Notes: generated by a model not told the origin, from the letters alone. A stretch of 64,000 bases of DNA from Myxococcota bacterium (GCA_039208735.1 JBCCQY010000012.1:30336-94335), one strand, 5' to 3'; counted from the first letter of the stretch, positions 1-64,000 are shown. Program-made: numbers and translations.

Positions 1-469
1 GTGCGCCAAGGTAGTCGACCGCAAGCACCTGACTGATGGCCAGCCGAATGGTCAAGGTCTGCTTGAAGATCCGCAGCAGTAGCGGAATCTCAGCCCCTGA
101 CGCGATGCCCACGAGCCCGCAAATGACGGCAACGACCAGTGGATAGCCTTCGTCGAGGGTGGCATAGGCGGCAAACATGAGGAGTCCCGAGGTTCCTCCC
201 ACCACCGCTGCGAGGAGTTCCGCCCATACGAAGGCGCGCCCCAACTGGGGGTCATCGACGTATTGGGCGAGCCACGCGCCCACGCCCATCGCGAACAGGG
301 TCCAGCCGATGACCAGGGAGAACACCAGCACCGACCCGCCCAGGAGGTAGGTCGACAGTGTTCCTGCCACCAGTTCGTAGACGAGGCCGGCAATGGCGAC
401 CCCGAAAACGGAGGCGAGGAGGACCAGTTCGCGTGCAGAAGCGCCCCGGGAACCCGGGCTACTTTCCAC
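1..469 (-). CDS. speE: Membrane-bound polyamine aminopropyltransferase (spermidine synthase-like), 5' part; runs off the window
   Basis: Not in the ORF track; translated by hand from GTG at 469: ...LLASVFGVAIAGLVYELVAGTLSTYLLGGSVLVFSLVIG...GAEIPLLLRI...VLAVDYLGA. This is the typical N-terminal TM region of the family, and the gene follows DUF350/DUF4178. Confidence 0.8.
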   Translation of the reverse strand, partial: MESSPGSRGASARELVLLASVFGVAIAGLVYELVAGTLSTYLLGGSVLVFSLVIGWTLFAMGVGAWLAQYVDDPQLGRAFVWAELLAAVVGGTSGLLMFAAYATLDEGYPLVVAVICGLVGIASGAEIPLLLRIFKQTLTIRLAISQVLAVDYLGA

Positions 470-647
470 CGCGGAGGCCCCCTCCGAGGATGAGGCGGCC
501 CGCCATGGGGTTCGCCTGTCGGACGCTCACTTGTTCGTGCAGTTCGCGGTCCATCATGAAGGAGGACCGCGCCAACGCAGCCGCTCCAAACGTGGCTCCG
601 CCGCCCAACACCGACACGATGAGCAGCTGTCTGATGAGGCGGCTCAT
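459..647 (-). CDS. Small membrane/secreted protein with Gly-rich GGK C-terminus
   Basis: ATG at 647 overlaps the upstream stop (ATGA) and follows a GGAGG RBS; hydrophobic N-terminus; ends GGGLRGGK. Confidence 0.7.
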   Translation of the reverse strand: MSRLIRQLLIVSVLGGGATFGAAALARSSFMMDRELHEQVSVRQANPMAGRLILGGGLRGGK

Positions 648-2518
648 GCTTCCTCCTTCCGCTTGGCTTCGAAGCCCATCCACGCGAACGCCATGCCAGC
701 GGCGAGGATGCCGAACGCCAACATCACCAGCAAGTGGTAACGCGACATGTAGGCCCCCTGTGTGACCACGACGTCGACACTCACCGGGCGGTCGTACTCG
801 AGGCTGGCTTCAAGGGCGTAGGTTCCTGGCGGAGGAGCAGCCAAATACTTGGTGGAACGCCGGTTCCCTTCCGACCAGGATTCTCCGCCTTCCACGCCCG
901 AGTAGTACCCAACCTCGCGACCGAGGTAGCCGACCGGCACTTCGCCGTTTGCGTCCACCCAATCAAGGTCGATCCACACCCAGCTGTTGCTTACCTGGGG
1001 CGCGGCATACTTGACCACCAGCACATCACCACCGGATTCCGTAATTTCGAACGGCGGAGAAACGACGGACCGCTCACCGGTTGCACTTGCAGGAATGGTG
1101 AATGTCGTGAGTTCCTGACCCGTTGACCCAAAGGTTGCGACCACGACGAGCAGGTTGAAGAACGCGATGAGTGCAGCGCCTACGACGTAGCCGGCTCGGC
1201 CAACCCAAGGATTGGGCTGGGCGGCGTGGACGGTGTGTTGGTCCCATTCGGTGAGCGGCTTGTCACCGAAATCGACGACATCCTTGTCACGCGGGAGCCA
1301 TTGTCCCTGGAAGATCTCGACTTCCGCGCCGTCTTCGCGCCGATCGATTTCGACGGAAAGGTAGTGGGGCGGCTCGGACAGGTCGTAGCTTGCAACGACC
1401 TCACCCACTTCGCAGGCGTAGGGCAACGCGCCATCGACGTAGGTGAGCATCTGTCGGCCTTTGGCGCGCAGCTTGAACTCCCGGCCGTCGTGCTTGATGA
1501 CGTCGCCGTAGTGCGCCCGCTGGAGGTCGCGCAGCGGAGGCCCCCGGTCGATGGGGCGCGAGTAGCACAGGTGGCCATTGTCGAGTTCCAGGTACACGTA
1601 GCCGTGGTCGGGGCAGTACAGCAGGAACTCTTGGGTGACGTAGCCCTCCGGGTCTCGCCACTTCAGGCGAGCGATGACCTCGCCCTTCATGCCCTCGATG
1701 GTGCCTTCATCGCCAAGCTCGAGCATGAACCGGGTCTTGGCGACTTTGCCACGGACGACAGAACGTCCGGCCTCGTCGAGTTCGAGCACGCTGTCGCAGT
1801 TGCGACAGGTGATTTGAACCGCCCGCTCGCCCTGGTGGGGCAACACCAGGTTGGAGCCACAGTTGGCGCACTCCAACGCGGCGGCGGTCGGCGCAGCATC
1901 GACCGGGCGGTCGGGCCGAGGCGGGAACACGATCTGCTCGACGTCGATCGCACGCCCAGCAAACGCCTCGGCGCCGTCGTCGCCAAACTCCACCAGGAGC
2001 ATCCGGGGACCATCCACCTCGGCGAGATCGACGTAGCGGATGTCTTCACCGGGCCTAAAGTTTCGGGGAAGCTGCCCTTCGCCACCGGTAACCCGTCCGG
2101 GGCCCGTCTCGCGGACCTCGTACAGGGCGTCGCCAAGCGGCAGCTGGTCGCCGATCATCAGGTCGGGGGTGATGGCGGGCGGCGGTTCGATCGGCCACTC
2201 AAGGGCGTAGCGCCGCTCGTCCTCGACAAGCCAGAGGTCTCGGCCTTCGGCGTCGCGTACGTACCACTCGTCCCAGGCTCCACCTGGGTATTCGAGCTGG
2301 ATGCGGCCGATGACCTCGACGGACAGGTTGGCGATGCGGCCGTTGGCGCCAACCACGATGTCGCTTTGGGGCTCGGCGACGACCGACCGTTCCCCCAGGG
2401 CCAGCACACCATCCCGATCGTAGATCGTCGAGTCGCAACGATCGCAGACGATGACCTGGATACCGGGGTTGCGCCGCTCGTGGACGGCCCCACAGTTCGG
2501 GCAGGAAAGCACGCTCAT
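644..2518 (-). CDS. DUF4178 domain protein (two Zn-ribbon + DUF4178 units, C-terminal TM helices)
   Basis: CPNCG/CDRC and CANCG/CRNC knuckles, WDEWY and GEGQLP motifs, two TM segments. Confidence 0.8.
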   Translation of the reverse strand: MSVLSCPNCGAVHERRNPGIQVIVCDRCDSTIYDRDGVLALGERSVVAEPQSDIVVGANGRIANLSVEVIGRIQLEYPGGAWDEWYVRDAEGRDLWLVEDERRYALEWPIEPPPAITPDLMIGDQLPLGDALYEVRETGPGRVTGGEGQLPRNFRPGEDIRYVDLAEVDGPRMLLVEFGDDGAEAFAGRAIDVEQIVFPPRPDRPVDAAPTAAALECANCGSNLVLPHQGERAVQITCRNCDSVLELDEAGRSVVRGKVAKTRFMLELGDEGTIEGMKGEVIARLKWRDPEGYVTQEFLLYCPDHGYVYLELDNGHLCYSRPIDRGPPLRDLQRAHYGDVIKHDGREFKLRAKGRQMLTYVDGALPYACEVGEVVASYDLSEPPHYLSVEIDRREDGAEVEIFQGQWLPRDKDVVDFGDKPLTEWDQHTVHAAQPNPWVGRAGYVVGAALIAFFNLLVVVATFGSTGQELTTFTIPASATGERSVVSPPFEITESGGDVLVVKYAAPQVSNSWVWIDLDWVDANGEVPVGYLGREVGYYSGVEGGESWSEGNRRSTKYLAAPPPGTYALEASLEYDRPVSVDVVVTQGAYMSRYHLLVMLAFGILAAGMAFAWMGFEAKRKEEA

Positions 2519-2731
2519 TTAGGTGATGCTAGCCGCTACGATGATGGCAATGCCAATAAACATCGAGCCGATGATGATGCCAACCGCGACGTTCTGGTCC
2601 TCCTCTACCTCCTTCTTGAGGGAGAATGGCGAGAGGTAGGCTGCGGCGACGAGCGACATTCCAAAGAGGAACAATCCGAGGAAAGTGTACGCCAGCGTCA
2701 CGGCGAACACATCGAGGCTCAATTCGTTCAC
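2519..2731 (-). CDS. DUF350 small membrane protein
   Basis: 70 aa, two TMs, PFSLKKEVEEDQNVAVGII motif. Confidence 0.85.
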   Translation of the reverse strand: MNELSLDVFAVTLAYTFLGLFLFGMSLVAAAYLSPFSLKKEVEEDQNVAVGIIIGSMFIGIAIIVAASIT

Positions 2732-2797
2732 GGAAGCTCCTGGGGTCGCATCGGACGTCCGTCCCCGTCTACTTTGAGCTTTCCAATCTGGCCACGT

Positions 2798-3604
2798 TCA
2801 GCCCGCGGTTGCGAAGGCGGCGGCGAAGAAGCTTCCTAGGCGGTCCACCGTAGATTCGGGCAGAGGCATGCGATCGAGCCGCATCAGGAACTTGGCCACG
2901 TCGTAGTGAAGCACCGACAAACTTGCTTCCCCCGACCGTCCGGTGCCGCGAAGGCGTAGAATGGTGGAGGTCCCGGTTCGATTTCGCGGCTGGCCGACGG
3001 AACCCGCGTTCAAAATGCGGACCTCGGTGCCCGTGCCATGCGACCTGGGTCCCCAGACGAGGCGGTCGGGCCCTGGGGATCGGGACCGTGGTGGATCGGT
3101 AAACAGCCGCCCGCGGTGGGTATGGCCGAAGACCCCGACGGAAAACCCCCGGCGAGCCAGGACGCCTGCGGCCTCGCGGTGCTCTTCGTCCCGGTCGACA
3201 TAGCGCCAGTTCCCAAAGGGGTTGGCGTGGGCGAACAGGATCCCGTTGTCGACGTGTTCGCGTACGAACGGCAAGGTCCTTAGCCAAGCGGCAGCTGCGC
3301 CATCGGTCTCGATGCGTTCGCACGTCCAGTCAATGGTCGCGCGCAGCCAGTCGGGAACACGATGGTACGAGGGCGGAGGCGTCCCCGCGAGCAAGCCGAG
3401 GTACAGCTCGTCGTGGTTGCCAAGTACCCAATGCGACACGTCGGAACGTTCCGAGAGCCTGTCGAGGACCGCACAGGGGTCAGGGCCGTAGGTGAGCAGG
3501 TCGCCTAAAATGATGATGGGCGCTGGGTCCGCATCGACTTGGGCGAGCGCCGCGTCGAGGGCCGCGCGATTGGCGTGAATGTCGCTTAGGACCCAGGCGT
3601 TCAC
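2798..3604 (-). CDS. Metallophosphoesterase
   Basis: SDIHAN, LGDLLTYG, GNHD, GHTH and NAGSVGQPR motifs. Confidence 0.9.
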   Translation of the reverse strand: MNAWVLSDIHANRAALDAALAQVDADPAPIIILGDLLTYGPDPCAVLDRLSERSDVSHWVLGNHDELYLGLLAGTPPPSYHRVPDWLRATIDWTCERIETDGAAAAWLRTLPFVREHVDNGILFAHANPFGNWRYVDRDEEHREAAGVLARRGFSVGVFGHTHRGRLFTDPPRSRSPGPDRLVWGPRSHGTGTEVRILNAGSVGQPRNRTGTSTILRLRGTGRSGEASLSVLHYDVAKFLMRLDRMPLPESTVDRLGSFFAAAFATAG

Positions 3605-4476
3605 GAAGCTTCCTCGGCGAGTAGACGCCCCAGGCCCACACTGAGGGGCGTAGGGCTGAGGTCGAGTTCCTTACGAGCCCGCGCAATGTCGAGGGTGGCA
3701 AACCCGGATGACGGCCCATCGTCGGCAGGCAACGTTCGGATCGCTTCGGGGAATACCCCGATCAGGTCCACCAACGTCGCGGCCAGGGTGTGGACGCTTG
3801 TGGATTCGCCTGATCCCACGTTGAAGATCCCTTGGGCACGGAGCTGAAGGATGCGTTGCAGCGCGCGAACGACGTCGTCCACGAACACCAGATCGCTACG
3901 AAAGCGCCCGCCATCCTCGAGAACGATGGGTTCGCCATGTCGCAGCCGGTCCACGAAGACCCGCACGACACCGCCTTTCATGTGGGGGCCGTAGATAGCG
4001 GAGGGCCGGACGATGGTCAGGGTCATGCCGGTCGCCCGGCTCGCGTGAGACGCCCACACTTCGCCGAGGAACTTGCTCGCGAGGTAGGTCGAGCCGCGGT
4101 GATCGGGAAAGACCGCGGCGTCCTCGGGGGTGGGTTGACCGGGTTGGTACACGTTCCCGGACGAGACGTAGACCCCGTGGGGAACTCCGGCCGCGGCGGC
4201 GGCTTGGAAGAGGGCGAGGGTCCCGATCGCGTTGACCTTCAGACATTCGGCCGCTTCATCCGGATCGTCGAAGCAGGGGGGGAGGTAGGCCGCGAGATGG
4301 ACCATCGCGGAGGCGCCCTCAAGCCAGGCGGGGTCAGGCGGTGCGGGGGCGGTCCAGACGTGGTCGTTGTTCGCATGGCGACCGAGGGTCTGCACCCGAA
4401 GGCCCGAGTCGCGAAGGGCGCGCTGGAGCCGTCGTCCGAGAAACCCCGATGCGCCCGTGAGGAGCACGGGATTCAT
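3601..4476 (-). CDS. NAD-dependent epimerase/dehydratase
   Basis: TGASGFLG, HLAA, YLASK (YxxxK), IYGP; start placed at the ATGA overlap at 4476. Confidence 0.9.
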   Translation of the reverse strand: MNPVLLTGASGFLGRRLQRALRDSGLRVQTLGRHANNDHVWTAPAPPDPAWLEGASAMVHLAAYLPPCFDDPDEAAECLKVNAIGTLALFQAAAAAGVPHGVYVSSGNVYQPGQPTPEDAAVFPDHRGSTYLASKFLGEVWASHASRATGMTLTIVRPSAIYGPHMKGGVVRVFVDRLRHGEPIVLEDGGRFRSDLVFVDDVVRALQRILQLRAQGIFNVGSGESTSVHTLAATLVDLIGVFPEAIRTLPADDGPSSGFATLDIARARKELDLSPTPLSVGLGRLLAEEAS

Positions 4477-5450
4477 CGGGCGTCCCAGGCCAGTCGTTCT
4501 TGCGGTCGCACCACCGTCTCCGACCAATGACGAAGCAAAGTCATCGGTTCGACGGGGGGTCTTGTGATGGGCTCCTTCAACACGACATGGCGAAGCACCA
4601 TCTCGACTTCGGGAAACCCTGCCTTATGGCGCAGAGGGGTGGTGCCCGAAAACCGAGCATTGATTTCGAAGACCTTGACGGTGTCGCCGTCCAGCCTGAA
4701 CTGGAAGTTCGCTGGGCCGTAGGCCCCCAATGCCGTCGCGAGTTCGCTCACCTGGGCGTTGAGTTCGGGCCAGGGTTCGACGAACGCACGGTACGTGTTG
4801 CCGTCACGAAGGTCCCGTCGCATCACGATGGAGGCGTGGCAGACCCCATTGAAGGTCAACGTGCCCGCCGTGTACTCTTCGTCCGCGGTGGCGACGTGCT
4901 CCTGAATCACGGGATCGGCGAGGCTCGAGACCGCCCGGTCGAGTTCGGCCCGGTCATGCACGATCGACAGCCCCACCGATCGAGCCCCGACGCGCGGTTT
5001 GACGACCAAAGGAAAGCCCACCGCATCGAGAATCCGCTCTTCTTCGCCAGGAAGCCCCGAAAGCGGGGCTGCGAAGCCCCGGGACAGCAAGAAGCTGGCC
5101 GTCTGGTACTTGTCGTCGGCGATGGCTACGACTTCGGGTGATGCAACGATGATGTGAGTGCGAAAGCGTTCTTCGAGGGCATGGCGATGCGAAGCCAACA
5201 CCTCGAGTTCGACATCGGTGCCAATGAGCACCGCATCCGGTTCCTCCCGACCGAGAATCTCGGAAAGGACGTCAAGGTAGGCAGGGTCGCGAGCCATGGG
5301 AACGCGATGGGCTCGGTCTACCCAGTACAGACCTGCGGCGAGGGGGCTAGGGTCGACCGCGATCAGCTCAACGTTGAGGGAGGACGCCTGCAGCGCCCGG
5401 AGAATCCCCTGACCGAGCAGGGCTCCCGCACCAGTCACGAGCACCTTCAT
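4473..5450 (-). CDS. ATP-grasp domain protein (carbamoyl-phosphate synthase-like)
   Basis: VLVTGAG, DDKY, FPLVVKPR, EINARFSG. Confidence 0.85.
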   Translation of the reverse strand: MKVLVTGAGALLGQGILRALQASSLNVELIAVDPSPLAAGLYWVDRAHRVPMARDPAYLDVLSEILGREEPDAVLIGTDVELEVLASHRHALEERFRTHIIVASPEVVAIADDKYQTASFLLSRGFAAPLSGLPGEEERILDAVGFPLVVKPRVGARSVGLSIVHDRAELDRAVSSLADPVIQEHVATADEEYTAGTLTFNGVCHASIVMRRDLRDGNTYRAFVEPWPELNAQVSELATALGAYGPANFQFRLDGDTVKVFEINARFSGTTPLRHKAGFPEVEMVLRHVVLKEPITRPPVEPMTLLRHWSETVVRPQERLAWDAR

Positions 5451-5513
5451 CGCATCCTCCGAGCCCGACCGAAGCCATCGCTCGACTATCGGTCACGATG
5501 CGACAAAGTTGAG

Positions 5514-6458
5514 TCAGTACGAGTTGACGCGTTGGGCCGCCCAGTCCCGGAACTCGGCTACCGCGCAGTTCAGCGTCCCGTCTTCGCAGGGATCGCACAA
5601 CCCGCTTTCCGTGAATTCGGCGCAGAGTTCCTCGGCGTCCGCGCCCAGCGTGAGCTGTCGGAAATCGAGGGTGCCTCGTAGCACGAGCCCCGCAAGCTGC
5701 TGTCGGTCCGGGGATAAGTCGCCCGACAGGGTGGCATTCCGGATTTCGACCGGCAGGCCGGGTCCCACGTGCAGCGGAAACACCGGTCCCGAAACGTTGA
5801 AGCCTGGGTTCGACCAACGGCCGAACAGAGGCACCGGGGGCTCCGAATCCTTGTAGATGTCGAGCGGCTGCCGGCTGGCGGTCATGCCAAAGGTCTCACT
5901 GACCGGATCGATGTTGTCGATGACGAAGCGGACTGGCCCGGTGGGACCGAAGTAGGGGCCGGCACTGGCCGGCTGCGTGAGGGAGGCGTTGGCCGTGTTG
6001 CCCACGAACACCTGACCGAGTGCCTCTTCAGGGTTCTGCACCCGAGCTCCGATCTCGTTCGTTTGGAACTCGAAGACGACGAGCGGGTCGCAGGCGGGGG
6101 AGCGTGCGACGACCCGATGCCTCGTGAGGGGGGCAAACGGCACGTCTGGACTGAACTGCAGCCGTATGGCGGCGGAGCTATCGGTCACGTACGTCGACCC
6201 CGAGACGGGCAGCCAGCCCGCACGAGACGAGAACATCTCGACCAACAAGTCGATCTCGAGCGCTTCGATCAACCGCTCCGGGGGGAGATCGACCGTGACC
6301 ACACGATGCCGGTTGACGTCTTCTCCAATCGGACTCCAGCTCACCAACGTGGTGGTGCAAACCCACGGAAAGCCGGTGTCCCACGGTGCAGACGGCCAAT
6401 TCTGGTCAACTTCAAAGGTCCCACTGCATCCGAGAAGTGCGGACCACAAACCCAACAT
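5514..6458 (-). CDS. Hypothetical lipoprotein, beta-rich, with C-terminal Cys cluster
   Basis: MLGLWSALLGC lipobox-like start; C-terminal CAEF...CDPCEDGTLNC. Confidence 0.6.
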   Translation of the reverse strand: MLGLWSALLGCSGTFEVDQNWPSAPWDTGFPWVCTTTLVSWSPIGEDVNRHRVVTVDLPPERLIEALEIDLLVEMFSSRAGWLPVSGSTYVTDSSAAIRLQFSPDVPFAPLTRHRVVARSPACDPLVVFEFQTNEIGARVQNPEEALGQVFVGNTANASLTQPASAGPYFGPTGPVRFVIDNIDPVSETFGMTASRQPLDIYKDSEPPVPLFGRWSNPGFNVSGPVFPLHVGPGLPVEIRNATLSGDLSPDRQQLAGLVLRGTLDFRQLTLGADAEELCAEFTESGLCDPCEDGTLNCAVAEFRDWAAQRVNSY

Positions 6459-6526
6459 GGGTTTCCCTCCCGCCCACGAGGATAGCCTCGACCGGGGCCG
6501 ATGGGACAGCAAAATCGAACCCGAAG

Positions 6527-7855
6527 TTAACCGGCCGCGGCCAGGGGACGATCGAGATCGGGCAGCCTCACCCGAACCCCAGTTGTTTCACTGGGAATCG
6601 AGTCCACGTTCAGCGTGCCCTCCAGCGCCTCTGCCATTCGTCGGCACTCCGCAAGTGCTGCCTCCGGAAGCTCCATCCGAATGGGGGTTGGCGAGTCGGG
6701 TACGTTGGAGCTGATTCCTGGCACGTGAGCCACCGCCAGTTCGAGATGATGGTCCTCGATGCGCCAGTGCACGGAAACGACCCCGTTGCTCACGAGGGAG
6801 GCGGCGTTGGCTAACAGGTCTACGACCAGATGGCGGAGGCGGTGCAGGTCCGTACAGAAGCGCTGGCGTTCGGACGGGCCATCAAGCTTCAGACTGTTGC
6901 CGTTTCGTTCGAGGCGTTGGAACACGATGCCGACGGCATCCGTAATCACGCCTGCGACGTCGACCGGAGCCACCTCGAGTTCTCGGGCGTGTGGATCGAT
7001 GGCCGACAACTCGATCATGCCTCCGATTCCTTCAAGCAATTGCGATGCTGCGAGGTGAATGCGCCGCAGATCATGCTGAACGCTCACCAGTTCGGTGTCT
7101 TCCAGCTCCTCAAGCACGATCTCGGCGTAGCCACGAACCGCGTTGAGCGGCGTTCGGAGTTCGTGACTCACGGCCGCGAGCAGTCGATCGGTGGCCTCGT
7201 GGGCGGCAATCGCGCGTGCTTGAGACTCTTCGAGCTGCCGCTCGACGATGGTGAGGGTGCGTCGGAGGCGTGTGGTCCGCTCCTGCTGGGCGATAGCCGA
7301 CCGATAGGCGGCGGCTCCCAGCGCGTGCAGTCCCCCGAGCGTCACGGCGAACGCCACGCTCGCCGCGACGAGTTCTACCCGTACATCGACTTCGGGGATG
7401 GGCGCGAACGAGTGCCGCAACCACAACGTGGTGACGGCCAGGGTGACCAATCCGACGCCGGACAACCGGAATGCGGCCGGATCCACGAGGGCAACCGCCC
7501 CAACCGCGAGCCACGGTGCGCCGAGGAAGAGCACGCTGAGGGCTACCGGGGTCGAAGCCGTGAGCACGGCAAACACGAAGCCTGCGGACGCCGCGGCAAG
7601 CCAGCCCGCCCGCCGAATGCCCCCCCGGTGCGAGCGAGCGGTCACCACCACCACCAGGGCCAACGCGACCCACGCGATGGTATCGATGGGCCGCCCTCCG
7701 AGGCTCGACGCGACGGCGCCAGCGACCAGGCCCACCGTCAGGGTCGGGGTGCCGAGGGCAAGCCACGTGTCAATCAAGCCGCGGGTAGGTCGTCTGTTTG
7801 GAAGGAGGTCGGGAACCGCCGATGACGGGTGTGCCGGACCAGGTTCCTTCGGCAT
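6527..7855 (-). CDS. Membrane sensor histidine kinase with degenerate ATPase domain
   Basis: Several TMs, H-box SHELRTPLNAV, N-box LLANAA; G1, F and G2 boxes eroded. Confidence 0.8.
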   Translation of the reverse strand: MPKEPGPAHPSSAVPDLLPNRRPTRGLIDTWLALGTPTLTVGLVAGAVASSLGGRPIDTIAWVALALVVVVTARSHRGGIRRAGWLAAASAGFVFAVLTASTPVALSVLFLGAPWLAVGAVALVDPAAFRLSGVGLVTLAVTTLWLRHSFAPIPEVDVRVELVAASVAFAVTLGGLHALGAAAYRSAIAQQERTTRLRRTLTIVERQLEESQARAIAAHEATDRLLAAVSHELRTPLNAVRGYAEIVLEELEDTELVSVQHDLRRIHLAASQLLEGIGGMIELSAIDPHARELEVAPVDVAGVITDAVGIVFQRLERNGNSLKLDGPSERQRFCTDLHRLRHLVVDLLANAASLVSNGVVSVHWRIEDHHLELAVAHVPGISSNVPDSPTPIRMELPEAALAECRRMAEALEGTLNVDSIPSETTGVRVRLPDLDRPLAAAG

Positions 7856-7920
7856 GCTTCGTGTCCCGTTGTGTCACCCGCCACTTGGCGGAGCGAGGTT
7901 CGGTGCCCAGATCACGAGAT

Positions 7921-8913
7921 ATGATGTGGATTTTCCGAATCTGGGGGCTGTGGTTCGTCTTCATGGGCATCGCAACGGCCCAGGAGGCTCGTCAGGCGCC
8001 CGTAGAGATTGAGTCTGTCACAGAACGTCCATTGCCTCCAGCAGAATGGACCTCAGTGCCCGGACCCTACGTCACTGTTCACGGACCGCTAGAACGGACA
8101 GATTTGCTGTTGCGGCTTGCACGGCATGGTGCGGAATCGGTCGATCGGCTCTCAGATGCGCTTCGGGTGCCCATCGGAGGTTCCATCGACGTCTACGTGC
8201 CTTCCACGGATGAACAATTTCGATCGGTACAGCCGGGACGGCCTCCGGACTATGCCGATGCGGTGGCCTGGCCTTCAATCGGATTGGTCGTGTTGCGCGA
8301 TCCCAAGATTCGAATCGCGACCGACGAGCCCCTTGAACAGGTGTTCGACCACGAGCTTGTTCACATCCTGCTCGGTCGAGCGTTCGCTCCCCAAGCGCCT
8401 CCGGCCTGGCTGCAGGAGGGTGCGGCGCAGCTGTTGGCCCATCAAGACGGACCTCAAACCGCTCAAACGCTGCGACGTGCCGCGTTGAATGGCCACTTGT
8501 ACTACCTCGAGACCCTCGAACGCCGGTTCCCGAAGGATGCGGCTCGCGCCCAGGTCGCCTACGCGATCTCCCTCGATTTTCTGCAGTACCTCCACGCGGA
8601 GTACGACCAGGAGGCCCTTGCGAAGTTGGTGCAAGGGGCGTTGCGAGGTCATTCGCTTTCGCGAGGCATCGAGGACGTGACCGGCGAACGACTTGAAGTC
8701 GTCGAAGACGCCTGGCGGGCGACCCACCAGCGCGGATCCATGTCGTTTGCTTGGCTCGCCGACCTCGGTACCGGGGTGTTCATGCTTGGAGGCGTGGCCT
8801 TGTTGGTCACGGGAATCCTGCGTCGTCGGCGATTCCGTCGTCGCCTGGCTGAGATGGAGGCCGAAGAGCGTCTCGTCGATGACGTGTTGGAAGCGATGCG
8901 ACGCCGGCGGTAG
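7921..8913 (+). CDS. Exported MA-clan zinc metallopeptidase with C-terminal TM
   Basis: Signal peptide, HELVH...PAWLQEG motif, TM followed by a poly-Arg stop-transfer segment. Confidence 0.8.
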   Translation: MMWIFRIWGLWFVFMGIATAQEARQAPVEIESVTERPLPPAEWTSVPGPYVTVHGPLERTDLLLRLARHGAESVDRLSDALRVPIGGSIDVYVPSTDEQFRSVQPGRPPDYADAVAWPSIGLVVLRDPKIRIATDEPLEQVFDHELVHILLGRAFAPQAPPAWLQEGAAQLLAHQDGPQTAQTLRRAALNGHLYYLETLERRFPKDAARAQVAYAISLDFLQYLHAEYDQEALAKLVQGALRGHSLSRGIEDVTGERLEVVEDAWRATHQRGSMSFAWLADLGTGVFMLGGVALLVTGILRRRRFRRRLAEMEAEERLVDDVLEAMRRRR

Positions 8914-8956
8914 AGGTAGCCAGGGGCGGTCGTTTGCGGGGCGTTCCGGAGGAACA

Positions 8957-9607
8957 ATGCTTGCATTGATTTGGGTGGTCGCGTGTGCACCGGTTCCCGT
9001 GGACCCGACGGGCAAACCCTTCGACGCCGTGGCGACCGAAGCCTCACGTCCGGTGACCCCGACGGCTCTTGGATCGCTGGCTCCCAAGCCCGGTCCCATC
9101 GGGCTGACCCAGTTGCCGCCGATTCCCGAACCGCCGACCGCAGAGGAACTCGCCGAGGCGAACCTGCCTCCGGTCAGCGTTGCGCCGTCCCCCGACCCGC
9201 TTCCGTCGCCCGAGCCGACGCTTGCCGCTCCCGCAGCCATCAGTCCCACCGCGGTGGACCTGAATTGGGATCCGGCGATGCCCACTCGCGGGGAGGCATT
9301 TGGTGTCACGCTGGTAGGCACGATGGTCGATGCGAGTCCCCCAAACGCCGTGCTGCGCTTGCCGAATGGCGACAAAGCGTTGGTCGAGGCAGGGGAAATG
9401 CTCGATGATGCAGGTTTGCTCGTTCTCGCGGTGGGCGACAAGGTCGTGAAGATCGTCAAAGTGACGAAGGAGGGCTGGTACGCAAGCGTCGAAACGGCGA
9501 CGCTGCACAGCAATCCTCGGGGGACCAACCCGGTTCGTCCGGTCGTTCCTGCGAAGCCGAAACCGAGCGCCCCGAAGCCGAGCTTGCCCAAGCCCGCGGG
9601 GCCCTGA
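8957..9607 (+). CDS. Pro-rich hypothetical lipoprotein (PilP/GspC-like beta domain possible)
   Basis: GGAGG RBS, MLALIWVVAC lipobox, Pro-rich linker, TLVGTM...AVLRLPNG...VEAGEML. Confidence 0.6.
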   Translation: MLALIWVVACAPVPVDPTGKPFDAVATEASRPVTPTALGSLAPKPGPIGLTQLPPIPEPPTAEELAEANLPPVSVAPSPDPLPSPEPTLAAPAAISPTAVDLNWDPAMPTRGEAFGVTLVGTMVDASPPNAVLRLPNGDKALVEAGEMLDDAGLLVLAVGDKVVKIVKVTKEGWYASVETATLHSNPRGTNPVRPVVPAKPKPSAPKPSLPKPAGP

Positions 9608-9630
9608 CACCCGTCAACATTTCCGGTAAA

Positions 9631-9749
9631 CCCTACTGCCGCTCGACTCGGCCTCCCTGTCCTCGGCGAAGCTCGGCTTCGCTCGGACTCCGGCCGTTCG
9701 CTGCGCGAACCGTCTCGCAGGCAGGCCCTACTGCGGCTCGACTCGGCCT
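9631..9749. repeat. Intergenic REP-like element with two 24-bp direct repeats
   Basis: ccctactgccgctcgactcggcct (9631-9654) and ccctactgcggctcgactcggcct (9726-9749), one mismatch. Confidence 0.7.
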
Positions 9750-9780
9750 TCTTGGCCCGGAAGTTGCGAGGGGTCGCGGC

Positions 9781-11889
9781 ATGCAAACGGTTGCGATTGG
9801 CATGTTCAGCGTGGTGGCTGGGGTCTTGGTGGCGCCACTTCTTCCCGGTTCCTGGGGGGCTTGGGCCAGCCTCGCCCTTGGCGGATTGGGCCTTTGGGGG
9901 CATCGGGGGGGCTGGCTCGGCAGCATAGGGATAGGCCTGTTGGTCGGCGTGGTGGCGAGTCGCACGGTGCCCCAAGGTCCCGAGCTGACCGGATGGGTCA
10001 GCCTTCGCGGCGTGCGCGTAGGAGCCCCACAGGGACGCTCGGGGGATGTCGCGGTCGGCGGGCCAGGGGCACCCTCAATCGGGCGAGTTCGGATTCGCTT
10101 TCGGGAGCGAGCGCCGCCTGCGGGCGCCTCGGTCCTCGTCGTGGGTCGGGCCAGGCCGGTGCGCGACGCGTTGCCTGGGGCGCCCAGCCCCCTTCGCGCG
10201 GCTCGCTTGGTCGGCGTGCGCACCGAGGTTCTCGCATCGCGCAGCGCGGTGATCGGGGCCCCGATGACGGCCCCATCGTCGAACGACCCCACCGGGCTGC
10301 TCCGGGCGGTCACGACGGGTGACCGTCGGGGGCTCGATGAAGCCTTGGTGGGGCGGCTGCGTCGCACGGGAACCGCCCACTTGCTTGCGATCAGCGGGTT
10401 TCATGTCTCGATCGTGGCTGGCTTGGCGTTTGCCCTTGGATTGGTCGGGCACCGAGCGCTGGCCGTTCGTTGGCCGACCGGCGCCCCCCCTTGGGCACCC
10501 GCGGGCTTCGCGGTCTTGGCCGCATCCATCTACGCGTTGGGGGCTGGCATGCCCATTTCGGCCCAACGCGCGACGTTGCTGCTCGGGCTGGTCATGGTGG
10601 GACGGTTGTGGGGGCGAACCGCACGCATCTTGCCGATCTTGATGTTCGTGGCCGCGGCGGTGGCCATGGTGGATCCGGGCGCGTTGGCCACTCCGAGCTT
10701 TCAGCTCTCGTTCGGTGCGGTCGCGGGCCTAGCTACGTTCGGTGTCCAGCTCTCGAATTGGATCCCTCCAGATGTTCCGTGGATGGTGCGGTGGCTTGGA
10801 CGATCCGTCGTGGCCAGTGTGGCAGCGACGCTCGGGACGTTGCCCGCCGCCGCATGGTGGTTTCAACAGTTGGCGCCCTGGTCAGTGGTGGCAAACCTCA
10901 TCGCCGTGCCGGTGACGGGCTTGGTCATCGTGCCGGCGGCAGGGCTGGCCCAGCTGCTTCCTGAACCGCTGGCCGGGGGCGCTGCGCATGTCGGAACCCT
11001 TGCGACACGAGCGGTCTTTTGGGCCCTGGCCCCTTTCGATGTCACGCCATGGGCCCCTGCAGTGGGCCCCCTCGGGGCTGCCCTTCTTGCGGGAGCGCTC
11101 GTCATCGCGGTGCGACGACCATGGTGGGGGTTTGGCGGAGTCGCGGCGGTGTTGCTGTGGCCCGCTTCGGAAGCTGCAGGGTGGCGATTCGTGTTCCTCG
11201 ATGTGGGGCAGGGTGATGCCGCCTTTGTCCAACACCCTTCGGGTAAGCGCTGGCTCGTCGATGGTGGACGACCTTCGTTCGCGGTGCTGCAGTGGCTTCG
11301 TCGGGAGCGGATTCGTCATCTGGATGTCGTGGTGGTCACACACAGCGATGCAGACCACCTAGGCGGCACGCTACCGGTGATTCGTTCGTTGTCGGTGGAC
11401 GAGGTCTGGGCCGTCAACCCACCGGATGCCTTGATCGAAGCTTGCACGGAGGCCGAGGTTCCCCTGCGTCGCCCGCGGGATGCTTTGTGGCCCCCAAACG
11501 ATGGGGTTCCTCGCGATGACAACGATGGCTCCATCGTGTTGTCGCTGGGGCCTCTGCTCCTCGCGGCTGACATCGACGCCGACATCGAGGCCGAGCTGTT
11601 GGACCGTGGGTTGTCGCACCACGCGTGGCTCAAAGTGGCCCATCACGGGTCGCGGTCGTCGACCCACTCGGCCTTTCTTGAGGTCGTCCGTCCGACCCAT
11701 GCGGTGGTGTCGGTGGGACGTGACAACCGCTACGGGCATCCGGCTCCCGAAGTGCTCGATCGGCTCCATTCGGCTCACGCCGAGGTGTGGCGAACCGACC
11801 TGGATGGGACGGTCGAAGTCCACGTGACGCCGCGGGGCACGGTGGTCCAGACGAGTCGAAACCGGGCTCCTCGAACGCGACCTCCATGA
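9781..11889 (+). CDS. comEC: DNA uptake competence protein ComEC/Rec2
   Basis: GTAHLLAISGFHV, SFQLSF, FLDVGQGDA, THSDADHLGG, KVAHHGS. Confidence 0.93.
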   Translation: MQTVAIGMFSVVAGVLVAPLLPGSWGAWASLALGGLGLWGHRGGWLGSIGIGLLVGVVASRTVPQGPELTGWVSLRGVRVGAPQGRSGDVAVGGPGAPSIGRVRIRFRERAPPAGASVLVVGRARPVRDALPGAPSPLRAARLVGVRTEVLASRSAVIGAPMTAPSSNDPTGLLRAVTTGDRRGLDEALVGRLRRTGTAHLLAISGFHVSIVAGLAFALGLVGHRALAVRWPTGAPPWAPAGFAVLAASIYALGAGMPISAQRATLLLGLVMVGRLWGRTARILPILMFVAAAVAMVDPGALATPSFQLSFGAVAGLATFGVQLSNWIPPDVPWMVRWLGRSVVASVAATLGTLPAAAWWFQQLAPWSVVANLIAVPVTGLVIVPAAGLAQLLPEPLAGGAAHVGTLATRAVFWALAPFDVTPWAPAVGPLGAALLAGALVIAVRRPWWGFGGVAAVLLWPASEAAGWRFVFLDVGQGDAAFVQHPSGKRWLVDGGRPSFAVLQWLRRERIRHLDVVVVTHSDADHLGGTLPVIRSLSVDEVWAVNPPDALIEACTEAEVPLRRPRDALWPPNDGVPRDDNDGSIVLSLGPLLLAADIDADIEAELLDRGLSHHAWLKVAHHGSRSSTHSAFLEVVRPTHAVVSVGRDNRYGHPAPEVLDRLHSAHAEVWRTDLDGTVEVHVTPRGTVVQTSRNRAPRTRPP

Positions 11890-11946
11890 GCTTGCCCACG
11901 GCCGTGGGGGGCGCTACGACGCCCCTTCACCGGGGGGGACCGCGTC

Positions 11947-12522
11947 ATGAACCGCCGCAACATCACGTTCGCGCTCTGTGCAGTGCTCGGCCTGATCGCC
12001 GATCAAGGCTCGAAGTGGTGGATCATCAACAATATCGCGCTCAATACTGGAGAAATCCCACTCATCGACGGGTTGTTGTCGCTCGTCTACGTGCAGAACC
12101 CCGGGGCCCTGTTTGGCCTTGGGGCAGGGTCTGCCTATGCGCAGCCGGTGTTTCTCGTGTTCACGGTGGTGGCGCTGTTCGTGATTGGCGACATGTTCCG
12201 TCGCCTCCCCCCAACCGACACCTACATGGCCGCCGCCCTTGGCCTCGTGCTTTCGGGCGCAATCGGCAACGGACTCGATCGGCTTCGCTTTGCCAAGGTC
12301 ACTGACTTCATTCGGTTCTACACCGAAGATCCTGGTTTGGTGGCGTGGCTTCGGGGCTTGGGCTTGCCTCCGGAGTACCCGAGCTTCAACATCGCGGATG
12401 CCGCACTCGTCGTGGGCATCGGCATGTTCATCATCCACTACCTGTTCCTCGAAAAGCGCGAATCCGCTTCGACGGAGGCGACCGAGGCTCCCGCGCCATC
12501 CGAAGAACCCGCTTCCGAGTAG
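11947..12522 (+). CDS. lspA: Lipoprotein signal peptidase II
   Basis: DQGSK, NPGALFG, GAIGNGLDR, VTDFI, FNIAD. Confidence 0.95.
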   Translation: MNRRNITFALCAVLGLIADQGSKWWIINNIALNTGEIPLIDGLLSLVYVQNPGALFGLGAGSAYAQPVFLVFTVVALFVIGDMFRRLPPTDTYMAAALGLVLSGAIGNGLDRLRFAKVTDFIRFYTEDPGLVAWLRGLGLPPEYPSFNIADAALVVGIGMFIIHYLFLEKRESASTEATEAPAPSEEPASE

Positions 12523-12529
12523 GCAGCGG

Positions 12530-12952
12530 CTATCGCTTCCCGATGAGTGCGCGGTGGTCGGCGAGCATGCACCGGTCCTGAATCACCCGGAGGCCTGCGG
12601 CGCGTAGGTCCGTCGCGACGGCCTCGTTTTCGATGCCCAGCTGGAACCAGATGATGGGTGCACCCGCAGCCAGGAACTCGTCGCGGTGGTCCGCAAGCGC
12701 TTCGCTTCGTCGGAACACGTCGATGAGATCGACGGGACCAGCCTCCTCAAGCGAGGCGAGGATCGTACCGCCCAGCCAGGCTTCGCCAGCCCGGGTCGGA
12801 TTGATGCCAATGACCGTCCAGCCCTGCTCCTTTAGGTACTTCGGTACGTAGTACGCGGCGCGGTGTTCGTCTGGATGCGCTCCGAGCACAGCGATGCGCT
12901 TGGGCGTAGAAAGGATGTCGCGCAGGTCATGGACGGATGCTGGGTCGGCCAT
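12530..12952 (-). CDS. CoA-binding protein (YccU-like)
   Basis: IAVLGA, VDLIDVFR, IWFQLGI, DRC; GGAG RBS before ATG 12952. Confidence 0.9.
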   Translation of the reverse strand: MADPASVHDLRDILSTPKRIAVLGAHPDEHRAAYYVPKYLKEQGWTVIGINPTRAGEAWLGGTILASLEEAGPVDLIDVFRRSEALADHRDEFLAAGAPIIWFQLGIENEAVATDLRAAGLRVIQDRCMLADHRALIGKR

Positions 12953-13005
12953 CTCCCCTCCTCGCAAGATGACGTATGGTCCTCCACGGCCCCGATTTGT
13001 GACAC

Positions 13006-13512
13006 TCACTCCATCTGCACGTGCACGTGGCGACGTACGGCAGAGTGGTGGTCGAGTTCCGGAGCCTGTGACCAAGCCAGGACCAGCCACGCGCCATGGG
13101 CCTTGTCCAATGTTGGCGCCGGAACTCGGAGCCGTACGGTTGTGCCCTCCGCGGTCTGATGGGACCCCAGCAGCGCCACCTCGGAACGCGCCACGGGCCC
13201 ATGTCGACCCGGCGCGTTCACGATGTGGTGGGCAGCCCCGCCAACGCCGTCGGTTTGCCAACCGAAGAAGAGGTTCGCACCTACGATGTCGTTGACCTGA
13301 TTCGTCCCGAGGACCACCCAACCACGGGTCTTCGCCTCCAGCTGGACCACCCAAGTCGTCTCCTCTACCCGCCACCGCGCGACCATCCCTTCGATGCGCG
13401 CCTCGTGTTCGAAAGGGGCTTTTGGAGCAGGTAATCGAGGCGCGTCGCCCGGGATGTTCGAGCAGGACGCCCACGCCGGCGGGGCCATCGTCAACACAGC
13501 GAACCACCACAT
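13006..13512 (-). CDS. Secreted DOMON-like domain protein
   Basis: Signal peptide; LEAKTRGWVVLG...GANLFFG and C-terminal LDHHSAVR; GGAGG RBS. Confidence 0.65.
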   Translation of the reverse strand: MWWFAVLTMAPPAWASCSNIPGDAPRLPAPKAPFEHEARIEGMVARWRVEETTWVVQLEAKTRGWVVLGTNQVNDIVGANLFFGWQTDGVGGAAHHIVNAPGRHGPVARSEVALLGSHQTAEGTTVRLRVPAPTLDKAHGAWLVLAWSQAPELDHHSAVRRHVHVQME

Positions 13513-13540
13513 GGCGGCCTCCAGTTTCTGCCTTCATATA

Positions 13541-13560
13541 ATAAACTAAGTTTAGTTTAT
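13541..13560. promoter_or_regulatory. Palindromic operator (TetR-like) within the probable promoter of the DOMON gene
   Basis: ATAAACTAA-GT-TTAGTTTAT, perfect 9-bp arms in an AT-rich island; TTGATA overlaps it on the minus strand. Confidence 0.7.
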
Positions 13561-13615
13561 CAAATGAGCCAAAGAGTGCCGGGAAGAATCTTCATGGATT
13601 CAACCCGGCCTATGG

Positions 13616-16174
13616 CTACTTGAGGCTGTCGCGCTTCTTCTTCAGGGCCTTCCGTTCCTCGACCAGTTCATTGGCCTTCGCCAATTCGAGAGCTTCATCG
13701 AGGAAGGTCGCGGCTTGGTCCTTCTGCCCCTTCGCGACCGCTACATCGGCCAGTTGGTCGAGGGTCGATGCGATCTCACGCGGCGTGTTGGCTTCTCGAT
13801 ACATCGCCAGCGCCTGGTTCAAGGTCTGCTCCGCCAAATCCCATTCCTTGAGGGCGCGGTAGGTGGCGCCCAGGAAGAAGTGGATTTGTCGCACGATGGG
13901 GTGCTTGCCGAGCTGTGCGGACCGCTGGCGAGCCTCTTCGAGGTGGGTACGGGCCTCGATGGGCTTGTTGGTCCGCAGTTGGAACAGGCCGACGTGGTAG
14001 AGGTCCGCCGGCAGCGCCTGCTCGAGGTTCATCTGGCGAGCGAGTTCGAGGGCGCGCTGGGCCGGAGGCAGGGCCTCAGCGGGATTGTTGAGGACGCCCT
14101 CGACTTGGGCCAGCAGCTCGCAAGCCGTGTGTTCCCGGCGGGGGTTCCGCAGGGCCTGAGCGATTTCGACGACGCGCCGCAATGCATCGCGGCCCGCTTC
14201 GAACTGGCGAGCCGCAAGAAGGGCTTCGCCGTAGGACAGTCCCGAATCGAGCGCGATGCCCGTCACGCCGTGCTGGCCCGCAATCTGGTTGGCATTCTTG
14301 AAGTGCTCGATGGCCTCTTCGAGCTTGGGCGGCTGGCTTTGGCGAGCCGCGAGTCCACGGATTTGCGCCACCGTGGCTGCGATGTCGACCATCTGCGCTT
14401 CCTGCTCGTTCTCGAGCTTCACTTTACCGAGTTTCTCGGCCTCATCCGCGTGATCGAGCGCCGTTTGGAGGTTGCCGTCTTGGAGTTCGACGGCGGCAAG
14501 GTGGTTGCGAATCTCGGCCATGCGCCGGTTGTTTTCTTTGGCCTCGTAGAGCTTGAGGGCGTCGTTGGCCCGCTCACGGGCCCGGAACAGGTCTTGACGA
14601 CGAAGATCAAGCTTGGAGCCGTTGAACAACAGCCACGCCGTCAAATCGCGATCTTCATGCTCCGTCGCCCATTCCGTCACCTCGGTATGAACGCGGTCGG
14701 CGACCTGGAGGTTGCCGTTGGCGACCAGCCGGTCCAGCAGGTTCATGAACACCGTGCGCCGCATGGTGTCGGGGAACTTGAGTTCGTCGAAGTAGCGCAT
14801 GAGGTCGTAGGACAAACCCCAGACATCCGCCGAATCCTGGGTGAGGATGTTGGCGCGCATCACTTCGGCCTGTTGCGGAGCCCCGTGCTCGGCGTAGACC
14901 TTGGCCGTCTTTACGATGAAACCATAGCCCCGAGGCACCAGGTAGCGTTCCATGAACTGGCCCACACCGCGTGCCAGTCCGTGTCCTTCGTCGTTGTCGT
15001 TGCGCTCGAGGATGCCTTCGTGGAAGGAACCGCGGGAAAACCGATAGATCCAGGTTCCGAGTTCCTCGGAGAACTGCACTTCCTCGAACAGGTCCGACAT
15101 GGCGTCGAGCAGGTCATCGATCGAATCCCGATCGAAGTTGCCCATGTCGGCCACGAGATTCGACGGGAACGCAGGGCCCAACAGCGCCGCGAAGAACGTG
15201 ATGCGGCCGATGTCGTCGGGAGTTGCGTGCTTGCGATCCCCTTCGCCTGGGGGCTCCGACGGAATGTCGAGTTCGCTTTCATCGACCTCGAGCGGCACGA
15301 GCGACGACAGCGTAATGCCCTCGAGCTCACCGGTAAGTTCGTTGCGATCCGTGAGGATGTCGACCACTTCCGCGATGAAGCCGGGTCGTCCACGAGCAAT
15401 CTCTGCAAGCCGGGCTGCGTTGGCCTCGATGCCCTTGGACGAGAGGTAGGACGACACTTCGTCGGCGCCCCACGGCGCAATGGCGACGGTCTCGATGTCA
15501 TCGCGGCGCTCGTACATGTCGAGCAAGGGCCGCGGGAACAGCACCTTCGTGACGTCTGACTCGGGCTCGTCGTAGACGATCTGGAACACCTTGGCGTCGC
15601 GTGTATTGGCCTCGGTGTGCACGCCCTCGACGAACAATGGCAGCGCCAGCGAGTGTACGGCGTAGGCGTTTTGCAGCTCGAGGATGATCGGGATCTTCCT
15701 CGAGATGCCCACCACGACTTCAACGAGACCAACCAACGGGTTGTCCTGCGGCATGCGCAGCTGGATCTGCCCGGTTTCCTTGTCGGCCTTCGCCTCTTTC
15801 ATGGCGGCGATGAACTGTTGGTACCAGTTTTGGACGCGCTTGGGCTGGGACGGGATTTGTGCATTCAACACCATCTCGACCTTGCCGCGGACCAAGGGGT
15901 CCTGCGAAAGGATGGCGATGAGGGACCCGTACATGCGCACGAGCCATTGCAACCCATTCTCCTGGTCGAGGCAGGGCACGCGCCAGATGATGGTTCCGTC
16001 CTCGGCGCTCGCGACCTTCCGGAAGAATTCGCCGGCCAGCGCCCGGCGACCACCTCCGAAGGGTCCCTGCAGGCGAATCGTCTTGGTGCGACCCTGCTGC
16101 ACTTCAGCCCAGTGTGTGCTGAGCGCGTCGAGATCGGACGGACGGGCCACGAAGATCGAAGCTTCTTCGGACAA
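13616..16174 (-). CDS. STAND-like protein: degenerate P-loop domain plus TPR repeats
   Basis: TTG start with AAAGGAG RBS; FVARPSDL, GPFGGGRR at the Walker A position, ARGRPGF; C-terminal TPRs. Confidence 0.75.
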   Translation of the reverse strand: MSEEASIFVARPSDLDALSTHWAEVQQGRTKTIRLQGPFGGGRRALAGEFFRKVASAEDGTIIWRVPCLDQENGLQWLVRMYGSLIAILSQDPLVRGKVEMVLNAQIPSQPKRVQNWYQQFIAAMKEAKADKETGQIQLRMPQDNPLVGLVEVVVGISRKIPIILELQNAYAVHSLALPLFVEGVHTEANTRDAKVFQIVYDEPESDVTKVLFPRPLLDMYERRDDIETVAIAPWGADEVSSYLSSKGIEANAARLAEIARGRPGFIAEVVDILTDRNELTGELEGITLSSLVPLEVDESELDIPSEPPGEGDRKHATPDDIGRITFFAALLGPAFPSNLVADMGNFDRDSIDDLLDAMSDLFEEVQFSEELGTWIYRFSRGSFHEGILERNDNDEGHGLARGVGQFMERYLVPRGYGFIVKTAKVYAEHGAPQQAEVMRANILTQDSADVWGLSYDLMRYFDELKFPDTMRRTVFMNLLDRLVANGNLQVADRVHTEVTEWATEHEDRDLTAWLLFNGSKLDLRRQDLFRARERANDALKLYEAKENNRRMAEIRNHLAAVELQDGNLQTALDHADEAEKLGKVKLENEQEAQMVDIAATVAQIRGLAARQSQPPKLEEAIEHFKNANQIAGQHGVTGIALDSGLSYGEALLAARQFEAGRDALRRVVEIAQALRNPRREHTACELLAQVEGVLNNPAEALPPAQRALELARQMNLEQALPADLYHVGLFQLRTNKPIEARTHLEEARQRSAQLGKHPIVRQIHFFLGATYRALKEWDLAEQTLNQALAMYREANTPREIASTLDQLADVAVAKGQKDQAATFLDEALELAKANELVEERKALKKKRDSLK

Positions 16175-16290
16175 GCTTGCTCCTTTGAGAGACTCTGGGG
16201 GGCGGCCGGATGCCCCGGCGCCGCGGGGGTCGGTATATATGGGTGGGAATCCACCGACGCAACGGTTGCATAACCACCCCCGGAGCCCCG

Positions 16291-16755
16291 ATGATCGACG
16301 TCAAGCGCCTTGTCTTGCCGCTGTTGCTGACCGTTGGCTGCAACGGCGAAGACCTGCCTGGTAGCTACTTTGACGTGGAACGGCAGGGCGCCGAGAATCG
16401 TTGCACGGGTAACGGCACGAACTTCCGCGAGAACCTTCCGTATCGATTGGTCCGCCGCGGCAACGAAGTCACCTTGGCCGTGGGTCCTGACGAGTTTGCG
16501 ACCGGCATCTCGGACGGTTGCACGATCAACTACAACACGATCGTGTGGACGTCTCAGCGTCAAGGCTTTGCGATTGATTGGCAGGTAGAAGGCGAAGCCT
16601 TGGTCGACCCCGAGGGGGGCGACGTGTGCAACAAGAACGGAGATTGGGTGGGCGCCGAGACCTACTCCATCACGAACTCGGAGCATCCTGACGTATCGCC
16701 TGGTTGCACCTACACGGTCGAAGTCAGCGGTGATTTCACCATGATGGTGGAATGA
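16291..16755 (+). CDS. Hypothetical lipoprotein
   Basis: LLLTVGC lipobox; stop overlaps the moxR start (ATGA). Confidence 0.7.
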   Translation: MIDVKRLVLPLLLTVGCNGEDLPGSYFDVERQGAENRCTGNGTNFRENLPYRLVRRGNEVTLAVGPDEFATGISDGCTINYNTIVWTSQRQGFAIDWQVEGEALVDPEGGDVCNKNGDWVGAETYSITNSEHPDVSPGCTYTVEVSGDFTMMVE

Positions 16756-17675
16756 CCGAGGCACCAAGGGCACTCGCAGCACTCCGCGAGGCCGTGAACG
16801 CGCAGTTGGTTGGCAAGGCTGAAGTCGTCGACCTGGCCCTCACGGCGATCTTGGCCGGGGGCCACCTCTTGCTGCAGGACATTCCGGGGGTGGGCAAAAC
16901 GACCCTTGCTCGGGCCCTCGCCGCGGTCGTCGGAGGAGGGTTTGCGCGGGTGCAGTTCACCTCCGACCTACTGCCGAGCGACCTCATCGGCGTCAATGTC
17001 CTCGATCCGGCCACGGGATCGTTCGGATTTCGGCCCGGCCCGATCTTTGCCAATGTCGTGCTTGCAGATGAGATCAACCGTACGACGCCCAAGACGCAGT
17101 CGGCCCTCTTCGAAGCGATGGAGGAACGTCAGGTCACCGTTGACGGTGAAACGCGAGCCCTTCCCTCCCCGTTTTTCGTGGTCGCCACCCAAAACCCCTT
17201 TGACGCCCACGGCACGTTTGCGCTGCCCGACAGCCAGCTGGACCGGTTCCTGATGCGGTTGTCGATCGGCTACCCCGACCGGTCGACCGAGCGAGCGATC
17301 TTGCGCCAGGTCGAGCGCACAGCTCCGGCGGCGGTTCTCGATCCCGATGGTCTGAACGGGCTCATCGAAATGACCGCGCAAATGCAGATGCCCGAGATCG
17401 TCGAGGAGTACCTTCTCGATGTGGTGGCGGCGACGCGACGCGATTCGGGTTTGGTGCGCGGCGTCTCCACGCGGGCTGCGCAAGCGCTCCATCGCGCGGT
17501 GCGTGCGTTGGCAGTGGTGGAAGGTCGCGAGTACCCCGAGTTCGAAGATGTGCGAAGGCTCGTGATGCCCGTATTTGCCCACCGGCTGATGGCCCGAGCG
17601 GGCCATGGTCCCGGTGATGTCGCCACCGTCGACCGTCTGCGCGCTCTGCTGGATACGATTCCTTCGCCGTTATGA
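16752..17675 (+). CDS. moxR: MoxR family AAA+ ATPase
   Basis: DIPGVGKT, QFTSDLLPSD, LADEINR, ATQNP, QLDRF. Confidence 0.95.
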   Translation: MTEAPRALAALREAVNAQLVGKAEVVDLALTAILAGGHLLLQDIPGVGKTTLARALAAVVGGGFARVQFTSDLLPSDLIGVNVLDPATGSFGFRPGPIFANVVLADEINRTTPKTQSALFEAMEERQVTVDGETRALPSPFFVVATQNPFDAHGTFALPDSQLDRFLMRLSIGYPDRSTERAILRQVERTAPAAVLDPDGLNGLIEMTAQMQMPEIVEEYLLDVVAATRRDSGLVRGVSTRAAQALHRAVRALAVVEGREYPEFEDVRRLVMPVFAHRLMARAGHGPGDVATVDRLRALLDTIPSPL

Positions 17676-18553
17676 CCCGACCCACGACCGATGGCTGGCT
17701 GGCCGCTCTGGGGGCCCTGGCCCTGGGAGGGGTGGCGTGGTGGTCAGCCAACAATGCGCTGGTGTTGGTGGTGGCCCCTCTTCTGGCGGTCATCGCCTTG
17801 GGTTGGGGCCTCGGGGTGCGCAACGTGCGAGGTCTGCACATCACGAGGCGGTGGCCGGGGGAGCTGGTCGCGGGTCGGCCGGGCCGCGGCACACTGGTGC
17901 TCACCCGGCCTTCGGGACGAAGTCGGTCGTTTCAGATCGAGGAAGCGGGATTGTCGCAAACCTGGGTCGCCACGGTGGGGGAAGAGGCGGTTGTGCACTG
18001 CACCTGGCGGTTTCCCGATCGGGGGGTGCACCGGGTCGGTCCGCTGCACATCACGTCGACGTGGCCCTTCGGGTTGTTTCGCCACAGCTGCACCCTGCAG
18101 ATCCCGGACACCGTGCTCGTGGGCGTGCGCCCTCATCCCAGCGCCCTGGAGCCAACCGCGCAGTCGGGCGATGGGCGGTCTGGGCGCCGCGGACGGGTGG
18201 GCACCGGCGACTTAGTGGGGTTGCGGGCTTATGCGCCGGGGGATCCTGTGCGGCGGGTGCATTGGCCGACCACCGCGCGCGTCGGAACCCTCATGATGGC
18301 GGAACGTGCGGTCGATGAGCACGATGCACTCATCGTCGAAGTCGTCGCCCGCGCCACGGGGACGAGCTGGGAGCGAGAACTGTCGAAGGCGGCCGGGCAA
18401 ATTCAGCGCGCGGCGCGACAGGGATTGCGCATCGGGCTTTCATTGCCCTCTTTGGCAGATCGAGAACGCGTCACGCTTCCGGCGCGTGCTGGGGACGGTT
18501 GGCGCCGACACCTGCTGGAAACCTTGGCTCGGATGCCTCGGGTCACCCCATGA
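17672..18553 (+). CDS. DUF58 protein
   Basis: WPFGLF, LRAYAPGDPVRRVHWPTTAR; follows moxR. Confidence 0.9.
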   Translation: MTRPTTDGWLAALGALALGGVAWWSANNALVLVVAPLLAVIALGWGLGVRNVRGLHITRRWPGELVAGRPGRGTLVLTRPSGRSRSFQIEEAGLSQTWVATVGEEAVVHCTWRFPDRGVHRVGPLHITSTWPFGLFRHSCTLQIPDTVLVGVRPHPSALEPTAQSGDGRSGRRGRVGTGDLVGLRAYAPGDPVRRVHWPTTARVGTLMMAERAVDEHDALIVEVVARATGTSWERELSKAAGQIQRAARQGLRIGLSLPSLADRERVTLPARAGDGWRRHLLETLARMPRVTP

Positions 18554-20409
18554 GTCCACGCACCGTAGGGACCGCTCTGACGATGGGCGCTGGCTTTGCC
18601 GGGCTCGCGCTGCTCCCTGGGTTGTGGCCGCTCGCCTTGATCGGGTTGGGATTGGCATGGGGAGGACCTTGGCTTTACCGCCGTTGGGCGACCCTCGAGC
18701 GCCTGGGTGAAGTCGGGACCCTCATTGCGGTGGGAATGGCGGCAGCGGTGTGGTGGATGGGGGTGGCTTCATCCTTAGTGATGGGCGGTTTGCTCGTCTA
18801 TCTGCAGGTCCACCGCCGAACGGCGCGGCACGGTCCCACCGCCGATCGGGTCACCGTGGTCATCGCAGCCCTCATGCTCGTGACGGCCGCCGGGGCTACC
18901 CAGTCGTTGGCCCTTTTGCCGTGTCTGCTCGCCTGGGCTCTAGGGCTGCCCCTGGCCCTTCTCGATGAAGATGCGGTGGCCCCGCCGGTGGGGGCGCTGG
19001 TGTTGGGGACCTTGGGCCTGGGGTTGGCGTTGTTCGTGCTTGCCCCTCGGGCCAACACGATGGGGTCGACGGTGCCTGCGGGCGCCACCGGATTCACCGA
19101 TGAGGTTGAACTCGGTGATCTCGACGCCCTCCTCGACGATCCGGCCGTCGTGTTTCGTGCTTCGATCGATCCTGTGCCCGAGGGCCGACCGTACTGGCGC
19201 GGCATCGCCCTCGATGCCTTCGACGGCACGCGCTGGGCGGTGGGAACCCCCCGACGTGCGGTGGCCGAGCCTCCCGCATTGCCGCCGCTGCCGTTGCCGG
19301 AGATGCCGGGACGGCCCACGTGGACGGTGGATGTTCAGATGGTGGAAGCGCCCAAGGACGTCCTGTTCTTGCCCGGGACGTTGCTTGGGTACGCCGGACC
19401 GCCGGCCGCCAGCGATGCCCAAGGGGGCTGGTTTGCAACCACCGGTCCTCCGTCGGCCTTTGTGGCGTGGGTCGACCCCTTCACGGACCGTGCGCCGGCT
19501 GACTTGCCCGGGGAGCCTCGGTTCGACGGGGAGGTTCAGACGCGCATTGCCGATTTAGCTCGAACGGTGGCGGGCGATGCGCCAGCGGCGACCCAAGTGG
19601 CCCGACTCACCGATCATCTCCGAGATGGCTACCCTTACGCGCGTCGGGGCTACCGAGGGGAAAATCCCCTTGCAGAGTTTCTTTTTGAACGACGAGGGGG
19701 CCACTGCGAGTACTTCGCCTCGGCCCTTGCGGTCATGGTTCGCGCCATTGGGCTTCCTTCGAGGGTGGTCAACGGATTTGTCGGGGGAGAGCGCAATCCC
19801 GTCACGGGGCAGTGGGTGGTGCGGCGACGAGACGCCCACTCCTGGGTCGAGGTGCAGCTGCCCGGTGAAGGGTGGGTGGTCTTCGACCCAACGCCCGTTC
19901 GCGAGCCCAGCCCCTCCGAGGAGCCTGGATGGGCGCTACAAGATGCCGCGGCCGGGTTTTGGCAGGCGGCTCTTGCCTACAATGGCACCGATCAACAACG
20001 TGCGGTCGCCGTGGTGACGGCGTGGTGGTCGAGCGACGCTCCTTTTGTGACGCGGGGGACTGTGGGAGCCGGGGTGTTGTTGGTGATGGGCTTGGGCGGT
20101 CTGGTCGGCTTGCTTGGCCGTGGGCGGCCCCGGCTGCCGCAGGGCTCCGCCCCTTCCCGGTGGCGAACCCTGCACGCTCGGGTCCGTAGTGCCCTTGCCA
20201 AACATCTTGAAACGCCGGTTCCGTCATCGCTGCCGCCCCGTGCGGCGAGTCGTTGGGTCGCGCAGCAAGGCGATGCAGCGCTTGGGGAGGCCTACCAAGC
20301 CTTCGTCGAGGTGTTGTACGACGCGGTGATCGGGGGCCATGACGATGCCAAGGCCTTCGCCACGGCTCAGGCCTTGGCAAAGCGAATCCTGAAATGGCCA
20401 CGACGTTAA
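18550..20409 (+). CDS. TgpA-like membrane transglutaminase (DUF3488)
   Basis: TMs, YWRGIALD, GHCEYFAS, DAHSWVE, FDPTP catalytic triad. Confidence 0.9.
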   Translation: MSPRTVGTALTMGAGFAGLALLPGLWPLALIGLGLAWGGPWLYRRWATLERLGEVGTLIAVGMAAAVWWMGVASSLVMGGLLVYLQVHRRTARHGPTADRVTVVIAALMLVTAAGATQSLALLPCLLAWALGLPLALLDEDAVAPPVGALVLGTLGLGLALFVLAPRANTMGSTVPAGATGFTDEVELGDLDALLDDPAVVFRASIDPVPEGRPYWRGIALDAFDGTRWAVGTPRRAVAEPPALPPLPLPEMPGRPTWTVDVQMVEAPKDVLFLPGTLLGYAGPPAASDAQGGWFATTGPPSAFVAWVDPFTDRAPADLPGEPRFDGEVQTRIADLARTVAGDAPAATQVARLTDHLRDGYPYARRGYRGENPLAEFLFERRGGHCEYFASALAVMVRAIGLPSRVVNGFVGGERNPVTGQWVVRRRDAHSWVEVQLPGEGWVVFDPTPVREPSPSEEPGWALQDAAAGFWQAALAYNGTDQQRAVAVVTAWWSSDAPFVTRGTVGAGVLLVMGLGGLVGLLGRGRPRLPQGSAPSRWRTLHARVRSALAKHLETPVPSSLPPRAASRWVAQQGDAALGEAYQAFVEVLYDAVIGGHDDAKAFATAQALAKRILKWPRR

Positions 20410-20418
20410 GGCAGCCCC

Positions 20419-21252
20419 ATGAAATGGTTCGGCTGGTTGTGGGCCCTGGTCGTTGCGTGCACCGGGGGAGGCGAGAACACCTACATCGTTGAAGGTGTGG
20501 TGATCGAAGTGAAGTCCGAAGAGGTCATCATCGACCACGAGGACATCGATGGATTGATGCCGGCAATGGTGATGGGGTTTCCCGTTGAAGACCCGTCGAT
20601 GCTCGAGCACATCAAACCCGGCCAACGGGTCATTGCACGCTACGTCCTCGAAGGTCCGAAGTCGCGGCTCAACAAGATCCGGGTGACGGGCCAGGGGCCG
20701 ATTCCAAAGCTCGAGACTTCACCATTGCGCCCTGGTGAGCCCTGGCCAGACGTGACGGTGCCGGTGCATGATGGAACATCCGTACGGTTGGGAGCGGGCC
20801 AGACCGATCGGGTATTGCTCACGTTCATCTATACACGATGCCCCCTGCCTGAGGCCTGTCCGGCCATTGTGTCTCGGTTTGCCGCCCTCCAGGACCAGTT
20901 GGCCGCCGACGACGCCGTCACCTTGCTCGCCATTTCGCTCGACCCCGCCTACGACAGCCTCGACGTGCTCAAGCGGTACGCCGAGGATGTCGGTGTGGGA
21001 CCCAAGTGGAAGCTCGGACGGGTAGAGTCTGACGTGCTGGCCGACTTTGCGAAGCGGTCGGGAATGAACGTGATGCCCGATGGGGATCAGATCGCCCACG
21101 GCCTTCGCATCTTGGCGCTGGATGCCGGTGGAAAGCTCATCGAGCGCTATGACTCACCGCGATTCGACGGGGACCGCGTGCTCACCCAACTGAAGACCGG
21201 GAAATCGCCAGAACCCGCAGCGAATCCTACGCCTCCAGCCGAACCGGAGTAA
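20419..21252 (+). CDS. CusF-like copper-binding domain fused to an SCO domain, lipoprotein
   Basis: VVAC lipobox; HEDIDGLMPAMVM; FIYTRCPLPEACP, SLDPAYD, AHG. Confidence 0.85.
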   Translation: MKWFGWLWALVVACTGGGENTYIVEGVVIEVKSEEVIIDHEDIDGLMPAMVMGFPVEDPSMLEHIKPGQRVIARYVLEGPKSRLNKIRVTGQGPIPKLETSPLRPGEPWPDVTVPVHDGTSVRLGAGQTDRVLLTFIYTRCPLPEACPAIVSRFAALQDQLAADDAVTLLAISLDPAYDSLDVLKRYAEDVGVGPKWKLGRVESDVLADFAKRSGMNVMPDGDQIAHGLRILALDAGGKLIERYDSPRFDGDRVLTQLKTGKSPEPAANPTPPAEPE

Positions 21253-21282
21253 GCCGGGTATCCTGCGGCCCGGGAGGGTCGC

Positions 21283-22953
21283 ATGCGGTTCGTTGGCCTT
21301 AGCTGGTTGGTAGCGTGCAGCGGAACGGTCGATCCGACGGGCACCGACGGCACCCCTACGCCGAATGGCCTGGATGCGGACCAAGATGGGTTTGCCCAGG
21401 CCTTCGACTGCGATGACGCCGATCCAACGGTGTTTCCGGGGGCCGACGATGTGCCCTACGACGGCATCGATTCGGACTGCGCCGGCGATTCGGACTTCGA
21501 TGCCGATGGCGATGGTCTTGACAGCGATGTCTACGGCGGTACCGACTGCAACGATGCGGAAGCAACAGCGTTTCCGGGTGCCCGTGAAGCGTGCGACGGC
21601 TTCGACACCGACTGTGACGGGACGGTCGACAGTCCGCCGCCCGACGATGCGCCGTTGTGGTTTCCGGATGCCGATCAGGACGGGTGGGGGGCCTCCGACG
21701 GCCCCGTGCGTGCGTGTTCTCCTCCTAAGGGTTTTGTGGACTTGAGGGATGACTGTGATGATGCGCAGCCCTCGGTGTTTCCGGGAGCGGCCGAAGTTCC
21801 CTGCGATGGCTTCGACAACGACTGCGATCCCGCGACGCTGCAGTCCGACACCGGTGCACGGTTGGTCGGCATCCTCTACTCAAGCGTGGAAGAGGCGCTG
21901 GCCGCAGCGATTCCCGGGGACACCGTTCAGGTTTGTGAGGGGCGGCATCGGCAGGTCGAGGGCGTGATTGCGTCGGAACTCACCGTCGTGGGGCTTGGCG
22001 GGGCGGCCGGCACCATCCTCGAAGGGTCCAAATCATCCGTGTTGTCGGTAGAAACCCATGAAGAGGTCCAGATTCGGGGCCTCACCCTCACCGCGGGACT
22101 CGGGCGATCTTGGTTCGGCGAGCGCGTCGGTGGGGGGGTGTTCGTTGAGCCCGGGGGCCGGGTCACGTTGACCGACGTCCATGTCTTCGACAATTTTGCG
22201 TGGAGGGGAGGGGGCGTCTACGCCGCCACGGATGCCACGGTGAGGATGGATGCCGTGACCGTCGAGTCGAATGAGGCGACGTTGGCGGAGTTGTCAGGAG
22301 GGGGTGTTTATCTGGCTTCGGGCGCCCACGTGACCCTTGACAACGCCACGCGCATTGCGTTCAACGAGACCAGCACGTCGTGTGGGGGAGTTGCCCTCAT
22401 GGGCTTGGCGGTTCTCGAGGGCGATGGCACGGCCCTCATCGAGGACAACATGTCGGTCCAGAGCGGTGCGGGAGGGTGTGCGGCCACGAGCAGTGAGGTT
22501 CAGGGGGTCCGCTTGCGCAACAACGCGGCCGGGGGCAGTGGCGGGGGCCTAACCGTCGACGGTGCCACGTTGCGCGATGTGTTCATCGAATCCAATGTGG
22601 CCGGAAATCTGGGAGGGGGGCTCGAACTGCTGGGCTTGGTCACCCTCGACACCGTGACGGTGCTTGCAAACCAGTCCTTTCTTGGAGCGGGTGGGGTGCG
22701 GCTGGGTTCGGGGAGCGACGTGACCTGGAATGGGGGTGCGCTCATCGAGAACGAGGTGCTCAATGCCGCCCGGCCATCGGGGGGCGCTGAGATCGGCTTG
22801 GATGCCGTCCTTGACGTGACCGATGTCGACTTTGGATTTGGCATCACCGACAACGATCCCAACGACCTCGAAGTGTTGTTCGACGATTCCATCTTCGACT
22901 TCGATGGCTTCGTCAGCATCGTTTGCGACGGCAGCGTCGGTCTTTGCCTCTAG
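21283..22953 (+). CDS. Lipoprotein with three Asp/Cys-rich (MopE-related) repeats and a right-handed beta-helix
   Basis: LVAC lipobox; three DC[DN]D...FPGA...DG.D.DC units; GGG(V/L) and N-x-A repeats. Confidence 0.8.
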   Translation: MRFVGLSWLVACSGTVDPTGTDGTPTPNGLDADQDGFAQAFDCDDADPTVFPGADDVPYDGIDSDCAGDSDFDADGDGLDSDVYGGTDCNDAEATAFPGAREACDGFDTDCDGTVDSPPPDDAPLWFPDADQDGWGASDGPVRACSPPKGFVDLRDDCDDAQPSVFPGAAEVPCDGFDNDCDPATLQSDTGARLVGILYSSVEEALAAAIPGDTVQVCEGRHRQVEGVIASELTVVGLGGAAGTILEGSKSSVLSVETHEEVQIRGLTLTAGLGRSWFGERVGGGVFVEPGGRVTLTDVHVFDNFAWRGGGVYAATDATVRMDAVTVESNEATLAELSGGGVYLASGAHVTLDNATRIAFNETSTSCGGVALMGLAVLEGDGTALIEDNMSVQSGAGGCAATSSEVQGVRLRNNAAGGSGGGLTVDGATLRDVFIESNVAGNLGGGLELLGLVTLDTVTVLANQSFLGAGGVRLGSGSDVTWNGGALIENEVLNAARPSGGAEIGLDAVLDVTDVDFGFGITDNDPNDLEVLFDDSIFDFDGFVSIVCDGSVGLCL

Positions 22954-22969
22954 TTCCCGCGGTTTGCGA

Positions 22970-24265
22970 TCAGATAGCCGGAAGGACGAGGGTGAAGGTG
23001 CTGCCGCGTCCGAGTTGGCTGCGCGCGGTCAGCTCCCCGCCGAGGAGTTTGGCGAGTTCGCGGCTCAAGGCCAGTCCCAGACCGGTGTCCTCGACCGTCC
23101 GGGTGGGGGATTCGTCGGCCTGGGTGAATCGCTCGAACAGGGTGGGAAGGAGGTCCGCCGCAATGCCGATTCCGGTGTCCTCGACGGCGATGACGAGGCT
23201 TTCGCCTCGCTGATTGGCGCGGACGAGAATGGTCCCCTGTTCGGTGAACTTGGCCGCGTTCGACAGCAGATTCAACAAGATCTGTTCGAGCCGCACCGGA
23301 TCGGTGGTCAGCGGAGGCAAGGCTTCGGCAATCTCGGTGATAAGTGCGTTTCCCCTTGCCTTGGCCAGGGGGGCCGTCTCTTTTAGCGCTCGATCGACCA
23401 CCTGGGTGATGTGTACGGACTCAGTGCGCAAATCGAGGGCACCTTCCTCAACCCGGGTGAGGTCAAGAATGTCGTTCACCAGCGTCAGCAACCGTGACCC
23501 TGCGTGATGGATGGCTTCGAGATCGTGTTGAATCGGTTCACTGCCTTCGAGTTCCGCGACCTCTTCCCGTGCGAGTTCGGCGTAGCCAAGAATGGCGTTG
23601 AGCGGTGTGCGGAGTTCGTGGCTCATGTTGGCGAGAAAGCGGCTTTTGGTGTCCGAAGCGGCCAGGGCGCGCATCTCGGCCCGTCGTCGCACCTCAACCT
23701 CGCTCTGCAGGTCTGCGGTTCGGTCACGAACCTTTTCTTCGAGGGCGTCGCGGGAACGTCGGAGCGCCCGCGTGAGAGCGATACGCTGGGCTGCGATCGC
23801 CACGACGAGGGCGCCTAGCACGAGGGCTGTGGTGGCCAACATCAGCGGGGAGGTCCCCGGCGACGTCACGTAGGCCCCCGCCGCCAACACCATCGCCACA
23901 AAGCCGACGACGTATAGCGATGCGCCCCAAGTGGAACGGAAGCTCGCAATGCAAGCGACTTCGACCACCAAGATGCCCGACGAGTGGGTCGTTGGAAACT
24001 GGTTGCCCCACAGCAGGAGGCCGACCCAAATCGTGACCACGATGGAGGTGAGATGCAGGGATCGATCTCGCCATCGGCGGGGGACTTCGCGTCGGAGCAA
24101 GACGGCGAGCACCACGCACCATGCGGAGAGCGCAATGCGCATCCACCAGGGATCGAACACCGATTCGCTGGTGGCTCGCCAGACGACGCCCATTATCGGC
24201 GTGCCGATCGCGGCCGAGAGCAGCACCAGAGGAAGGAACGTAGGATTCTTGGGTGCACCGGACAT
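22970..24265 (-). CDS. Membrane sensor histidine kinase
   Basis: SHELRTPLNAI, NLLSNAAKFT, DTGIGI, FTQAD, TGLGL. Confidence 0.93.
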   Translation of the reverse strand: MSGAPKNPTFLPLVLLSAAIGTPIMGVVWRATSESVFDPWWMRIALSAWCVVLAVLLRREVPRRWRDRSLHLTSIVVTIWVGLLLWGNQFPTTHSSGILVVEVACIASFRSTWGASLYVVGFVAMVLAAGAYVTSPGTSPLMLATTALVLGALVVAIAAQRIALTRALRRSRDALEEKVRDRTADLQSEVEVRRRAEMRALAASDTKSRFLANMSHELRTPLNAILGYAELAREEVAELEGSEPIQHDLEAIHHAGSRLLTLVNDILDLTRVEEGALDLRTESVHITQVVDRALKETAPLAKARGNALITEIAEALPPLTTDPVRLEQILLNLLSNAAKFTEQGTILVRANQRGESLVIAVEDTGIGIAADLLPTLFERFTQADESPTRTVEDTGLGLALSRELAKLLGGELTARSQLGRGSTFTLVLPAI

Positions 24266-24332
24266 GGCGGTCCCGGGCTCGAGGAAGGATCGAGGGGCCT
24301 TTGGTTATCCCGTCTACCAGATGTGCGTTCCG

Positions 24333-25082
24333 CTACAAACGCGCATCGAGTCGAGCATACACATCGCCCGAACCGTCGACGGGCTTCAGGGACGCAAGTT
24401 CTGCCCGTATGGCGTCCGCATCCAACCAACGATCGTGGTGCCACTTCAAGCTCTCGGCGGCCGAAAACCGGTATTGGTAGCGCCCAAGCGCCTCCAGCCG
24501 GTCGACGCAGGCGATGGCCCGGTCCTGCGTTTCCGACATGGCTTCGAACGACAGCCCCTCCACCGGCGTTGAGAGTCCGTTCAACACCTCATCCTCGAGT
24601 CCCTCGACGTCGATCTTGATGAAGCGGGGAAGACCATGGTGCTCGATCAAGGCATCGAGGGTGGTGAGCGAGACCTGGATGTGATCGTCCCAACGCACCC
24701 CGGCCCATCGTTCGGTGGGGCTCACCCCGGCCACGAAGTCGGCCGAGAACGTCGAAACGGTCGGTGTGGCACGGCTGATGAGCAAGCGACCGTGTCCGGG
24801 TGTGGCGGCGACGCCGACCGGTTCGATGATCACGTCGTCACGGCGTCCATAGAGCCATCGCAGGATCGTCACGAAATCCGGCTGGGGTTCCACCGCCACG
24901 ACGCGGGCTCCCAAGGCAAGCCAATGTCCAACCCGGTTCCCGGCATGGGCTCCGATGTCGAAGGCGAGGTCCCCAGCACCCACGAATTCAGCGTAGAAGC
25001 GTCGGGCACGCCACGTTTTGAACGGTTGGCCATAGTAAATGGCCAGCGATCGCACGATGCCAAAGAGTCGAGTGGGGCTCAT
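24333..25082 (-). CDS. FkbM family methyltransferase
   Basis: FDIGAHAG, VEPQP, TLDAL, IKIDVEG. Confidence 0.9.
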   Translation of the reverse strand: MSPTRLFGIVRSLAIYYGQPFKTWRARRFYAEFVGAGDLAFDIGAHAGNRVGHWLALGARVVAVEPQPDFVTILRWLYGRRDDVIIEPVGVAATPGHGRLLISRATPTVSTFSADFVAGVSPTERWAGVRWDDHIQVSLTTLDALIEHHGLPRFIKIDVEGLEDEVLNGLSTPVEGLSFEAMSETQDRAIACVDRLEALGRYQYRFSAAESLKWHHDRWLDADAIRAELASLKPVDGSGDVYARLDARL

Positions 25083-26539
25083 TCGACGTAGCCCAACGCG
25101 CGAAGGGCCTCGATCGTATCTTGGTCGCGGTCTTGCGACGTGGGCCTAGGAGCATCCCAAGTGTCGAGTGCGGCGGCCAGCTCCGCTTGGACCTCGGGTC
25201 GTTCGACCGACTCGCCCGATCTGGTATCGAGCAGGGCCAGGGTGTAGCCGCCCTCCAGCTTGGGGCGAGCCACGAGCTTGAACCGATCGGTACGCACCGT
25301 GCGTTCGCGGGCAGACTCGGCGGGCCAACGGTTTGCCGCGGCGAGGAGGCGCGTACGCACGTCTGGGAAGGCCTCGGAAAGATCCGTTTGAAGTCCTGGA
25401 TCGAGATCGTGTCGATGCAGGGTGGGCGCCTGGCGGCCCTTATGGCATAGGCTGTATGGAGGATCGTTTAGGCACCACCTTCGCTTTCGACCACTCACCA
25501 GCGCGCCGAAGAGCCGAACATGCAGCGCACTGCCGGACTCCGCGAACCGGCGTCCGTTTGCGGGCGGGGACGCGCCTCGCCATCGCGCAGAGGTGTCCTC
25601 GCCATCCAGACCGTCGGGAATCGTCAGGTCCAACAGGCCTAACAGCGACGGCAGGGTGTCGGTCAGTGACAGCACGCCAAGGTCCTCGCCAGGCGCCACG
25701 CCGGGACCGGCCACGACGTAGGGCACGCGGAGCGATGCATCGTGGACGTTGGGACCGTGCTCATAGAAAAGCCCTCGTTCGCCCTGGTTCTCGCCATGAT
25801 CCGCGGTGAAGATCACCACACCGTCGCCTGGCCGCTGCTCAAACGCATCGATCATGGCGCCCAACGCTTGGTCCACCCGAGCGATCTCGTCGTCGTACCG
25901 GCGCTGGCAGTCGTCCAGTGCGGTCCTCGCTAGGTCATCTCGGTTCATGAACACGGCCGCACGGCCGTTCTCTTGGCCAAACGGCACCAACTCCGCGCAC
26001 GCACCTTCCGTCGTGTTGGGCGTGTAAGGGAAGTGCGGATCAGCCAGGTGAACCCAAAGGAAAAGGGGGCCGCGTCCCGTAAGGTAAGACTGCGCCTTCT
26101 TGACCACCTCGTCAGCGGGGGCATCGTGCATGACGGTGAAGGCATCAAAGCCGCTATCCAGGCCCTGAGCAGGCCCGGCCACCTTCATGGCCGATACGGC
26201 CACGGTCTTCCATCCCACGCTTCGAAGTGATTGGGATAGGGTAGGTAGTCCCTTTCGAATTGGAGTACCGACCTCGCGGCTTGCGTGGTTGTGGGGAGCG
26301 AGCCCGGTGTGGAGCGAGGCCAACGCGGGGGTGGTGCGGGGAAGTGGGGTGGTGGCCTGTCGGAAGATCCGGCCTCGCTTGGCCAGGGCGTCGAGGGCGG
26401 GCGTGCGGGCTGCAGAGTGGCCGCTAAAGCCAAGCCGATCCGCACGCAGCGTGTCGACGCTGATGATCAGGACATCGGGGGCGTCGGGTGGAGGAGTGGG
26501 ACCAAAGCTGCAGGACCATGCCCAGAGCGCGCCTACCAT
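25079..26539 (-). CDS. Sulfatase/alkaline-phosphatase superfamily exported protein
   Basis: ISVDTLRADRL, TTPALASLHTG, DPHFPY, TADHGE, EHG; start overlaps the upstream stop. Confidence 0.85.
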   Translation of the reverse strand: MVGALWAWSCSFGPTPPPDAPDVLIISVDTLRADRLGFSGHSAARTPALDALAKRGRIFRQATTPLPRTTPALASLHTGLAPHNHASREVGTPIRKGLPTLSQSLRSVGWKTVAVSAMKVAGPAQGLDSGFDAFTVMHDAPADEVVKKAQSYLTGRGPLFLWVHLADPHFPYTPNTTEGACAELVPFGQENGRAAVFMNRDDLARTALDDCQRRYDDEIARVDQALGAMIDAFEQRPGDGVVIFTADHGENQGERGLFYEHGPNVHDASLRVPYVVAGPGVAPGEDLGVLSLTDTLPSLLGLLDLTIPDGLDGEDTSARWRGASPPANGRRFAESGSALHVRLFGALVSGRKRRWCLNDPPYSLCHKGRQAPTLHRHDLDPGLQTDLSEAFPDVRTRLLAAANRWPAESARERTVRTDRFKLVARPKLEGGYTLALLDTRSGESVERPEVQAELAAALDTWDAPRPTSQDRDQDTIEALRALGYVE

Positions 26540-27270
26540 GGCCCATCCTCTCGATGCCGGACCAACCACCAGGCGTCGATCGCGAACGAGCCAACGAGCG
26601 TGGCGACGCCGAGGAACACACACCCAAGCGCAAGCCACGAGGGCACTGGAGCGAGACCGCCGATGAGCAATCCCACTCCGAGTCCGCACGCCCACGGGCG
26701 TCGTCGGGTGGGGGGCAACGGCCGGGACATGAAGGGCCAGATCGCTGCGGCACCCACAAAGACGTAGCGCGCGAGCCCCGCGGCCCACACCCAGGGTCCG
26801 GCTCCTGTCATCGTAATCGCCAGCCCGCACAGGACGACGACGAACAGTCCGTCGAGTTCCATGTCGAGCTGGGCCCCAAATGGCGAGGCGGTTCCTGTGC
26901 GACGGGCGAGCCAGCCATCGATCCCATCGAGGCCGAAGGCGAGACAGGCCACCGCGGTCAGGGCGATCGAGGAGGCGTGATCGGCCTCAAACATGAACGC
27001 GGCGAGTCCTCCGACGAGTCCCGCCCGCACCAATGTGAGCTGGTTCGCGGGCCCTAATACCGGGTGGGGATGGCTTGCGAGATAAGGTCCCGCCAATCCA
27101 GCGAGGGCGAGCGGAACCGAAATCGAACGCAAGATCGCAAGTGGCGACACGGTTTCGCTGATGACCAGAAAACCTGCGAACGAAGCGGTTCCGAGGAGAG
27201 TGAGCAAGAAGGCCAGGGCGGCCCGTTGCTGCAAGGGCCGATAAGGGCGCGAGCGCGGGCTTACGAACAT
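26533..27270 (-). CDS. CDP-alcohol phosphatidyltransferase
   Basis: PANQLTLVR; DGIDGWLARR...FGAQLDMELD signature. Confidence 0.92.
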   Translation of the reverse strand: MFVSPRSRPYRPLQQRAALAFLLTLLGTASFAGFLVISETVSPLAILRSISVPLALAGLAGPYLASHPHPVLGPANQLTLVRAGLVGGLAAFMFEADHASSIALTAVACLAFGLDGIDGWLARRTGTASPFGAQLDMELDGLFVVVLCGLAITMTGAGPWVWAAGLARYVFVGAAAIWPFMSRPLPPTRRRPWACGLGVGLLIGGLAPVPSWLALGCVFLGVATLVGSFAIDAWWLVRHREDGPW

Positions 27271-27274
27271 CGCG

Positions 27275-28063
27275 ATGGATTATTCAATTTCCCCTCCTAC
27301 TGCAGACGTCTGGACCATACTTCTGACTGCCGCCCGAATGCGTGATGGCGCGAAGCGCCGGGCAATGCTCGGTTCCTTGGCGACGGGCGACGACCTGGCC
27401 GCGCTCTACGCTCCCTTGCTGGGGGCTGAAATGGCTTCGCGGCCCTACGTCGTCGCCCACCTCGCGCAGAGCCTCGATGGTTGCATTGCCCTGCCTGCGG
27501 GGGAGTCGCAGTGGATTTCGGGCCATGACGACTTGGTGCACACGCATCGCTTGCGAGCGCTGTGTGATGCGGTGCTGGTCGGGGCCAGGACCGTGATGCA
27601 CGATGATCCCCAGCTCACGGTGCGCCACGTGGAGGGGCCGCATCCGTTGCGCGTCATCCTGGATCCACGCGGTCGATTGAATGCAAACTACCAGGTCTTT
27701 GAAGGGGGGCCAGAGCGTACTTTGGTCGTTGCGCGTGCCCCTCGTCCCGACCTTGAAGGAAGGGTCGAAGTGGTTTTGCTCCCGTCCGACGAAGCGTGGG
27801 TGGCGCCCTCGGTGGTGCTGGAGGTCCTGGCGCAGCGGGGGATCCAACGGGTGCTCGTCGAGGGCGGCGGCATCACGGTGAGTCGTTTCCTCGAAGCGGG
27901 GCTTGTCGACCGGCTCCATTTGGTGATGGCGCCGTTGTTGGTTGGCTTGGGCCGTCCTTCGCTATCGGGCTCGCTGGGCGCCACCCTGGCGAGTTGCCCT
28001 CGACCCTCTACCCGCGTGTGGCCGCTCGGTCAGGATTGGCTGTTTGACTGCGTGTTCGCTTGA
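27275..28063 (+). CDS. RibD C-terminal-type reductase (start uncertain)
   Basis: AQSLDGCIA, SQWIS, HRLRA, DAVLVGART, DDPQLTVR, VEGGG; no deaminase domain. Confidence 0.9.
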   Translation: MDYSISPPTADVWTILLTAARMRDGAKRRAMLGSLATGDDLAALYAPLLGAEMASRPYVVAHLAQSLDGCIALPAGESQWISGHDDLVHTHRLRALCDAVLVGARTVMHDDPQLTVRHVEGPHPLRVILDPRGRLNANYQVFEGGPERTLVVARAPRPDLEGRVEVVLLPSDEAWVAPSVVLEVLAQRGIQRVLVEGGGITVSRFLEAGLVDRLHLVMAPLLVGLGRPSLSGSLGATLASCPRPSTRVWPLGQDWLFDCVFA

Positions 28064-29034
28064 AGGCGAGAGGACTCTGGGTCGTCGGTGAAGGCCAGGC
28101 GGAGTTTCGCGAAGAGGAGCTGCCCGAACCGGCGGACGACGAGGTGTTAGTTCGCACGCGGTTTAGCGGCATCAGTCGGGGCACCGAGTCCCTTGTGGTC
28201 GGCGGTCGGGTGCCTGAAGCCTTGTGGTCCACGATGCGAGCGCCGTTCCAGGCAGGCGCGTTTCCCTGGCCCGTGAAGTACGGCTACTGCAACGTGGGCG
28301 TTGTGGAGGCGGGCGCATGGCCCGTGGGCACCGAGGGTTTTGCGTTGGTGCCCCACCAGGACCGCTACGTCGTGCCGGCCACGGCGTTTCAGCCCCTGCC
28401 GGCTGGCTTGCCGGCTGAACGGGCCATCCTTGCAGCAAACCTTGAAACCGCCTTGAACGTCGTCTGGGACGGTCGGATCGGACCTGCCGATCGCGTGTCG
28501 GTGGTTGGCGCGGGGGTCGTGGGCTCGCTCGTGGCCTGGCTTGCCGGACGGATCCCCGGCACCGACGTGCAGCTCATCGACCTTCGAGCCGAGCGCTCCG
28601 GGATCGCAGATGCACTGGGAGTGAGGTTTACACTGCCCGAATCGGCGAGTTTAGATCGCGATGTTGTGGTGGAAGCGAGCGGCGCCGCGGGTGGACTGAC
28701 CACCGCACTTGCCTTGGCAGGGGTCGAGGCCGTGATCGTGGTCGCGAGTTGGTACGGCGCGGGGCCGATCGGGGTGCCGCTCGGCGAGGCGTTTCACAGT
28801 CGACGCCTGACGCTTCGGTCGAGCCAGGTGGGGGCGGTTCCTCCCGAGCGTGCCCCTCGGTTCGACTTCCGCCGACGGCTTGGCGCAGCGTTGGCACTGT
28901 TGGCCGAGGCTCCCGAACTCGACGCCCTCATCGACGGAGAAAGCGAGTTCGGCACGCTCCACATCGATCTACCGAAGATCGCGCGATCGGGTGGCGGATC
29001 GTTATGCCACCGGATTCGGTACCCCCATTCATGA
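28060..29034 (+). CDS. MDR (zinc-type) alcohol dehydrogenase
   Basis: SGISRGTE, KYGY, GAGVVG, SWYG, SSQVG. Confidence 0.88.
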   Translation: MKARGLWVVGEGQAEFREEELPEPADDEVLVRTRFSGISRGTESLVVGGRVPEALWSTMRAPFQAGAFPWPVKYGYCNVGVVEAGAWPVGTEGFALVPHQDRYVVPATAFQPLPAGLPAERAILAANLETALNVVWDGRIGPADRVSVVGAGVVGSLVAWLAGRIPGTDVQLIDLRAERSGIADALGVRFTLPESASLDRDVVVEASGAAGGLTTALALAGVEAVIVVASWYGAGPIGVPLGEAFHSRRLTLRSSQVGAVPPERAPRFDFRRRLGAALALLAEAPELDALIDGESEFGTLHIDLPKIARSGGGSLCHRIRYPHS

Positions 29035-29041
29035 GGTCGGG

Positions 29042-29440
29042 ATGTACAGCGTCACCGTTCGCGATCGCGTCATGATCGCCCACTCGTTCCAAGGTGAGAT
29101 CTTTGGGCCTGCCCAGCGCTCCCACGGCGCAACCTATGTGGTTGATGCGGAGTTTCGAAGAGCCAAGCTTGACTCTGATGGGCTGGTCATCGACATCGGG
29201 CTGGCCCACCGGCTGCTCGCCGCGGTCCTTGAACCTTGGGCCTACCGCGACCTCGATGAACTGCCAGAGTTCAAGGGGATCAACACCACGACGGAGTACC
29301 TTGCGGGCGAAGTGACCCGTCGGCTCACCGAGGCGCTGCCGCCCGAACTGCGGGGACCCGAGGGGCTTGCGAGCCTGGCGGTGACCCTGAAGGAATCGGA
29401 TGTCGCTTGGGCGCGGCACGTTGTTGAACTCGCGGGCTGA
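29042..29440 (+). CDS. PTPS/QueD-family (COG0720) paralog
   Basis: MIAHSF, FGPAQRSHGATY, NTTTEYLA, LKES; lacks the QueD CxxxHGH cysteine. Confidence 0.88.
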   Translation: MYSVTVRDRVMIAHSFQGEIFGPAQRSHGATYVVDAEFRRAKLDSDGLVIDIGLAHRLLAAVLEPWAYRDLDELPEFKGINTTTEYLAGEVTRRLTEALPPELRGPEGLASLAVTLKESDVAWARHVVELAG

Positions 29441-30320
29441 CGTCCTTCGGTGGCTCGTTCCAGGGCTCGTGACGGCGGGTCTGCTCTTCGCCGTGAGCCG
29501 GGCTGTGGATCGGGCCGAACTCGTTCGACATCTCGGCTTGGTGCCGGGGTGGACGGTGCTCGCAGCGGCAGCGCTGGTGCCGGTGCAGGTGGGCTTGGCC
29601 GCCATTCGATGGCGTGCCACCAACGCACACTTGGGTCTGCAGCTGTCCAGCGGGGAGGCGTTCGCCGAAACGGGTCTGGCGACCTTGTTGAACCAGTTGC
29701 TGCCCTCGGGGATCGCCGGGGAAGTGGTTCGCGTATGGCGGCAACGACGTCCCGACCGGTCTACGGCACAGGTTGTGGGCGCCGCGGTCGCCGATCGAGG
29801 GCTTGGTCTCGCCACATTCGTCGTGGTGCTTCTGGTGAGCCTGTTGCTGTGGCCAGTCATCCATTCTGGCATTCCTCCAATGGTTTCACTGGGGGCGGCG
29901 GGGCTGTTGGTCGTTGGCGGAGCGGGGGTGATGAGGGTGTCCGAGGACTGGGCCTGGGTGGGGCCAAGCGCGCAGGCTGCCCGGGAGGCCGTCCTTGGCG
30001 AGCGGCGGGGGGTGCTCGTCCTCACGTCAGTGGGCTTTCTGGCCGCGATCTTCCTGCAAGCGGCTGGCTGTGCGCTCGCCTTGGGCTTGCCGGTAGGGTT
30101 CGGATTTCTCACCGTGTTGCCGTGGTACCTCCTGTCGATGCTCATTCCCTTGTCGGTCGGCGGATGGGGACCCAAGGAGGTCGCTGCGTTGGGACTCTTC
30201 CCTCTTGTGGGCTGGGGGCCCGAGGCGGCGACGGCCTTCTCGACGATGTTTGGTCTCACGACGTTGGTCGGGTCGATCCCGTTTGCGTTGGGCGGGCTCG
30301 TCCGTCGGACCCCGTCATGA
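29400..30320 (+). CDS. LPG-synthase TM / flippase-like membrane protein (start uncertain)
   Basis: RWR, NQLLPSGIAGEVVR, ADRGLG, PLSVGGWGPKE. Confidence 0.85.
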   Translation: MSLGRGTLLNSRADVLRWLVPGLVTAGLLFAVSRAVDRAELVRHLGLVPGWTVLAAAALVPVQVGLAAIRWRATNAHLGLQLSSGEAFAETGLATLLNQLLPSGIAGEVVRVWRQRRPDRSTAQVVGAAVADRGLGLATFVVVLLVSLLLWPVIHSGIPPMVSLGAAGLLVVGGAGVMRVSEDWAWVGPSAQAAREAVLGERRGVLVLTSVGFLAAIFLQAAGCALALGLPVGFGFLTVLPWYLLSMLIPLSVGGWGPKEVAALGLFPLVGWGPEAATAFSTMFGLTTLVGSIPFALGGLVRRTPS

Positions 30321-31282
30321 TTCATCTGCTGTCACCTGGATCCTCGGACCAACGGACCGGTGGTTACCGCTACAACGCCCGCCTGGTGGCGGAGTGGCGT
30401 GCCCTGGGTCGTGCGGTGGCGGTCCACGAGTTGCCAGGGCGGTGGCCGTTCCCTCGCGAAGAGGCGCTGGAGAGGGCGGCCGCGGTGGTGGCAGGTCTCA
30501 CAGGAGTGGTGTTGGCAGACGGCTTGTTGTGGACGGCACTGGCGCCACGTGTCGACCGCCCGGTCATCGTGCTCATTCATAGTCCCTTGTGGCGGGAACA
30601 CGGGCTTGCGGCCAAGGCGCGTGAAGAGATCGCATTGCGGCGAGCCCACGCCGTGGTGTGCACCAGTTCTCGCATTGCCCAGGACCTTCACCTCGAGACT
30701 CCCCCGACGGTGGTGGAACCAGGCACAGACCCCGCAGCGGTCGCGGACCGGCCGGGCACCGGTGCGTTGTTGTGCGTCGCCAACGTGGTGCCGCGAAAGG
30801 GCCACGATGTGTTGATCGAGGCGGTGCGACGCATGGATGGCGCGGTGACCCTGCGATGCGCCGGAGCGCTTGATCGGGATTCCGACTACGCGGCGGGGGT
30901 GATGAAAGCCGCTTTGGGCTTGCCTGTGACGTGGTTGGGCTCCTTGGACGACGCGGCGCTGGATGCGGCGTACGCACAGAGTGACGTGCTGGTGTCCGCC
31001 GCGCGGTACGAGGGATTCGGCATGGCGATCGCCGAAGCGTGGGCGCGAGGATTGCCGGTGATCAGCCCGCCGGCTGGCGTCTTCGATGGTGTTGGGGCGG
31101 GATGCGGTGGGGTACGGGTGGTCCCCCCCGACGATCCCGAGGCCTTGGCTCATGCGATCACGCTCGTGATCAAAGATTCCCGGCTTGCCGAGCAACTTTC
31201 GAAGGAGGCTCGAGCAATCCCGTTGCCCTCCTGGTCGACCCAGGCCAAGGCCTGGCTGACGCATCTCGGAGGATTCGCGTGA
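30317..31282 (+). CDS. Glycosyltransferase family 4
   Basis: TGGYRYN, PRKGHD, EGFGMAIAEA; ATGA overlap at the start. Confidence 0.92.
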   Translation: MIHLLSPGSSDQRTGGYRYNARLVAEWRALGRAVAVHELPGRWPFPREEALERAAAVVAGLTGVVLADGLLWTALAPRVDRPVIVLIHSPLWREHGLAAKAREEIALRRAHAVVCTSSRIAQDLHLETPPTVVEPGTDPAAVADRPGTGALLCVANVVPRKGHDVLIEAVRRMDGAVTLRCAGALDRDSDYAAGVMKAALGLPVTWLGSLDDAALDAAYAQSDVLVSAARYEGFGMAIAEAWARGLPVISPPAGVFDGVGAGCGGVRVVPPDDPEALAHAITLVIKDSRLAEQLSKEARAIPLPSWSTQAKAWLTHLGGFA

Positions 31283-32046
31283 GCTTCTCGACCGACTGGC
31301 TGCGGATGCGCGAGCCGTTTGACCACCGTGCCCGAGCGGATCTGGCTTCCGAGTTCGAGGCTTCGCTGCTCGGGGCTGCGCCGTGGCGGCTCTTGGAGCT
31401 GGGAGGGGGCACGGGCTCCGGGATCCGCTGGCTCAACCCTCGAATGGCTGATGCCGTGGAGTGGTCGCTCCTCGATCATGACTCCAATCTGTTGATGGAG
31501 GTCGAGGGGGCTCACATCATCCAAGGCGATGTACGCGACGTCACTGCGTGGCCCGATCGCCTCGATGGCATTCAGGTTCAGGCTCTGCTCGATCTGACCG
31601 ATCTCGACTTTTTGGTGAAGCTCGCGGACGAGGTGGCTGCGCGTTCGATCCCCATTTTGGCTGCGTTGTCGGTTGATGGCCGGGTTCGTTGGCTACCCAA
31701 GCATCCCGATGATGAGGCCATCCAGGCTGCCTTTCGAGTGCATCAGCTTGGCGATCGAGGGTTCGGGACTTCGGTGGGTCCCTATGCAGCTCCGATCTTC
31801 GCGGACCTCCTTCGGGTGCGGGGATTTGAGGTCTCCGTGCAGCCGGCGGATTGGGTGATCGGACCTCAAGATCGGGAGATGCTCGAGGCGATGGTCGAGA
31901 GCACGGCCCAGGCCGCCCAACAAATCGACCCTCGAGGCGTGGATGCGGCCCTGTGGGCACGAGATCGGCTCGATGACATCGCCCTTGGCCGACTCACTCT
32001 GCGGGTCGGGCACTTGGACGTCTTGGGTTGCCCAGAGCGGACGTGA
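31279..32046 (+). CDS. Class I SAM-dependent methyltransferase-like protein
   Basis: FSTDWLRMREPFD, LELGGGTGS, ALLDL, GHLDVL; GTGA overlap. Confidence 0.85.
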   Translation: MSFSTDWLRMREPFDHRARADLASEFEASLLGAAPWRLLELGGGTGSGIRWLNPRMADAVEWSLLDHDSNLLMEVEGAHIIQGDVRDVTAWPDRLDGIQVQALLDLTDLDFLVKLADEVAARSIPILAALSVDGRVRWLPKHPDDEAIQAAFRVHQLGDRGFGTSVGPYAAPIFADLLRVRGFEVSVQPADWVIGPQDREMLEAMVESTAQAAQQIDPRGVDAALWARDRLDDIALGRLTLRVGHLDVLGCPERT

Positions 32047-33628
32047 TGCGCTCGAAGAGATCGCGATGGTGCAGTCCGGGGGGCGTGCGAGGCCCTGGGT
32101 CGAGGCCCGGTTCGAACCCATCGGCAAGGAACGGTTCAAGCCAGGCCGGATCGGTCGCCAAGACGTGCACCACAGCGTTTCGGGGCGCGCCGTCGGCGAT
32201 GAACGGGGGCTGATGGTCGCCGTACCACAACATCAGCGTGGGGCGCCGGGGGGTGGCGAAGGCTCGGGACAGCACCTGGAGGTCGTAGGCGACGAGGCCT
32301 TGGAACGCTTCGCGGTCTGCTCCATGGCGATCCCTTAGGGCGCGTCGTCGGCTTTTGAAGCGGGAGAGCTCCATGCCGAGCATGAAGAACGGGCGACGGT
32401 CGCGTTGAACGTAGTCTCGCTCTCCGGTTTCGGTCAGCCATTCTCTGGCATCCTCGTAGATCGCAGGCGGTTCGCCCCAGGGGTAGTGGGCCGTGGCGAG
32501 GTGAAAGAAGGCGAACACGGGCCCGCTCATGGGCCTGATGACGGTCTGTTCGGTCACATCCACGGTGTACTGGTCGGGAATGTGGCCCCAACCCACGGCG
32601 GGGCCCGTGTACGCAAGCTCGTCGTGAAACACGGTCGTCGTGAATCCGAAGTGATTCACGAGACGCACCCCCGGGCGCGCCCGGTCCTTCGGACGCACCA
32701 ACACCGTCTCGTACCCCTGCTCTGCGAAGAATCGCGGCAATGAAGGCAGGGTCCTGCCCAGCGCCGTCACGTGACCGAAGGTGGCCTGACGATCGACCTC
32801 GATGCCGGTGAGGACGGTCGCATCAGCCATCCACGAACGGCCCCCGTGGGTCGGTGCGACGCTTCGTCCCGATGCCATCGACCAGCCACCGGCGACCAGC
32901 GTGGACTCGAGTTCCTTGAGGAGCGCTCGGTGCCTGTCGCCCGTGGGGGCTTCGAGTGCCACGTCCCCGTAGCTTTCAATGACGAACAAGCGGACGTCGG
33001 GGCGAACGTCCACCGAACGGTCGGCGAGGTCTTCGCGGGCCGTGACCTGGGATTGGACTTGCCGGTACAGGGCGACGGATTCGGTGAGATCGGCCACGAT
33101 TCGAGGCGTCCAAAAGCCCGAGCCGAAGAGTCCCACGACCACGGCAATGCTTGCGATGAACGCACTGGCGCGACTCGTCGAGGGCTGGGGCAGCCGCGGC
33201 CAAGCCCATCCCGTCAGCAGCGTCAAAAGGAGCCCGATGGTGAGGGTCAGGCCAAAGAGGGTCCACGGAGCCCATGCGCCGTAGAGGTCGGAGGCAAAGA
33301 CCCAAACCGGCCGGGTGAGCAACAGCAAATCGTACAAGGGTAGTCGTTCTTGGGTGGCCACAAGGGACGCCGTCCATGCCACGCCAAAGAGGGCGAAGGT
33401 GGCCCACGCCAGGACCAGACCCATCCGCAGCCCCGGTGCGGAGGCCCAGCTGGGGCGAACCGTGGTCAAGCCGAGCCACGCGAGGATCACCAAACCCAAG
33501 TCCGGGACCCCCCACAGCGCCAACGTGGGGTCATGTACGGCAAAGATGGCCGCGGGACCCCAAGCCAGCGCGACGGTGATCAGGCTCGCCTGAAAGAGGT
33601 CCCTGCGGGACGGTGACGCAAACGACAT
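31994..33628 (-). CDS. Membrane sulfatase-like (LtaS/MdoB-fold) protein
   Basis: N-terminal TMs, FVIESYG, PTHGGRSW, HYPW, GDHQP. Confidence 0.8.
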   Translation of the reverse strand: MSFASPSRRDLFQASLITVALAWGPAAIFAVHDPTLALWGVPDLGLVILAWLGLTTVRPSWASAPGLRMGLVLAWATFALFGVAWTASLVATQERLPLYDLLLLTRPVWVFASDLYGAWAPWTLFGLTLTIGLLLTLLTGWAWPRLPQPSTSRASAFIASIAVVVGLFGSGFWTPRIVADLTESVALYRQVQSQVTAREDLADRSVDVRPDVRLFVIESYGDVALEAPTGDRHRALLKELESTLVAGGWSMASGRSVAPTHGGRSWMADATVLTGIEVDRQATFGHVTALGRTLPSLPRFFAEQGYETVLVRPKDRARPGVRLVNHFGFTTTVFHDELAYTGPAVGWGHIPDQYTVDVTEQTVIRPMSGPVFAFFHLATAHYPWGEPPAIYEDAREWLTETGERDYVQRDRRPFFMLGMELSRFKSRRRALRDRHGADREAFQGLVAYDLQVLSRAFATPRRPTLMLWYGDHQPPFIADGAPRNAVVHVLATDPAWLEPFLADGFEPGLDPGPRTPPGLHHRDLFERITSALGNPRRPSARPAE

Positions 33629-33792
33629 GAAGCGGAGGAATAACGCCGGGTGCTCAACACGTCGTCTGGATCAGGGCTCCCACCGCCACGCGCGGAGGGG
33701 ACATAATGACTCCGGATTGGTTGGCTTTCTGCATGTGTTTCGGCGGTGGGCTCAATCTTCTCTTCGAGGTTTCGAAACAGCAAGGAGGGCCG

Positions 33793-34563
33793 ATGGATCA
33801 GCCTGATGGCTTTGTTGACCGCTTCGGACCTCGAGCCACGGCTTATGCGCGGTACCGGCCGTCCTATCCTGCCGCTCTGTTTGAGATGATTGCCGATTTG
33901 GCGCCCACACGCGACCGATGCTGGGATTGTGCAACGGGGAACGGCCAGGCAGCTACCTCATTAGCCCAGCATTTTGTTCAGGTGGTGGCCACGGATCGCA
34001 GTGAAGCACAACTTGCGAATGCGGTGAGTGGCCATGGCGTGACCTACCGTCGAGAGGCGGCGGAAGCGACCAGTCTTCCCGACGCCAGTGTCGATGCCAT
34101 CACGGTCGCATCTGCGCTGCATTGGCTGGATCGATCCTCGTTTTATGCCGAAGTGAGTCGGGTGGCCGTCCCTGGGGCGGTGATCGCGGTGTGGACGTAC
34201 TCCACTCGGGTGGATGTCTCGCCCGAGGTGGATGCGTTGTTGCGTCGCGTCGCGGTTGAGATCCTTGGGCCTTACTGGTCTGAGTCGTGGCACGACGTCG
34301 AGACGGGCTATCGCGACGTTCCGTTTCCGTTTGCTCCGCTCGATGCGCCGAAGTTCGATCTGCGCATGACGTGGACCCTCGACGACCTGCTCGGTTTCGT
34401 CAATACGTGGTCTGCGGCCATTCGCTTCCATCAAGAACGCGGGTCGTTTGCCACAGAGCCTCTCGAAGGCGAACTACGAGGCGCCTGGGGGCCTGCCGAG
34501 GCCCGACAAGCGATCATTCCTCTTCATCTGCGGATGGGACGAGTGGCACGCCCGGCAGGGTGA
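33793..34563 (+). CDS. Class I SAM-dependent methyltransferase
   Basis: AGGAGG RBS; YARYRPSYP, WDCATGNGQ, ALHW. Confidence 0.9.
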   Translation: MDQPDGFVDRFGPRATAYARYRPSYPAALFEMIADLAPTRDRCWDCATGNGQAATSLAQHFVQVVATDRSEAQLANAVSGHGVTYRREAAEATSLPDASVDAITVASALHWLDRSSFYAEVSRVAVPGAVIAVWTYSTRVDVSPEVDALLRRVAVEILGPYWSESWHDVETGYRDVPFPFAPLDAPKFDLRMTWTLDDLLGFVNTWSAAIRFHQERGSFATEPLEGELRGAWGPAEARQAIIPLHLRMGRVARPAG

Positions 34564-36160
34564 CCCGGAACGTCGAACCTTGCTGCGGGTAGCTCGAAAC
34601 GTGGATCGACCCCCCAAGCTGCTCGATGAGGTGCCGCGTGATGGTCAAGCCTAGCCCTGTGCCTCCGTATCGCCGCGACGTCGAACCATCGGCTTGAGTA
34701 AACGGGGCGAAGACCCGAGAAAGTTCGTCTTGGGTCATTCCAATGCCGCTGTCCTCGACCTCGAATTCAAACTGCCCGGGCTTGTGAGAGCGGGTCGCGC
34801 GAACCGTGATCCAGCCCTCGTGCGTGAATTTGATGGCATTGCCGAGCAGGTTGATGAGAACGCGCCGAAGGGCGTCCGGATCCGTTTGCACCGTGGTGAG
34901 TTGGTCGACGAACACCTGCATCCGGTTGTTCCGCTTGGCGCAGAGTGGGGCAAGCTCGGCTTCGACAGAGCGGATCATCCCTTCGATGTCGAGCGGCTGA
35001 ATATGGAAGATCACTCTGCCTGATTCCACCTTTGACAGGTCCAGGATGTCGTTGATCAAGTGGAGCAGGTTGCGCCCTGAATTCAGGATGCGGTCCAAAT
35101 CTTCGAGGGCGGTAGGAGGGCCCTGAAGTTCGTCTCGGAGCAGCTCGGCGTACCCAATGATGGCGTTGAGGGGCGTGCGAAGCTCGTGGCTCATCGTAGC
35201 CAAGAACTCACTTTTTGTTCGATTCGCGACCAACGCCTGGTCGTGGGCGCCCGCGAGTTCTTGGTTGAGTTCTTCGAGCCGTTCGATGGCGAGCTGTTGC
35301 TCGGTGACGTCGTGAAACAGTAGGATCGTGCTGGATTCTTGGCTCTGTTGACAGCGTACTTCGAGCACATGGTCGTCGCGCCGCACGTTCTCCACGTTGG
35401 ACTGCTCAGGCTTGGTCTTCTCAAGGAGCTCGAGCACCTCAGGGGCGTCCGCAAAGCCCTCGGCCACCGATACCCCATGCTCGACGCGTTCGAATTGCTC
35501 GAGCGCAGCCCCTTGCGCCAGACTGATTTGGCCTGTGGCGTCAACGGCGACCAAGGCAATCGGGAGCCCAGCGAGGACCATCTGCAATCGCTCGGCCATG
35601 CCCGAGAGGTGGGTCTGAGCCCGCACCCGCGCATTGCGGTCATGGATCTGGCCGTAGACCACGCCGGTCAGTCGGCACACGAACCGCAGGACATAGATGT
35701 GGGCCTCGTTGAACGCATCGGGTTCACGGGAGGCCAGACCGAGCACCGCGATGCTTTCGCCCCGCCAGACCACGGGCATATAGAGGCGAGATCGGATGCA
35801 AAAGCTCCGTCGGCTACTTTGAGATTGACCTTTTTCGTCTCGAGCCGTATCGGGCACGTGCAACATCTGCTGCGAACGGAACACGGCGCCAGGGTGACGA
35901 TACCAGGCGGTCCGCTCGGCGTCGCGTCGCTCGTCATCGCTGAAACCCCGAGCGAACAACAGGCGCATGCGTTCCTGGTTGGCATCCCAGAAGTAGAGGC
36001 CCGAGTGCTGCACTTCGATGAGTCGGTCGATGGTTCGTTCAACCTGAACGGCGACCGTCTCGAGGTCTTGAGCCGCCGAGAAGGCGCCGACTACCTCGGT
36101 TAGTAGGTCGATGACATCGAGGAGGCCTTCATCGGGCGCGATGGTTGGAGACCCTGCCAT
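34514..36160 (-). CDS. Cytoplasmic GAF-PAS histidine kinase
   Basis: GAF and PAS-like regions; SHELRTPLNAI, NAIKFT, DSGIGM, GGTGLGL. Confidence 0.93.
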   Translation of the reverse strand: MAGSPTIAPDEGLLDVIDLLTEVVGAFSAAQDLETVAVQVERTIDRLIEVQHSGLYFWDANQERMRLLFARGFSDDERRDAERTAWYRHPGAVFRSQQMLHVPDTARDEKGQSQSSRRSFCIRSRLYMPVVWRGESIAVLGLASREPDAFNEAHIYVLRFVCRLTGVVYGQIHDRNARVRAQTHLSGMAERLQMVLAGLPIALVAVDATGQISLAQGAALEQFERVEHGVSVAEGFADAPEVLELLEKTKPEQSNVENVRRDDHVLEVRCQQSQESSTILLFHDVTEQQLAIERLEELNQELAGAHDQALVANRTKSEFLATMSHELRTPLNAIIGYAELLRDELQGPPTALEDLDRILNSGRNLLHLINDILDLSKVESGRVIFHIQPLDIEGMIRSVEAELAPLCAKRNNRMQVFVDQLTTVQTDPDALRRVLINLLGNAIKFTHEGWITVRATRSHKPGQFEFEVEDSGIGMTQDELSRVFAPFTQADGSTSRRYGGTGLGLTITRHLIEQLGGSIHVSSYPQQGSTFRVTLPGVPLVPSADEEE

Positions 36161-36168
36161 CGCCGCGT

Positions 36169-36600
36169 TCAGGCGACGGGTTCAAGGACGCTCAGCGCTG
36201 CCTTGGCACAGGCTTCGTCTTGGGCGTAGTGGCCTCCACTCACCCCAATCGCTCCAACGAGCACGTTGGCGACCCGAATCGGCAGGCCGCCCCCGAGCAA
36301 GATGAAGTCGTCGAGTTGGCCTGCGCCATTCATGAGAATGGGATCGTCCTTGATGAAGTCGTGCCAGGCTTGCCCGGTCGGAATGCCGAACCCCACCGCG
36401 GTAAGCGCCTTCTTCCGCGAGGCTCCCACCGCGATGAGCGCTGCGTGGTCCATGCGCGAGAAGGCTTTCAGGATGCCGCTTTCATCGACGACCGTTGTAG
36501 CAATGGCGAGGCCTGTCGTGCGGGCATGCGCTTCGGCAGCTTCGATGAGGCGTTGGGCGAGTTCAAGGGAGATCGTGGGGCGGTGGATGGTCGGGTTCAT
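36169..36600 (-). CDS. GlcG/HbpS family heme-binding protein
   Basis: VVDESG, KKALTA, GGGLPI, GAIGVSGG...QDEACA. Confidence 0.9.
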   Translation of the reverse strand: MNPTIHRPTISLELAQRLIEAAEAHARTTGLAIATTVVDESGILKAFSRMDHAALIAVGASRKKALTAVGFGIPTGQAWHDFIKDDPILMNGAGQLDDFILLGGGLPIRVANVLVGAIGVSGGHYAQDEACAKAALSVLEPVA

Positions 36601-36676
36601 GGGCGCTCCAGATCCTCCATCGGTTCCCCTGTGGGGGGCTGAAGCCGCGCGAGAAACCACCCTGTCTAAACCACCA

Positions 36677-37570
36677 TCACGCTGGAATTTCACCGCATAC
36701 CGTGCAGCGACGAGTGTTGGGCGAAAGCGACTGACTGGCCGCCTGACACCCGGGATGGAGCACCCGCCCACACCCGTACTGGCAGTCTTGTTTCTGATCG
36801 ACGGTGACGGGCAGCTGGCATACCGCACAGGCCCAGGTGCGCGCGGCCTTGGCGTCATGGGCCTGTTGGGGGGACAAATCGGGCAAAGACTCAACTGGCT
36901 CATGCCAGGCCATCCAGCCGATGAGCAAGCCGGAAAGGACCCCCGCGGCGGCGGCAAGAAAGCCCACGCCCCGGAACCCCCAGGTAAGGTCGGCGCCGAG
37001 ACTCCCCAACGCGGCGAGACCGGCGAGCGGAAGCCCGATGGCGGCTGCGAGGCCCAGCACGCGCCACGCGCTGCCGGGGGGACCCAGGACTCGGCGCGCC
37101 AGGCCTGTCGAAAGCAGGCCAATGCCCAATGCTCCCAGGCCTTGGGTAAGGGTGCTCCGCGACGCCGAAACCGCGATGCCGTCCGCGACCGCAAAGGCGA
37201 GCAAGCCTAAGGCGGAAAGGCCGATGCCTACTCCGTCGCGCCATTTCGGTCGTGAGGTGGATTCTCGATAGCGCGCGGGTCGCTCGACAATGCCCGAATT
37301 TCCTGGGGGTTCGGGTAGCAGATGCAGCAGCTCGTGGTCTACGATGCCGAGGCTTGCCAGCTTCTCGTCAGGCAGGAGGAGTCGTCCCCGTGCGCGCAAG
37401 TAGAAGGTGCGTCGCCGGCCGTCTGGCCAAAAGGCTTCAAGCCCCGCGTCGCGAGCCACCCGCGTGGTGAGGTCCCGAACCGTCAGGTAGGCGGGAATCG
37501 TCACCGAAAGCCGGAACGGCTCGGCGTCGATCACCTGCACATGGACGGGAATGCTGCGGGCGTCTGACAT
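36677..37570 (-). CDS. Ubiquitin-like (YukD/EsaB-type) domain + 4 TM + C4HC3 zinc finger protein
   Basis: N-terminal beta-grasp pattern (TVRDL...GRLL..DEKLASLGI...LHLLPE), four hydrophobic segments, C-x2-C-x11-C-x3-C-x4-H-x2-C-x13-C-x2-C. Confidence 0.7.
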   Translation of the reverse strand: MSDARSIPVHVQVIDAEPFRLSVTIPAYLTVRDLTTRVARDAGLEAFWPDGRRRTFYLRARGRLLLPDEKLASLGIVDHELLHLLPEPPGNSGIVERPARYRESTSRPKWRDGVGIGLSALGLLAFAVADGIAVSASRSTLTQGLGALGIGLLSTGLARRVLGPPGSAWRVLGLAAAIGLPLAGLAALGSLGADLTWGFRGVGFLAAAAGVLSGLLIGWMAWHEPVESLPDLSPQQAHDAKAARTWACAVCQLPVTVDQKQDCQYGCGRVLHPGCQAASQSLSPNTRRCTVCGEIPA

Positions 37571-37572
37571 CG

Positions 37573-38508
37573 TTAGCGCATCGCCTCGACGGTACGCTCC
37601 AACTCTTCGTTGATGCGCTGCAGCGGCTGAAGCAGGCGCTCAAACTGCAAGAACCACCGCAGCCAGGTGTCGTCGGACTGTTCGGGCCCAGGAATCTCGG
37701 CGTTCACCCTACGAAGGAACTCGGTGAACTGTCCGATGCGGTCGGTGGTCTGGGGAAGCGGATGGAAGAAATCGTGGCCGTAGCTGATCAATGTGCCTGC
37801 AGAGCGGTACAGCACACGGTCGGCGGTCCCCTCTTCGATGAGCATGAATTCGGCACTGATGAGTGCGCTCATGAAGGCAACCAGTCCGATGGACTGCTCT
37901 TGTAGGGTCGCGGTGCGGAAGAGGTTGTTGATGATCTGGCGAGACAGTCGGATGAACTCGACGATGCGAGGTTTGAGATAGGACTCGGCGGCGCGGATCT
38001 GACGTCCGGCGCGGGGGACGGGCAGCTGGACTTGCACAAGCCGACCCAGCCGGACCGTGAGTCGAGTCAGGGCGACCCCCTCTTCAGGTTCTTCGTTCGC
38101 CGGAAGCAGGCGCGGGGCCACGCTCTCCACGACACGGGACTCCTTTTCGTCGGCCGTGTCGTAGACATGGCGTTTGCTATCGGTGTCGGGCTGTTCCAGG
38201 TGAAACAGCCACAGGATGTATTCGCCGTCTTGTTTCGGAACCTCGAGCGGCACCACCACGTCCTGATGGAGGTGCACGCCTTGTCCGGTGCGGGCGATGC
38301 CGAAGCCCGACTTGACGACGGCGGTGTACTTCTTACGTCGCTGCTCGAGTTCGACCTGAAGACCCTGAACGATCCCGAAGCCATGCAGATAGAGGGCGTG
38401 CCGCTTCAGGGCGTGGCGATGGTAGGCCTGCTCGTCGGCCAGGTCCGTCGCGGTAATGGCGAGGCCCGGAAACGGGTTCAGGCGCTTGAGCTGGGAAGGC
38501 ACGGACAT
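37573..38508 (-). CDS. CIS baseplate-attached protein (fibre-anchor-like N-terminus, helical C-terminus)
   Basis: RLNPFPG...DLADEQAYH...HGFGIVQGLQV, a pattern seen at the start of CIS fibre/baseplate-attached proteins; lies after gpI. Confidence 0.6.
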   Translation of the reverse strand: MSVPSQLKRLNPFPGLAITATDLADEQAYHRHALKRHALYLHGFGIVQGLQVELEQRRKKYTAVVKSGFGIARTGQGVHLHQDVVVPLEVPKQDGEYILWLFHLEQPDTDSKRHVYDTADEKESRVVESVAPRLLPANEEPEEGVALTRLTVRLGRLVQVQLPVPRAGRQIRAAESYLKPRIVEFIRLSRQIINNLFRTATLQEQSIGLVAFMSALISAEFMLIEEGTADRVLYRSAGTLISYGHDFFHPLPQTTDRIGQFTEFLRRVNAEIPGPEQSDDTWLRWFLQFERLLQPLQRINEELERTVEAMR

Positions 38509-38525
38509 GGGGAATTCCTCGTCGC

Positions 38526-39629
38526 TCAGCCGCGAGCGTCGTCGAAGCGGATCACGAAGTGCACGTGGGTGGGGCGCTCGGCGCTTACCACGTTGATGAT
38601 GCGTCGAATGACCTGGCCTGCACGTTCGCCGAACCGCTCCCGGAAGCGCTCGAGTCGTTCGAGACGCAGGGTGAAGAAGGACGTTGGCTTGTAGCCATGG
38701 GGCTCGTACGCGTAAAAAGCGGGAGGTTCGGAACGTTCGTAGCGCTCGACCGGATCCGGGCCGCCGGCCAGTGTGGCTTTGCCCAGTACGAAGGGCTGGG
38801 GGGAGCGGCGCTCCTCAATGCGGGCGGGGGCCGAGGTGAGCACGCGAACCATCTCTTCGATGCCGGCGCGGGTCCCTCGCATGCGCATGAGTCGAATGGC
38901 CCGCCGCACGAGTTCACGTTGCTGGTGAACCGGCAGCGAAGCGTCGAGGTCGAAGCCCACCCAGCTCGCCAACCAAGGTAGAAACTTGGCTTCGATGGCC
39001 ATCGGGTCGGTGAGGTTTGGAATCGCATCGATCTCGTCGGTCACCGACGTCATCACATGCTGGAACATCAAGAGCATGCGTCGAACCGGCTCTTCGTCGA
39101 CCGCGAGTTCTTCGATGTGGTGCTCGTCAGGAAGCGCTCGAACCTGACGATTCGGAATCGTGGTGAGCTGCCGGGCCTGAACCGGGCCTTCCCCTTGGAA
39201 CAGTGAGGGCAGGAAGCGCAGGTAGCTGCGCACCGGCACGTGCAGGACCAGTTCGTCGTCGGAAAACAACATGCGGGTTTGGCCGATCGAGCCCAACGCC
39301 CGCGCCTTCACCTGCACGAGGTGGTCAGGAACGTAGTAGCTGGCTGCCTCACCGGTCTGAAGCAGCCGCTCGGACCGGACGAAGGACCGCTGACTCGAGT
39401 TTCGATGGATGATCTCGACTTCGCGGACCACACCCACCCGCTCTCCCCGCATGGCTTCGGTGAACCGCAAGCGAATGGGGTTCGCCATGTGGCGATGCAG
39501 GTAAGCGCGGGCTTCTCGAAAGGGAAAGCTCAACTGCACGACCTGCTCGAGGTAGAGCAAGTCCGTTGTGGGGCGGCGGAGAACCAACGCTTGGCGACCT
39601 CCGCGTGCAGGCATGCGACGACGCCTCAC
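38526..39629 (-). CDS. Phage tail protein I (P2 gpI/gp7-like) baseplate protein
   Basis: YLRFLPSLF, FLPWLASWVG, RGTRAGI, ERPTHV. Confidence 0.85.
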   Translation of the reverse strand: MRRRRMPARGGRQALVLRRPTTDLLYLEQVVQLSFPFREARAYLHRHMANPIRLRFTEAMRGERVGVVREVEIIHRNSSQRSFVRSERLLQTGEAASYYVPDHLVQVKARALGSIGQTRMLFSDDELVLHVPVRSYLRFLPSLFQGEGPVQARQLTTIPNRQVRALPDEHHIEELAVDEEPVRRMLLMFQHVMTSVTDEIDAIPNLTDPMAIEAKFLPWLASWVGFDLDASLPVHQQRELVRRAIRLMRMRGTRAGIEEMVRVLTSAPARIEERRSPQPFVLGKATLAGGPDPVERYERSEPPAFYAYEPHGYKPTSFFTLRLERLERFRERFGERAGQVIRRIINVVSAERPTHVHFVIRFDDARG

Positions 39630-42600
39630 GCCTCCTCCGAGAGGATACGCACGTGGCGAATGACGAAGAGATCATGGCGATCTTGCGTCAGCAGGTCGCT
39701 TCCTTCGCCTTGCTCCCAGCCGGGGGCGGTATCGGTGCGATCCGGAGCGATCGCATAGACCGCGACCTCCACGACGTGCCGGATGTCAGGCAGATCGGTC
39801 ACGATTCGGGCGAAGTCCTGGGCGAACAGAGGACCCTTAAACGGCCATCCGTCGCCGTCGAGGCCGCCTTTGTAGGGGTCGAGGAACCGGCGCACCCATG
39901 CCTCGGCGTGGTCGCGCACGGCGACGAAGTTGGTGTTTGGGCGCAGCCGCAGGGTGACGGACACGTCGACGGGTTGGAAGGTGGCCAGCCGTACGATGGG
40001 TTGCACATTGATGAGGCACCGCTTGGATAGGTAGCGCTGAACGTGGTCCTTGAGGCCCGCAGAGAGGAAGGGATCGGGAATCACTTCGTCTTCGCGACGC
40101 TGGGGCAGGATGACCACCTCGACTTCGCCATCGTCGGTCATCGCCCCCCCGCATGCCGCGCGTGCCACTTCGGCGGAGGACTGTTTGGCGATGACTTCGA
40201 AATCCAACCGAGTGACCGCGCGATCGCGGCTGGTGAGCACCGAGGGGGCTCGTCGAATGATCTCGTTGATGCTCTCGGAGTCACGTCCGCCGTTGGCCGG
40301 CAGCGTGTTCGTGACATTGACGAACTCGGCGTTCAGCTGGCTCGACGCAATCTCGTAGGGACCGACATTGCCGTCCGAGCCGGGAACCGCGTGGTAGACC
40401 TCGACCGACACGTTGAAGTTGCCAACGGGCAGCATGCGACCGCGAATCCCGTTGCCGAACGTCAGCGTACCCTCAACGGGGTCAACCACGAACACCCGGT
40501 CATCCTTGCTCGCCATGAGCAAGGTGTTCCCGACCGCGCGTCGCCACTCGCGGCGGGCGCCATCATCTTCCCGCACCGTCACCCGGATGTCGGCAAAGCG
40601 GTCCGGATGCGCAAAGACGTTGTCGCCCTCGTCAGGGTGCAGGTAAAGCGGAAAACGTCGCAGCTGAATGACCTGATTGGGGGTGCCCAGCCCGTTGAAG
40701 CGCTCGGTGCGGAACTCGTGGAGGTTCACCGCCTCGACCGTGTTCAGCATGATGTGCGAGATGGGCGGGAAGGCGGGTAGCGGGTTTTCGCTTCGCAACA
40801 GCGCTCGAAGCCACGTGCCGGCCGCTGGCGGTGGGGCGATGACCTCGGGCATTTCGAACTCGAGCGTCCCCGTGCGGGCGAGTGTGTAGGAGCCTTCCCC
40901 CGAGGTCAGGCGGCGCCACCGGGTCGCTCCGTGCCCGGCGTCTTCGAGCATCTCCCAGATGACGTCCACATCTTCGGGAAGGAAGGTCTCACCGCGCGTG
41001 CGGAAGGTGATGGCGTGTCGCTGGCCCACCGGCAAGGGACGTGACAGCTTTAGGTACAGCGCGGTGTGCTCGGTGGGGTCGTCGTCGGTACCGAGCGTGT
41101 CTTTGATGGCAATGAAGGTATCGAACGGGTGGTGCTCCGACAGTCGCCCTGAGGAACGCACAATCGCCCGCGAAAGGCGACGGTTCTGATCGCGGTACTC
41201 GACAGTGGCGGCCTTCAAGCCAGGCATCGGTTGTTCGAAGGCGTTCTTGCCTGTGACCCCGTCGACCGACAGCCGAACCGCGTGCACCACGAGCGAGATG
41301 GGCTGGGGAGGGGTTTGGGGATCGGGGGCGTACGAAAGATCGGCCTTCGTCATTTCGATCCGCAGCCACGACGACTCAATGTCGTTCAGCTTGGCCCGAT
41401 GGATGCCTTTCAAACTCGACCGGGGGTCGAGGGAAATCGCGATGCGCCGTCGGCCGGGGATGCGGGCGCCCTCGGGATCGAGGTCGGCGAAGGTGAACCG
41501 AGAGAAGCGACCATCATCGGTGTGGACGACCTGCCACGTTGTGTTGGTGCGGTACGTGAGCTGCAGGTGGTAGTCGGTCGTGGGCTCCTCGATGGGGTCG
41601 CCGTCGAGGGTGAAGGAAACCTCGAGTTCGAGAAGGACGCCGCGCTGGGCCCGATTGTCGAGCAAGTCGCTGCCGATGAGGAACTTCATGCCCACCAGAG
41701 GAGGGATGGTCGGTCCTCCGAGCTGGAACGGCGTGATGGGCAACGTGGTGGGGTCGATCGGGAAGGCTGCGTTGACGTCGGACCCGGAAGAGAGATGGAC
41801 CACCACCGGACGCATCCAGGTGGCCTTCATCTCGAGATTGGGCATCATCGCCCGCAGGTAGACGGTCTCGATGCGCTCTGCGCGCAGGTTGTAGCCGTCC
41901 ATCGCCATGTCGGCGAAGGGCCCCGTGAGCAAAATGGATGTGCTCTGGTAGCGCACGCGGTCGGCCGGCACTTCGATCCAGGATTCCTGGGTGCGGTAGC
42001 TGAACCGATAGCGGGGAAAGTACGCGTTACGGCCGGCGGGCATCGACCGGTCGACCATCGTGAGCTTGACCGTCCATCCTGCTCGAATGGGTGGCATGTC
42101 TTGGACGAACAACTCGATGGAGCGTCCGGTGGCGCGAACTTCCCAGTTGCTGATGAGTCGCTCGTCGCCACCGCGGTCGTCACGCCAGTGGATTTCGAGG
42201 TCCTCTTCCATACGTTGGGCAAGCCACCGTTCGTAGTCCACCGCGCCGCGGATCCAATGGCGCTCGGTGTTCAAGGGCTCAGGAATGGGGAACGGATCGT
42301 CGTCGACCCCGAAGTGCTCGACGGGGGCTTGGTCAGGGAGGTGTCCGACAAGCGTGATGTCGGGCATGCCGAGCACCCGCTCCGATTCCTCCACGACATC
42401 GAGGGGAACCCACCCTTCTGCGGTTCGGCGTTCCCAACGGAAGAGCCCGGCCAGCGGAAGCTCGGTTTCGGTCTCGGTTCGCAGGCGCATGCGGCCGGCG
42501 GGATTCTCGGCCGTGACCTCAAAATCCATCAACGCAAAGTCGTCGTGGGCCAAGTACAGGTATTGGTGGGACGTGTAGGCGTGTGGACCGTGGGCCACGT

Positions 42601-43129
42601 CATCCATGACGAACGGTTGCAGGCCTGCGCTTCCACCGAGGCGGAGCACGGCTGGCGTCTCTGGATCGCGCACAAACGAGATCTCGCGCACGCGCGGCCT
42701 GGGCGATGCGTGCACCGCCACCACTCGCTCGGTGATGCCACTGTGCACCGTGACGTGGTCGCTGGTCACGAAGTGGACCTGACTGCCCCCATCCCCGCTT
42801 CGGGTCGAGACCCGAGAGAAGGCGCCGAACTCGACCGCGTCTCCTTCCTCATCCCGCAGCGTAAAGGTCACCGGCACCGTGGCCGCATTGGCATGTCGAC
42901 GCTCTTCGCCAATGAAGTTCAAGAAGTGAACGTACGTCTTGTCCGGGACCCGATTGAGACGGAAGATCGTCATCTCCGTCATCCAGGCAAACAGCTGCAC
43001 CAGCGTCATGCCGGGGTCGGCATCGGAAAGGTTGGTCCAGTCAGGGCAGTACTGTGGGATCAGGGCGCGGGCTTCGCGGACGATGTCGTCGTAGTTGCGA
43101 TCGTCGAGATCCGGGGGCTTGATGGGCAT
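39626..43129 (-). CDS. Large baseplate J/gp6-like wedge protein (Afp11-like)
   Basis: PDLDDRNY, WTNLSDADPGMTL, RLNRVPDK, FGNGIRG, RAVTRLDFE, GWPF. Confidence 0.92.
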   Translation of the reverse strand: MPIKPPDLDDRNYDDIVREARALIPQYCPDWTNLSDADPGMTLVQLFAWMTEMTIFRLNRVPDKTYVHFLNFIGEERRHANAATVPVTFTLRDEEGDAVEFGAFSRVSTRSGDGGSQVHFVTSDHVTVHSGITERVVAVHASPRPRVREISFVRDPETPAVLRLGGSAGLQPFVMDDVAHGPHAYTSHQYLYLAHDDFALMDFEVTAENPAGRMRLRTETETELPLAGLFRWERRTAEGWVPLDVVEESERVLGMPDITLVGHLPDQAPVEHFGVDDDPFPIPEPLNTERHWIRGAVDYERWLAQRMEEDLEIHWRDDRGGDERLISNWEVRATGRSIELFVQDMPPIRAGWTVKLTMVDRSMPAGRNAYFPRYRFSYRTQESWIEVPADRVRYQSTSILLTGPFADMAMDGYNLRAERIETVYLRAMMPNLEMKATWMRPVVVHLSSGSDVNAAFPIDPTTLPITPFQLGGPTIPPLVGMKFLIGSDLLDNRAQRGVLLELEVSFTLDGDPIEEPTTDYHLQLTYRTNTTWQVVHTDDGRFSRFTFADLDPEGARIPGRRRIAISLDPRSSLKGIHRAKLNDIESSWLRIEMTKADLSYAPDPQTPPQPISLVVHAVRLSVDGVTGKNAFEQPMPGLKAATVEYRDQNRRLSRAIVRSSGRLSEHHPFDTFIAIKDTLGTDDDPTEHTALYLKLSRPLPVGQRHAITFRTRGETFLPEDVDVIWEMLEDAGHGATRWRRLTSGEGSYTLARTGTLEFEMPEVIAPPPAAGTWLRALLRSENPLPAFPPISHIMLNTVEAVNLHEFRTERFNGLGTPNQVIQLRRFPLYLHPDEGDNVFAHPDRFADIRVTVREDDGARREWRRAVGNTLLMASKDDRVFVVDPVEGTLTFGNGIRGRMLPVGNFNVSVEVYHAVPGSDGNVGPYEIASSQLNAEFVNVTNTLPANGGRDSESINEIIRRAPSVLTSRDRAVTRLDFEVIAKQSSAEVARAACGGAMTDDGEVEVVILPQRREDEVIPDPFLSAGLKDHVQRYLSKRCLINVQPIVRLATFQPVDVSVTLRLRPNTNFVAVRDHAEAWVRRFLDPYKGGLDGDGWPFKGPLFAQDFARIVTDLPDIRHVVEVAVYAIAPDRTDTAPGWEQGEGSDLLTQDRHDLFVIRHVRILSEEA

Positions 43130-43150
43130 GGAGTCGGGATCCCTGGTTGA

Positions 43151-43531
43151 TCAGCCGGTGATCAGAAGGTCGAGTTCTTGGAGTTGTTGGTTGCTCTTGA
43201 TTCGATAGGACACGGACACGCGCATCACGCCGCTCGAATCAGGCTCAGAGTCGATTTGTACGATGTCGATGCGAGGCTCCCAGCGCTCGAGTGCATCGCG
43301 GACGTGCCTCGCTACGAGCGTGCCGGTGACCGAGGTGTTGGGAGCAAACATCAGTTCGTGGATGCGACACCCGAATTCGGGCATGCGCTGGCGTTCACCG
43401 GGCTTGGTGCCGAGGATGACGGTGATCGACTCTTGGATGTTGCGTTCGTACGCCGAAAGACGGACGCCGCCGGAAGAGTTGTCGAACTGGAAGGGAAAGC
43501 CCCACCCACGCCCCAGGAACTCCTTGCTCAT
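43151..43531 (-). CDS. GPW/gp25 baseplate protein (Afp9-like)
   Basis: FLGRGWGFPF, TKPGER..PEFGC, WEPRI. Confidence 0.93.
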   Translation of the reverse strand: MSKEFLGRGWGFPFQFDNSSGGVRLSAYERNIQESITVILGTKPGERQRMPEFGCRIHELMFAPNTSVTGTLVARHVRDALERWEPRIDIVQIDSEPDSSGVMRVSVSYRIKSNQQLQELDLLITG

Positions 43532-44697
43532 GTTCCTTCCTTGGCGCTGGCGTTCGCACAAAAGCTGATCTCGGTTTGGCCCGAGAACACATTCGAGACG
43601 AACTCGTACCGGCACCCCACGACCCAGACCCCGACTTGAAATTCAGGAAGGTCGTTGTCAGGGGCTGCGAATCGAAGTGTGGTCGTGGGCCAGACGAAGC
43701 CATGGCTCAGTACCGCTCGGCCGCGCAGCATGTTGCGCGACATGCGTTCGAGTTCAGCTTTCACCAATGGTCTGGCGTCATTGGTGAGAATCTGGAGATT
43801 GTCGAGTGAGGAAGGGCCGTGCCAAAGGCTCCGAAGGGCGCCCCGGTCGTCGTAGATGTTTTCGACACTCGCACTGATCAGTTCGTACTTTCCTTCCCCG
43901 TCTTGTGCGTTCACGCTCAGGCTGCCAGGTACGCCCATCGGAGAAATCGTGAAGTCCAGTTGTTCAAGGACGGGACGTTCACGAATCACCTTTGCCTTGC
44001 TCTCATCCTGGAAAACAGGCTTGACAAGGTCGACCACGCCGAACGATAGCTTGTCGGATTTGGGACGAGCAAGGATCAATGCACCATTACGCGCGGCGAG
44101 GCGACGGAGGAACGTCAGGTCCGACTCAGCTCGCTGAAAGATGTGCTCGCGGGGGGTGGTACCGACGTTCGCTTGGAGTGTGCCCTCGAGTTCAAGCGTT
44201 CCCTTGCTGTGACTGCGGGTGGTGTCGCCGAGCACATCCTTAATCGCGGCGGCGTCATTGACTTCTTTCTGATTCCCGCCTTGGCCCGAGTCTTTACTCT
44301 TGTGCCAGTTTCGCGTGGTCCGCGTGGCGCGGAGGAAATGCAATGCGTCATGGGCGATGACGGTCATCAGGTACTTTCCGGTCTCGGAAAACGAGAAGCG
44401 GAGACCTGTGATCACGCCCTGGAAGGTGTTCTGGCCCGTGGCCGATCCCCAAGGTGTCGTCACGGGCTTGGAGAGGTCTTCCTCGTCGAACATGGGCACG
44501 CGAATCCCAATGGGGTCGCCTACTTTGAACTTGTCCCAGTGTTTATGGGAGTTCTTCGTGAGGGTTAGTTCGGCTCGGCCTACCAAGTCGACGTGCACAT
44601 GCAGCATCAGACGCTCGGGGGTGAGGCTCTCCCCCTCGCCGGTAGAACTGAAGACCTTGTCTCCGACTTCGATGCGGTACGTCTTGCTCTGGGGCAT
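43528..44697 (-). CDS. gpD/gp27-like baseplate hub (short VgrG-like, no gp5 spike)
   Basis: FQGVITG, AHDALHFL, QRAESDLTFLRRLAARNG; lies between the tube initiator and gp25. Confidence 0.75.
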   Translation of the reverse strand: MPQSKTYRIEVGDKVFSSTGEGESLTPERLMLHVHVDLVGRAELTLTKNSHKHWDKFKVGDPIGIRVPMFDEEDLSKPVTTPWGSATGQNTFQGVITGLRFSFSETGKYLMTVIAHDALHFLRATRTTRNWHKSKDSGQGGNQKEVNDAAAIKDVLGDTTRSHSKGTLELEGTLQANVGTTPREHIFQRAESDLTFLRRLAARNGALILARPKSDKLSFGVVDLVKPVFQDESKAKVIRERPVLEQLDFTISPMGVPGSLSVNAQDGEGKYELISASVENIYDDRGALRSLWHGPSSLDNLQILTNDARPLVKAELERMSRNMLRGRAVLSHGFVWPTTTLRFAAPDNDLPEFQVGVWVVGCRYEFVSNVFSGQTEISFCANASAKEGT

Positions 44698-44717
44698 GCG
44701 CGAACCTCTTCAATGAA

Positions 44718-45794
44718 TCAGAATGGCGGTTCGAAATCAGGGATGTCGTTGACCTCGCCCAAGGTCGGGACCGTCGGCGCATCGGGAGAACCGGGCAGCT
44801 TGCGGGCCAGGCTGTCGGCGGCATCTTGGACTTCACCCAGTTTCTGATTGACCCGCTTGATCGGCGCGTTGATGTCGTCGACCACCTTCTGCGCGACTTG
44901 ACGGGTCTCTTCGATCTCCTTGCGAACTTCGTCGGCCTTGGCGTTGACCTTGTCGACGGTGTCTTCGACGTCGGAGATGGCTTCCCGGACCGTGTCGATG
45001 GCGGCCAACACGTCGCCCTCGGTAATGCCCATCACGCTTTTGGGAGCAAGGTCTCGGAACTTCTGGCGAAGGTTCTCTGCCATTGCGCTCGTGTCGGGAA
45101 TGGTCAGGGAATCGAGCGAGAAATCGTCGAGCCCGAGTGGATCTTCGATGCCGTTGGCCAGCGCCATGTCTTGCTCCGACACCCCGTACTTGCTCGCCAT
45201 GGCACCCAGGCTGGAGCCGGGTGAAGGCGCAATCCGCTTGAGCATGGGCGGCAAGAGCGAAGATTGGCTACCGCTCTTCAGCTCGTCGTCGGTGCGGTCC
45301 GTGGTCATGGATACGGTGACGCGGGCGCGCAGCGGCACTCCCTTGGCGCTGAACATCAAGAACGTCGTGTTGATCGACTCGATCACCCCGGTGAAATCGA
45401 AGGGACCCCAAACGAATTGCACGCGATTGGGACGGCTTTCCGCGTCTTTGGATTTGGAGTCGCTGTCTTCGGCTTCGGGTTTCGACAATGCCAAGAACGA
45501 CCGCAACGGCCTTACGTACTGCTCGTTGACGTTGACCGGGTCGTCGTCCATGGAAGCTCCCCCCTTAGGAATGGTCGTGTCGAACACGAGTTCCATGGAG
45601 AGCTTGGCTCCGTCGCTTCCGTTGAAGTCCTTGCGGTCACCGGACTGCTCGCCTTGGTCGGGGGTGTAGTTCGCCCGATCGTCGAGCTTCAGCTCTTTGG
45701 GATTGAACTGGACGTGGAAGGTCGTGTCCGTCGTCTTCTGGTCGACGTTGATGAAGTGCGCCTTCTGGAGCGCGACCCCGTTGCTATTGGCCAT
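44718..45794 (-). CDS. CIS tube initiator with LysM-like segment and coiled-coil tail (Afp7-like)
   Basis: VQFNPKEL, ELVFDT, FVWG, F...GVPLRA.V, ANGIEDP. Confidence 0.85.
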   Translation of the reverse strand: MANSNGVALQKAHFINVDQKTTDTTFHVQFNPKELKLDDRANYTPDQGEQSGDRKDFNGSDGAKLSMELVFDTTIPKGGASMDDDPVNVNEQYVRPLRSFLALSKPEAEDSDSKSKDAESRPNRVQFVWGPFDFTGVIESINTTFLMFSAKGVPLRARVTVSMTTDRTDDELKSGSQSSLLPPMLKRIAPSPGSSLGAMASKYGVSEQDMALANGIEDPLGLDDFSLDSLTIPDTSAMAENLRQKFRDLAPKSVMGITEGDVLAAIDTVREAISDVEDTVDKVNAKADEVRKEIEETRQVAQKVVDDINAPIKRVNQKLGEVQDAADSLARKLPGSPDAPTVPTLGEVNDIPDFEPPF

Positions 45795-48453
45795 AGTGGT
45801 CCCCGGTCAAATAGCCATTGGCATCGCGACCCTGCAGCTCCGCTGCAACCTCGCGGAGAATGGAAGCAAAGGCGCGTTCCAGCTTGTGAGAGGGTTCGGA
45901 CTTTTGCGTTTCGCCCTGCTTGGGCGAATTGTCGGTCTCGAGTGCACTGTCTTGCATTCGAACGTGGGGTGCCGCCTCGGGGGCTCGTCGCGATTGTGCG
46001 GTGCGGAGCAGCTCCATTAGCTCATCGGCTACTCGCTTCGCCTGTTGGTGGGTCTTGGACCATCGCACCTGTTGCGGCCGATCGGTGGACGCGGGGGTTC
46101 CGTGGGGGGCGAGGGTTTGGGTTTCGACGTCGGCCTCGGCCGCGGTTCGAGTCGCCATGCGCCGAGCGGCATCGAGCAGCCGACGCATCGCTTGTTCACG
46201 AGCCTGCGGGAGTTCGGCGGCCGCGGCAAGAAGGGCACGCTCGCGGCGCAACAAGCTGTCGAGCAAGGCGGTGGTGTCGCGCAGGGGCACCCCTCGACCT
46301 GGGCGTTCCGCGCTCTGATCGACCGTCACCTCGTCGGGGGCCTCGAGTGCCTCGGTCGGACGCGGAGCCCGACGGCGAGATCGACGTCGGTGAGGGGGAG
46401 GCGCGTCGTCGGCCGGTGCGGTGCGCCGGGGCCGAGGCTCCTCTGGGGGGCGCAAGGCTTCCAGCTGCGGCGATCCAAGGGCGATTGGCGGGGTTTCCGA
46501 AGAGAGCGCTCGCCGAGGGCGAACCCCGAGCACTCTGGTTGCGGCTTCGATATCGAGCCGAGTGGCGGCCCGGAGGGTCGACCTCGGGGGAGGGGGCCCT
46601 GCAACCTCACGAAGCTCGATGATCTCGGGCTCGGAAAGAGGTTCGAATGACCGTGGGGCCGCCCGTCTCGTCTCAACCGGAGGCATCGGGCCACGACGAA
46701 CCTCTCGCACCACCCGCGCTTCGGCCTGAAGCACGGCTCCGAGGGCGGTCCGCAATCGCTGGGGCGTCGAGGTGGGGGAGGCCCGGCGTCGGGCGCGGCG
46801 GGCCACGCGAGTTCCAGGAGGGACCGAAGGGCGAGGGCGTCGGACCGTTGAAGATCCCGCGGATGCAGGCGGTGCGGTGGTGGCTTGCGGACGGTCTTGA
46901 ACCCCCGCTGGTGCTGCGGCCGGGGGGATGACCAGCGTAGGTTCGTCGAACGCTGCCACCGTGGCGTGGGGGCGCTGGCGCCGAGGCGGGGCACCGCTTG
47001 GCTCGGACGGGGCGTCAGGGTTCCGCGCCGCGGCATTCTCCACCGGCGTCGGGCGTTCGGCTTGCCGGACCGAGCGTGCTTCGTCGAGAGGTGCGTTCGG
47101 CGAAGCTGGGGTTGCTACAATCGTTTCGGGAGCAGCCGGAGATGCGACGCCGCGACGGGGGCGCGTTCGCGTGGGCGAAGGTGAAGGCGCGAGGGCGGCG
47201 ACCTTCGGGGCCTCGGTGGGTGCGGCCCGTTCGGCCACCCGGTCAAGGGGGCGGCGGCGCTGGGGCGACGCTACGTCAGGGGTCGCGGATGCGGGACGTT
47301 CGGAGGCCACGGGGGGGCTGGCTAACGGCGCAGTGCGAATCGGCCTGGTCGTCGGGGATGGTTCGTCGGCCACCGGACGCACCGCCAGTAGGACGGGTTC
47401 CACGGCAGGGAGAGCGGGCGCAACAGGACGCGCCCTGCGGGGCCACGGACGCGGGGGAGCCGCTGCGGAAGGCCTTGAACGAGGCGGCACCGTTGGCACG
47501 GGTGATGGGGTGCGTCGAGCCAGTCGACGCCGCACCGGACTGGGGGTCGCAGACGTGATGGTGATGCGCGGCTCGGCGCTTTCGATCTGCCGCGTTCGTC
47601 GAGCCATGGAGGTTCGGCGTCGCGGGGCCACCGCATCGGTTGAGCGAATGGCTTGCGATGCGGTCGCGAGAGGGGGCGGCGGAGCCGGAGTGAGCAGCGT
47701 GGGGCGCACCCGAGGGGAAGTCGAGGGGTTGGGGGGGCTCGCTCGTACGGGTGGGGGTGCAGTGGCGGCTTCGAGGCGCTCTTCGACGCGCGCCAGGGGG
47801 CGGACCTGGAACAGCGCGGTGGCGGCGAGCTGTTGGGCAAGTCCGCGCAATAGGGCGATCAGCCGTCGGATCTCCGCCGTTCGCTCCGCGGGCCCGAGGG
47901 CCGCGAGACCATCCATCGCGGCTTGCAACGCTCGCCGTTGATCGGAGGGAAGCCGACCGGCGACCTGGCGCCACAGACTCGTGAGCACGCTGGGCAAGGA
48001 GGCAGTGGGGCGTAGGGTAAGGGGCCGACGGCGCGGTTGGGCTCGAAGGAGGGCTTGCGTGGCCGGCGGAGCCTGCCCCTTGGAGACCGGCATGACGCCC
48101 AGCAGCTCATCGTGGAGCGTCGGAATGGGCGGGAGAGGCTCTTCGACCGGCGCGTCGTTCCACAGCCATGTGAGGCGCTCGAGAACGTCGGCGAAAGGTC
48201 GAACCCCAAACCCGACCGCCCCCACCGTGCGAAGTCGCTCTCCGGGCACCGGGCCTAATCGGTCGCGGGTGAGGCGACCGAGCAATCGCCCCCGAGGGCT
48301 AGCTGGGACGGGCTCGGCGAGTGGGTCCTCACCCAAATGCGCGGCATAGGGGTCGGGAAGCCCGAGTCGTTCAAACAGCCGCAAACCAGGGCGGGGTCCC
48401 CGTGGTGCCAGGAGACGTTGGGCGATCCGTTCCGATGGCCGCTGCCTGTCCAT
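45784..48453 (-). CDS. Pro/Arg/Ala-rich low-complexity protein, candidate tape measure
   Basis: 889-aa ORF fills the gap co-directionally, has a GGAG RBS and overlaps the next start; no recognisable domain. Confidence 0.55.
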   Translation of the reverse strand: MDRQRPSERIAQRLLAPRGPRPGLRLFERLGLPDPYAAHLGEDPLAEPVPASPRGRLLGRLTRDRLGPVPGERLRTVGAVGFGVRPFADVLERLTWLWNDAPVEEPLPPIPTLHDELLGVMPVSKGQAPPATQALLRAQPRRRPLTLRPTASLPSVLTSLWRQVAGRLPSDQRRALQAAMDGLAALGPAERTAEIRRLIALLRGLAQQLAATALFQVRPLARVEERLEAATAPPPVRASPPNPSTSPRVRPTLLTPAPPPPLATASQAIRSTDAVAPRRRTSMARRTRQIESAEPRITITSATPSPVRRRLARRTPSPVPTVPPRSRPSAAAPPRPWPRRARPVAPALPAVEPVLLAVRPVADEPSPTTRPIRTAPLASPPVASERPASATPDVASPQRRRPLDRVAERAAPTEAPKVAALAPSPSPTRTRPRRGVASPAAPETIVATPASPNAPLDEARSVRQAERPTPVENAAARNPDAPSEPSGAPPRRQRPHATVAAFDEPTLVIPPAAAPAGVQDRPQATTAPPASAGSSTVRRPRPSVPPGTRVARRARRRASPTSTPQRLRTALGAVLQAEARVVREVRRGPMPPVETRRAAPRSFEPLSEPEIIELREVAGPPPPRSTLRAATRLDIEAATRVLGVRPRRALSSETPPIALGSPQLEALRPPEEPRPRRTAPADDAPPPHRRRSRRRAPRPTEALEAPDEVTVDQSAERPGRGVPLRDTTALLDSLLRRERALLAAAAELPQAREQAMRRLLDAARRMATRTAAEADVETQTLAPHGTPASTDRPQQVRWSKTHQQAKRVADELMELLRTAQSRRAPEAAPHVRMQDSALETDNSPKQGETQKSEPSHKLERAFASILREVAAELQGRDANGYLTGDHYGQ

Positions 48454-48481
48454 AAGGGCTCCGGTTTACGGTACGCAATCT

Positions 48482-48506
48482 GTTGCGCCGACTCCCTCGA
48501 CGCAAC
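48482..48506 (-). other. RNA hairpin downstream of the second sheath gene
   Basis: GUUGCGUCGA-GGGAG-UCGGCGCAAC, 10-bp stem with one G-U pair; no U tract. Confidence 0.5.
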
Positions 48507-48554
48507 GGAAATCTAAGACACAGAATGGGGGGGATTCAGCTTCAGAGTGGTGTC

Positions 48555-49733
48555 TCACTGTCCCAACCTCAGGTCGACGATGATCTGTTCGGTGGTTCCC
48601 ACGGGGCGGAGTCGCACCTGGGCGTGAACTTGCCCCGCATCCCGCACTTCGGGTGGATTCAACTCGTCGTCGCAGCGGACGAGATACTGCAGGCCATCGT
48701 CGCTTTCGGTGAGCATGCCCCCGCTCCAGACCTCATCGAGACGCACGCGAACCGTACGTTCAACCAGCTGCCAAAGCTCCGGTCGCTGTCGTTCGAACAC
48801 CAGCCATTCCGCGTCGCGACGAAGCTGCTCCGCGATGGCCGAGACAATCCGACGGGCATTGATGTAGCGCCACTTTGGGTCGCGCGACAGCGTACGAGCG
48901 CCCCACACGACCGTGCCTCGACCTGGTTGCACGAGGATGGGATTGATGTGGGTGTCGACCAGAGGTTCGATGTCGGACCAACGCAGGGCCACAGCGGGAT
49001 GTGTGATGCCGAGCACCGGTGCGTTGGCGGGAGGCCACCGCACGCCGTACGGATTGTTGGTGAGTTCGCTCCTCGCCAAGATTCCCGCAATGGCGCCACT
49101 GGGCGGTGCGTGCGTCTCGCGATTGACGATCCATGGGTAGTACAGCGCGCCGTAGGCACCGCTAAGGTCGGTCCGGTCCCGGAGCATCGACGCCCAACGG
49201 CGGAGGGGACGGTCGTGCAAGTCCCGCGGAGGGTCGATGATCAAGAATCGATGCCCGACATCGCGGCAGTGATTCAGCAATCCCCGAAGAAGAGGGGTGC
49301 TTTGGGCGCGGACTCGGCCCCGATCGTCGACGATGTAGCGTAGATACGCCAGGATCGGCATGGCCAAGATGCCGAGCGACTCTTCCCCCTTGAGGTGCTC
49401 GATGAGAGGCCCGAGTGGGTTGTCGACCGGATTGGGCTCGAGGATGTGGGTGGGGCTGCGCACGCACGCCCCAAGCAACCGGCACTGTGCGCCACCGTTT
49501 TCGAAAAACTGGCGCGCCGCTTCGATGCTGGCCGCATCGAAACTCGTATACTGAGGGTGTTCGAGCAGTTCCTGCAGCGACGTCAACGGAATGTCGACGA
49601 AGTCACCGGCCCTTGCGCCATCGGGCCAGCCGCCCGGCCCAAGCACCCCGATGAAGCCCGCGATGTCGGAGCGGACGAAGCCCGGCGGGGGAGCCGGATT
49701 GCGCGCGTGCTGGATGAGGATTCCCGGCCGCAT
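48555..49733 (-). CDS. Contractile tail sheath protein 2
   Basis: FFENGG, ALYYPWI, PPSGAIAG, PPAN, VWGARTL, WRYINARR. Confidence 0.93.
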   Translation of the reverse strand: MRPGILIQHARNPAPPPGFVRSDIAGFIGVLGPGGWPDGARAGDFVDIPLTSLQELLEHPQYTSFDAASIEAARQFFENGGAQCRLLGACVRSPTHILEPNPVDNPLGPLIEHLKGEESLGILAMPILAYLRYIVDDRGRVRAQSTPLLRGLLNHCRDVGHRFLIIDPPRDLHDRPLRRWASMLRDRTDLSGAYGALYYPWIVNRETHAPPSGAIAGILARSELTNNPYGVRWPPANAPVLGITHPAVALRWSDIEPLVDTHINPILVQPGRGTVVWGARTLSRDPKWRYINARRIVSAIAEQLRRDAEWLVFERQRPELWQLVERTVRVRLDEVWSGGMLTESDDGLQYLVRCDDELNPPEVRDAGQVHAQVRLRPVGTTEQIIVDLRLGQ

Positions 49734-49738
49734 CGCAG

Positions 49739-49912
49739 TCAGCCTCCGCGGGACTTGTTGATCTTGCCGTTGATTTCAGAGACCTCACGCACCCAGACGT
49801 GGCGCTCACGATGCGTCATGTCGAGCAAGGTCTCCTTCGACCAGTGAAAATGGTAGGCCAGGAACGCTACCTCCTTGAACACCCGTTCGAGGGGGTAGCT
49901 TACGATTCCCCC
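49739..49912 (-). CDS. DUF6760-like ORF, probable -1 frameshift extension of the tail chaperone
   Basis: EVAFLAYHFHW...HRERHVWVREVSEIN; in the -1 frame, overlapping the upstream stop, with no ATG before the conserved region. Confidence 0.75.
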   Translation of the reverse strand, partial: GGIVSYPLERVFKEVAFLAYHFHWSKETLLDMTHRERHVWVREVSEINGKINKSRGG

Positions 49913-50265
49913 AGGCGGCCGAACTCCCGTTCGAAGTGAGCGCCGCATTCAGGGCATGTGACGGTCAATACCGCCTCGTCCTCGTTGATACGGTTGTACA
50001 TCTCTTCGAGGAAGCGCAAATCGCCAGCGTACAGGCCTTCGATGACCTGTGAACTCACCTCGGAGAGTGTCCCGAGGCGTGTGATCACACGGCTCAAGAG
50101 CACGATGATGAGGTATGCGCGATTTCGCTGGACCCGAAGGTCGTTCAAGGGCGCAATTTCGTCCTTGGCCGTCGCGAGGCGCATGACGCCTTGGCGGTGG
50201 ACGTTGCCGTCCGCGTCGACGTAGCCGCGCGGCAGGGTGAACTCATACTCGGTCTTGAATTCCAT
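49900..50265 (-). CDS. Tail assembly chaperone-like CIS protein
   Basis: EFTLPRGYVD...GVMRLATAKDEI...DLRFL..Y.RIN, CPEC; directly after the tube gene. Confidence 0.85.
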   Translation of the reverse strand: MEFKTEYEFTLPRGYVDADGNVHRQGVMRLATAKDEIAPLNDLRVQRNRAYLIIVLLSRVITRLGTLSEVSSQVIEGLYAGDLRFLEEMYNRINEDEAVLTVTCPECGAHFEREFGRLGES

Positions 50266-50284
50266 CGGGCTCTTTCACACCAAA

Positions 50285-50308
50285 GCGACCGACGCAGAGG
50301 CCGGTCGC
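50285..50308 (-). terminator. Probable weak intrinsic terminator after the tube gene
   Basis: GCGACCGGC-CUCUGC-GUCGGUCGC stem followed by UUUG. Confidence 0.5.
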
Positions 50309-50317
50309 GGGGAGGCA

Positions 50318-50770
50318 TCAGACGTCGGCGCGTTCGACGCGTTCGACGGCGAGTTCGACCTTCTCGATTGCAATCGCCGAAGACTCGGAGTCCTGCTCCG
50401 GAACGGTCCACTTGCAAGGCCAAGCTTCGAAGAAGTTGTACTGCGCGACGATCGTGGTGAGGTCCTGGTCGAGCACGGTGACCGTACCCGAGCGGCGATC
50501 GATCACGCCGTCCTCGATGTTCTTCCGCCACTTCCAGAGATCGGGCGTGGAGGTGAAGCCACGCTCAAGCACGATGTTGGCGTAGGTCGTACGACCCGGC
50601 TTCTTGCGGACAACGTTGTCGTTGCCCTGCTTGAATTCGATGATTTCGGTCTCAGATTCCATCCCCGAGACCTTCTTGAAGCCCCCAAGCAGGGTCTTCG
50701 CGTCGGACGTGATGCCGCCGACCTCGAGGAGGAAGTTGTAGGAACCGAGAAATTCGTCAGTACCAGCCAT
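50318..50770 (-). CDS. Tail tube protein (T4 gp19-like, Afp1/5)
   Basis: YNFLLEV, GFKKVSG, KKPGRT.Y.NI.LERG, WPCKW. Confidence 0.95.
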   Translation of the reverse strand: MAGTDEFLGSYNFLLEVGGITSDAKTLLGGFKKVSGMESETEIIEFKQGNDNVVRKKPGRTTYANIVLERGFTSTPDLWKWRKNIEDGVIDRRSGTVTVLDQDLTTIVAQYNFFEAWPCKWTVPEQDSESSAIAIEKVELAVERVERADV

Positions 50771-50831
50771 GTTTCTTCTCTCGGACAAGGATGGAGGTCT
50801 CGGGCGATGGCTACCGTGAAACCTTCGAAAC

Positions 50832-50866
50832 CGTCCAACTCAACAGATGGCCATCTGGGTTGGACG
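50832..50866. other. Long inverted repeat between the sheath and tube genes
   Basis: cgtccaac...gttggacg arms around the perfect palindrome cagatggccatctg. Confidence 0.6.
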
Positions 50867-50880
50867 CGGCGCCAACATAC

Positions 50881-52665
50881 TCACTCTTCGATCAGTGCGC
50901 CCCCGTCCCACTGGCCGATGGAGAAGACCACGAATTCGGCGGGCTTGACGGGGCAGATGCCGACCTGAATGTTGACCTGGCCCGCGTCGATGAGGTAGCG
51001 GGGGTTGGTCTCTGCGTCACACTTGACGTAGAAGCTCTCTTCCGGCGTGGACCCGAAGAGCGCACCCGACCGCCAGACGCGAAGCAGGTAAGCACGGACG
51101 TCGCGCGTGAGCTTGCTCCACAGGAACTCGTCGTTCGGCTCGAATACCGACCACTGCAGTCCCAACATCACCGACTGTTCGACCATGATGAAGAGCCGGC
51201 GAACGTTGATGTACTTCCACTGGGGATCGGACATCGTGGCGAGGGTCCGAGCCCCCCACACGCGGATTCCGCGATCCTTGAAGATGCGGATCACGTTGAT
51301 GCCACGGTCGTTGTACTGACCCTGCTCGAGGTGGTTGATGCGCTGCGACAGCCCCGTGATGCCCATGAGGATTTCATTGGCCGGCGCCTTGTGCACACCG
51401 CGCTCTCCGTCGACACGGGCGATCAAGCCCGTCACGTGGCCCGAAGGCGGGACGAACAGCTCGTTGCGCTCAAGCTTGATGAGCTTGCGGCGAAGGGGGC
51501 CACTGACCGAGTGGTCCGGGGTTTCGCCCACAAACCAGCTCGGCTTTGTGACCTTGACCCAAGGCACGTACATCGCGCCGTAGCCCTTCTGGGAAGCGGG
51601 AATGTCGATGTCGCCCGTGCTCACGAGGGGACCATCCAGCACTGCGAAGCGGTCCTTGCGGGTCTCGCAGTGCTCGAGCATCTCACGCTGCTGGTTTGTG
51701 TTCAGACCGGCCGCCACGTGCAGCGCCATGTCTTCACAGTCGTCGAAGGCGTACAGGCCAAGCTTGTCGGCTTGATTCTCGCGGATCGATAGCTCGAGGT
51801 CCTGAACTCCGAGGAGGTAGACGTACGCCTTGCCACCGCCGTTGTCGTAAAAGCCATTGACCGACGTGACGAAGTTGAAGACGCTCGGCGTCGACAGCCA
51901 CTTGCGGAACTCGTCCTTCAGGGTGTCGTTGGACGTAAGGGCCTCGAACACAGCATCGGCGGCATCGTCGGGATCGGTGATGTCGCGACCGACGAGTTCA
52001 GCCACCGAGCGCGTTTCGACGAGGTACTGCGCGAAGTAGCTCTGCAACCAGCGGAAGAACTCGCTCTTGTTGAACACCGCGAACGGGGGCACCGAATACT
52101 CACCCATGAGCGAGGTGCCTCGGGCCGACTGGAACTGGATGCCGTAGACATCGAGCAAGTCACGGGCGGTACGGGGCCGCGGCTTGTCGATGGCGAACGT
52201 GGCCTGGACCGTGTTGAGCAAGTCATCAACAGCCTTTTCATCGGCGCTCACGACTTTGCCTTCCGTCGACAGCACCTTGGCGTCGACCTCGACCGACTCT
52301 TGGCCCACCGTGATCTTGGTCTTGCCCGCCGCACCCTTGCCGACCGTCGCCTTGTGGCCGTTGAGTTCGAGGAGCTTCTTGAGGTCCTTTATACCGCTGC
52401 GGCGAAGCCGGAATGCGGTCTGCAGCGCATTGACCGCCGCGCCGGGGTCGGCCTGCGACAGGGTTCCCTGCGAGTCGACGAGTTGGGGGACGACCTTACC
52501 CGTGACCTGCTGGCCACCGTTGGTGGCCTGAATCGCGATGGCGTCCACCTTCGATTCATGGCTGAAGAGTCCGAGGAATCCGGGGATCGAGGTGGCGACC
52601 GAAGCGATGGGCCGCGCGCCGGAGTCGACCTCACGAATGTAGACGCCTGGGGTGTGGTATTCCAT
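50881..52665 (-). CDS. Contractile tail sheath protein 1 (major)
   Basis: TPGVYIREV, FYDNGG, PPSGHV, HKAPANE, WGARTL, YINVRRL, VKPAEFV. Confidence 0.95.
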   Translation of the reverse strand: MEYHTPGVYIREVDSGARPIASVATSIPGFLGLFSHESKVDAIAIQATNGGQQVTGKVVPQLVDSQGTLSQADPGAAVNALQTAFRLRRSGIKDLKKLLELNGHKATVGKGAAGKTKITVGQESVEVDAKVLSTEGKVVSADEKAVDDLLNTVQATFAIDKPRPRTARDLLDVYGIQFQSARGTSLMGEYSVPPFAVFNKSEFFRWLQSYFAQYLVETRSVAELVGRDITDPDDAADAVFEALTSNDTLKDEFRKWLSTPSVFNFVTSVNGFYDNGGGKAYVYLLGVQDLELSIRENQADKLGLYAFDDCEDMALHVAAGLNTNQQREMLEHCETRKDRFAVLDGPLVSTGDIDIPASQKGYGAMYVPWVKVTKPSWFVGETPDHSVSGPLRRKLIKLERNELFVPPSGHVTGLIARVDGERGVHKAPANEILMGITGLSQRINHLEQGQYNDRGINVIRIFKDRGIRVWGARTLATMSDPQWKYINVRRLFIMVEQSVMLGLQWSVFEPNDEFLWSKLTRDVRAYLLRVWRSGALFGSTPEESFYVKCDAETNPRYLIDAGQVNIQVGICPVKPAEFVVFSIGQWDGGALIEE

Positions 52666-52670
52666 GTTCG

Positions 52671-53531
52671 CTAGTCCTCGCTGTCGCTGTCGGGGTCTTC
52701 GGATTCAAGGGGGCGATGGTCGTGGCCGGGGGGCCCGACGTTGTGAGGTCGAGACGACCGTGGCGCGGCCGGCTGCGACCGCATGCGCCCATTGGGGCTG
52801 ACCTCGTCTGCACGCGACGGTGCAGGCGTGAGGTCGTTTGCACGTTGGCCCCGCACGACCGCTCCAGGGCCCGAGATCATCGAACCGCGGAGCAGACACG
52901 TGGCGCGGTAGGTCACGAAAGGCCGAAACGGCGCTTCGTGGATGGTGAAGAAGTTGATTGCATCACCGATGGTGAGGTCGTCGACGAGCGCGAGCGAAAC
53001 GCGCTCCATCTTCACCTCTTCGGGGGCCGCGTCGGCGCTCCACTCTCGGCCCAGCGAATCAACGATCTTTCCGGATGGAAGCATGTATTGCTGGGGGCGG
53101 TAGAGCAGGTGGGTGGCGTCGTTCAGGCGAAGCATGACCCAGCCCAATAGCCGCTCTGCCTCACTCCGGAACTTCGCGTGGACCGCCACCGTGTAGTAGA
53201 GGAAGAGGTGCACGGGCGGCCGCTCAAAGAGCATGTCCTTGTCGTTGACCACCTTGTCGGACAGCTCAAGAGTTGATTGGGTCCACCGCTTGGCGTTCTT
53301 CATCGCGTCGTTGCGCGCTACCCGGTACATGTAGGTGTAGATCACCTTCTCCCGGTCTTTTGGGACGAAGGAGAGGTCTTCCTCGATGCGGGGTCGCGGG
53401 CCATCCGCGAGATCCCAACCGGTCAGCATCCAGGAGTGGAGGGCCTCGGTGACGTCACCGATGACCGCTTGGCCCTGGTAGGCCCCCCGTGCAAACCCCG
53501 GAGGCAGCTGCGAATGCATCGATTCGCTCAA
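52671..53531 (-). CDS. Pvc16/Afp16 (DUF4255)-like cap/terminator protein
   Basis: VIGDVTEAL, YMYRV.RN, PPVHLFLYY, LLGWVM..L.D; TTG start with GGAGG RBS; precedes the sheath. Confidence 0.75.
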   Translation of the reverse strand: MSESMHSQLPPGFARGAYQGQAVIGDVTEALHSWMLTGWDLADGPRPRIEEDLSFVPKDREKVIYTYMYRVARNDAMKNAKRWTQSTLELSDKVVNDKDMLFERPPVHLFLYYTVAVHAKFRSEAERLLGWVMLRLNDATHLLYRPQQYMLPSGKIVDSLGREWSADAAPEEVKMERVSLALVDDLTIGDAINFFTIHEAPFRPFVTYRATCLLRGSMISGPGAVVRGQRANDLTPAPSRADEVSPNGRMRSQPAAPRSSRPHNVGPPGHDHRPLESEDPDSDSED

Positions 53532-53773
53532 CGCGTCCTCCGTTGTGGTCGACCCGGTCGGCGTTCGACCGGTCCGGGCGTGAGTTCGAATGGGGTCGTT
53601 ACGAGTCGAATCAGCAATGGAGCCGGTTCACCCAGCCGGATCGGCCTGAGTTCGCGAATGGTGTGTTCACGCTGGTCGCCTTGCCCGCGTGACCAAACTT
53701 GAGTCACAAACGGGGGCTCTGGTCGAAGCGCGACCAGCCGCTTTGCCAAACTGCGCGCCATCCGCGAATCCAC
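53528..53773 (-). CDS. Possible small hypothetical protein at the head of the CIS operon
   Basis: Stop overlaps the cap gene TTG; no recognisable motif. Confidence 0.3.
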   Translation of the reverse strand: MDSRMARSLAKRLVALRPEPPFVTQVWSRGQGDQREHTIRELRPIRLGEPAPLLIRLVTTPFELTPGPVERRPGRPQRRTR

Positions 53774-53958
53774 TCCCGACGCAGGCGAGGCATCGTTATG
53801 CAGTGCGGGCGACCGGTCAAGCGACCGGAGCGGAAATCTGGGCGTCGAGGACCGACAATGAGGGTTCTCCGGGCGCTTCGATCCCTTTCATCAGTGTCAC
53901 GTGGTCTCGATGGCCCGGCACCTCGCGATCCTTCCGCAAACCCTTTATATGGGCCGCC

Positions 53959-54633
53959 ATGCAGGACCGAGGCGCGAAGTCGGGGGGCCGTCGACGACCC
54001 AGGTCGTCCCAGAACAGTGACACGGCTCGCACCCAGCTCCAAGCCCTTGCCGACCAGCTTGGCAATGATGCGATGGCGCAGCGGATCGCTCGCGGTCGGG
54101 CCACCCAAGACGACATTTTGGCTTTCGTGACGGCCCGCTTGCAGCGGGTCAGCGAGATCCAACAACGGGAAATCGCGCTGACGGTGAAGGACGGAGCCCA
54201 CTGGAAGGCGTGGCGGGCCATGGGTGATGCGGGCCTTCCCCAGACCAAGGAAGGGCATCCCACACGGTGGCGCAAGGTGGCCGAGGCCTACGAAGAGGCC
54301 CTTCGTGCTGCCACTCGGGGTGACCTGTCGCGCGCCAAACGCTTGGTCCAAGATGCGCGGGGGATCGAAGAACACGTGTTGGCCGAGACCACCGACCTCG
54401 TGCGAACCGACGACCTCGAGGATGGCGCTTCGCCCGACCCCGCTTGGCTGGCCGATGCCGTACTTTCAGCCACCCAACCCTGCGATGTTCCCTTCGAGGC
54501 GCATGAACTCGTGCGGCGAATCGTCAATGTCACGGCCGAGATGCCCAAGATGCGCGGCAAGCCCAAGCTGACCCTACCGTGGTGGGCCGAAGAGGAAGAC
54601 GAGGAAGATGAGGAGCATGAAGAGGATGGGTGA
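53959..54633 (+). CDS. Hypothetical helical protein with acidic tail
   Basis: Divergent from the CIS operon; ends WWAEEEDEEDEEHEEDG; overlaps the argE start. Confidence 0.6.
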   Translation: MQDRGAKSGGRRRPRSSQNSDTARTQLQALADQLGNDAMAQRIARGRATQDDILAFVTARLQRVSEIQQREIALTVKDGAHWKAWRAMGDAGLPQTKEGHPTRWRKVAEAYEEALRAATRGDLSRAKRLVQDARGIEEHVLAETTDLVRTDDLEDGASPDPAWLADAVLSATQPCDVPFEAHELVRRIVNVTAEMPKMRGKPKLTLPWWAEEEDEEDEEHEEDG

Positions 54634-55780
54634 CCTGCCCCGGACGCTGACCGCCGACCTGGCTCGGTTGATTGGCTACAACACGGTGTCGAACCGTCCG
54701 AACGAAGCGCTCGCCGCAGATTTGGCACAACGTGCTGAGGATTTGGGGATGCGCGTGGAGTCGTTCATCGATCCGGATGAACCTGGCAAGCGCTCGGTGA
54801 TCGCCTGGGCCGGCCCCACGCCAAGCGACCAGGACCGAGGCCTGACCATCACCGGTCATCTCGACGTGGTGCCTACCGAGGGGCAGCCCTGGTCGTCGGA
54901 CCCGTTCGTGCTGCGAGAGGACAACGGGCTGCTCTACGGACGAGGAACCGCCGATATGAAGGGCTTCGTCGCGGTGACGATGCGAGCCCTCGCCGACCTC
55001 GATCTCCGCAAGCTGACCGCCCCGTTGGTGTTGGTGTGGACCCACGATGAAGAGGTCGGTTGCTTCGGCTCTGCGAAGCTGGTCGCTGAATTCGCCGAAC
55101 AAGCACGTGTGCTGCCTCGAGCGTGTCTCGTGGGAGAACCGACGGGTTTCGAGATGCTTCGGATGCACCCCGGCCACGTTGCGGGCCGCATCGTCGTGCA
55201 TGGGCAAGCCGCGCACTCCTCACGACCGGACCTAGGCAAAAATGCCATTGAGGGGGCCGCGGAGGTGATTGGCGTGGTCCGTGCACTGGCCGCCACGCTG
55301 AAGGCGGAACCCGCCGACCTACCCGAGATGGAACGACCGTGGGTGGCGGTCAACGTGGCCACGATTACCGGAGGCAGCGCCATCAACATCGTTCCCGACC
55401 GGTGTGTGGTCGAGATCGGGTACCGCCCCCTCCCAGGCACCGAGCCGGACGCCGTCTGGCACCGTCTCGAAGCGGCGTTGGCGGCGCTCCCGCACCTCGA
55501 TTTGACCACGGAACTGGTCCGCGTCACTCCGTCGATGCTCACCCGCTCTGATGCGGAACTGATCGGGGAACTCCTGCCCTTCGCGGCGAGTGGGCACTGC
55601 GGCGCCGCGGGGTTTGCCACCGACGGCGCGAACCTCGCGAAGCTCGGCTGTGCGCCCATCGTGTTTGGTCCGGGTTCGATCGACGTTGCCCATCAGGCTG
55701 ACGAATACGTCCCGTTGGCGGACCTCGTGCGGGGAGTCGACATCGTGAAGACGCTCATCCGGCGGCGGTGCGGTAGCTAG
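54626..55780 (+). CDS. argE: Acetylornithine deacetylase (M20 family)
   Basis: GHLDVVP, GRGTADMKG, DEEVG, GEPT, AHQADE. Confidence 0.88.
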   Translation: MGDLPRTLTADLARLIGYNTVSNRPNEALAADLAQRAEDLGMRVESFIDPDEPGKRSVIAWAGPTPSDQDRGLTITGHLDVVPTEGQPWSSDPFVLREDNGLLYGRGTADMKGFVAVTMRALADLDLRKLTAPLVLVWTHDEEVGCFGSAKLVAEFAEQARVLPRACLVGEPTGFEMLRMHPGHVAGRIVVHGQAAHSSRPDLGKNAIEGAAEVIGVVRALAATLKAEPADLPEMERPWVAVNVATITGGSAINIVPDRCVVEIGYRPLPGTEPDAVWHRLEAALAALPHLDLTTELVRVTPSMLTRSDAELIGELLPFAASGHCGAAGFATDGANLAKLGCAPIVFGPGSIDVAHQADEYVPLADLVRGVDIVKTLIRRRCGS

Positions 55781-57110
55781 TTGCGAAGGCCTGGAGGGCC
55801 GCTTCGACCACGGCCTCCCGCCGAACGTGTCGGCCTTCCGCCACGATACGGGTTCCCCCCACCCAGACGCTGTCCACCCAGCGTGGGGAGGCCTGTCCAA
55901 TGATGGCCTCGAGCGGAGGGACGCCGAGCGCGGAAAGGTCGGTCAAATCGATGGCCACAAGATCGGCAGGGTCGCCTGGAGTTACCCCCAACTCGCGCGG
56001 GAGCCCGAGCGCGCGCGCGCCTTCCGCACTTGCGGCGACAAGGGCGCGCCAGGCGAGGCGACCATCGCCGCCGGCTTGCGGTTGTCCAAGGATCCCCCGT
56101 TGACCCGATTGAGCACGACCATGACCTTCGAGGGTGCGCGCTTCGGCGAACAGATCGATCGTCGCGTGACTGTCGGACCCCAAACAGAGTGGCAAACGGC
56201 GACGCGCGTCGACGGGAAGAAAGCCATCGGCAAGGTCGAGTTCGGTCGAAGGACAAACACAGACCCGAGCCCGGGCGGCGACGAGGCAATCCACATCGCC
56301 CGGTTCGGGCCAGGTGAGGTGAACGGCCGTGAACCGGTCATGCACCAGGCCACAGTCCGCCAGCAGCTGGGTGGGGGAGCATTGAGATTGCGCGTGGCAA
56401 AACGCGTTCTCCGCGGGTTGCTCAGACACATGCGTGTGGATCACCCCGTCAAACGACGCGAGTGTCCGGAGGCTTGATGGCGGGACGGCCCGCACGGAGT
56501 GGGGAGCAAGACCGATAATGACATCCTCGTCTGTCCCGTAGACCCTTCGCAGTCGCTCCGTGGCGGCCAGCACGGGGGCGCCACCGGTGTCGATGAACCG
56601 CCGTTGCACGGGATGTAACGGTTGATCTCCGTTTCGTTCGTAGGCCACGCGCAACAAGGTGATTCGAATTCCGGCCCGTCGCGCGGCGGCGATCACACGA
56701 TGGGCGAGTTCGTCAGGGTCTGCGTAGGGCGAGCCGTCGGGCTGGTGGTGCACGTAGTGAAATTCGCCAACGTGCGTAATGCCCGACTCCGCCATTTCGG
56801 TGAACGCGAGCGCGCTGATCGCTTCGATTGCGTTTGGATCGAGGCCGCCGACAAGGGCGTACATCCGGTCGCGCCAATGCCAGAAATCGGTCGCCGAACC
56901 ATCGGGAAGTTGGCCTCGTAACGCCCTTTGAAACGCGTGGCTGTGCGCATTGACAAGGCCAGGGATGAGGACCCGTCCCGGAAGCGGAACGTCGATAGGC
57001 CCCGGCGGAAATTTGGTCACCGAAGTCACAAGGCCATTGTCGACCACAACGACGTGATCACGAACAAAGCCGGATGCTGTAAGGACGGCGTCAGGGGCCA
57101 GGGTCGGCAT
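55755..57110 (-). CDS. hutF: Formimidoylglutamate deiminase
   Basis: NAHSHAFQR, EFHYVHH, APHSVRAV, HVSEQ, CPSTE.DLADG, GSDSH. Confidence 0.92.
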   Translation of the reverse strand: MPTLAPDAVLTASGFVRDHVVVVDNGLVTSVTKFPPGPIDVPLPGRVLIPGLVNAHSHAFQRALRGQLPDGSATDFWHWRDRMYALVGGLDPNAIEAISALAFTEMAESGITHVGEFHYVHHQPDGSPYADPDELAHRVIAAARRAGIRITLLRVAYERNGDQPLHPVQRRFIDTGGAPVLAATERLRRVYGTDEDVIIGLAPHSVRAVPPSSLRTLASFDGVIHTHVSEQPAENAFCHAQSQCSPTQLLADCGLVHDRFTAVHLTWPEPGDVDCLVAARARVCVCPSTELDLADGFLPVDARRRLPLCLGSDSHATIDLFAEARTLEGHGRAQSGQRGILGQPQAGGDGRLAWRALVAASAEGARALGLPRELGVTPGDPADLVAIDLTDLSALGVPPLEAIIGQASPRWVDSVWVGGTRIVAEGRHVRREAVVEAALQAFATSYRTAAG

Positions 57111-57142
57111 GGGAAAGTCCTGCGTGCTACCTGGGGGCGGGA

Positions 57143-57823
57143 GTGAGCGTGGCGCGACCATCATCGACGATCGATCGCCTGTTTGCGAGGCTCGAGGCCG
57201 CCGCAGACGGACGCCCAGGCGACCCTGGATTTGTCCGCCGGCATGTCACCGGAATGGGCAAGGTCGTCACGGGTGAAGGGGTCCAGACGCTTGTGGATCG
57301 GGTTGGCGCCAGGGCATTTACCACGGACCGGGGCACGATCGCGATTCCCGAACTTCGAGCCAATGACCCCGAGAACGTCGCCCTTCTCTTCCACGAGTTC
57401 TTCCACCAGCGCGACGGTCATGCGCACGGCGGTGAGGCCGAGGAGCGCAAAGCCCAAGCGCAAGAGGCGATGGTCTACCACCTTGCCCATGACGAAGGGG
57501 TGACCGACATCGGCGCCATCTTGTCCCGGCTCGAAGGAGAACGCGACGCTTGGCTCGAGAGCGCTCACGACCAGCCTGGAGGGGTCGTGCAGGGCGTTCG
57601 TGCGTCGCCGAAGGGCCAAGAAGTGCGGAAGGCCGACGCGAAGCCGGAGCCGGCAACGAAGGCCCCTGGCAAACTTCGGGGTCCCGATGCAATGAAAGCC
57701 CTGCTCGATGCCGGGTACAGTCGGCATGGCATCGTGCGTGAACTCGTGACCCGCTGGCGCCGGATGTCGAAGGAAGAGCGCCGTTTGTGGGCGTACCGAT
57801 TTGCCGGACGGACCGCCACGTGA
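57143..57823 (+). CDS. DUF4157 (eCIS core)-like HExxH protein
   Basis: VGARAFTT...ALLFHEFFHQ...EERKA; stop overlaps the ATPase start. Confidence 0.65.
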   Translation: MSVARPSSTIDRLFARLEAAADGRPGDPGFVRRHVTGMGKVVTGEGVQTLVDRVGARAFTTDRGTIAIPELRANDPENVALLFHEFFHQRDGHAHGGEAEERKAQAQEAMVYHLAHDEGVTDIGAILSRLEGERDAWLESAHDQPGGVVQGVRASPKGQEVRKADAKPEPATKAPGKLRGPDAMKALLDAGYSRHGIVRELVTRWRRMSKEERRLWAYRFAGRTAT

Positions 57824-59979
57824 CCGACGGAAGTGGTGATGGCCCGACGCAGCCCCCACCGGAAGGCTCGGGAGGGCCCTCGGCGAGCCCCTTCCAAGAT
57901 CTCGCCCGACGCCTGCGGCGAACCGACTTGCTGCTGCTTCGTGCGGTGCGCCGGCAGCGCGCACGCCCCGCGGTGCGAGCCAAAGGACAGTTTTGGGGCA
58001 CCGTCATCACCGACGATGAGGTCGATGAACTGCTTCGGGCGCACGGAGAGGTCGACTACCCCGTCGGGGTCGATGGACTCGAAGACGCGATGGCGGCCTC
58101 GACCGGCTACCGCGATGCCCCCGGCCACCGATTTGGCGCGTTGCGAGCCACCTTTGATCTCGATGGCGATGAGGCCGATCTAGTTCTGTTGTCGGTCGCT
58201 CCGGAGATTAGCACTGGCTACGCCAAGATCTTTGCCTACCTCAACGACAACCTGAATCAGGCTTTTCTCACGGTCGATCTCGCGACGCGCATTCTTCGCC
58301 AGCGTCGTCGCGAACGCCTCGCCCTGCAATCGCGGCTCCTCCCGGGGGCCCGCCTCGTACGGCATCGACTGCTGCTTCTCAACCCGCCCGACGGCATGGA
58401 CACCCACGCCTCGCGGCGCGTCCATCCCTCGCCGCAGCTGCTGCAATGGCTGTTCGGTCAGCAACCGGTAGGGCTCGAAGCCGGAGCGACGCGAATCGAT
58501 GTGTCCCGGGAGCCGTTTGTGCCTGGCTCGACGATCGAACGGCTGGTGCACATCGATGAAGCGCTGAAGGGACCGGTCACCGTGGCCATTGTCGGTGGCA
58601 CCTCGGGCATGCGCGAAGGGGTCGCCATGGCGGTGGCCCGCCAGGCGAAGCGCCCCCTGGTCCGCGTCGATCTTGAACGATGCAAACGCTACCTGCAGCA
58701 TCCGTTCGATCTGACACGCGATCTGATGCTCGAAGGTGCGTTGCCCTACCTCGTCAACGTTCCGGATACGACCGACGAGCCCGCCCTGCGCATGCAAATG
58801 ATGGGGGTCGGAACCGCACTGGCCGCATTGCCGTTCCCGGTCTGTGTCGGGGGCAATGACCGACGGGCCGTGGCCATGATGCTCGGTGTAGACCGCCCCG
58901 GACTCACCGTGCCAGTCGGTCGCTCGACGTCCGACGAACGCACGCGGGCTTGGGTGACAGCGATGACCCGTCGCGGTTGGCCGAACGTAGAGGTGTCCGC
59001 CGACGATGTGGCGGAACGGTTCTATTCGATTGGGGGCACCACCATCGAACGGGTGCTCGACCGAGCGACCGCAGAGGCTGGAGGGCATCCTCCTGACCTC
59101 GAAACCCTTTGGTCGGCCGCGCGAGAGGCCGCGCGACCCGAACTTAGCGGGCTCGCGCAACGCATCGTGCCCCGGTACCGTTGGGAAGATCTCGTACTTC
59201 CCGACAAGATCATGGCCCAGCTTCGCCATCTGGAGCGGTACCTTGCCGAGCAAGAGACGGTCATGCAGCGGTGGGGCGCCCAGGCGGTGCGTCCCCGTGG
59301 CTATGGGCTCAAAGTCCTGTTCTCAGGCGCGCCGGGAACCGGCAAGACGATGTGTGCCGAGGTCATTGCCGGCGCCTTGGGTCTCGATCTCTTCAAGGTC
59401 GACCTCTCGGCCGTCATCAGCCGTTGGGTTGGGGAGACCGAAAAGAACCTCCGAGAGATCTTCGACGCGGCCGAGGGCGGTAGTTCGGTCGTGCTGTTCG
59501 ACGAGGCGGACGCGTTGTTTGGTGCGCGAGGCGATGTGAAGCAAGCCCAAGATCGCTTCGCCAACCAAGAAGTCAGCTTCTTGCTGCAGCGTCTCGAGGT
59601 GTTCGAGGGCTGTGCGGTGCTCACCACCAACCTACAAGAGAACATTGACCCTGCGTTTTTGCGGCGCTTTGGAGCGGTGGTGGAGTTTCCGCTGCCCTCG
59701 GTGGCGGAGCGTCTTCGGTTGTGGGAGCGGGCCGTGCCCGCGAACGCTCCCCGGAGCCCCGACCTCGATCTGGCCTATCTTGCGCAGCAGTTCTCGTTGG
59801 CGGGTGGTTCCATCGTGAACGCGGCCATTCACGGGTGCATCACGGCGAGTGCAGAGCGTGTTCCCCTAGGCATGCGCCACATCGTCGAGGCGGTGGCTCG
59901 CGAGTTGCACAAGAACGGCAAGCAGGTGAACCGCGTGCACTTTGGCGACTTCTACGACGACATCGCCCACCTGTTTTGA
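57820..59979 (+). CDS. CIS AAA+ ATPase (Afp15/Pvc15-like)
   Basis: APE...Y..IFAYLND N-domain, GAPGTGKT, VGETEKNL, FDEADALFG, DRFANQEV, AFLRR; first AAA module degenerate. Confidence 0.9.
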   Translation: MTDGSGDGPTQPPPEGSGGPSASPFQDLARRLRRTDLLLLRAVRRQRARPAVRAKGQFWGTVITDDEVDELLRAHGEVDYPVGVDGLEDAMAASTGYRDAPGHRFGALRATFDLDGDEADLVLLSVAPEISTGYAKIFAYLNDNLNQAFLTVDLATRILRQRRRERLALQSRLLPGARLVRHRLLLLNPPDGMDTHASRRVHPSPQLLQWLFGQQPVGLEAGATRIDVSREPFVPGSTIERLVHIDEALKGPVTVAIVGGTSGMREGVAMAVARQAKRPLVRVDLERCKRYLQHPFDLTRDLMLEGALPYLVNVPDTTDEPALRMQMMGVGTALAALPFPVCVGGNDRRAVAMMLGVDRPGLTVPVGRSTSDERTRAWVTAMTRRGWPNVEVSADDVAERFYSIGGTTIERVLDRATAEAGGHPPDLETLWSAAREAARPELSGLAQRIVPRYRWEDLVLPDKIMAQLRHLERYLAEQETVMQRWGAQAVRPRGYGLKVLFSGAPGTGKTMCAEVIAGALGLDLFKVDLSAVISRWVGETEKNLREIFDAAEGGSSVVLFDEADALFGARGDVKQAQDRFANQEVSFLLQRLEVFEGCAVLTTNLQENIDPAFLRRFGAVVEFPLPSVAERLRLWERAVPANAPRSPDLDLAYLAQQFSLAGGSIVNAAIHGCITASAERVPLGMRHIVEAVARELHKNGKQVNRVHFGDFYDDIAHLF

Positions 59980-59983
59980 CGGT

Positions 59984-61264
59984 TCACCCGGTGCGAAAGT
60001 CGAAGTAGATGCTGCCCGCGCCCAGTGCGGTGCCTCCTCGCACCAATTCGGGACTCAAGGTGCCCCCGAGCGGCAGATGGGCAGAGGGACCAGGCAGATA
60101 CACGCCTTGGACGCCGAATTGTGAAAGCCTGGCGCAGAGGCGGTCGCTCACCGGGCGCACGAACAGCCCGCCTCCGGTGAGGATCAAGGTGTCTACTCGA
60201 TCGTAGCCGCGGTCGGTGAGGAACGTCTCCACGAGATGAGCGACTTCGGCAGCAAAGGACCACAGCACCGTTTCGACAACGTCGGACTCCTCGCCTTGGC
60301 CCAACGTTTGTCCGTTGGCCAGGGTGTAGGGGCGTCGTTCGCCGTACAAGGTGCGGTGGACGGCTTCGAGCCTCCGGGAGTCGGGGTGGCGCAGGATCGA
60401 CAGGAGCCCAAGGCCCTTGTCTTCAGGCAGCTGCCCGATCAAGCGACGGTCGAGTTCCGCGATTCCCATGACCCAGGACTGTGCGGCAAGGCGAGGTTTA
60501 CCCTGCAGTTCGCCTTCGAGCGGTGCATCGAGCACCTCGACGTCGAACCCGATCATCGCGCAGTCGGTTGTGAAGCCACCGAGGTCGACGACGAGAGCCC
60601 AGTGGTCCGCCAGATCGGACTTCTCGAGGGTTCGTGCGCGAACCGCGTCCAAGAACGTGCTGTCTTCGAACATCTTGCCGAGCTGGGGACGAGGCTTGGC
60701 CTGGGGATCAGGCTGCCAGACGATGTTGCGACCCCGACTGAACACGCCAATGGCATTGGCGACGGGCTCGGCAATGAGGGGAGCCGTGGCTGCAGGATGG
60801 AAGCCCGCCTCGCTCATGATTCCGAGCAGTGATCGCTGGACGTCTTCGCCAATGGGCAAAGCTGGAATGGCGAGCCGGGTGGTGGCTTGGTCGAGGTCGA
60901 GGTCAAGACGAGCGGCCACCGAAGGCAAGAACTCGTGTCGCAACCAGCGGAAGTAGCCAAGCGCGAGACCTCGATGCAGATCGCCCGCATCGAGGGCCTT
61001 CGACAGCAGTTCGGGTTTCCAGTTGCGGTAGACGTCGATTTGCGAGGAACCATTGTCGAGTTTGGCCACGTCGGAGCCGAACCACCAGTGGTCGTGCCCG
61101 CGCCGAAGCGCATGTGCGGCCACGGTGGGGATGCTGATGTCGAGTCCTCCATTCAGGCCCAGGTTCGGATCCTGGGCCAACACCGCGTCCTCGCCGAGTT
61201 CCCGGCGAAGGGCGACCTTGGTGTAGGCGGTGCCGAGGTCGATGCTGATCAGGCTGTCGTTCAT
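59984..61264 (-). CDS. Hsp70/actin-fold ATPase, nucleotide-binding domain only
   Basis: IDLGTAYTKV, AEPVANA, VDLGGFTTD, LTGGG. Confidence 0.8.
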   Translation of the reverse strand: MNDSLISIDLGTAYTKVALRRELGEDAVLAQDPNLGLNGGLDISIPTVAAHALRRGHDHWWFGSDVAKLDNGSSQIDVYRNWKPELLSKALDAGDLHRGLALGYFRWLRHEFLPSVAARLDLDLDQATTRLAIPALPIGEDVQRSLLGIMSEAGFHPAATAPLIAEPVANAIGVFSRGRNIVWQPDPQAKPRPQLGKMFEDSTFLDAVRARTLEKSDLADHWALVVDLGGFTTDCAMIGFDVEVLDAPLEGELQGKPRLAAQSWVMGIAELDRRLIGQLPEDKGLGLLSILRHPDSRRLEAVHRTLYGERRPYTLANGQTLGQGEESDVVETVLWSFAAEVAHLVETFLTDRGYDRVDTLILTGGGLFVRPVSDRLCARLSQFGVQGVYLPGPSAHLPLGGTLSPELVRGGTALGAGSIYFDFRTG

Positions 61265-62055
61265 GTGGCGGCTCGTACTCGGGCTTTGACGATCACTACC
61301 CGCCGTTGCGCGGTGCCGTGAACCCAACCGGGCTCCACCACCAGGGCGGGCTCGTCGGGAAAGAGATCATCTTCGGTATCGTGGAAGCGGCCGTCAAACC
61401 GCACGGTTTCGTTAGGTTCGCCGAGGCGTTCCGCCCCGATATTGACAAGCACGCGCTCGAGGGGAGCTCGAACGGACGCATTCGGCGCGTCCGCCCAGGC
61501 GAACGCAAGTTCATGAAGCACGGCCGGCTCGGGCGGCGGACTGGCGGCTGTGGCGGGTCGAGGTGGGGCGATGCCCAATACGGCTTCGACGATGGCCGTC
61601 TCTTCGAGGCCTGCATTCGTCAAACGCTCCCGTACTTTTCGATACTGGGCCCGCAGGGTCCGCACGTAGGGCTCGGGGTTGGGCGGCCGGGTCGCCAAGC
61701 GTGGGGCCCGGTGGCGGGCGGTTCCCGGCCACAGCCAGATCCCTGGCTCGCTCCGAAGCCGATTGAACAGCGTTTGTCGAACCGAACGCGGAAGGGTGGG
61801 ATCGGCATCCGACAACAGGGCAAACACGTCTTGTCGACTCCGGGGTCGCTCATCGAGCCGAGCCCGCAACAGCGCGAGGTGGTGTTCAACCTCGTCACGG
61901 TCCCAGAAACGGCGCCGACTGCAGGGGTGGAGCACACCTCGCTCGACGAGTCGCTCGAGATCGGCGCGGCAAACATCGGGCACCTCTGCCTTCAGCTCGC
62001 GAAGCGTCATCGGACGGTCCGTCCGACCAAACGCTTTGAGGATCTCAGACCTCAT
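61261..62055 (-). CDS. Winged-helix-like protein with C-terminal GrpE-like beta domain
   Basis: PMTLRELK...LERLVERGVL; GEPNETVRFDGRFH...VVEPGW...VIVKARV. Confidence 0.6.
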   Translation of the reverse strand: MRSEILKAFGRTDRPMTLRELKAEVPDVCRADLERLVERGVLHPCSRRRFWDRDEVEHHLALLRARLDERPRSRQDVFALLSDADPTLPRSVRQTLFNRLRSEPGIWLWPGTARHRAPRLATRPPNPEPYVRTLRAQYRKVRERLTNAGLEETAIVEAVLGIAPPRPATAASPPPEPAVLHELAFAWADAPNASVRAPLERVLVNIGAERLGEPNETVRFDGRFHDTEDDLFPDEPALVVEPGWVHGTAQRRVVIVKARVRAAT

Positions 62056-62233
62056 CGACCCAAAAACTCCCGAACTGGCTCCGGATCGACGTGGTGCCGA
62101 TCGACCCAACAGGCGTAGCACGCTTGGGGGCCGTCGGTCGATTGCGATGGAATCGTTGGACCCCTGTGCCGAAGGGAAGAAGAGACCCGATTTCCAGGGA
62201 CACGATTTGCTTTCCGAAGAAACCCGGCCCGGG

Positions 62234-62926
62234 ATGATGATCCAGGACGACTGGTCTGACCTCACGTATGAGGCTCGGACGCAGCTCGACAGCATCATTG
62301 GGTTCTCGGAGATGCTGTCGGAGGATGAGTCCCAGTCGGCGGAGGCCCTCGACGATCTCGACCAGATCCACCAGGCCGCCCTGCGGGTGCTCCAACTCGT
62401 GAGTCGACTCGAAGCGCATGTAAATGCCACTCGTGAACAGGCGACCCTCGATCCGCTCACCGGCATTGCGAATCGTCGGTTCTTCGAGGAACGCTGCGAA
62501 CTCATGTTTTCGCAGTCCCCTCCTGTGGACTTCTCGGTGGTGCTCATCGATCTCGACAAGTTCAAGCACGTCAATGACACCTACGGCCACCTCGTTGGAG
62601 ACGACGTTCTGAAGGCGGTCGTGGGGCGCTGTCGCGCTGCCGTGCGGGACAGTGACATGGTGGCGCGTCTGGCGGGTGACGAGTTTGTCGTACTGCTGTC
62701 GAGTGCCGCGCCCGGTGAGGCGGTCACCATTGCGGCGCGCATTCGCGATTCGGTAGCCGGAGCGCCATTGTCGACCCGAAAGGGTGATTTACCCGTCACG
62801 GTGAGCGTTGGCGTGGCCAATCGTCGAGCGGAAGACGGCTCAATTACCGATGTCATCGAACGGGCCGACCGGGCCATGTATCGGTCGAAGAACCAGGGCC
62901 GCGACATGGTGTCGGTCGCCGATTGA
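62234..62926 (+). CDS. Diguanylate cyclase with N-terminal HisKA-like helices (start may be 62147)
   Basis: DPLTGIANRR, DLDKFKHVNDTYGH..GD, RDSD I-site, AGDEF, YRSKNQGR. Confidence 0.88.
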   Translation: MMIQDDWSDLTYEARTQLDSIIGFSEMLSEDESQSAEALDDLDQIHQAALRVLQLVSRLEAHVNATREQATLDPLTGIANRRFFEERCELMFSQSPPVDFSVVLIDLDKFKHVNDTYGHLVGDDVLKAVVGRCRAAVRDSDMVARLAGDEFVVLLSSAAPGEAVTIAARIRDSVAGAPLSTRKGDLPVTVSVGVANRRAEDGSITDVIERADRAMYRSKNQGRDMVSVAD

Positions 62927-62935
62927 CCGCGTTCG

Positions 62936-63253
62936 CTACTCGCAGCGCAGGGTCATGTTCGCGCGACGACAGAGGAGTTGGCTCGATCGTCCAACGCGGA
63001 ATTCCCCACGAAGGGGCATCGCGGCCGTCCACGGTGCTTCGATGAAGCATTGAAGGCTTGCTGGCGCAAACGCCACCACCTCGCCTTTCGCGTGGACCGT
63101 GTCCTCTCCGCCGCAGTACACCGCCACGGTTTGCGCACCCGGAACGTGGACCGTGATGAGCGCAGGGGTGTTTTGGGCTACCGCGGCCGACAACCCCAGT
63201 CCCACCACAATGAGCATTCCCCCGAAGGTGGCGGCCAGCGCTCGACGCGTCAT
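62936..63253 (-). CDS. Small secreted 4-Cys protein
   Basis: Signal peptide, GGAGG RBS, four cysteines. Confidence 0.65.
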   Translation of the reverse strand: MTRRALAATFGGMLIVVGLGLSAAVAQNTPALITVHVPGAQTVAVYCGGEDTVHAKGEVVAFAPASLQCFIEAPWTAAMPLRGEFRVGRSSQLLCRRANMTLRCE

Positions 63254-63313
63254 CGGATCCTCCTGCGCGGGGATCGGCGTCGGATGTGGGGCTCTGAAGT
63301 GCGATCGGCCCGG

Positions 63314-64000
63314 TCAGTTGCAGATGGCGTTGGCCCCGTCGAAGCGGCACGTGAGGCTCTGGCCTCCCCTGACCTTGGTTCGTGCGGGCAGACCGCCGAG
63401 AAACGACGCGGTACACGACTTTCGCGGCACATCCGGCACGACCACCTGACCCCCCTCGAACGTCTTGCGGCTCTTGAACGGAGGTTCCTCGCAGTCGATG
63501 CGAAGCGAAACGAACTTGGGCGAACCCGGGGCGAGGCGCAGGGTCAAGGGAGCCGTCTTCGAGGGGACGGGCGCCTCGACTTCAGGGGGCGGTTCGACCA
63601 CGACATCGGGGGCCGGAGCCAAGATGGGCGTTGGAGTCGGCGCTGGCTCGATGATGGGGGCGGGTTCGGGAGGCGGAGCGGGGTCGTCTCCGGGGCTGAA
63701 GATCACCACCGCCGCGATGACACTGATGGTCAGCACGATGGCCGACGCAGTGAGCGCCATCAAGCCCAGCATCACAACGTAGAACCGATAGGACACGGAG
63801 CGGTCGGCGGGGTCCTGTGGTGGAGCGGGCTCCGGGGGAGGGGCTTTCGCAGCGGCGCCGGGGCCCGAGGCGATCGGCCCTTTGATGCCCAGTCCCGAGG
63901 GAGGCTCGGTCGCCGGGGTGGGGGGGGCCGCGGTGGGACCTTGCGCTGGAGCTGATCCCGGCCCTGGGGGGGCGGCGACCGGCGGCAGTAGCGAGGGACG
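63314..64000 (-). CDS. Pro-rich single-TM protein with C-terminal 4-Cys domain, 3' part (begins beyond the window)
   Basis: Frame appears open to the window edge; Pro-rich region, TM, Pro linker, Cys domain. Confidence 0.65.
   Translation of the reverse strand, partial: RPSLLPPVAAPPGPGSAPAQGPTAAPPTPATEPPSGLGIKGPIASGPGAAAKAPPPEPAPPQDPADRSVSYRFYVVMLGLMALTASAIVLTISVIAAVVIFSPGDDPAPPPEPAPIIEPAPTPTPILAPAPDVVVEPPPEVEAPVPSKTAPLTLRLAPGSPKFVSLRIDCEEPPFKSRKTFEGGQVVVPDVPRKSCTASFLGGLPARTKVRGGQSLTCRFDGANAICN

Follow-up and report, generated by a model that had tools for sequence, protein, structure and literature searches.

A contractile injection system conserved across an order of Myxococcota, its probable distant spike gene and a candidate membrane adaptor

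We analysed a window of 64,000 nucleotides from a Myxococcota genome (GCA_039208735.1, JBCCQY010000012.1:30336-94335; the genome is called G000 below) that contains a gene cluster for a contractile injection system (CIS). The genes are listed in Table 1. All reading frames of the cluster are intact, and the core genes are packed into a single dense run whose intergenic gaps measure only -49 to 110 bp, which leaves no space for an overlooked spike gene.

Table 1 Genes of the CIS cluster, with positions counted from the first nucleotide of the window.
Gene product	Position	Strand	Support or remark
Ubl/YukD, four predicted membrane helices and C4HC3 RING-like zinc finger, 297 aa	36677..37570	-	candidate membrane adaptor
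311-aa protein, predicted TssK-like shoulder and neck, no head	37573..38508	-	fibre slot
Tail_P2_I wedge protein (gpI-like)	38526..39614	-	Pfam PF09684, E 1.5e-14
Baseplate J, 1167 aa, single copy	39626..43129	-	Pfam PF04865
gp25 sheath initiator	43151..43531	-	Pfam PF04965, E 1.8e-24
gp27-like hub (Phage_GPD), 389 aa, without gp5 half	43528..44697	-	Pfam PF05954, no PF04717
Tube initiator, CIS_tube and LysM, helical C-terminal extension	44718..45794	-	Pfam PF19266, E 2e-26
889-aa Pro/Ala/Arg-rich protein, tape-measure position	45784..48453	-	candidate ruler and luminal cargo
Second sheath, 392 aa	48555..49733	-	Pfam
DUF6760, -1 frame relative to chaperone	49739..49948	-	Pfam PF20546
Tail assembly chaperone	49900..50265	-	PHROG 508, E 1e-5
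Main tube (tube 1), gp19-like	50318..50770	-	Pfam PF06841, E 2e-34
Main sheath, 594 aa	50881..52665	-	Pfam
Cap/terminator, Pvc16_N	52671..53519	-	Pfam PF14065
Conserved 224-aa protein, divergent from operon	53959..54633	+	candidate cargo or accessory factor
eCIS_core (DUF4157)-like protein, 189 aa	57254..57823	+	
Afp15-like AAA+ ATPase	57787..59979	+	Pfam AAA and WHD

Pfam agrees with the first-pass annotation of this DNA on the cap, two sheaths, one gp19 tube, the initiator, the 389-aa hub, gp25, a single Baseplate_J, Tail_P2_I and the ATPase, and the PHROGs match supports its chaperone call. By Pfam, the core set of extracellular CISs (eCISs; Chen 2019) lies in one cluster, with Afp1/5 (tube), Afp2/3/4 (sheath), Afp7, Afp9, Afp11, Afp15 and Afp16. 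Afp8 (gp27+gp5) is not complete there: its gp27 half is inside the cluster and its gp5 half on another contig. A spike, PAAR, second tube, holin, endolysin and toxin had been reported as absent, and none was found in the 28 ORFs scanned (31994 to 63416). The DUF4157-like call stands in part, as the window copy itself has no eCIS_core match while all four scanned orthologues match PF13699 above the cut-off.

The first inventory did not include the DUF6760 gene, the 889-aa ORF in the tape-measure position or the Ubl-membrane-zinc-finger protein. The chaperone is ~82% identical to its relatives, and in 16 of 16 loci GGGGGAA directly precedes its stop codon with DUF6760 in the -1 frame; DUF6760 is likely a frameshift extension of the chaperone. 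The 889-aa ORF has no match in Pfam or PHROGs, and the same slot in 11 relatives holds proteins of 632-1802 aa with both ends conserved. Among relatives, identity to the main sheath is 63-79% for 50 and 49% for one more, and identity to the ATPase is 62-72%. The 224-aa protein has a short N-terminal motif in common with a 650-aa family adjoining other loci; its gene adjoins the cluster in 15 genomes, and the eCIS_core-like gene does so in 12. A supposed paralogous initiator on contig C43 was rejected, since it is a lytic transglycosylase matched through LysM only. With the hub as query, a metagenome scan returned no relative, and no RNA data sets were listed for the sheath-tube region.

The same cluster was found in 52 of the 61 genomes of this Myxococcota order. 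Profiles for spike and PAAR gave no match in the six frames of the window, with the same spike profile detecting the linked spikes of two sister-order loci as a positive control. This search, together with the predicted folds of the two distal ORFs, argues against a spike concealed in a different frame or among the unassigned ORFs. The first-pass annotation had named as a refutation an unassigned ORF that proves to be the spike or the fibre; no spike emerged, and the 311-aa protein in the fibre slot has a predicted TssK-like fold. Likewise, no spike was found in the main-locus stretches of the order (0/23). Sheath and spike co-occur, with both in 50 genomes, the sheath only in two, the spike only in one and neither in eight. 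In G013, which is a single contig, the spike and sheath genes are separated by 3.12 Mb, while in the sister order (family f8) a spike pair lies immediately upstream of the sheath gene in 7/7 genomes.

The genome-wide search for orphan gp5 and gp19 genes proposed in the first-pass annotation returned one of each in G000. Of its three gp5 OB genes, two lie within other CIS clusters and the third (G000:C128:4265-5059) stands alone, at a satellite site that is conserved. This orphan groups in the spike clade of the order (FastTree support 99 and 98), does not cluster with the spikes of its genus within that tree, and retains the family context thyX-spike-HTH. A T6SS spike is excluded because TssB (PF05591) and TssL (PF09850) are absent from the 92.7% complete genome (controls positive in E. 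coli), and the two other CIS clusters each have their own spike. Three genomes (G003, G006 and G012) that carry other CISs lack both this CIS and an orphan-type spike. The assembly of G000 (92.7% complete, 6.15% contaminated, 288 contigs) means that orphan contigs could be mis-binned, yet the neighbours of the orphans match those in relatives. Taken together, it is very probable that the spike is supplied in trans by this distant lone gene. No PAAR was found in G000 or in four genomes of the same genus. An orphan DUF4280 gene (G000:C54:26377-26742) is a possible, unsupported tip; its family occurs in 8/61 genomes and in 0/4 of the same genus. The promoters of spike, tube and cap have no upstream motif in common (sigma-54 pattern, 7- or 8-mers).

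We also compared evolutionary rates, normalised by the sheaths and cap with the HTH protein as control; normalisation by wedge genes could inflate the spike-hub value. Across 16 genomes, the residual rates of spike and hub correlate with r 0.85, the highest of 28 pairs (uncorrected for the 28 comparisons), and with r 0.62, joint top, when G000 is left out. The spike and its own HTH neighbour gave r -0.14 to 0.22. Without G000, the hub and the HTH control gave r 0.48 (p 0.095), so part of the rate signal may be lineage-wide. The G000 branches are long for spike (1.47), hub (1.79) and initiator (1.31) compared with Baseplate J (0.32). The 389-aa hub is likely the partner of the distant spike.

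A second tube is also missing from the locus. It is present in 20/22 other loci of the order, and in most relatives its gene follows that of the second sheath. G000 has four gp19 genes in total: the main tube of the window, which falls in the tube-1 clade (100/93), two in other CIS clusters, and an orphan (G000:C159:7095-8024) in the tube-2 clade (98/96), located at the same genomic site as plain tube-2 genes in G002, G016 and G025. Ten relatives have tube 2 fused to an OmpA-family peptidoglycan-binding domain, and family f1 has additional tube-2 paralogues bearing extra domains. Tube 2 of this genome is probably supplied in trans as well.

The first-pass annotation had reported no fibre, and indeed there is no repeat fibre; the slot is occupied by the 311-aa protein, with a TssK/eBAP-type predicted fold and no receptor-binding head. 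Its AF2 model (pLDDT 79.8) matches TssK in Foldseek (5mwn/6n38, E 2e-6, TM 0.45) and VIA (Z 9.1, 232 aligned, rmsd 6.3). The likeness to TssK and IglD is moderate (rmsd 6-10 Å, 13-16% identity), and helical-bundle matches scored equally high in a wide fold search. The sequence match to the tCIS crown protein All3314 is weak (E 0.25). All 120 homologues listed are about 311 aa long and 67-89% identical, and none of the close homologues has a receptor-binding module. A TssK-like-fold anchor gene directly after Tail_P2_I is a feature of the eBAP3 type. From the models, a TssK-like role appears fairly probable.

The neighbouring 297-aa protein (AF2 pLDDT 87.5) has chains of ESX complexes as best Foldseek matches, with a Z of about 11 for the ubiquitin-like fold, which dominated the search. 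YukD matches were found in 113/120 family members and zf-RING_2 matches in 94/120 (E<=0.05); the latter are weak (best E 1.2e-4) and missing for the window copy, while the eight zinc ligands are invariant across the family. The protein is present in 51/61 genomes and tracks the system, except in G016 and G029, where the sheath is present without it. Its rate correlates with that of the 311-aa protein (r 0.50; 0.60 without G000). In the sister order, the same slots hold genes for E1, a RING-like protein, a stand-alone Ubl and an E2 with the catalytic motif HPN...C in one run, and the f8 Ubls end in Ala, not Gly. The E2 query found homologues in 14/15 genomes of f8 and 2/2 of f9, in 0/122 genomes of the window's order, and not in G000, where an E1 search gave generic ThiF matches only. 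As the Ubl of the window's order is fused N-terminally, it has no free C-terminus for conjugation. An E1/E2/RING/Ubl module, which the sister order retains in full, appears to be the ancestor of the adaptor.

On balance, we favour an intact, order-wide CIS that receives its gp5 spike, and here its tube 2, from elsewhere in the genome and is tied to the inner membrane of its producer. Supply of tips in trans and tethering at the membrane are compatible, not mutually exclusive. Tethering without release, judged by itself, is evenly balanced; what speaks for it is that the TssK-like protein has no head, that the membrane protein is conserved and that the nearest solved sheaths (8bky, 9ezm and 8bl4) come from the CIS of Streptomyces and the membrane-bound CIS of haloarchaea. 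If the particle is tethered, its target would be prey somewhat more probably than self.

In the favoured reading, the spike trimer would dock onto the gp27-like hub, the initiator and tube 2 would begin the tube, and tube 1 would polymerise around the 889-aa tape-measure-like protein, assisted by the frameshifted chaperone pair, before the sheaths and cap finish the particle. Each wedge would consist of two Baseplate J and one gpI, as in the Streptomyces CIS, and headless TssK-like trimers are predicted to attach to gpI at the usual fibre site. TssK joins the T6SS baseplate to a membrane complex. By analogy, and because it lacks a receptor-binding head, the 311-aa protein may link the baseplate to the Ubl/4-helix/RING-like membrane protein. 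Control of firing would then lie within the cell, and each shot would drive the spike, the tube and the luminal cargo (the tape-measure-like and DUF4157 proteins) out through the envelope, with prey in contact as the most plausible destination. Tentatively, this could be a new membrane-anchored CIS subtype fixed across an order of uncultured predatory Myxococcota, in which trimers of the headless TssK-like protein anchor the baseplate to a membrane protein made of ubiquitin-type parts and, in the sister order, an intact E1-E2-RING-Ubl cascade within the operon modifies the machine or its cargo and so regulates how the machine assembles or fires. Ubiquitin-like conjugation would then regulate a secretion machine rather than act as an anti-phage weapon, and the system would be a living intermediate between free eCISs and the T6SS. 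The literature searched holds no description of a CIS with this split-gene, probably membrane-tethered architecture.

That this is an ordinary eCIS with its locus split, which uses a spike in trans and leaves the cell by lysis, is in our view unlikely; the 311-aa protein would then be a minimal fibre or adhesin socket and the membrane protein a regulator or release factor. The eBAP3 fibres lie downstream of Tail_P2_I, the smallest are described as attachment-only modules, and TssK-like eBAP3 domains, minimal ones included, also occur in systems deemed extracellular (PMC12923769). Split eCIS loci are reported for 13 genomes (PMC6899500). The cap, tape-measure-like gene, ATPase and DUF4157 protein are eCIS features, and an SLT-domain gene is close to the cluster in nine genomes. 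However, the near-invariant length and high identity of the 311-aa protein are unlike a target-binding fibre, the cluster has no lysis gene of holin or endolysin families, and the nearest solved sheaths come from cell-retained systems. Less probable still is a cytoplasmic, self-directed CIS of the Streptomyces kind, which under stress would make a transient contact with the membrane protein and act on the producer's own membrane or development. It would account for the shared wedge genes, the missing conventional fibre, the distal membrane protein gene and the top sheath similarity; vertical, near-universal retention in seven families resembles a housekeeping or developmental role, and neither a trans-envelope channel nor any channel component of the outer membrane or periplasm was found. 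Yet PAAR tips are kept in 39/61 genomes, often adjoining the spike, and the tube-2-OmpA-family fusions suggest contact with a cell wall.

A modular weapon drawing interchangeable tips and cargo from many dispersed loci, comparable to the orphan vgrG islands of T6SSs, is very improbable. In its favour, the genes for spike, PAAR and tube lie scattered, the spike has two paralogues in families f2-f7, of which one sometimes bears long low-complexity tails, f1 has its additional tube-2 paralogues, and G000 has three dispersed eCIS_core proteins, which could however serve its two other CIS clusters. Against this, in each of five good genomes the satellite spike is a single gene or a fixed pair, with no more than one further spike next to another CIS, and G030 (99% complete) has only one gp5 OB gene in its whole genome. 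The satellite spikes neighbour thyX, DUF6864, an HTH protein and a dioxygenase, with no conserved toxin or immunity gene beside them, and spike evolution tracks a single hub. Of the first-pass proposal that tips and cargo are interchangeable warheads supplied in trans, the supply in trans holds for spike and tube 2; interchangeability is unsupported, since there is one spike gene or fixed pair per system and no adjoining toxin. Decay with loss of the tip genes, also raised in that annotation, is hardly credible: G000 lacks an in-locus tube 2 and PAAR, its tape-measure-like ORF is shorter and its hub, spike and initiator evolve fast, yet its frames are intact, the cluster is found order-wide, its spike-less layout is shared by 23/23 loci examined, identity to family members is 75% for the sheath, 61% for Baseplate J and 70% for the 311-aa protein, and six further spikes of the G000 subtype are 46-52% identical.

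In some uncultured Myxococcota a CIS tube gene was reported as the top transcript (PMC11937823), and for the question of how such bacteria kill prey this lineage offers a well-defined machine, inherited vertically, whose parts can be tested. Seamount metatranscriptomes describe eCIS-like clusters with gp19 and sheath in uncultured Myxococcota, mostly UBA796, gp19 being the most expressed gene in two MAGs (PMC11937823). One MAG of that study has two gp19 genes three ORFs apart, like tubes 1 and 2 in the relatives studied here. We liken the systems by description; in the available text they are treated as ordinary eCISs, and the missing spike, TssK-like and Ubl/RING proteins are not mentioned (PMC11937823).

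The sister-order module resembles the Bil/Bub ubiquitination operons in having E1, E2 and Ubl, with the RING-like gene in the same run, while Bil/Bub operons are stand-alone, with no RING or CIS link in the text available (PMC11601603). The window's order no longer has E1 and E2, and its N-terminally fused Ubl, combined with membrane helices, recalls EccD/YukD of the T7SS. An E1/E2/RING/Ubl set in a CIS operon gives a direct route to a non-defence role for bacterial ubiquitin-like systems.

Canonical T6SSs (TssK-TssF-TssG) share a TssK-like fold beside a TssG-like gpI, a spike and tube encoded outside the main cluster and, in relatives, tubes with added C-terminal domains. They differ from this system, which has gp19-type tubes, single-chain sheaths, a cap, a tape-measure-like gene, a single-copy spike without linked effectors and no TssK head, the part that binds the T6SS membrane complex, in a genome without TssB/TssL. 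The pairing of a headless TssK-like adaptor with a membrane protein of its own is relevant to the origin of T6SS-type anchoring from free particles. eCISs of the eBAP3/Tail_P2_I type share the fibre-slot gene after Tail_P2_I, the TssK-like shoulder and the single Baseplate J (PMC12923769). The tree of that survey rests on an in-locus Afp8 (VgrG), which this lineage lacks (PMC12923769); screens requiring Afp8 in the cluster, or trees built on it, miss or misjudge whole CIS lineages.

The haloarchaeal membrane-bound CIS of Halogeometricum, with a T6SS mode of action, has the second-best sheath (9ezm, E 5.6e-74) and likewise has an eCIS-type cluster together with a membrane protein that is conserved and specific to the lineage, and that was proposed there as the anchor (PMC11566945). 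It differs in its two cis11 genes and in a six-helix anchor candidate upstream of the cluster, the anchors being likened by description (PMC11566945). The best sheath similarity is to the cytoplasmic CIS of Streptomyces (type IId; CIS-Sc with CisA; 8bky, E 4e-75, also 8bl4; PMC12237407), which shares one Baseplate J, one gpI-type gene, the lack of a conventional fibre and, as described, a membrane protein gene at the distal end of the baseplate genes. It carries a fused VgrG-like Cis8 in its cluster (PMC12237407), whereas hub and spike are separate and unlinked here. As far as its available description goes, the TssK-like fibre-slot protein, the two sheaths, the Ubl and RING-like membrane protein and the diderm host further set the Myxococcota system apart.

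The cluster lies in a 9.4-Mb assembly of 64% GC and 288 contigs (completeness 92.7%, contamination 6.15%), whose relatives are mostly labeled as Myxococcota, Myxococcales or Deltaproteobacteria MAGs. Among the 28 ORFs between 31994 and 63416, Pfam recognized a cap, two sheaths, a single gp19 tube, an initiator, a 389-aa Phage_GPD hub, gp25, a single Baseplate J, Tail_P2_I and an AAA ATPase, and none of the gp5, PAAR, holin, endolysin or toxin families. The core is a minus-strand run of 14 genes whose intergenic spacing ranges from -49 to 110 bp. Profile searches of the window in all six frames turned up neither a spike nor a PAAR. Both searches agree with the gene inventory of the first-pass annotation, which had overlooked three genes and misjudged the fiber slot. 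An M20 peptidase (15 genomes) and an amidohydrolase (8 genomes), passengers or accessory enzymes, have kept their place between the cap and ATPase genes. Directly after the ATPase follows a protein of 426 aa whose N-terminus has an actin/Hsp70-like motif and which has two paralogues elsewhere; relatives do not keep it next to the cluster. Neighbors of the cluster in as many as nine genomes are a kinase-like protein (weak C-terminal Ubl match), an SLT-domain protein, a 240-aa protein and a Ser/Thr kinase, whose homologues in the window's genome sit on other contigs.

A genome-wide search for gp5, PAAR and gp19 orphans, as suggested in the first-pass annotation, yielded one orphan spike and one orphan tube. 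In this genome gp5 OB genes number three and gp19 genes four, two of each belonging to two other CIS clusters (C55 and C63) that come with a hub and spike of their own. No gene with a PAAR motif turned up in this genome; TssB and TssL were likewise not found, in searches with working positive controls. The two further clusters are of a different type, with paired Baseplate J genes, DUF6519 proteins and eCIS_core proteins of large size, one of which has a HINT domain. Three dispersed eCIS_core proteins (one with GIY-YIG), an orphan Afp15-like ATPase and an orphan DUF4280 (PAAR-like) gene without nearby CIS genes also occur, as do prophage structural genes including Baseplate J, unrelated to the window's CIS.

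Coordinates of features in the window's assembly (G000, with contigs C) and in DNA stretches with their own numbering (L); f1 is a family of the window's order, f8 and f9 are families of its sister order
Feature	Location	Strand	Size	Remark
GGGGGAA region	window 49900-49915	-		chaperone gene end
M20 peptidase, amidohydrolase	window 54626-57110			
426-aa protein	window 59984-61264		426 aa	
Orphan spike	G000:C128:4265-5059		264 aa	closest solved relatives: gp5 halves of CIS VgrG-like proteins
Orphan tube	G000:C159:7095-8024		309 aa	gp19; five acidic DxDxDG-like repeats
gp19-OmpA fusions	L089:4629-5567; L090-L093; L096-L100			f1
Tandem tube-1 genes	L101:5646-6798			G023
Four-tube clusters	L069:5536-7123; L072:13221-14725			f8
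Low-complexity tails	L122:1-3300; L066:222-2255; L052:5973-8150			some hubs and second spikes
E1 (ThiF), membrane zinc-finger, YukD-type Ubl, E2 (UQ_con) runs	L071:512-3654; L141:3393-6536; L143:3431-6644; L074:623-3683; L080:1666-4677			distal CIS operon end, f8 and f9
Cluster neighbors in relatives	L027:3144-9497			
Their homologues in G000	G000:C60:17838-21815			
Two further CIS clusters	G000:C55:1-23863; C63:23103-44450; C208:24-1616; C276			
Dispersed eCIS_core proteins, ATPase	L110:5499-10367; L111:7620-10262; L111:17906-19360; L112:4058-6181			
Orphan DUF4280 gene	L109:10377-10742			G000 C54
Prophage structural genes	L018:147-12360			G000:C104

The split between spike and cluster is old and conserved. 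In a sample of 61 genomes (the window's own and 60 relatives from seven families), a sheath orthologue was present in 52 (identity 49–79%) and the spike in 51; 52 genomes had matched the spike, and one (G005), with short pieces of 632-aa frames only, was left out. Sheath and spike co-occurred in 50 genomes, two had the sheath only (completeness 71% and 90%), one the spike only (74%) and eight neither, a tally over related, mostly fragmented genomes and not a statistical test. The spike was missing from all 23 fetched main-locus stretches of the order, each spanning the hub-gp25 junction, and in the single-contig genome G013 the distance between spike and sheath is 3.12 Mb. In family f1, it is accompanied by thyX/DUF6864 and an HTH gene. 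Families f2 to f7 mostly have two spike genes in tandem, and a PAAR gene lies at most two genes away in G042, G049, G039, G041 and G056; PAAR homologues occur in 39 of the 61 genomes and in none of five in the window's genus. Long tails of low complexity, made of Ala/Glu/Lys helical repeats or Gly/Ser tracts, are attached to some hubs and second spikes. The fiber-slot gene, encoding a 311-aa protein, served as a marker and was found in 38 of the 43 other genomes of the order, with distant forms in seven same-class and four other genomes (301 searched); judged by this sequence marker, the system is nearly confined to the order.

Several lines of evidence link the orphan spike to this cluster. 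In the sister order, which has a CIS of the same type, a spike pair lies directly upstream of the sheath in all seven examined f8 genomes (G132, G067, G326, G337, G293, G231 and G090; in G231 the sheath is a fragment followed by the contig end), and the f9 genome G084 has a single spike about 29 kb from the nearer cluster end. In the tree, the window genome's spike sits on a long branch within the spike clade of the order and within the sub-clade of f1 (FastTree 99 and 98). Relative to the family members' mutual level, identity of this genome drops by 16 points in the hub and 21 in the spike, compared with 1–10 in ten other genes. Residual terminal branches of spike and hub correlate with r 0.85 (16 genomes), the highest of 28 pairs; without the window's genome r is 0.62, level with the Baseplate J-membrane protein pair. 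For the HTH neighbor of the spike, r is -0.14 to 0.22 with the spike and -0.01 to 0.48 with the hub. G030 (99% complete) has a single gp5 OB gene, and in G013, G023, G021 and G046 the satellite spike or pair is joined by one further spike, which lies a few kb from the sheath of another CIS. Because of these counts we conclude that there is one tip per machine and no arsenal. The first-pass proposal of tips supplied in trans is thus supported by sister-order linkage, clade placement, rate covariation with the hub and spike counts, whereas its extension to interchangeable warheads is not supported, given the one satellite spike or pair per system in the five genomes.

The second tube behaves similarly. 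Tube 2 follows sheath 2 in 20 of 22 other loci and is absent there in the window's genome, G016 and G025; the plain tube 2 of G016, G025 and G002 lies at the same thioesterase/thioredoxin site as the orphan tube, which groups in the tube-2 clade (support 98/96, bootstrap not fully settled). In G023, G021, G007 and G019 tube 1 is relocated instead; G023 has two tandem tube-1 genes, encoding identical proteins, far from the cluster. All ten scanned extended tube-2 paralogues of family f1, dispersed over ten genomes, are gp19-OmpA fusions; the window genome's tube 2 has an acidic repeat tail in place of the OmpA domain.

An invariant GGGGGAA precedes the stop of the chaperone gene, with DUF6760 in the -1 frame, in all 16 covered loci (17 given). 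This suggests from sequence that chaperone and DUF6760 are likely expressed by programmed frameshifting of the gpG/gpGT type, as in phages. An 889-aa ORF sits in the tape-measure position; in eleven relatives this slot holds 632–1802 aa with conserved ends, agreement of the window's ORF with those ends being judged by eye only. The slot measures about 210 aa in G038 and G044, and f8 clusters, which have four tube genes, lack a tape-measure-like gene. Tape-measure-like cargo is described for actinobacterial CIS (PMC13277306).

Of 400 homologues of the 311-aa protein, the 120 listed are 67–89% identical and almost all 310–312 aa long. Its model (pLDDT 79.8, pTM 0.48) is best matched by the shoulder and neck of T6SS TssK (Foldseek E 2e-6, TM 0.45), followed by the tCIS baseplate entry 7b5h and IglD. 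A wide structure search gave TssK at Z 9.1 over 232 residues and unrelated helical bundles at Z 9–10.6 for the C-terminal half only. No head or adhesin domain was found in the predicted model. As modeled, the protein fits the eBAP3 class, which is described as TssK-like and located after Tail_P2_I (PMC12923769). The next gene encodes a 297-aa protein predicted to combine a ubiquitin-like domain with four long hydrophobic helices and a zinc finger of the C4HC3 type. It is present in 51 of the 61 genomes and absent from eight of nine sheath-less ones; its evolutionary rate and that of the 311-aa protein are correlated (r 0.50 and 0.60, uncorrected).

Loci of the sister order continue after the 311-aa orthologue with a putative conjugation module: a ThiF E1, a membrane protein whose zinc finger is related, a Ubl of YukD type that stands alone, and a UQ_con E2 carrying HPN...C. 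The run follows directly in six of nine loci (G132, G067, G293, G326, G337 and G084); in G231 an insertion comes first, in G137 a contig end cuts the run, and in G090 the run does not adjoin the orthologue. E2 occurs in 14 of 15 f8 and both f9 genomes, and in none of 122 genomes of the window's order. In f8, Ala is the last residue of the Ubls, and the zinc finger shows partial degeneration. Because the sister order keeps the E1/E2 set and the window's order is without E2, the 297-aa protein looks like a Ubl/RING fusion remaining after loss of E1 and E2. Its model's top Foldseek matches are ESX chains; by analogy with the Ubl of T7SS EccD, which serves as a scaffold, it probably has a scaffold role. 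Bil/Bub operons are described as systems of their own, and one of them modifies the tail fibers of phages (PMC11601603).

As there is neither a lysis gene nor a receptor-binding head, we favor a membrane-tethered machine, at a likelihood close to evenly balanced; the corresponding first-pass idea is plausibly right, and the trans spike is far more secure.

The window's cluster is a real, intact and new variant of the CIS family. Full-text literature searches, with subscription journals mostly outside coverage, turned up no paper on a CIS that has a satellite spike throughout an order, fusions of tube and OmpA, or an E1/E2/RING/Ubl set inside its operon. Split eCIS loci have been documented in 13 genomes, in work that counts Afp8 as core (PMC6899500). 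For Myxococcota, eCIS-like clusters have been reported in which the tube is very highly expressed, the spike, fiber-slot and Ubl features not being remarked on in the section on these clusters (PMC11937823). The nearest solved sheaths are those of the Streptomyces CIS (8bky, 8bl4) and the haloarchaeal CIS (9ezm), with E 4e-75 to 3e-72, and those of PVC, tCIS, Afp and AlgoCIS are far behind (E 1e-46 or weaker). The Streptomyces and haloarchaeal systems are both cell-retained, with reliance on a lineage-specific membrane protein shown or proposed (PMC12237407 and PMC11566945).
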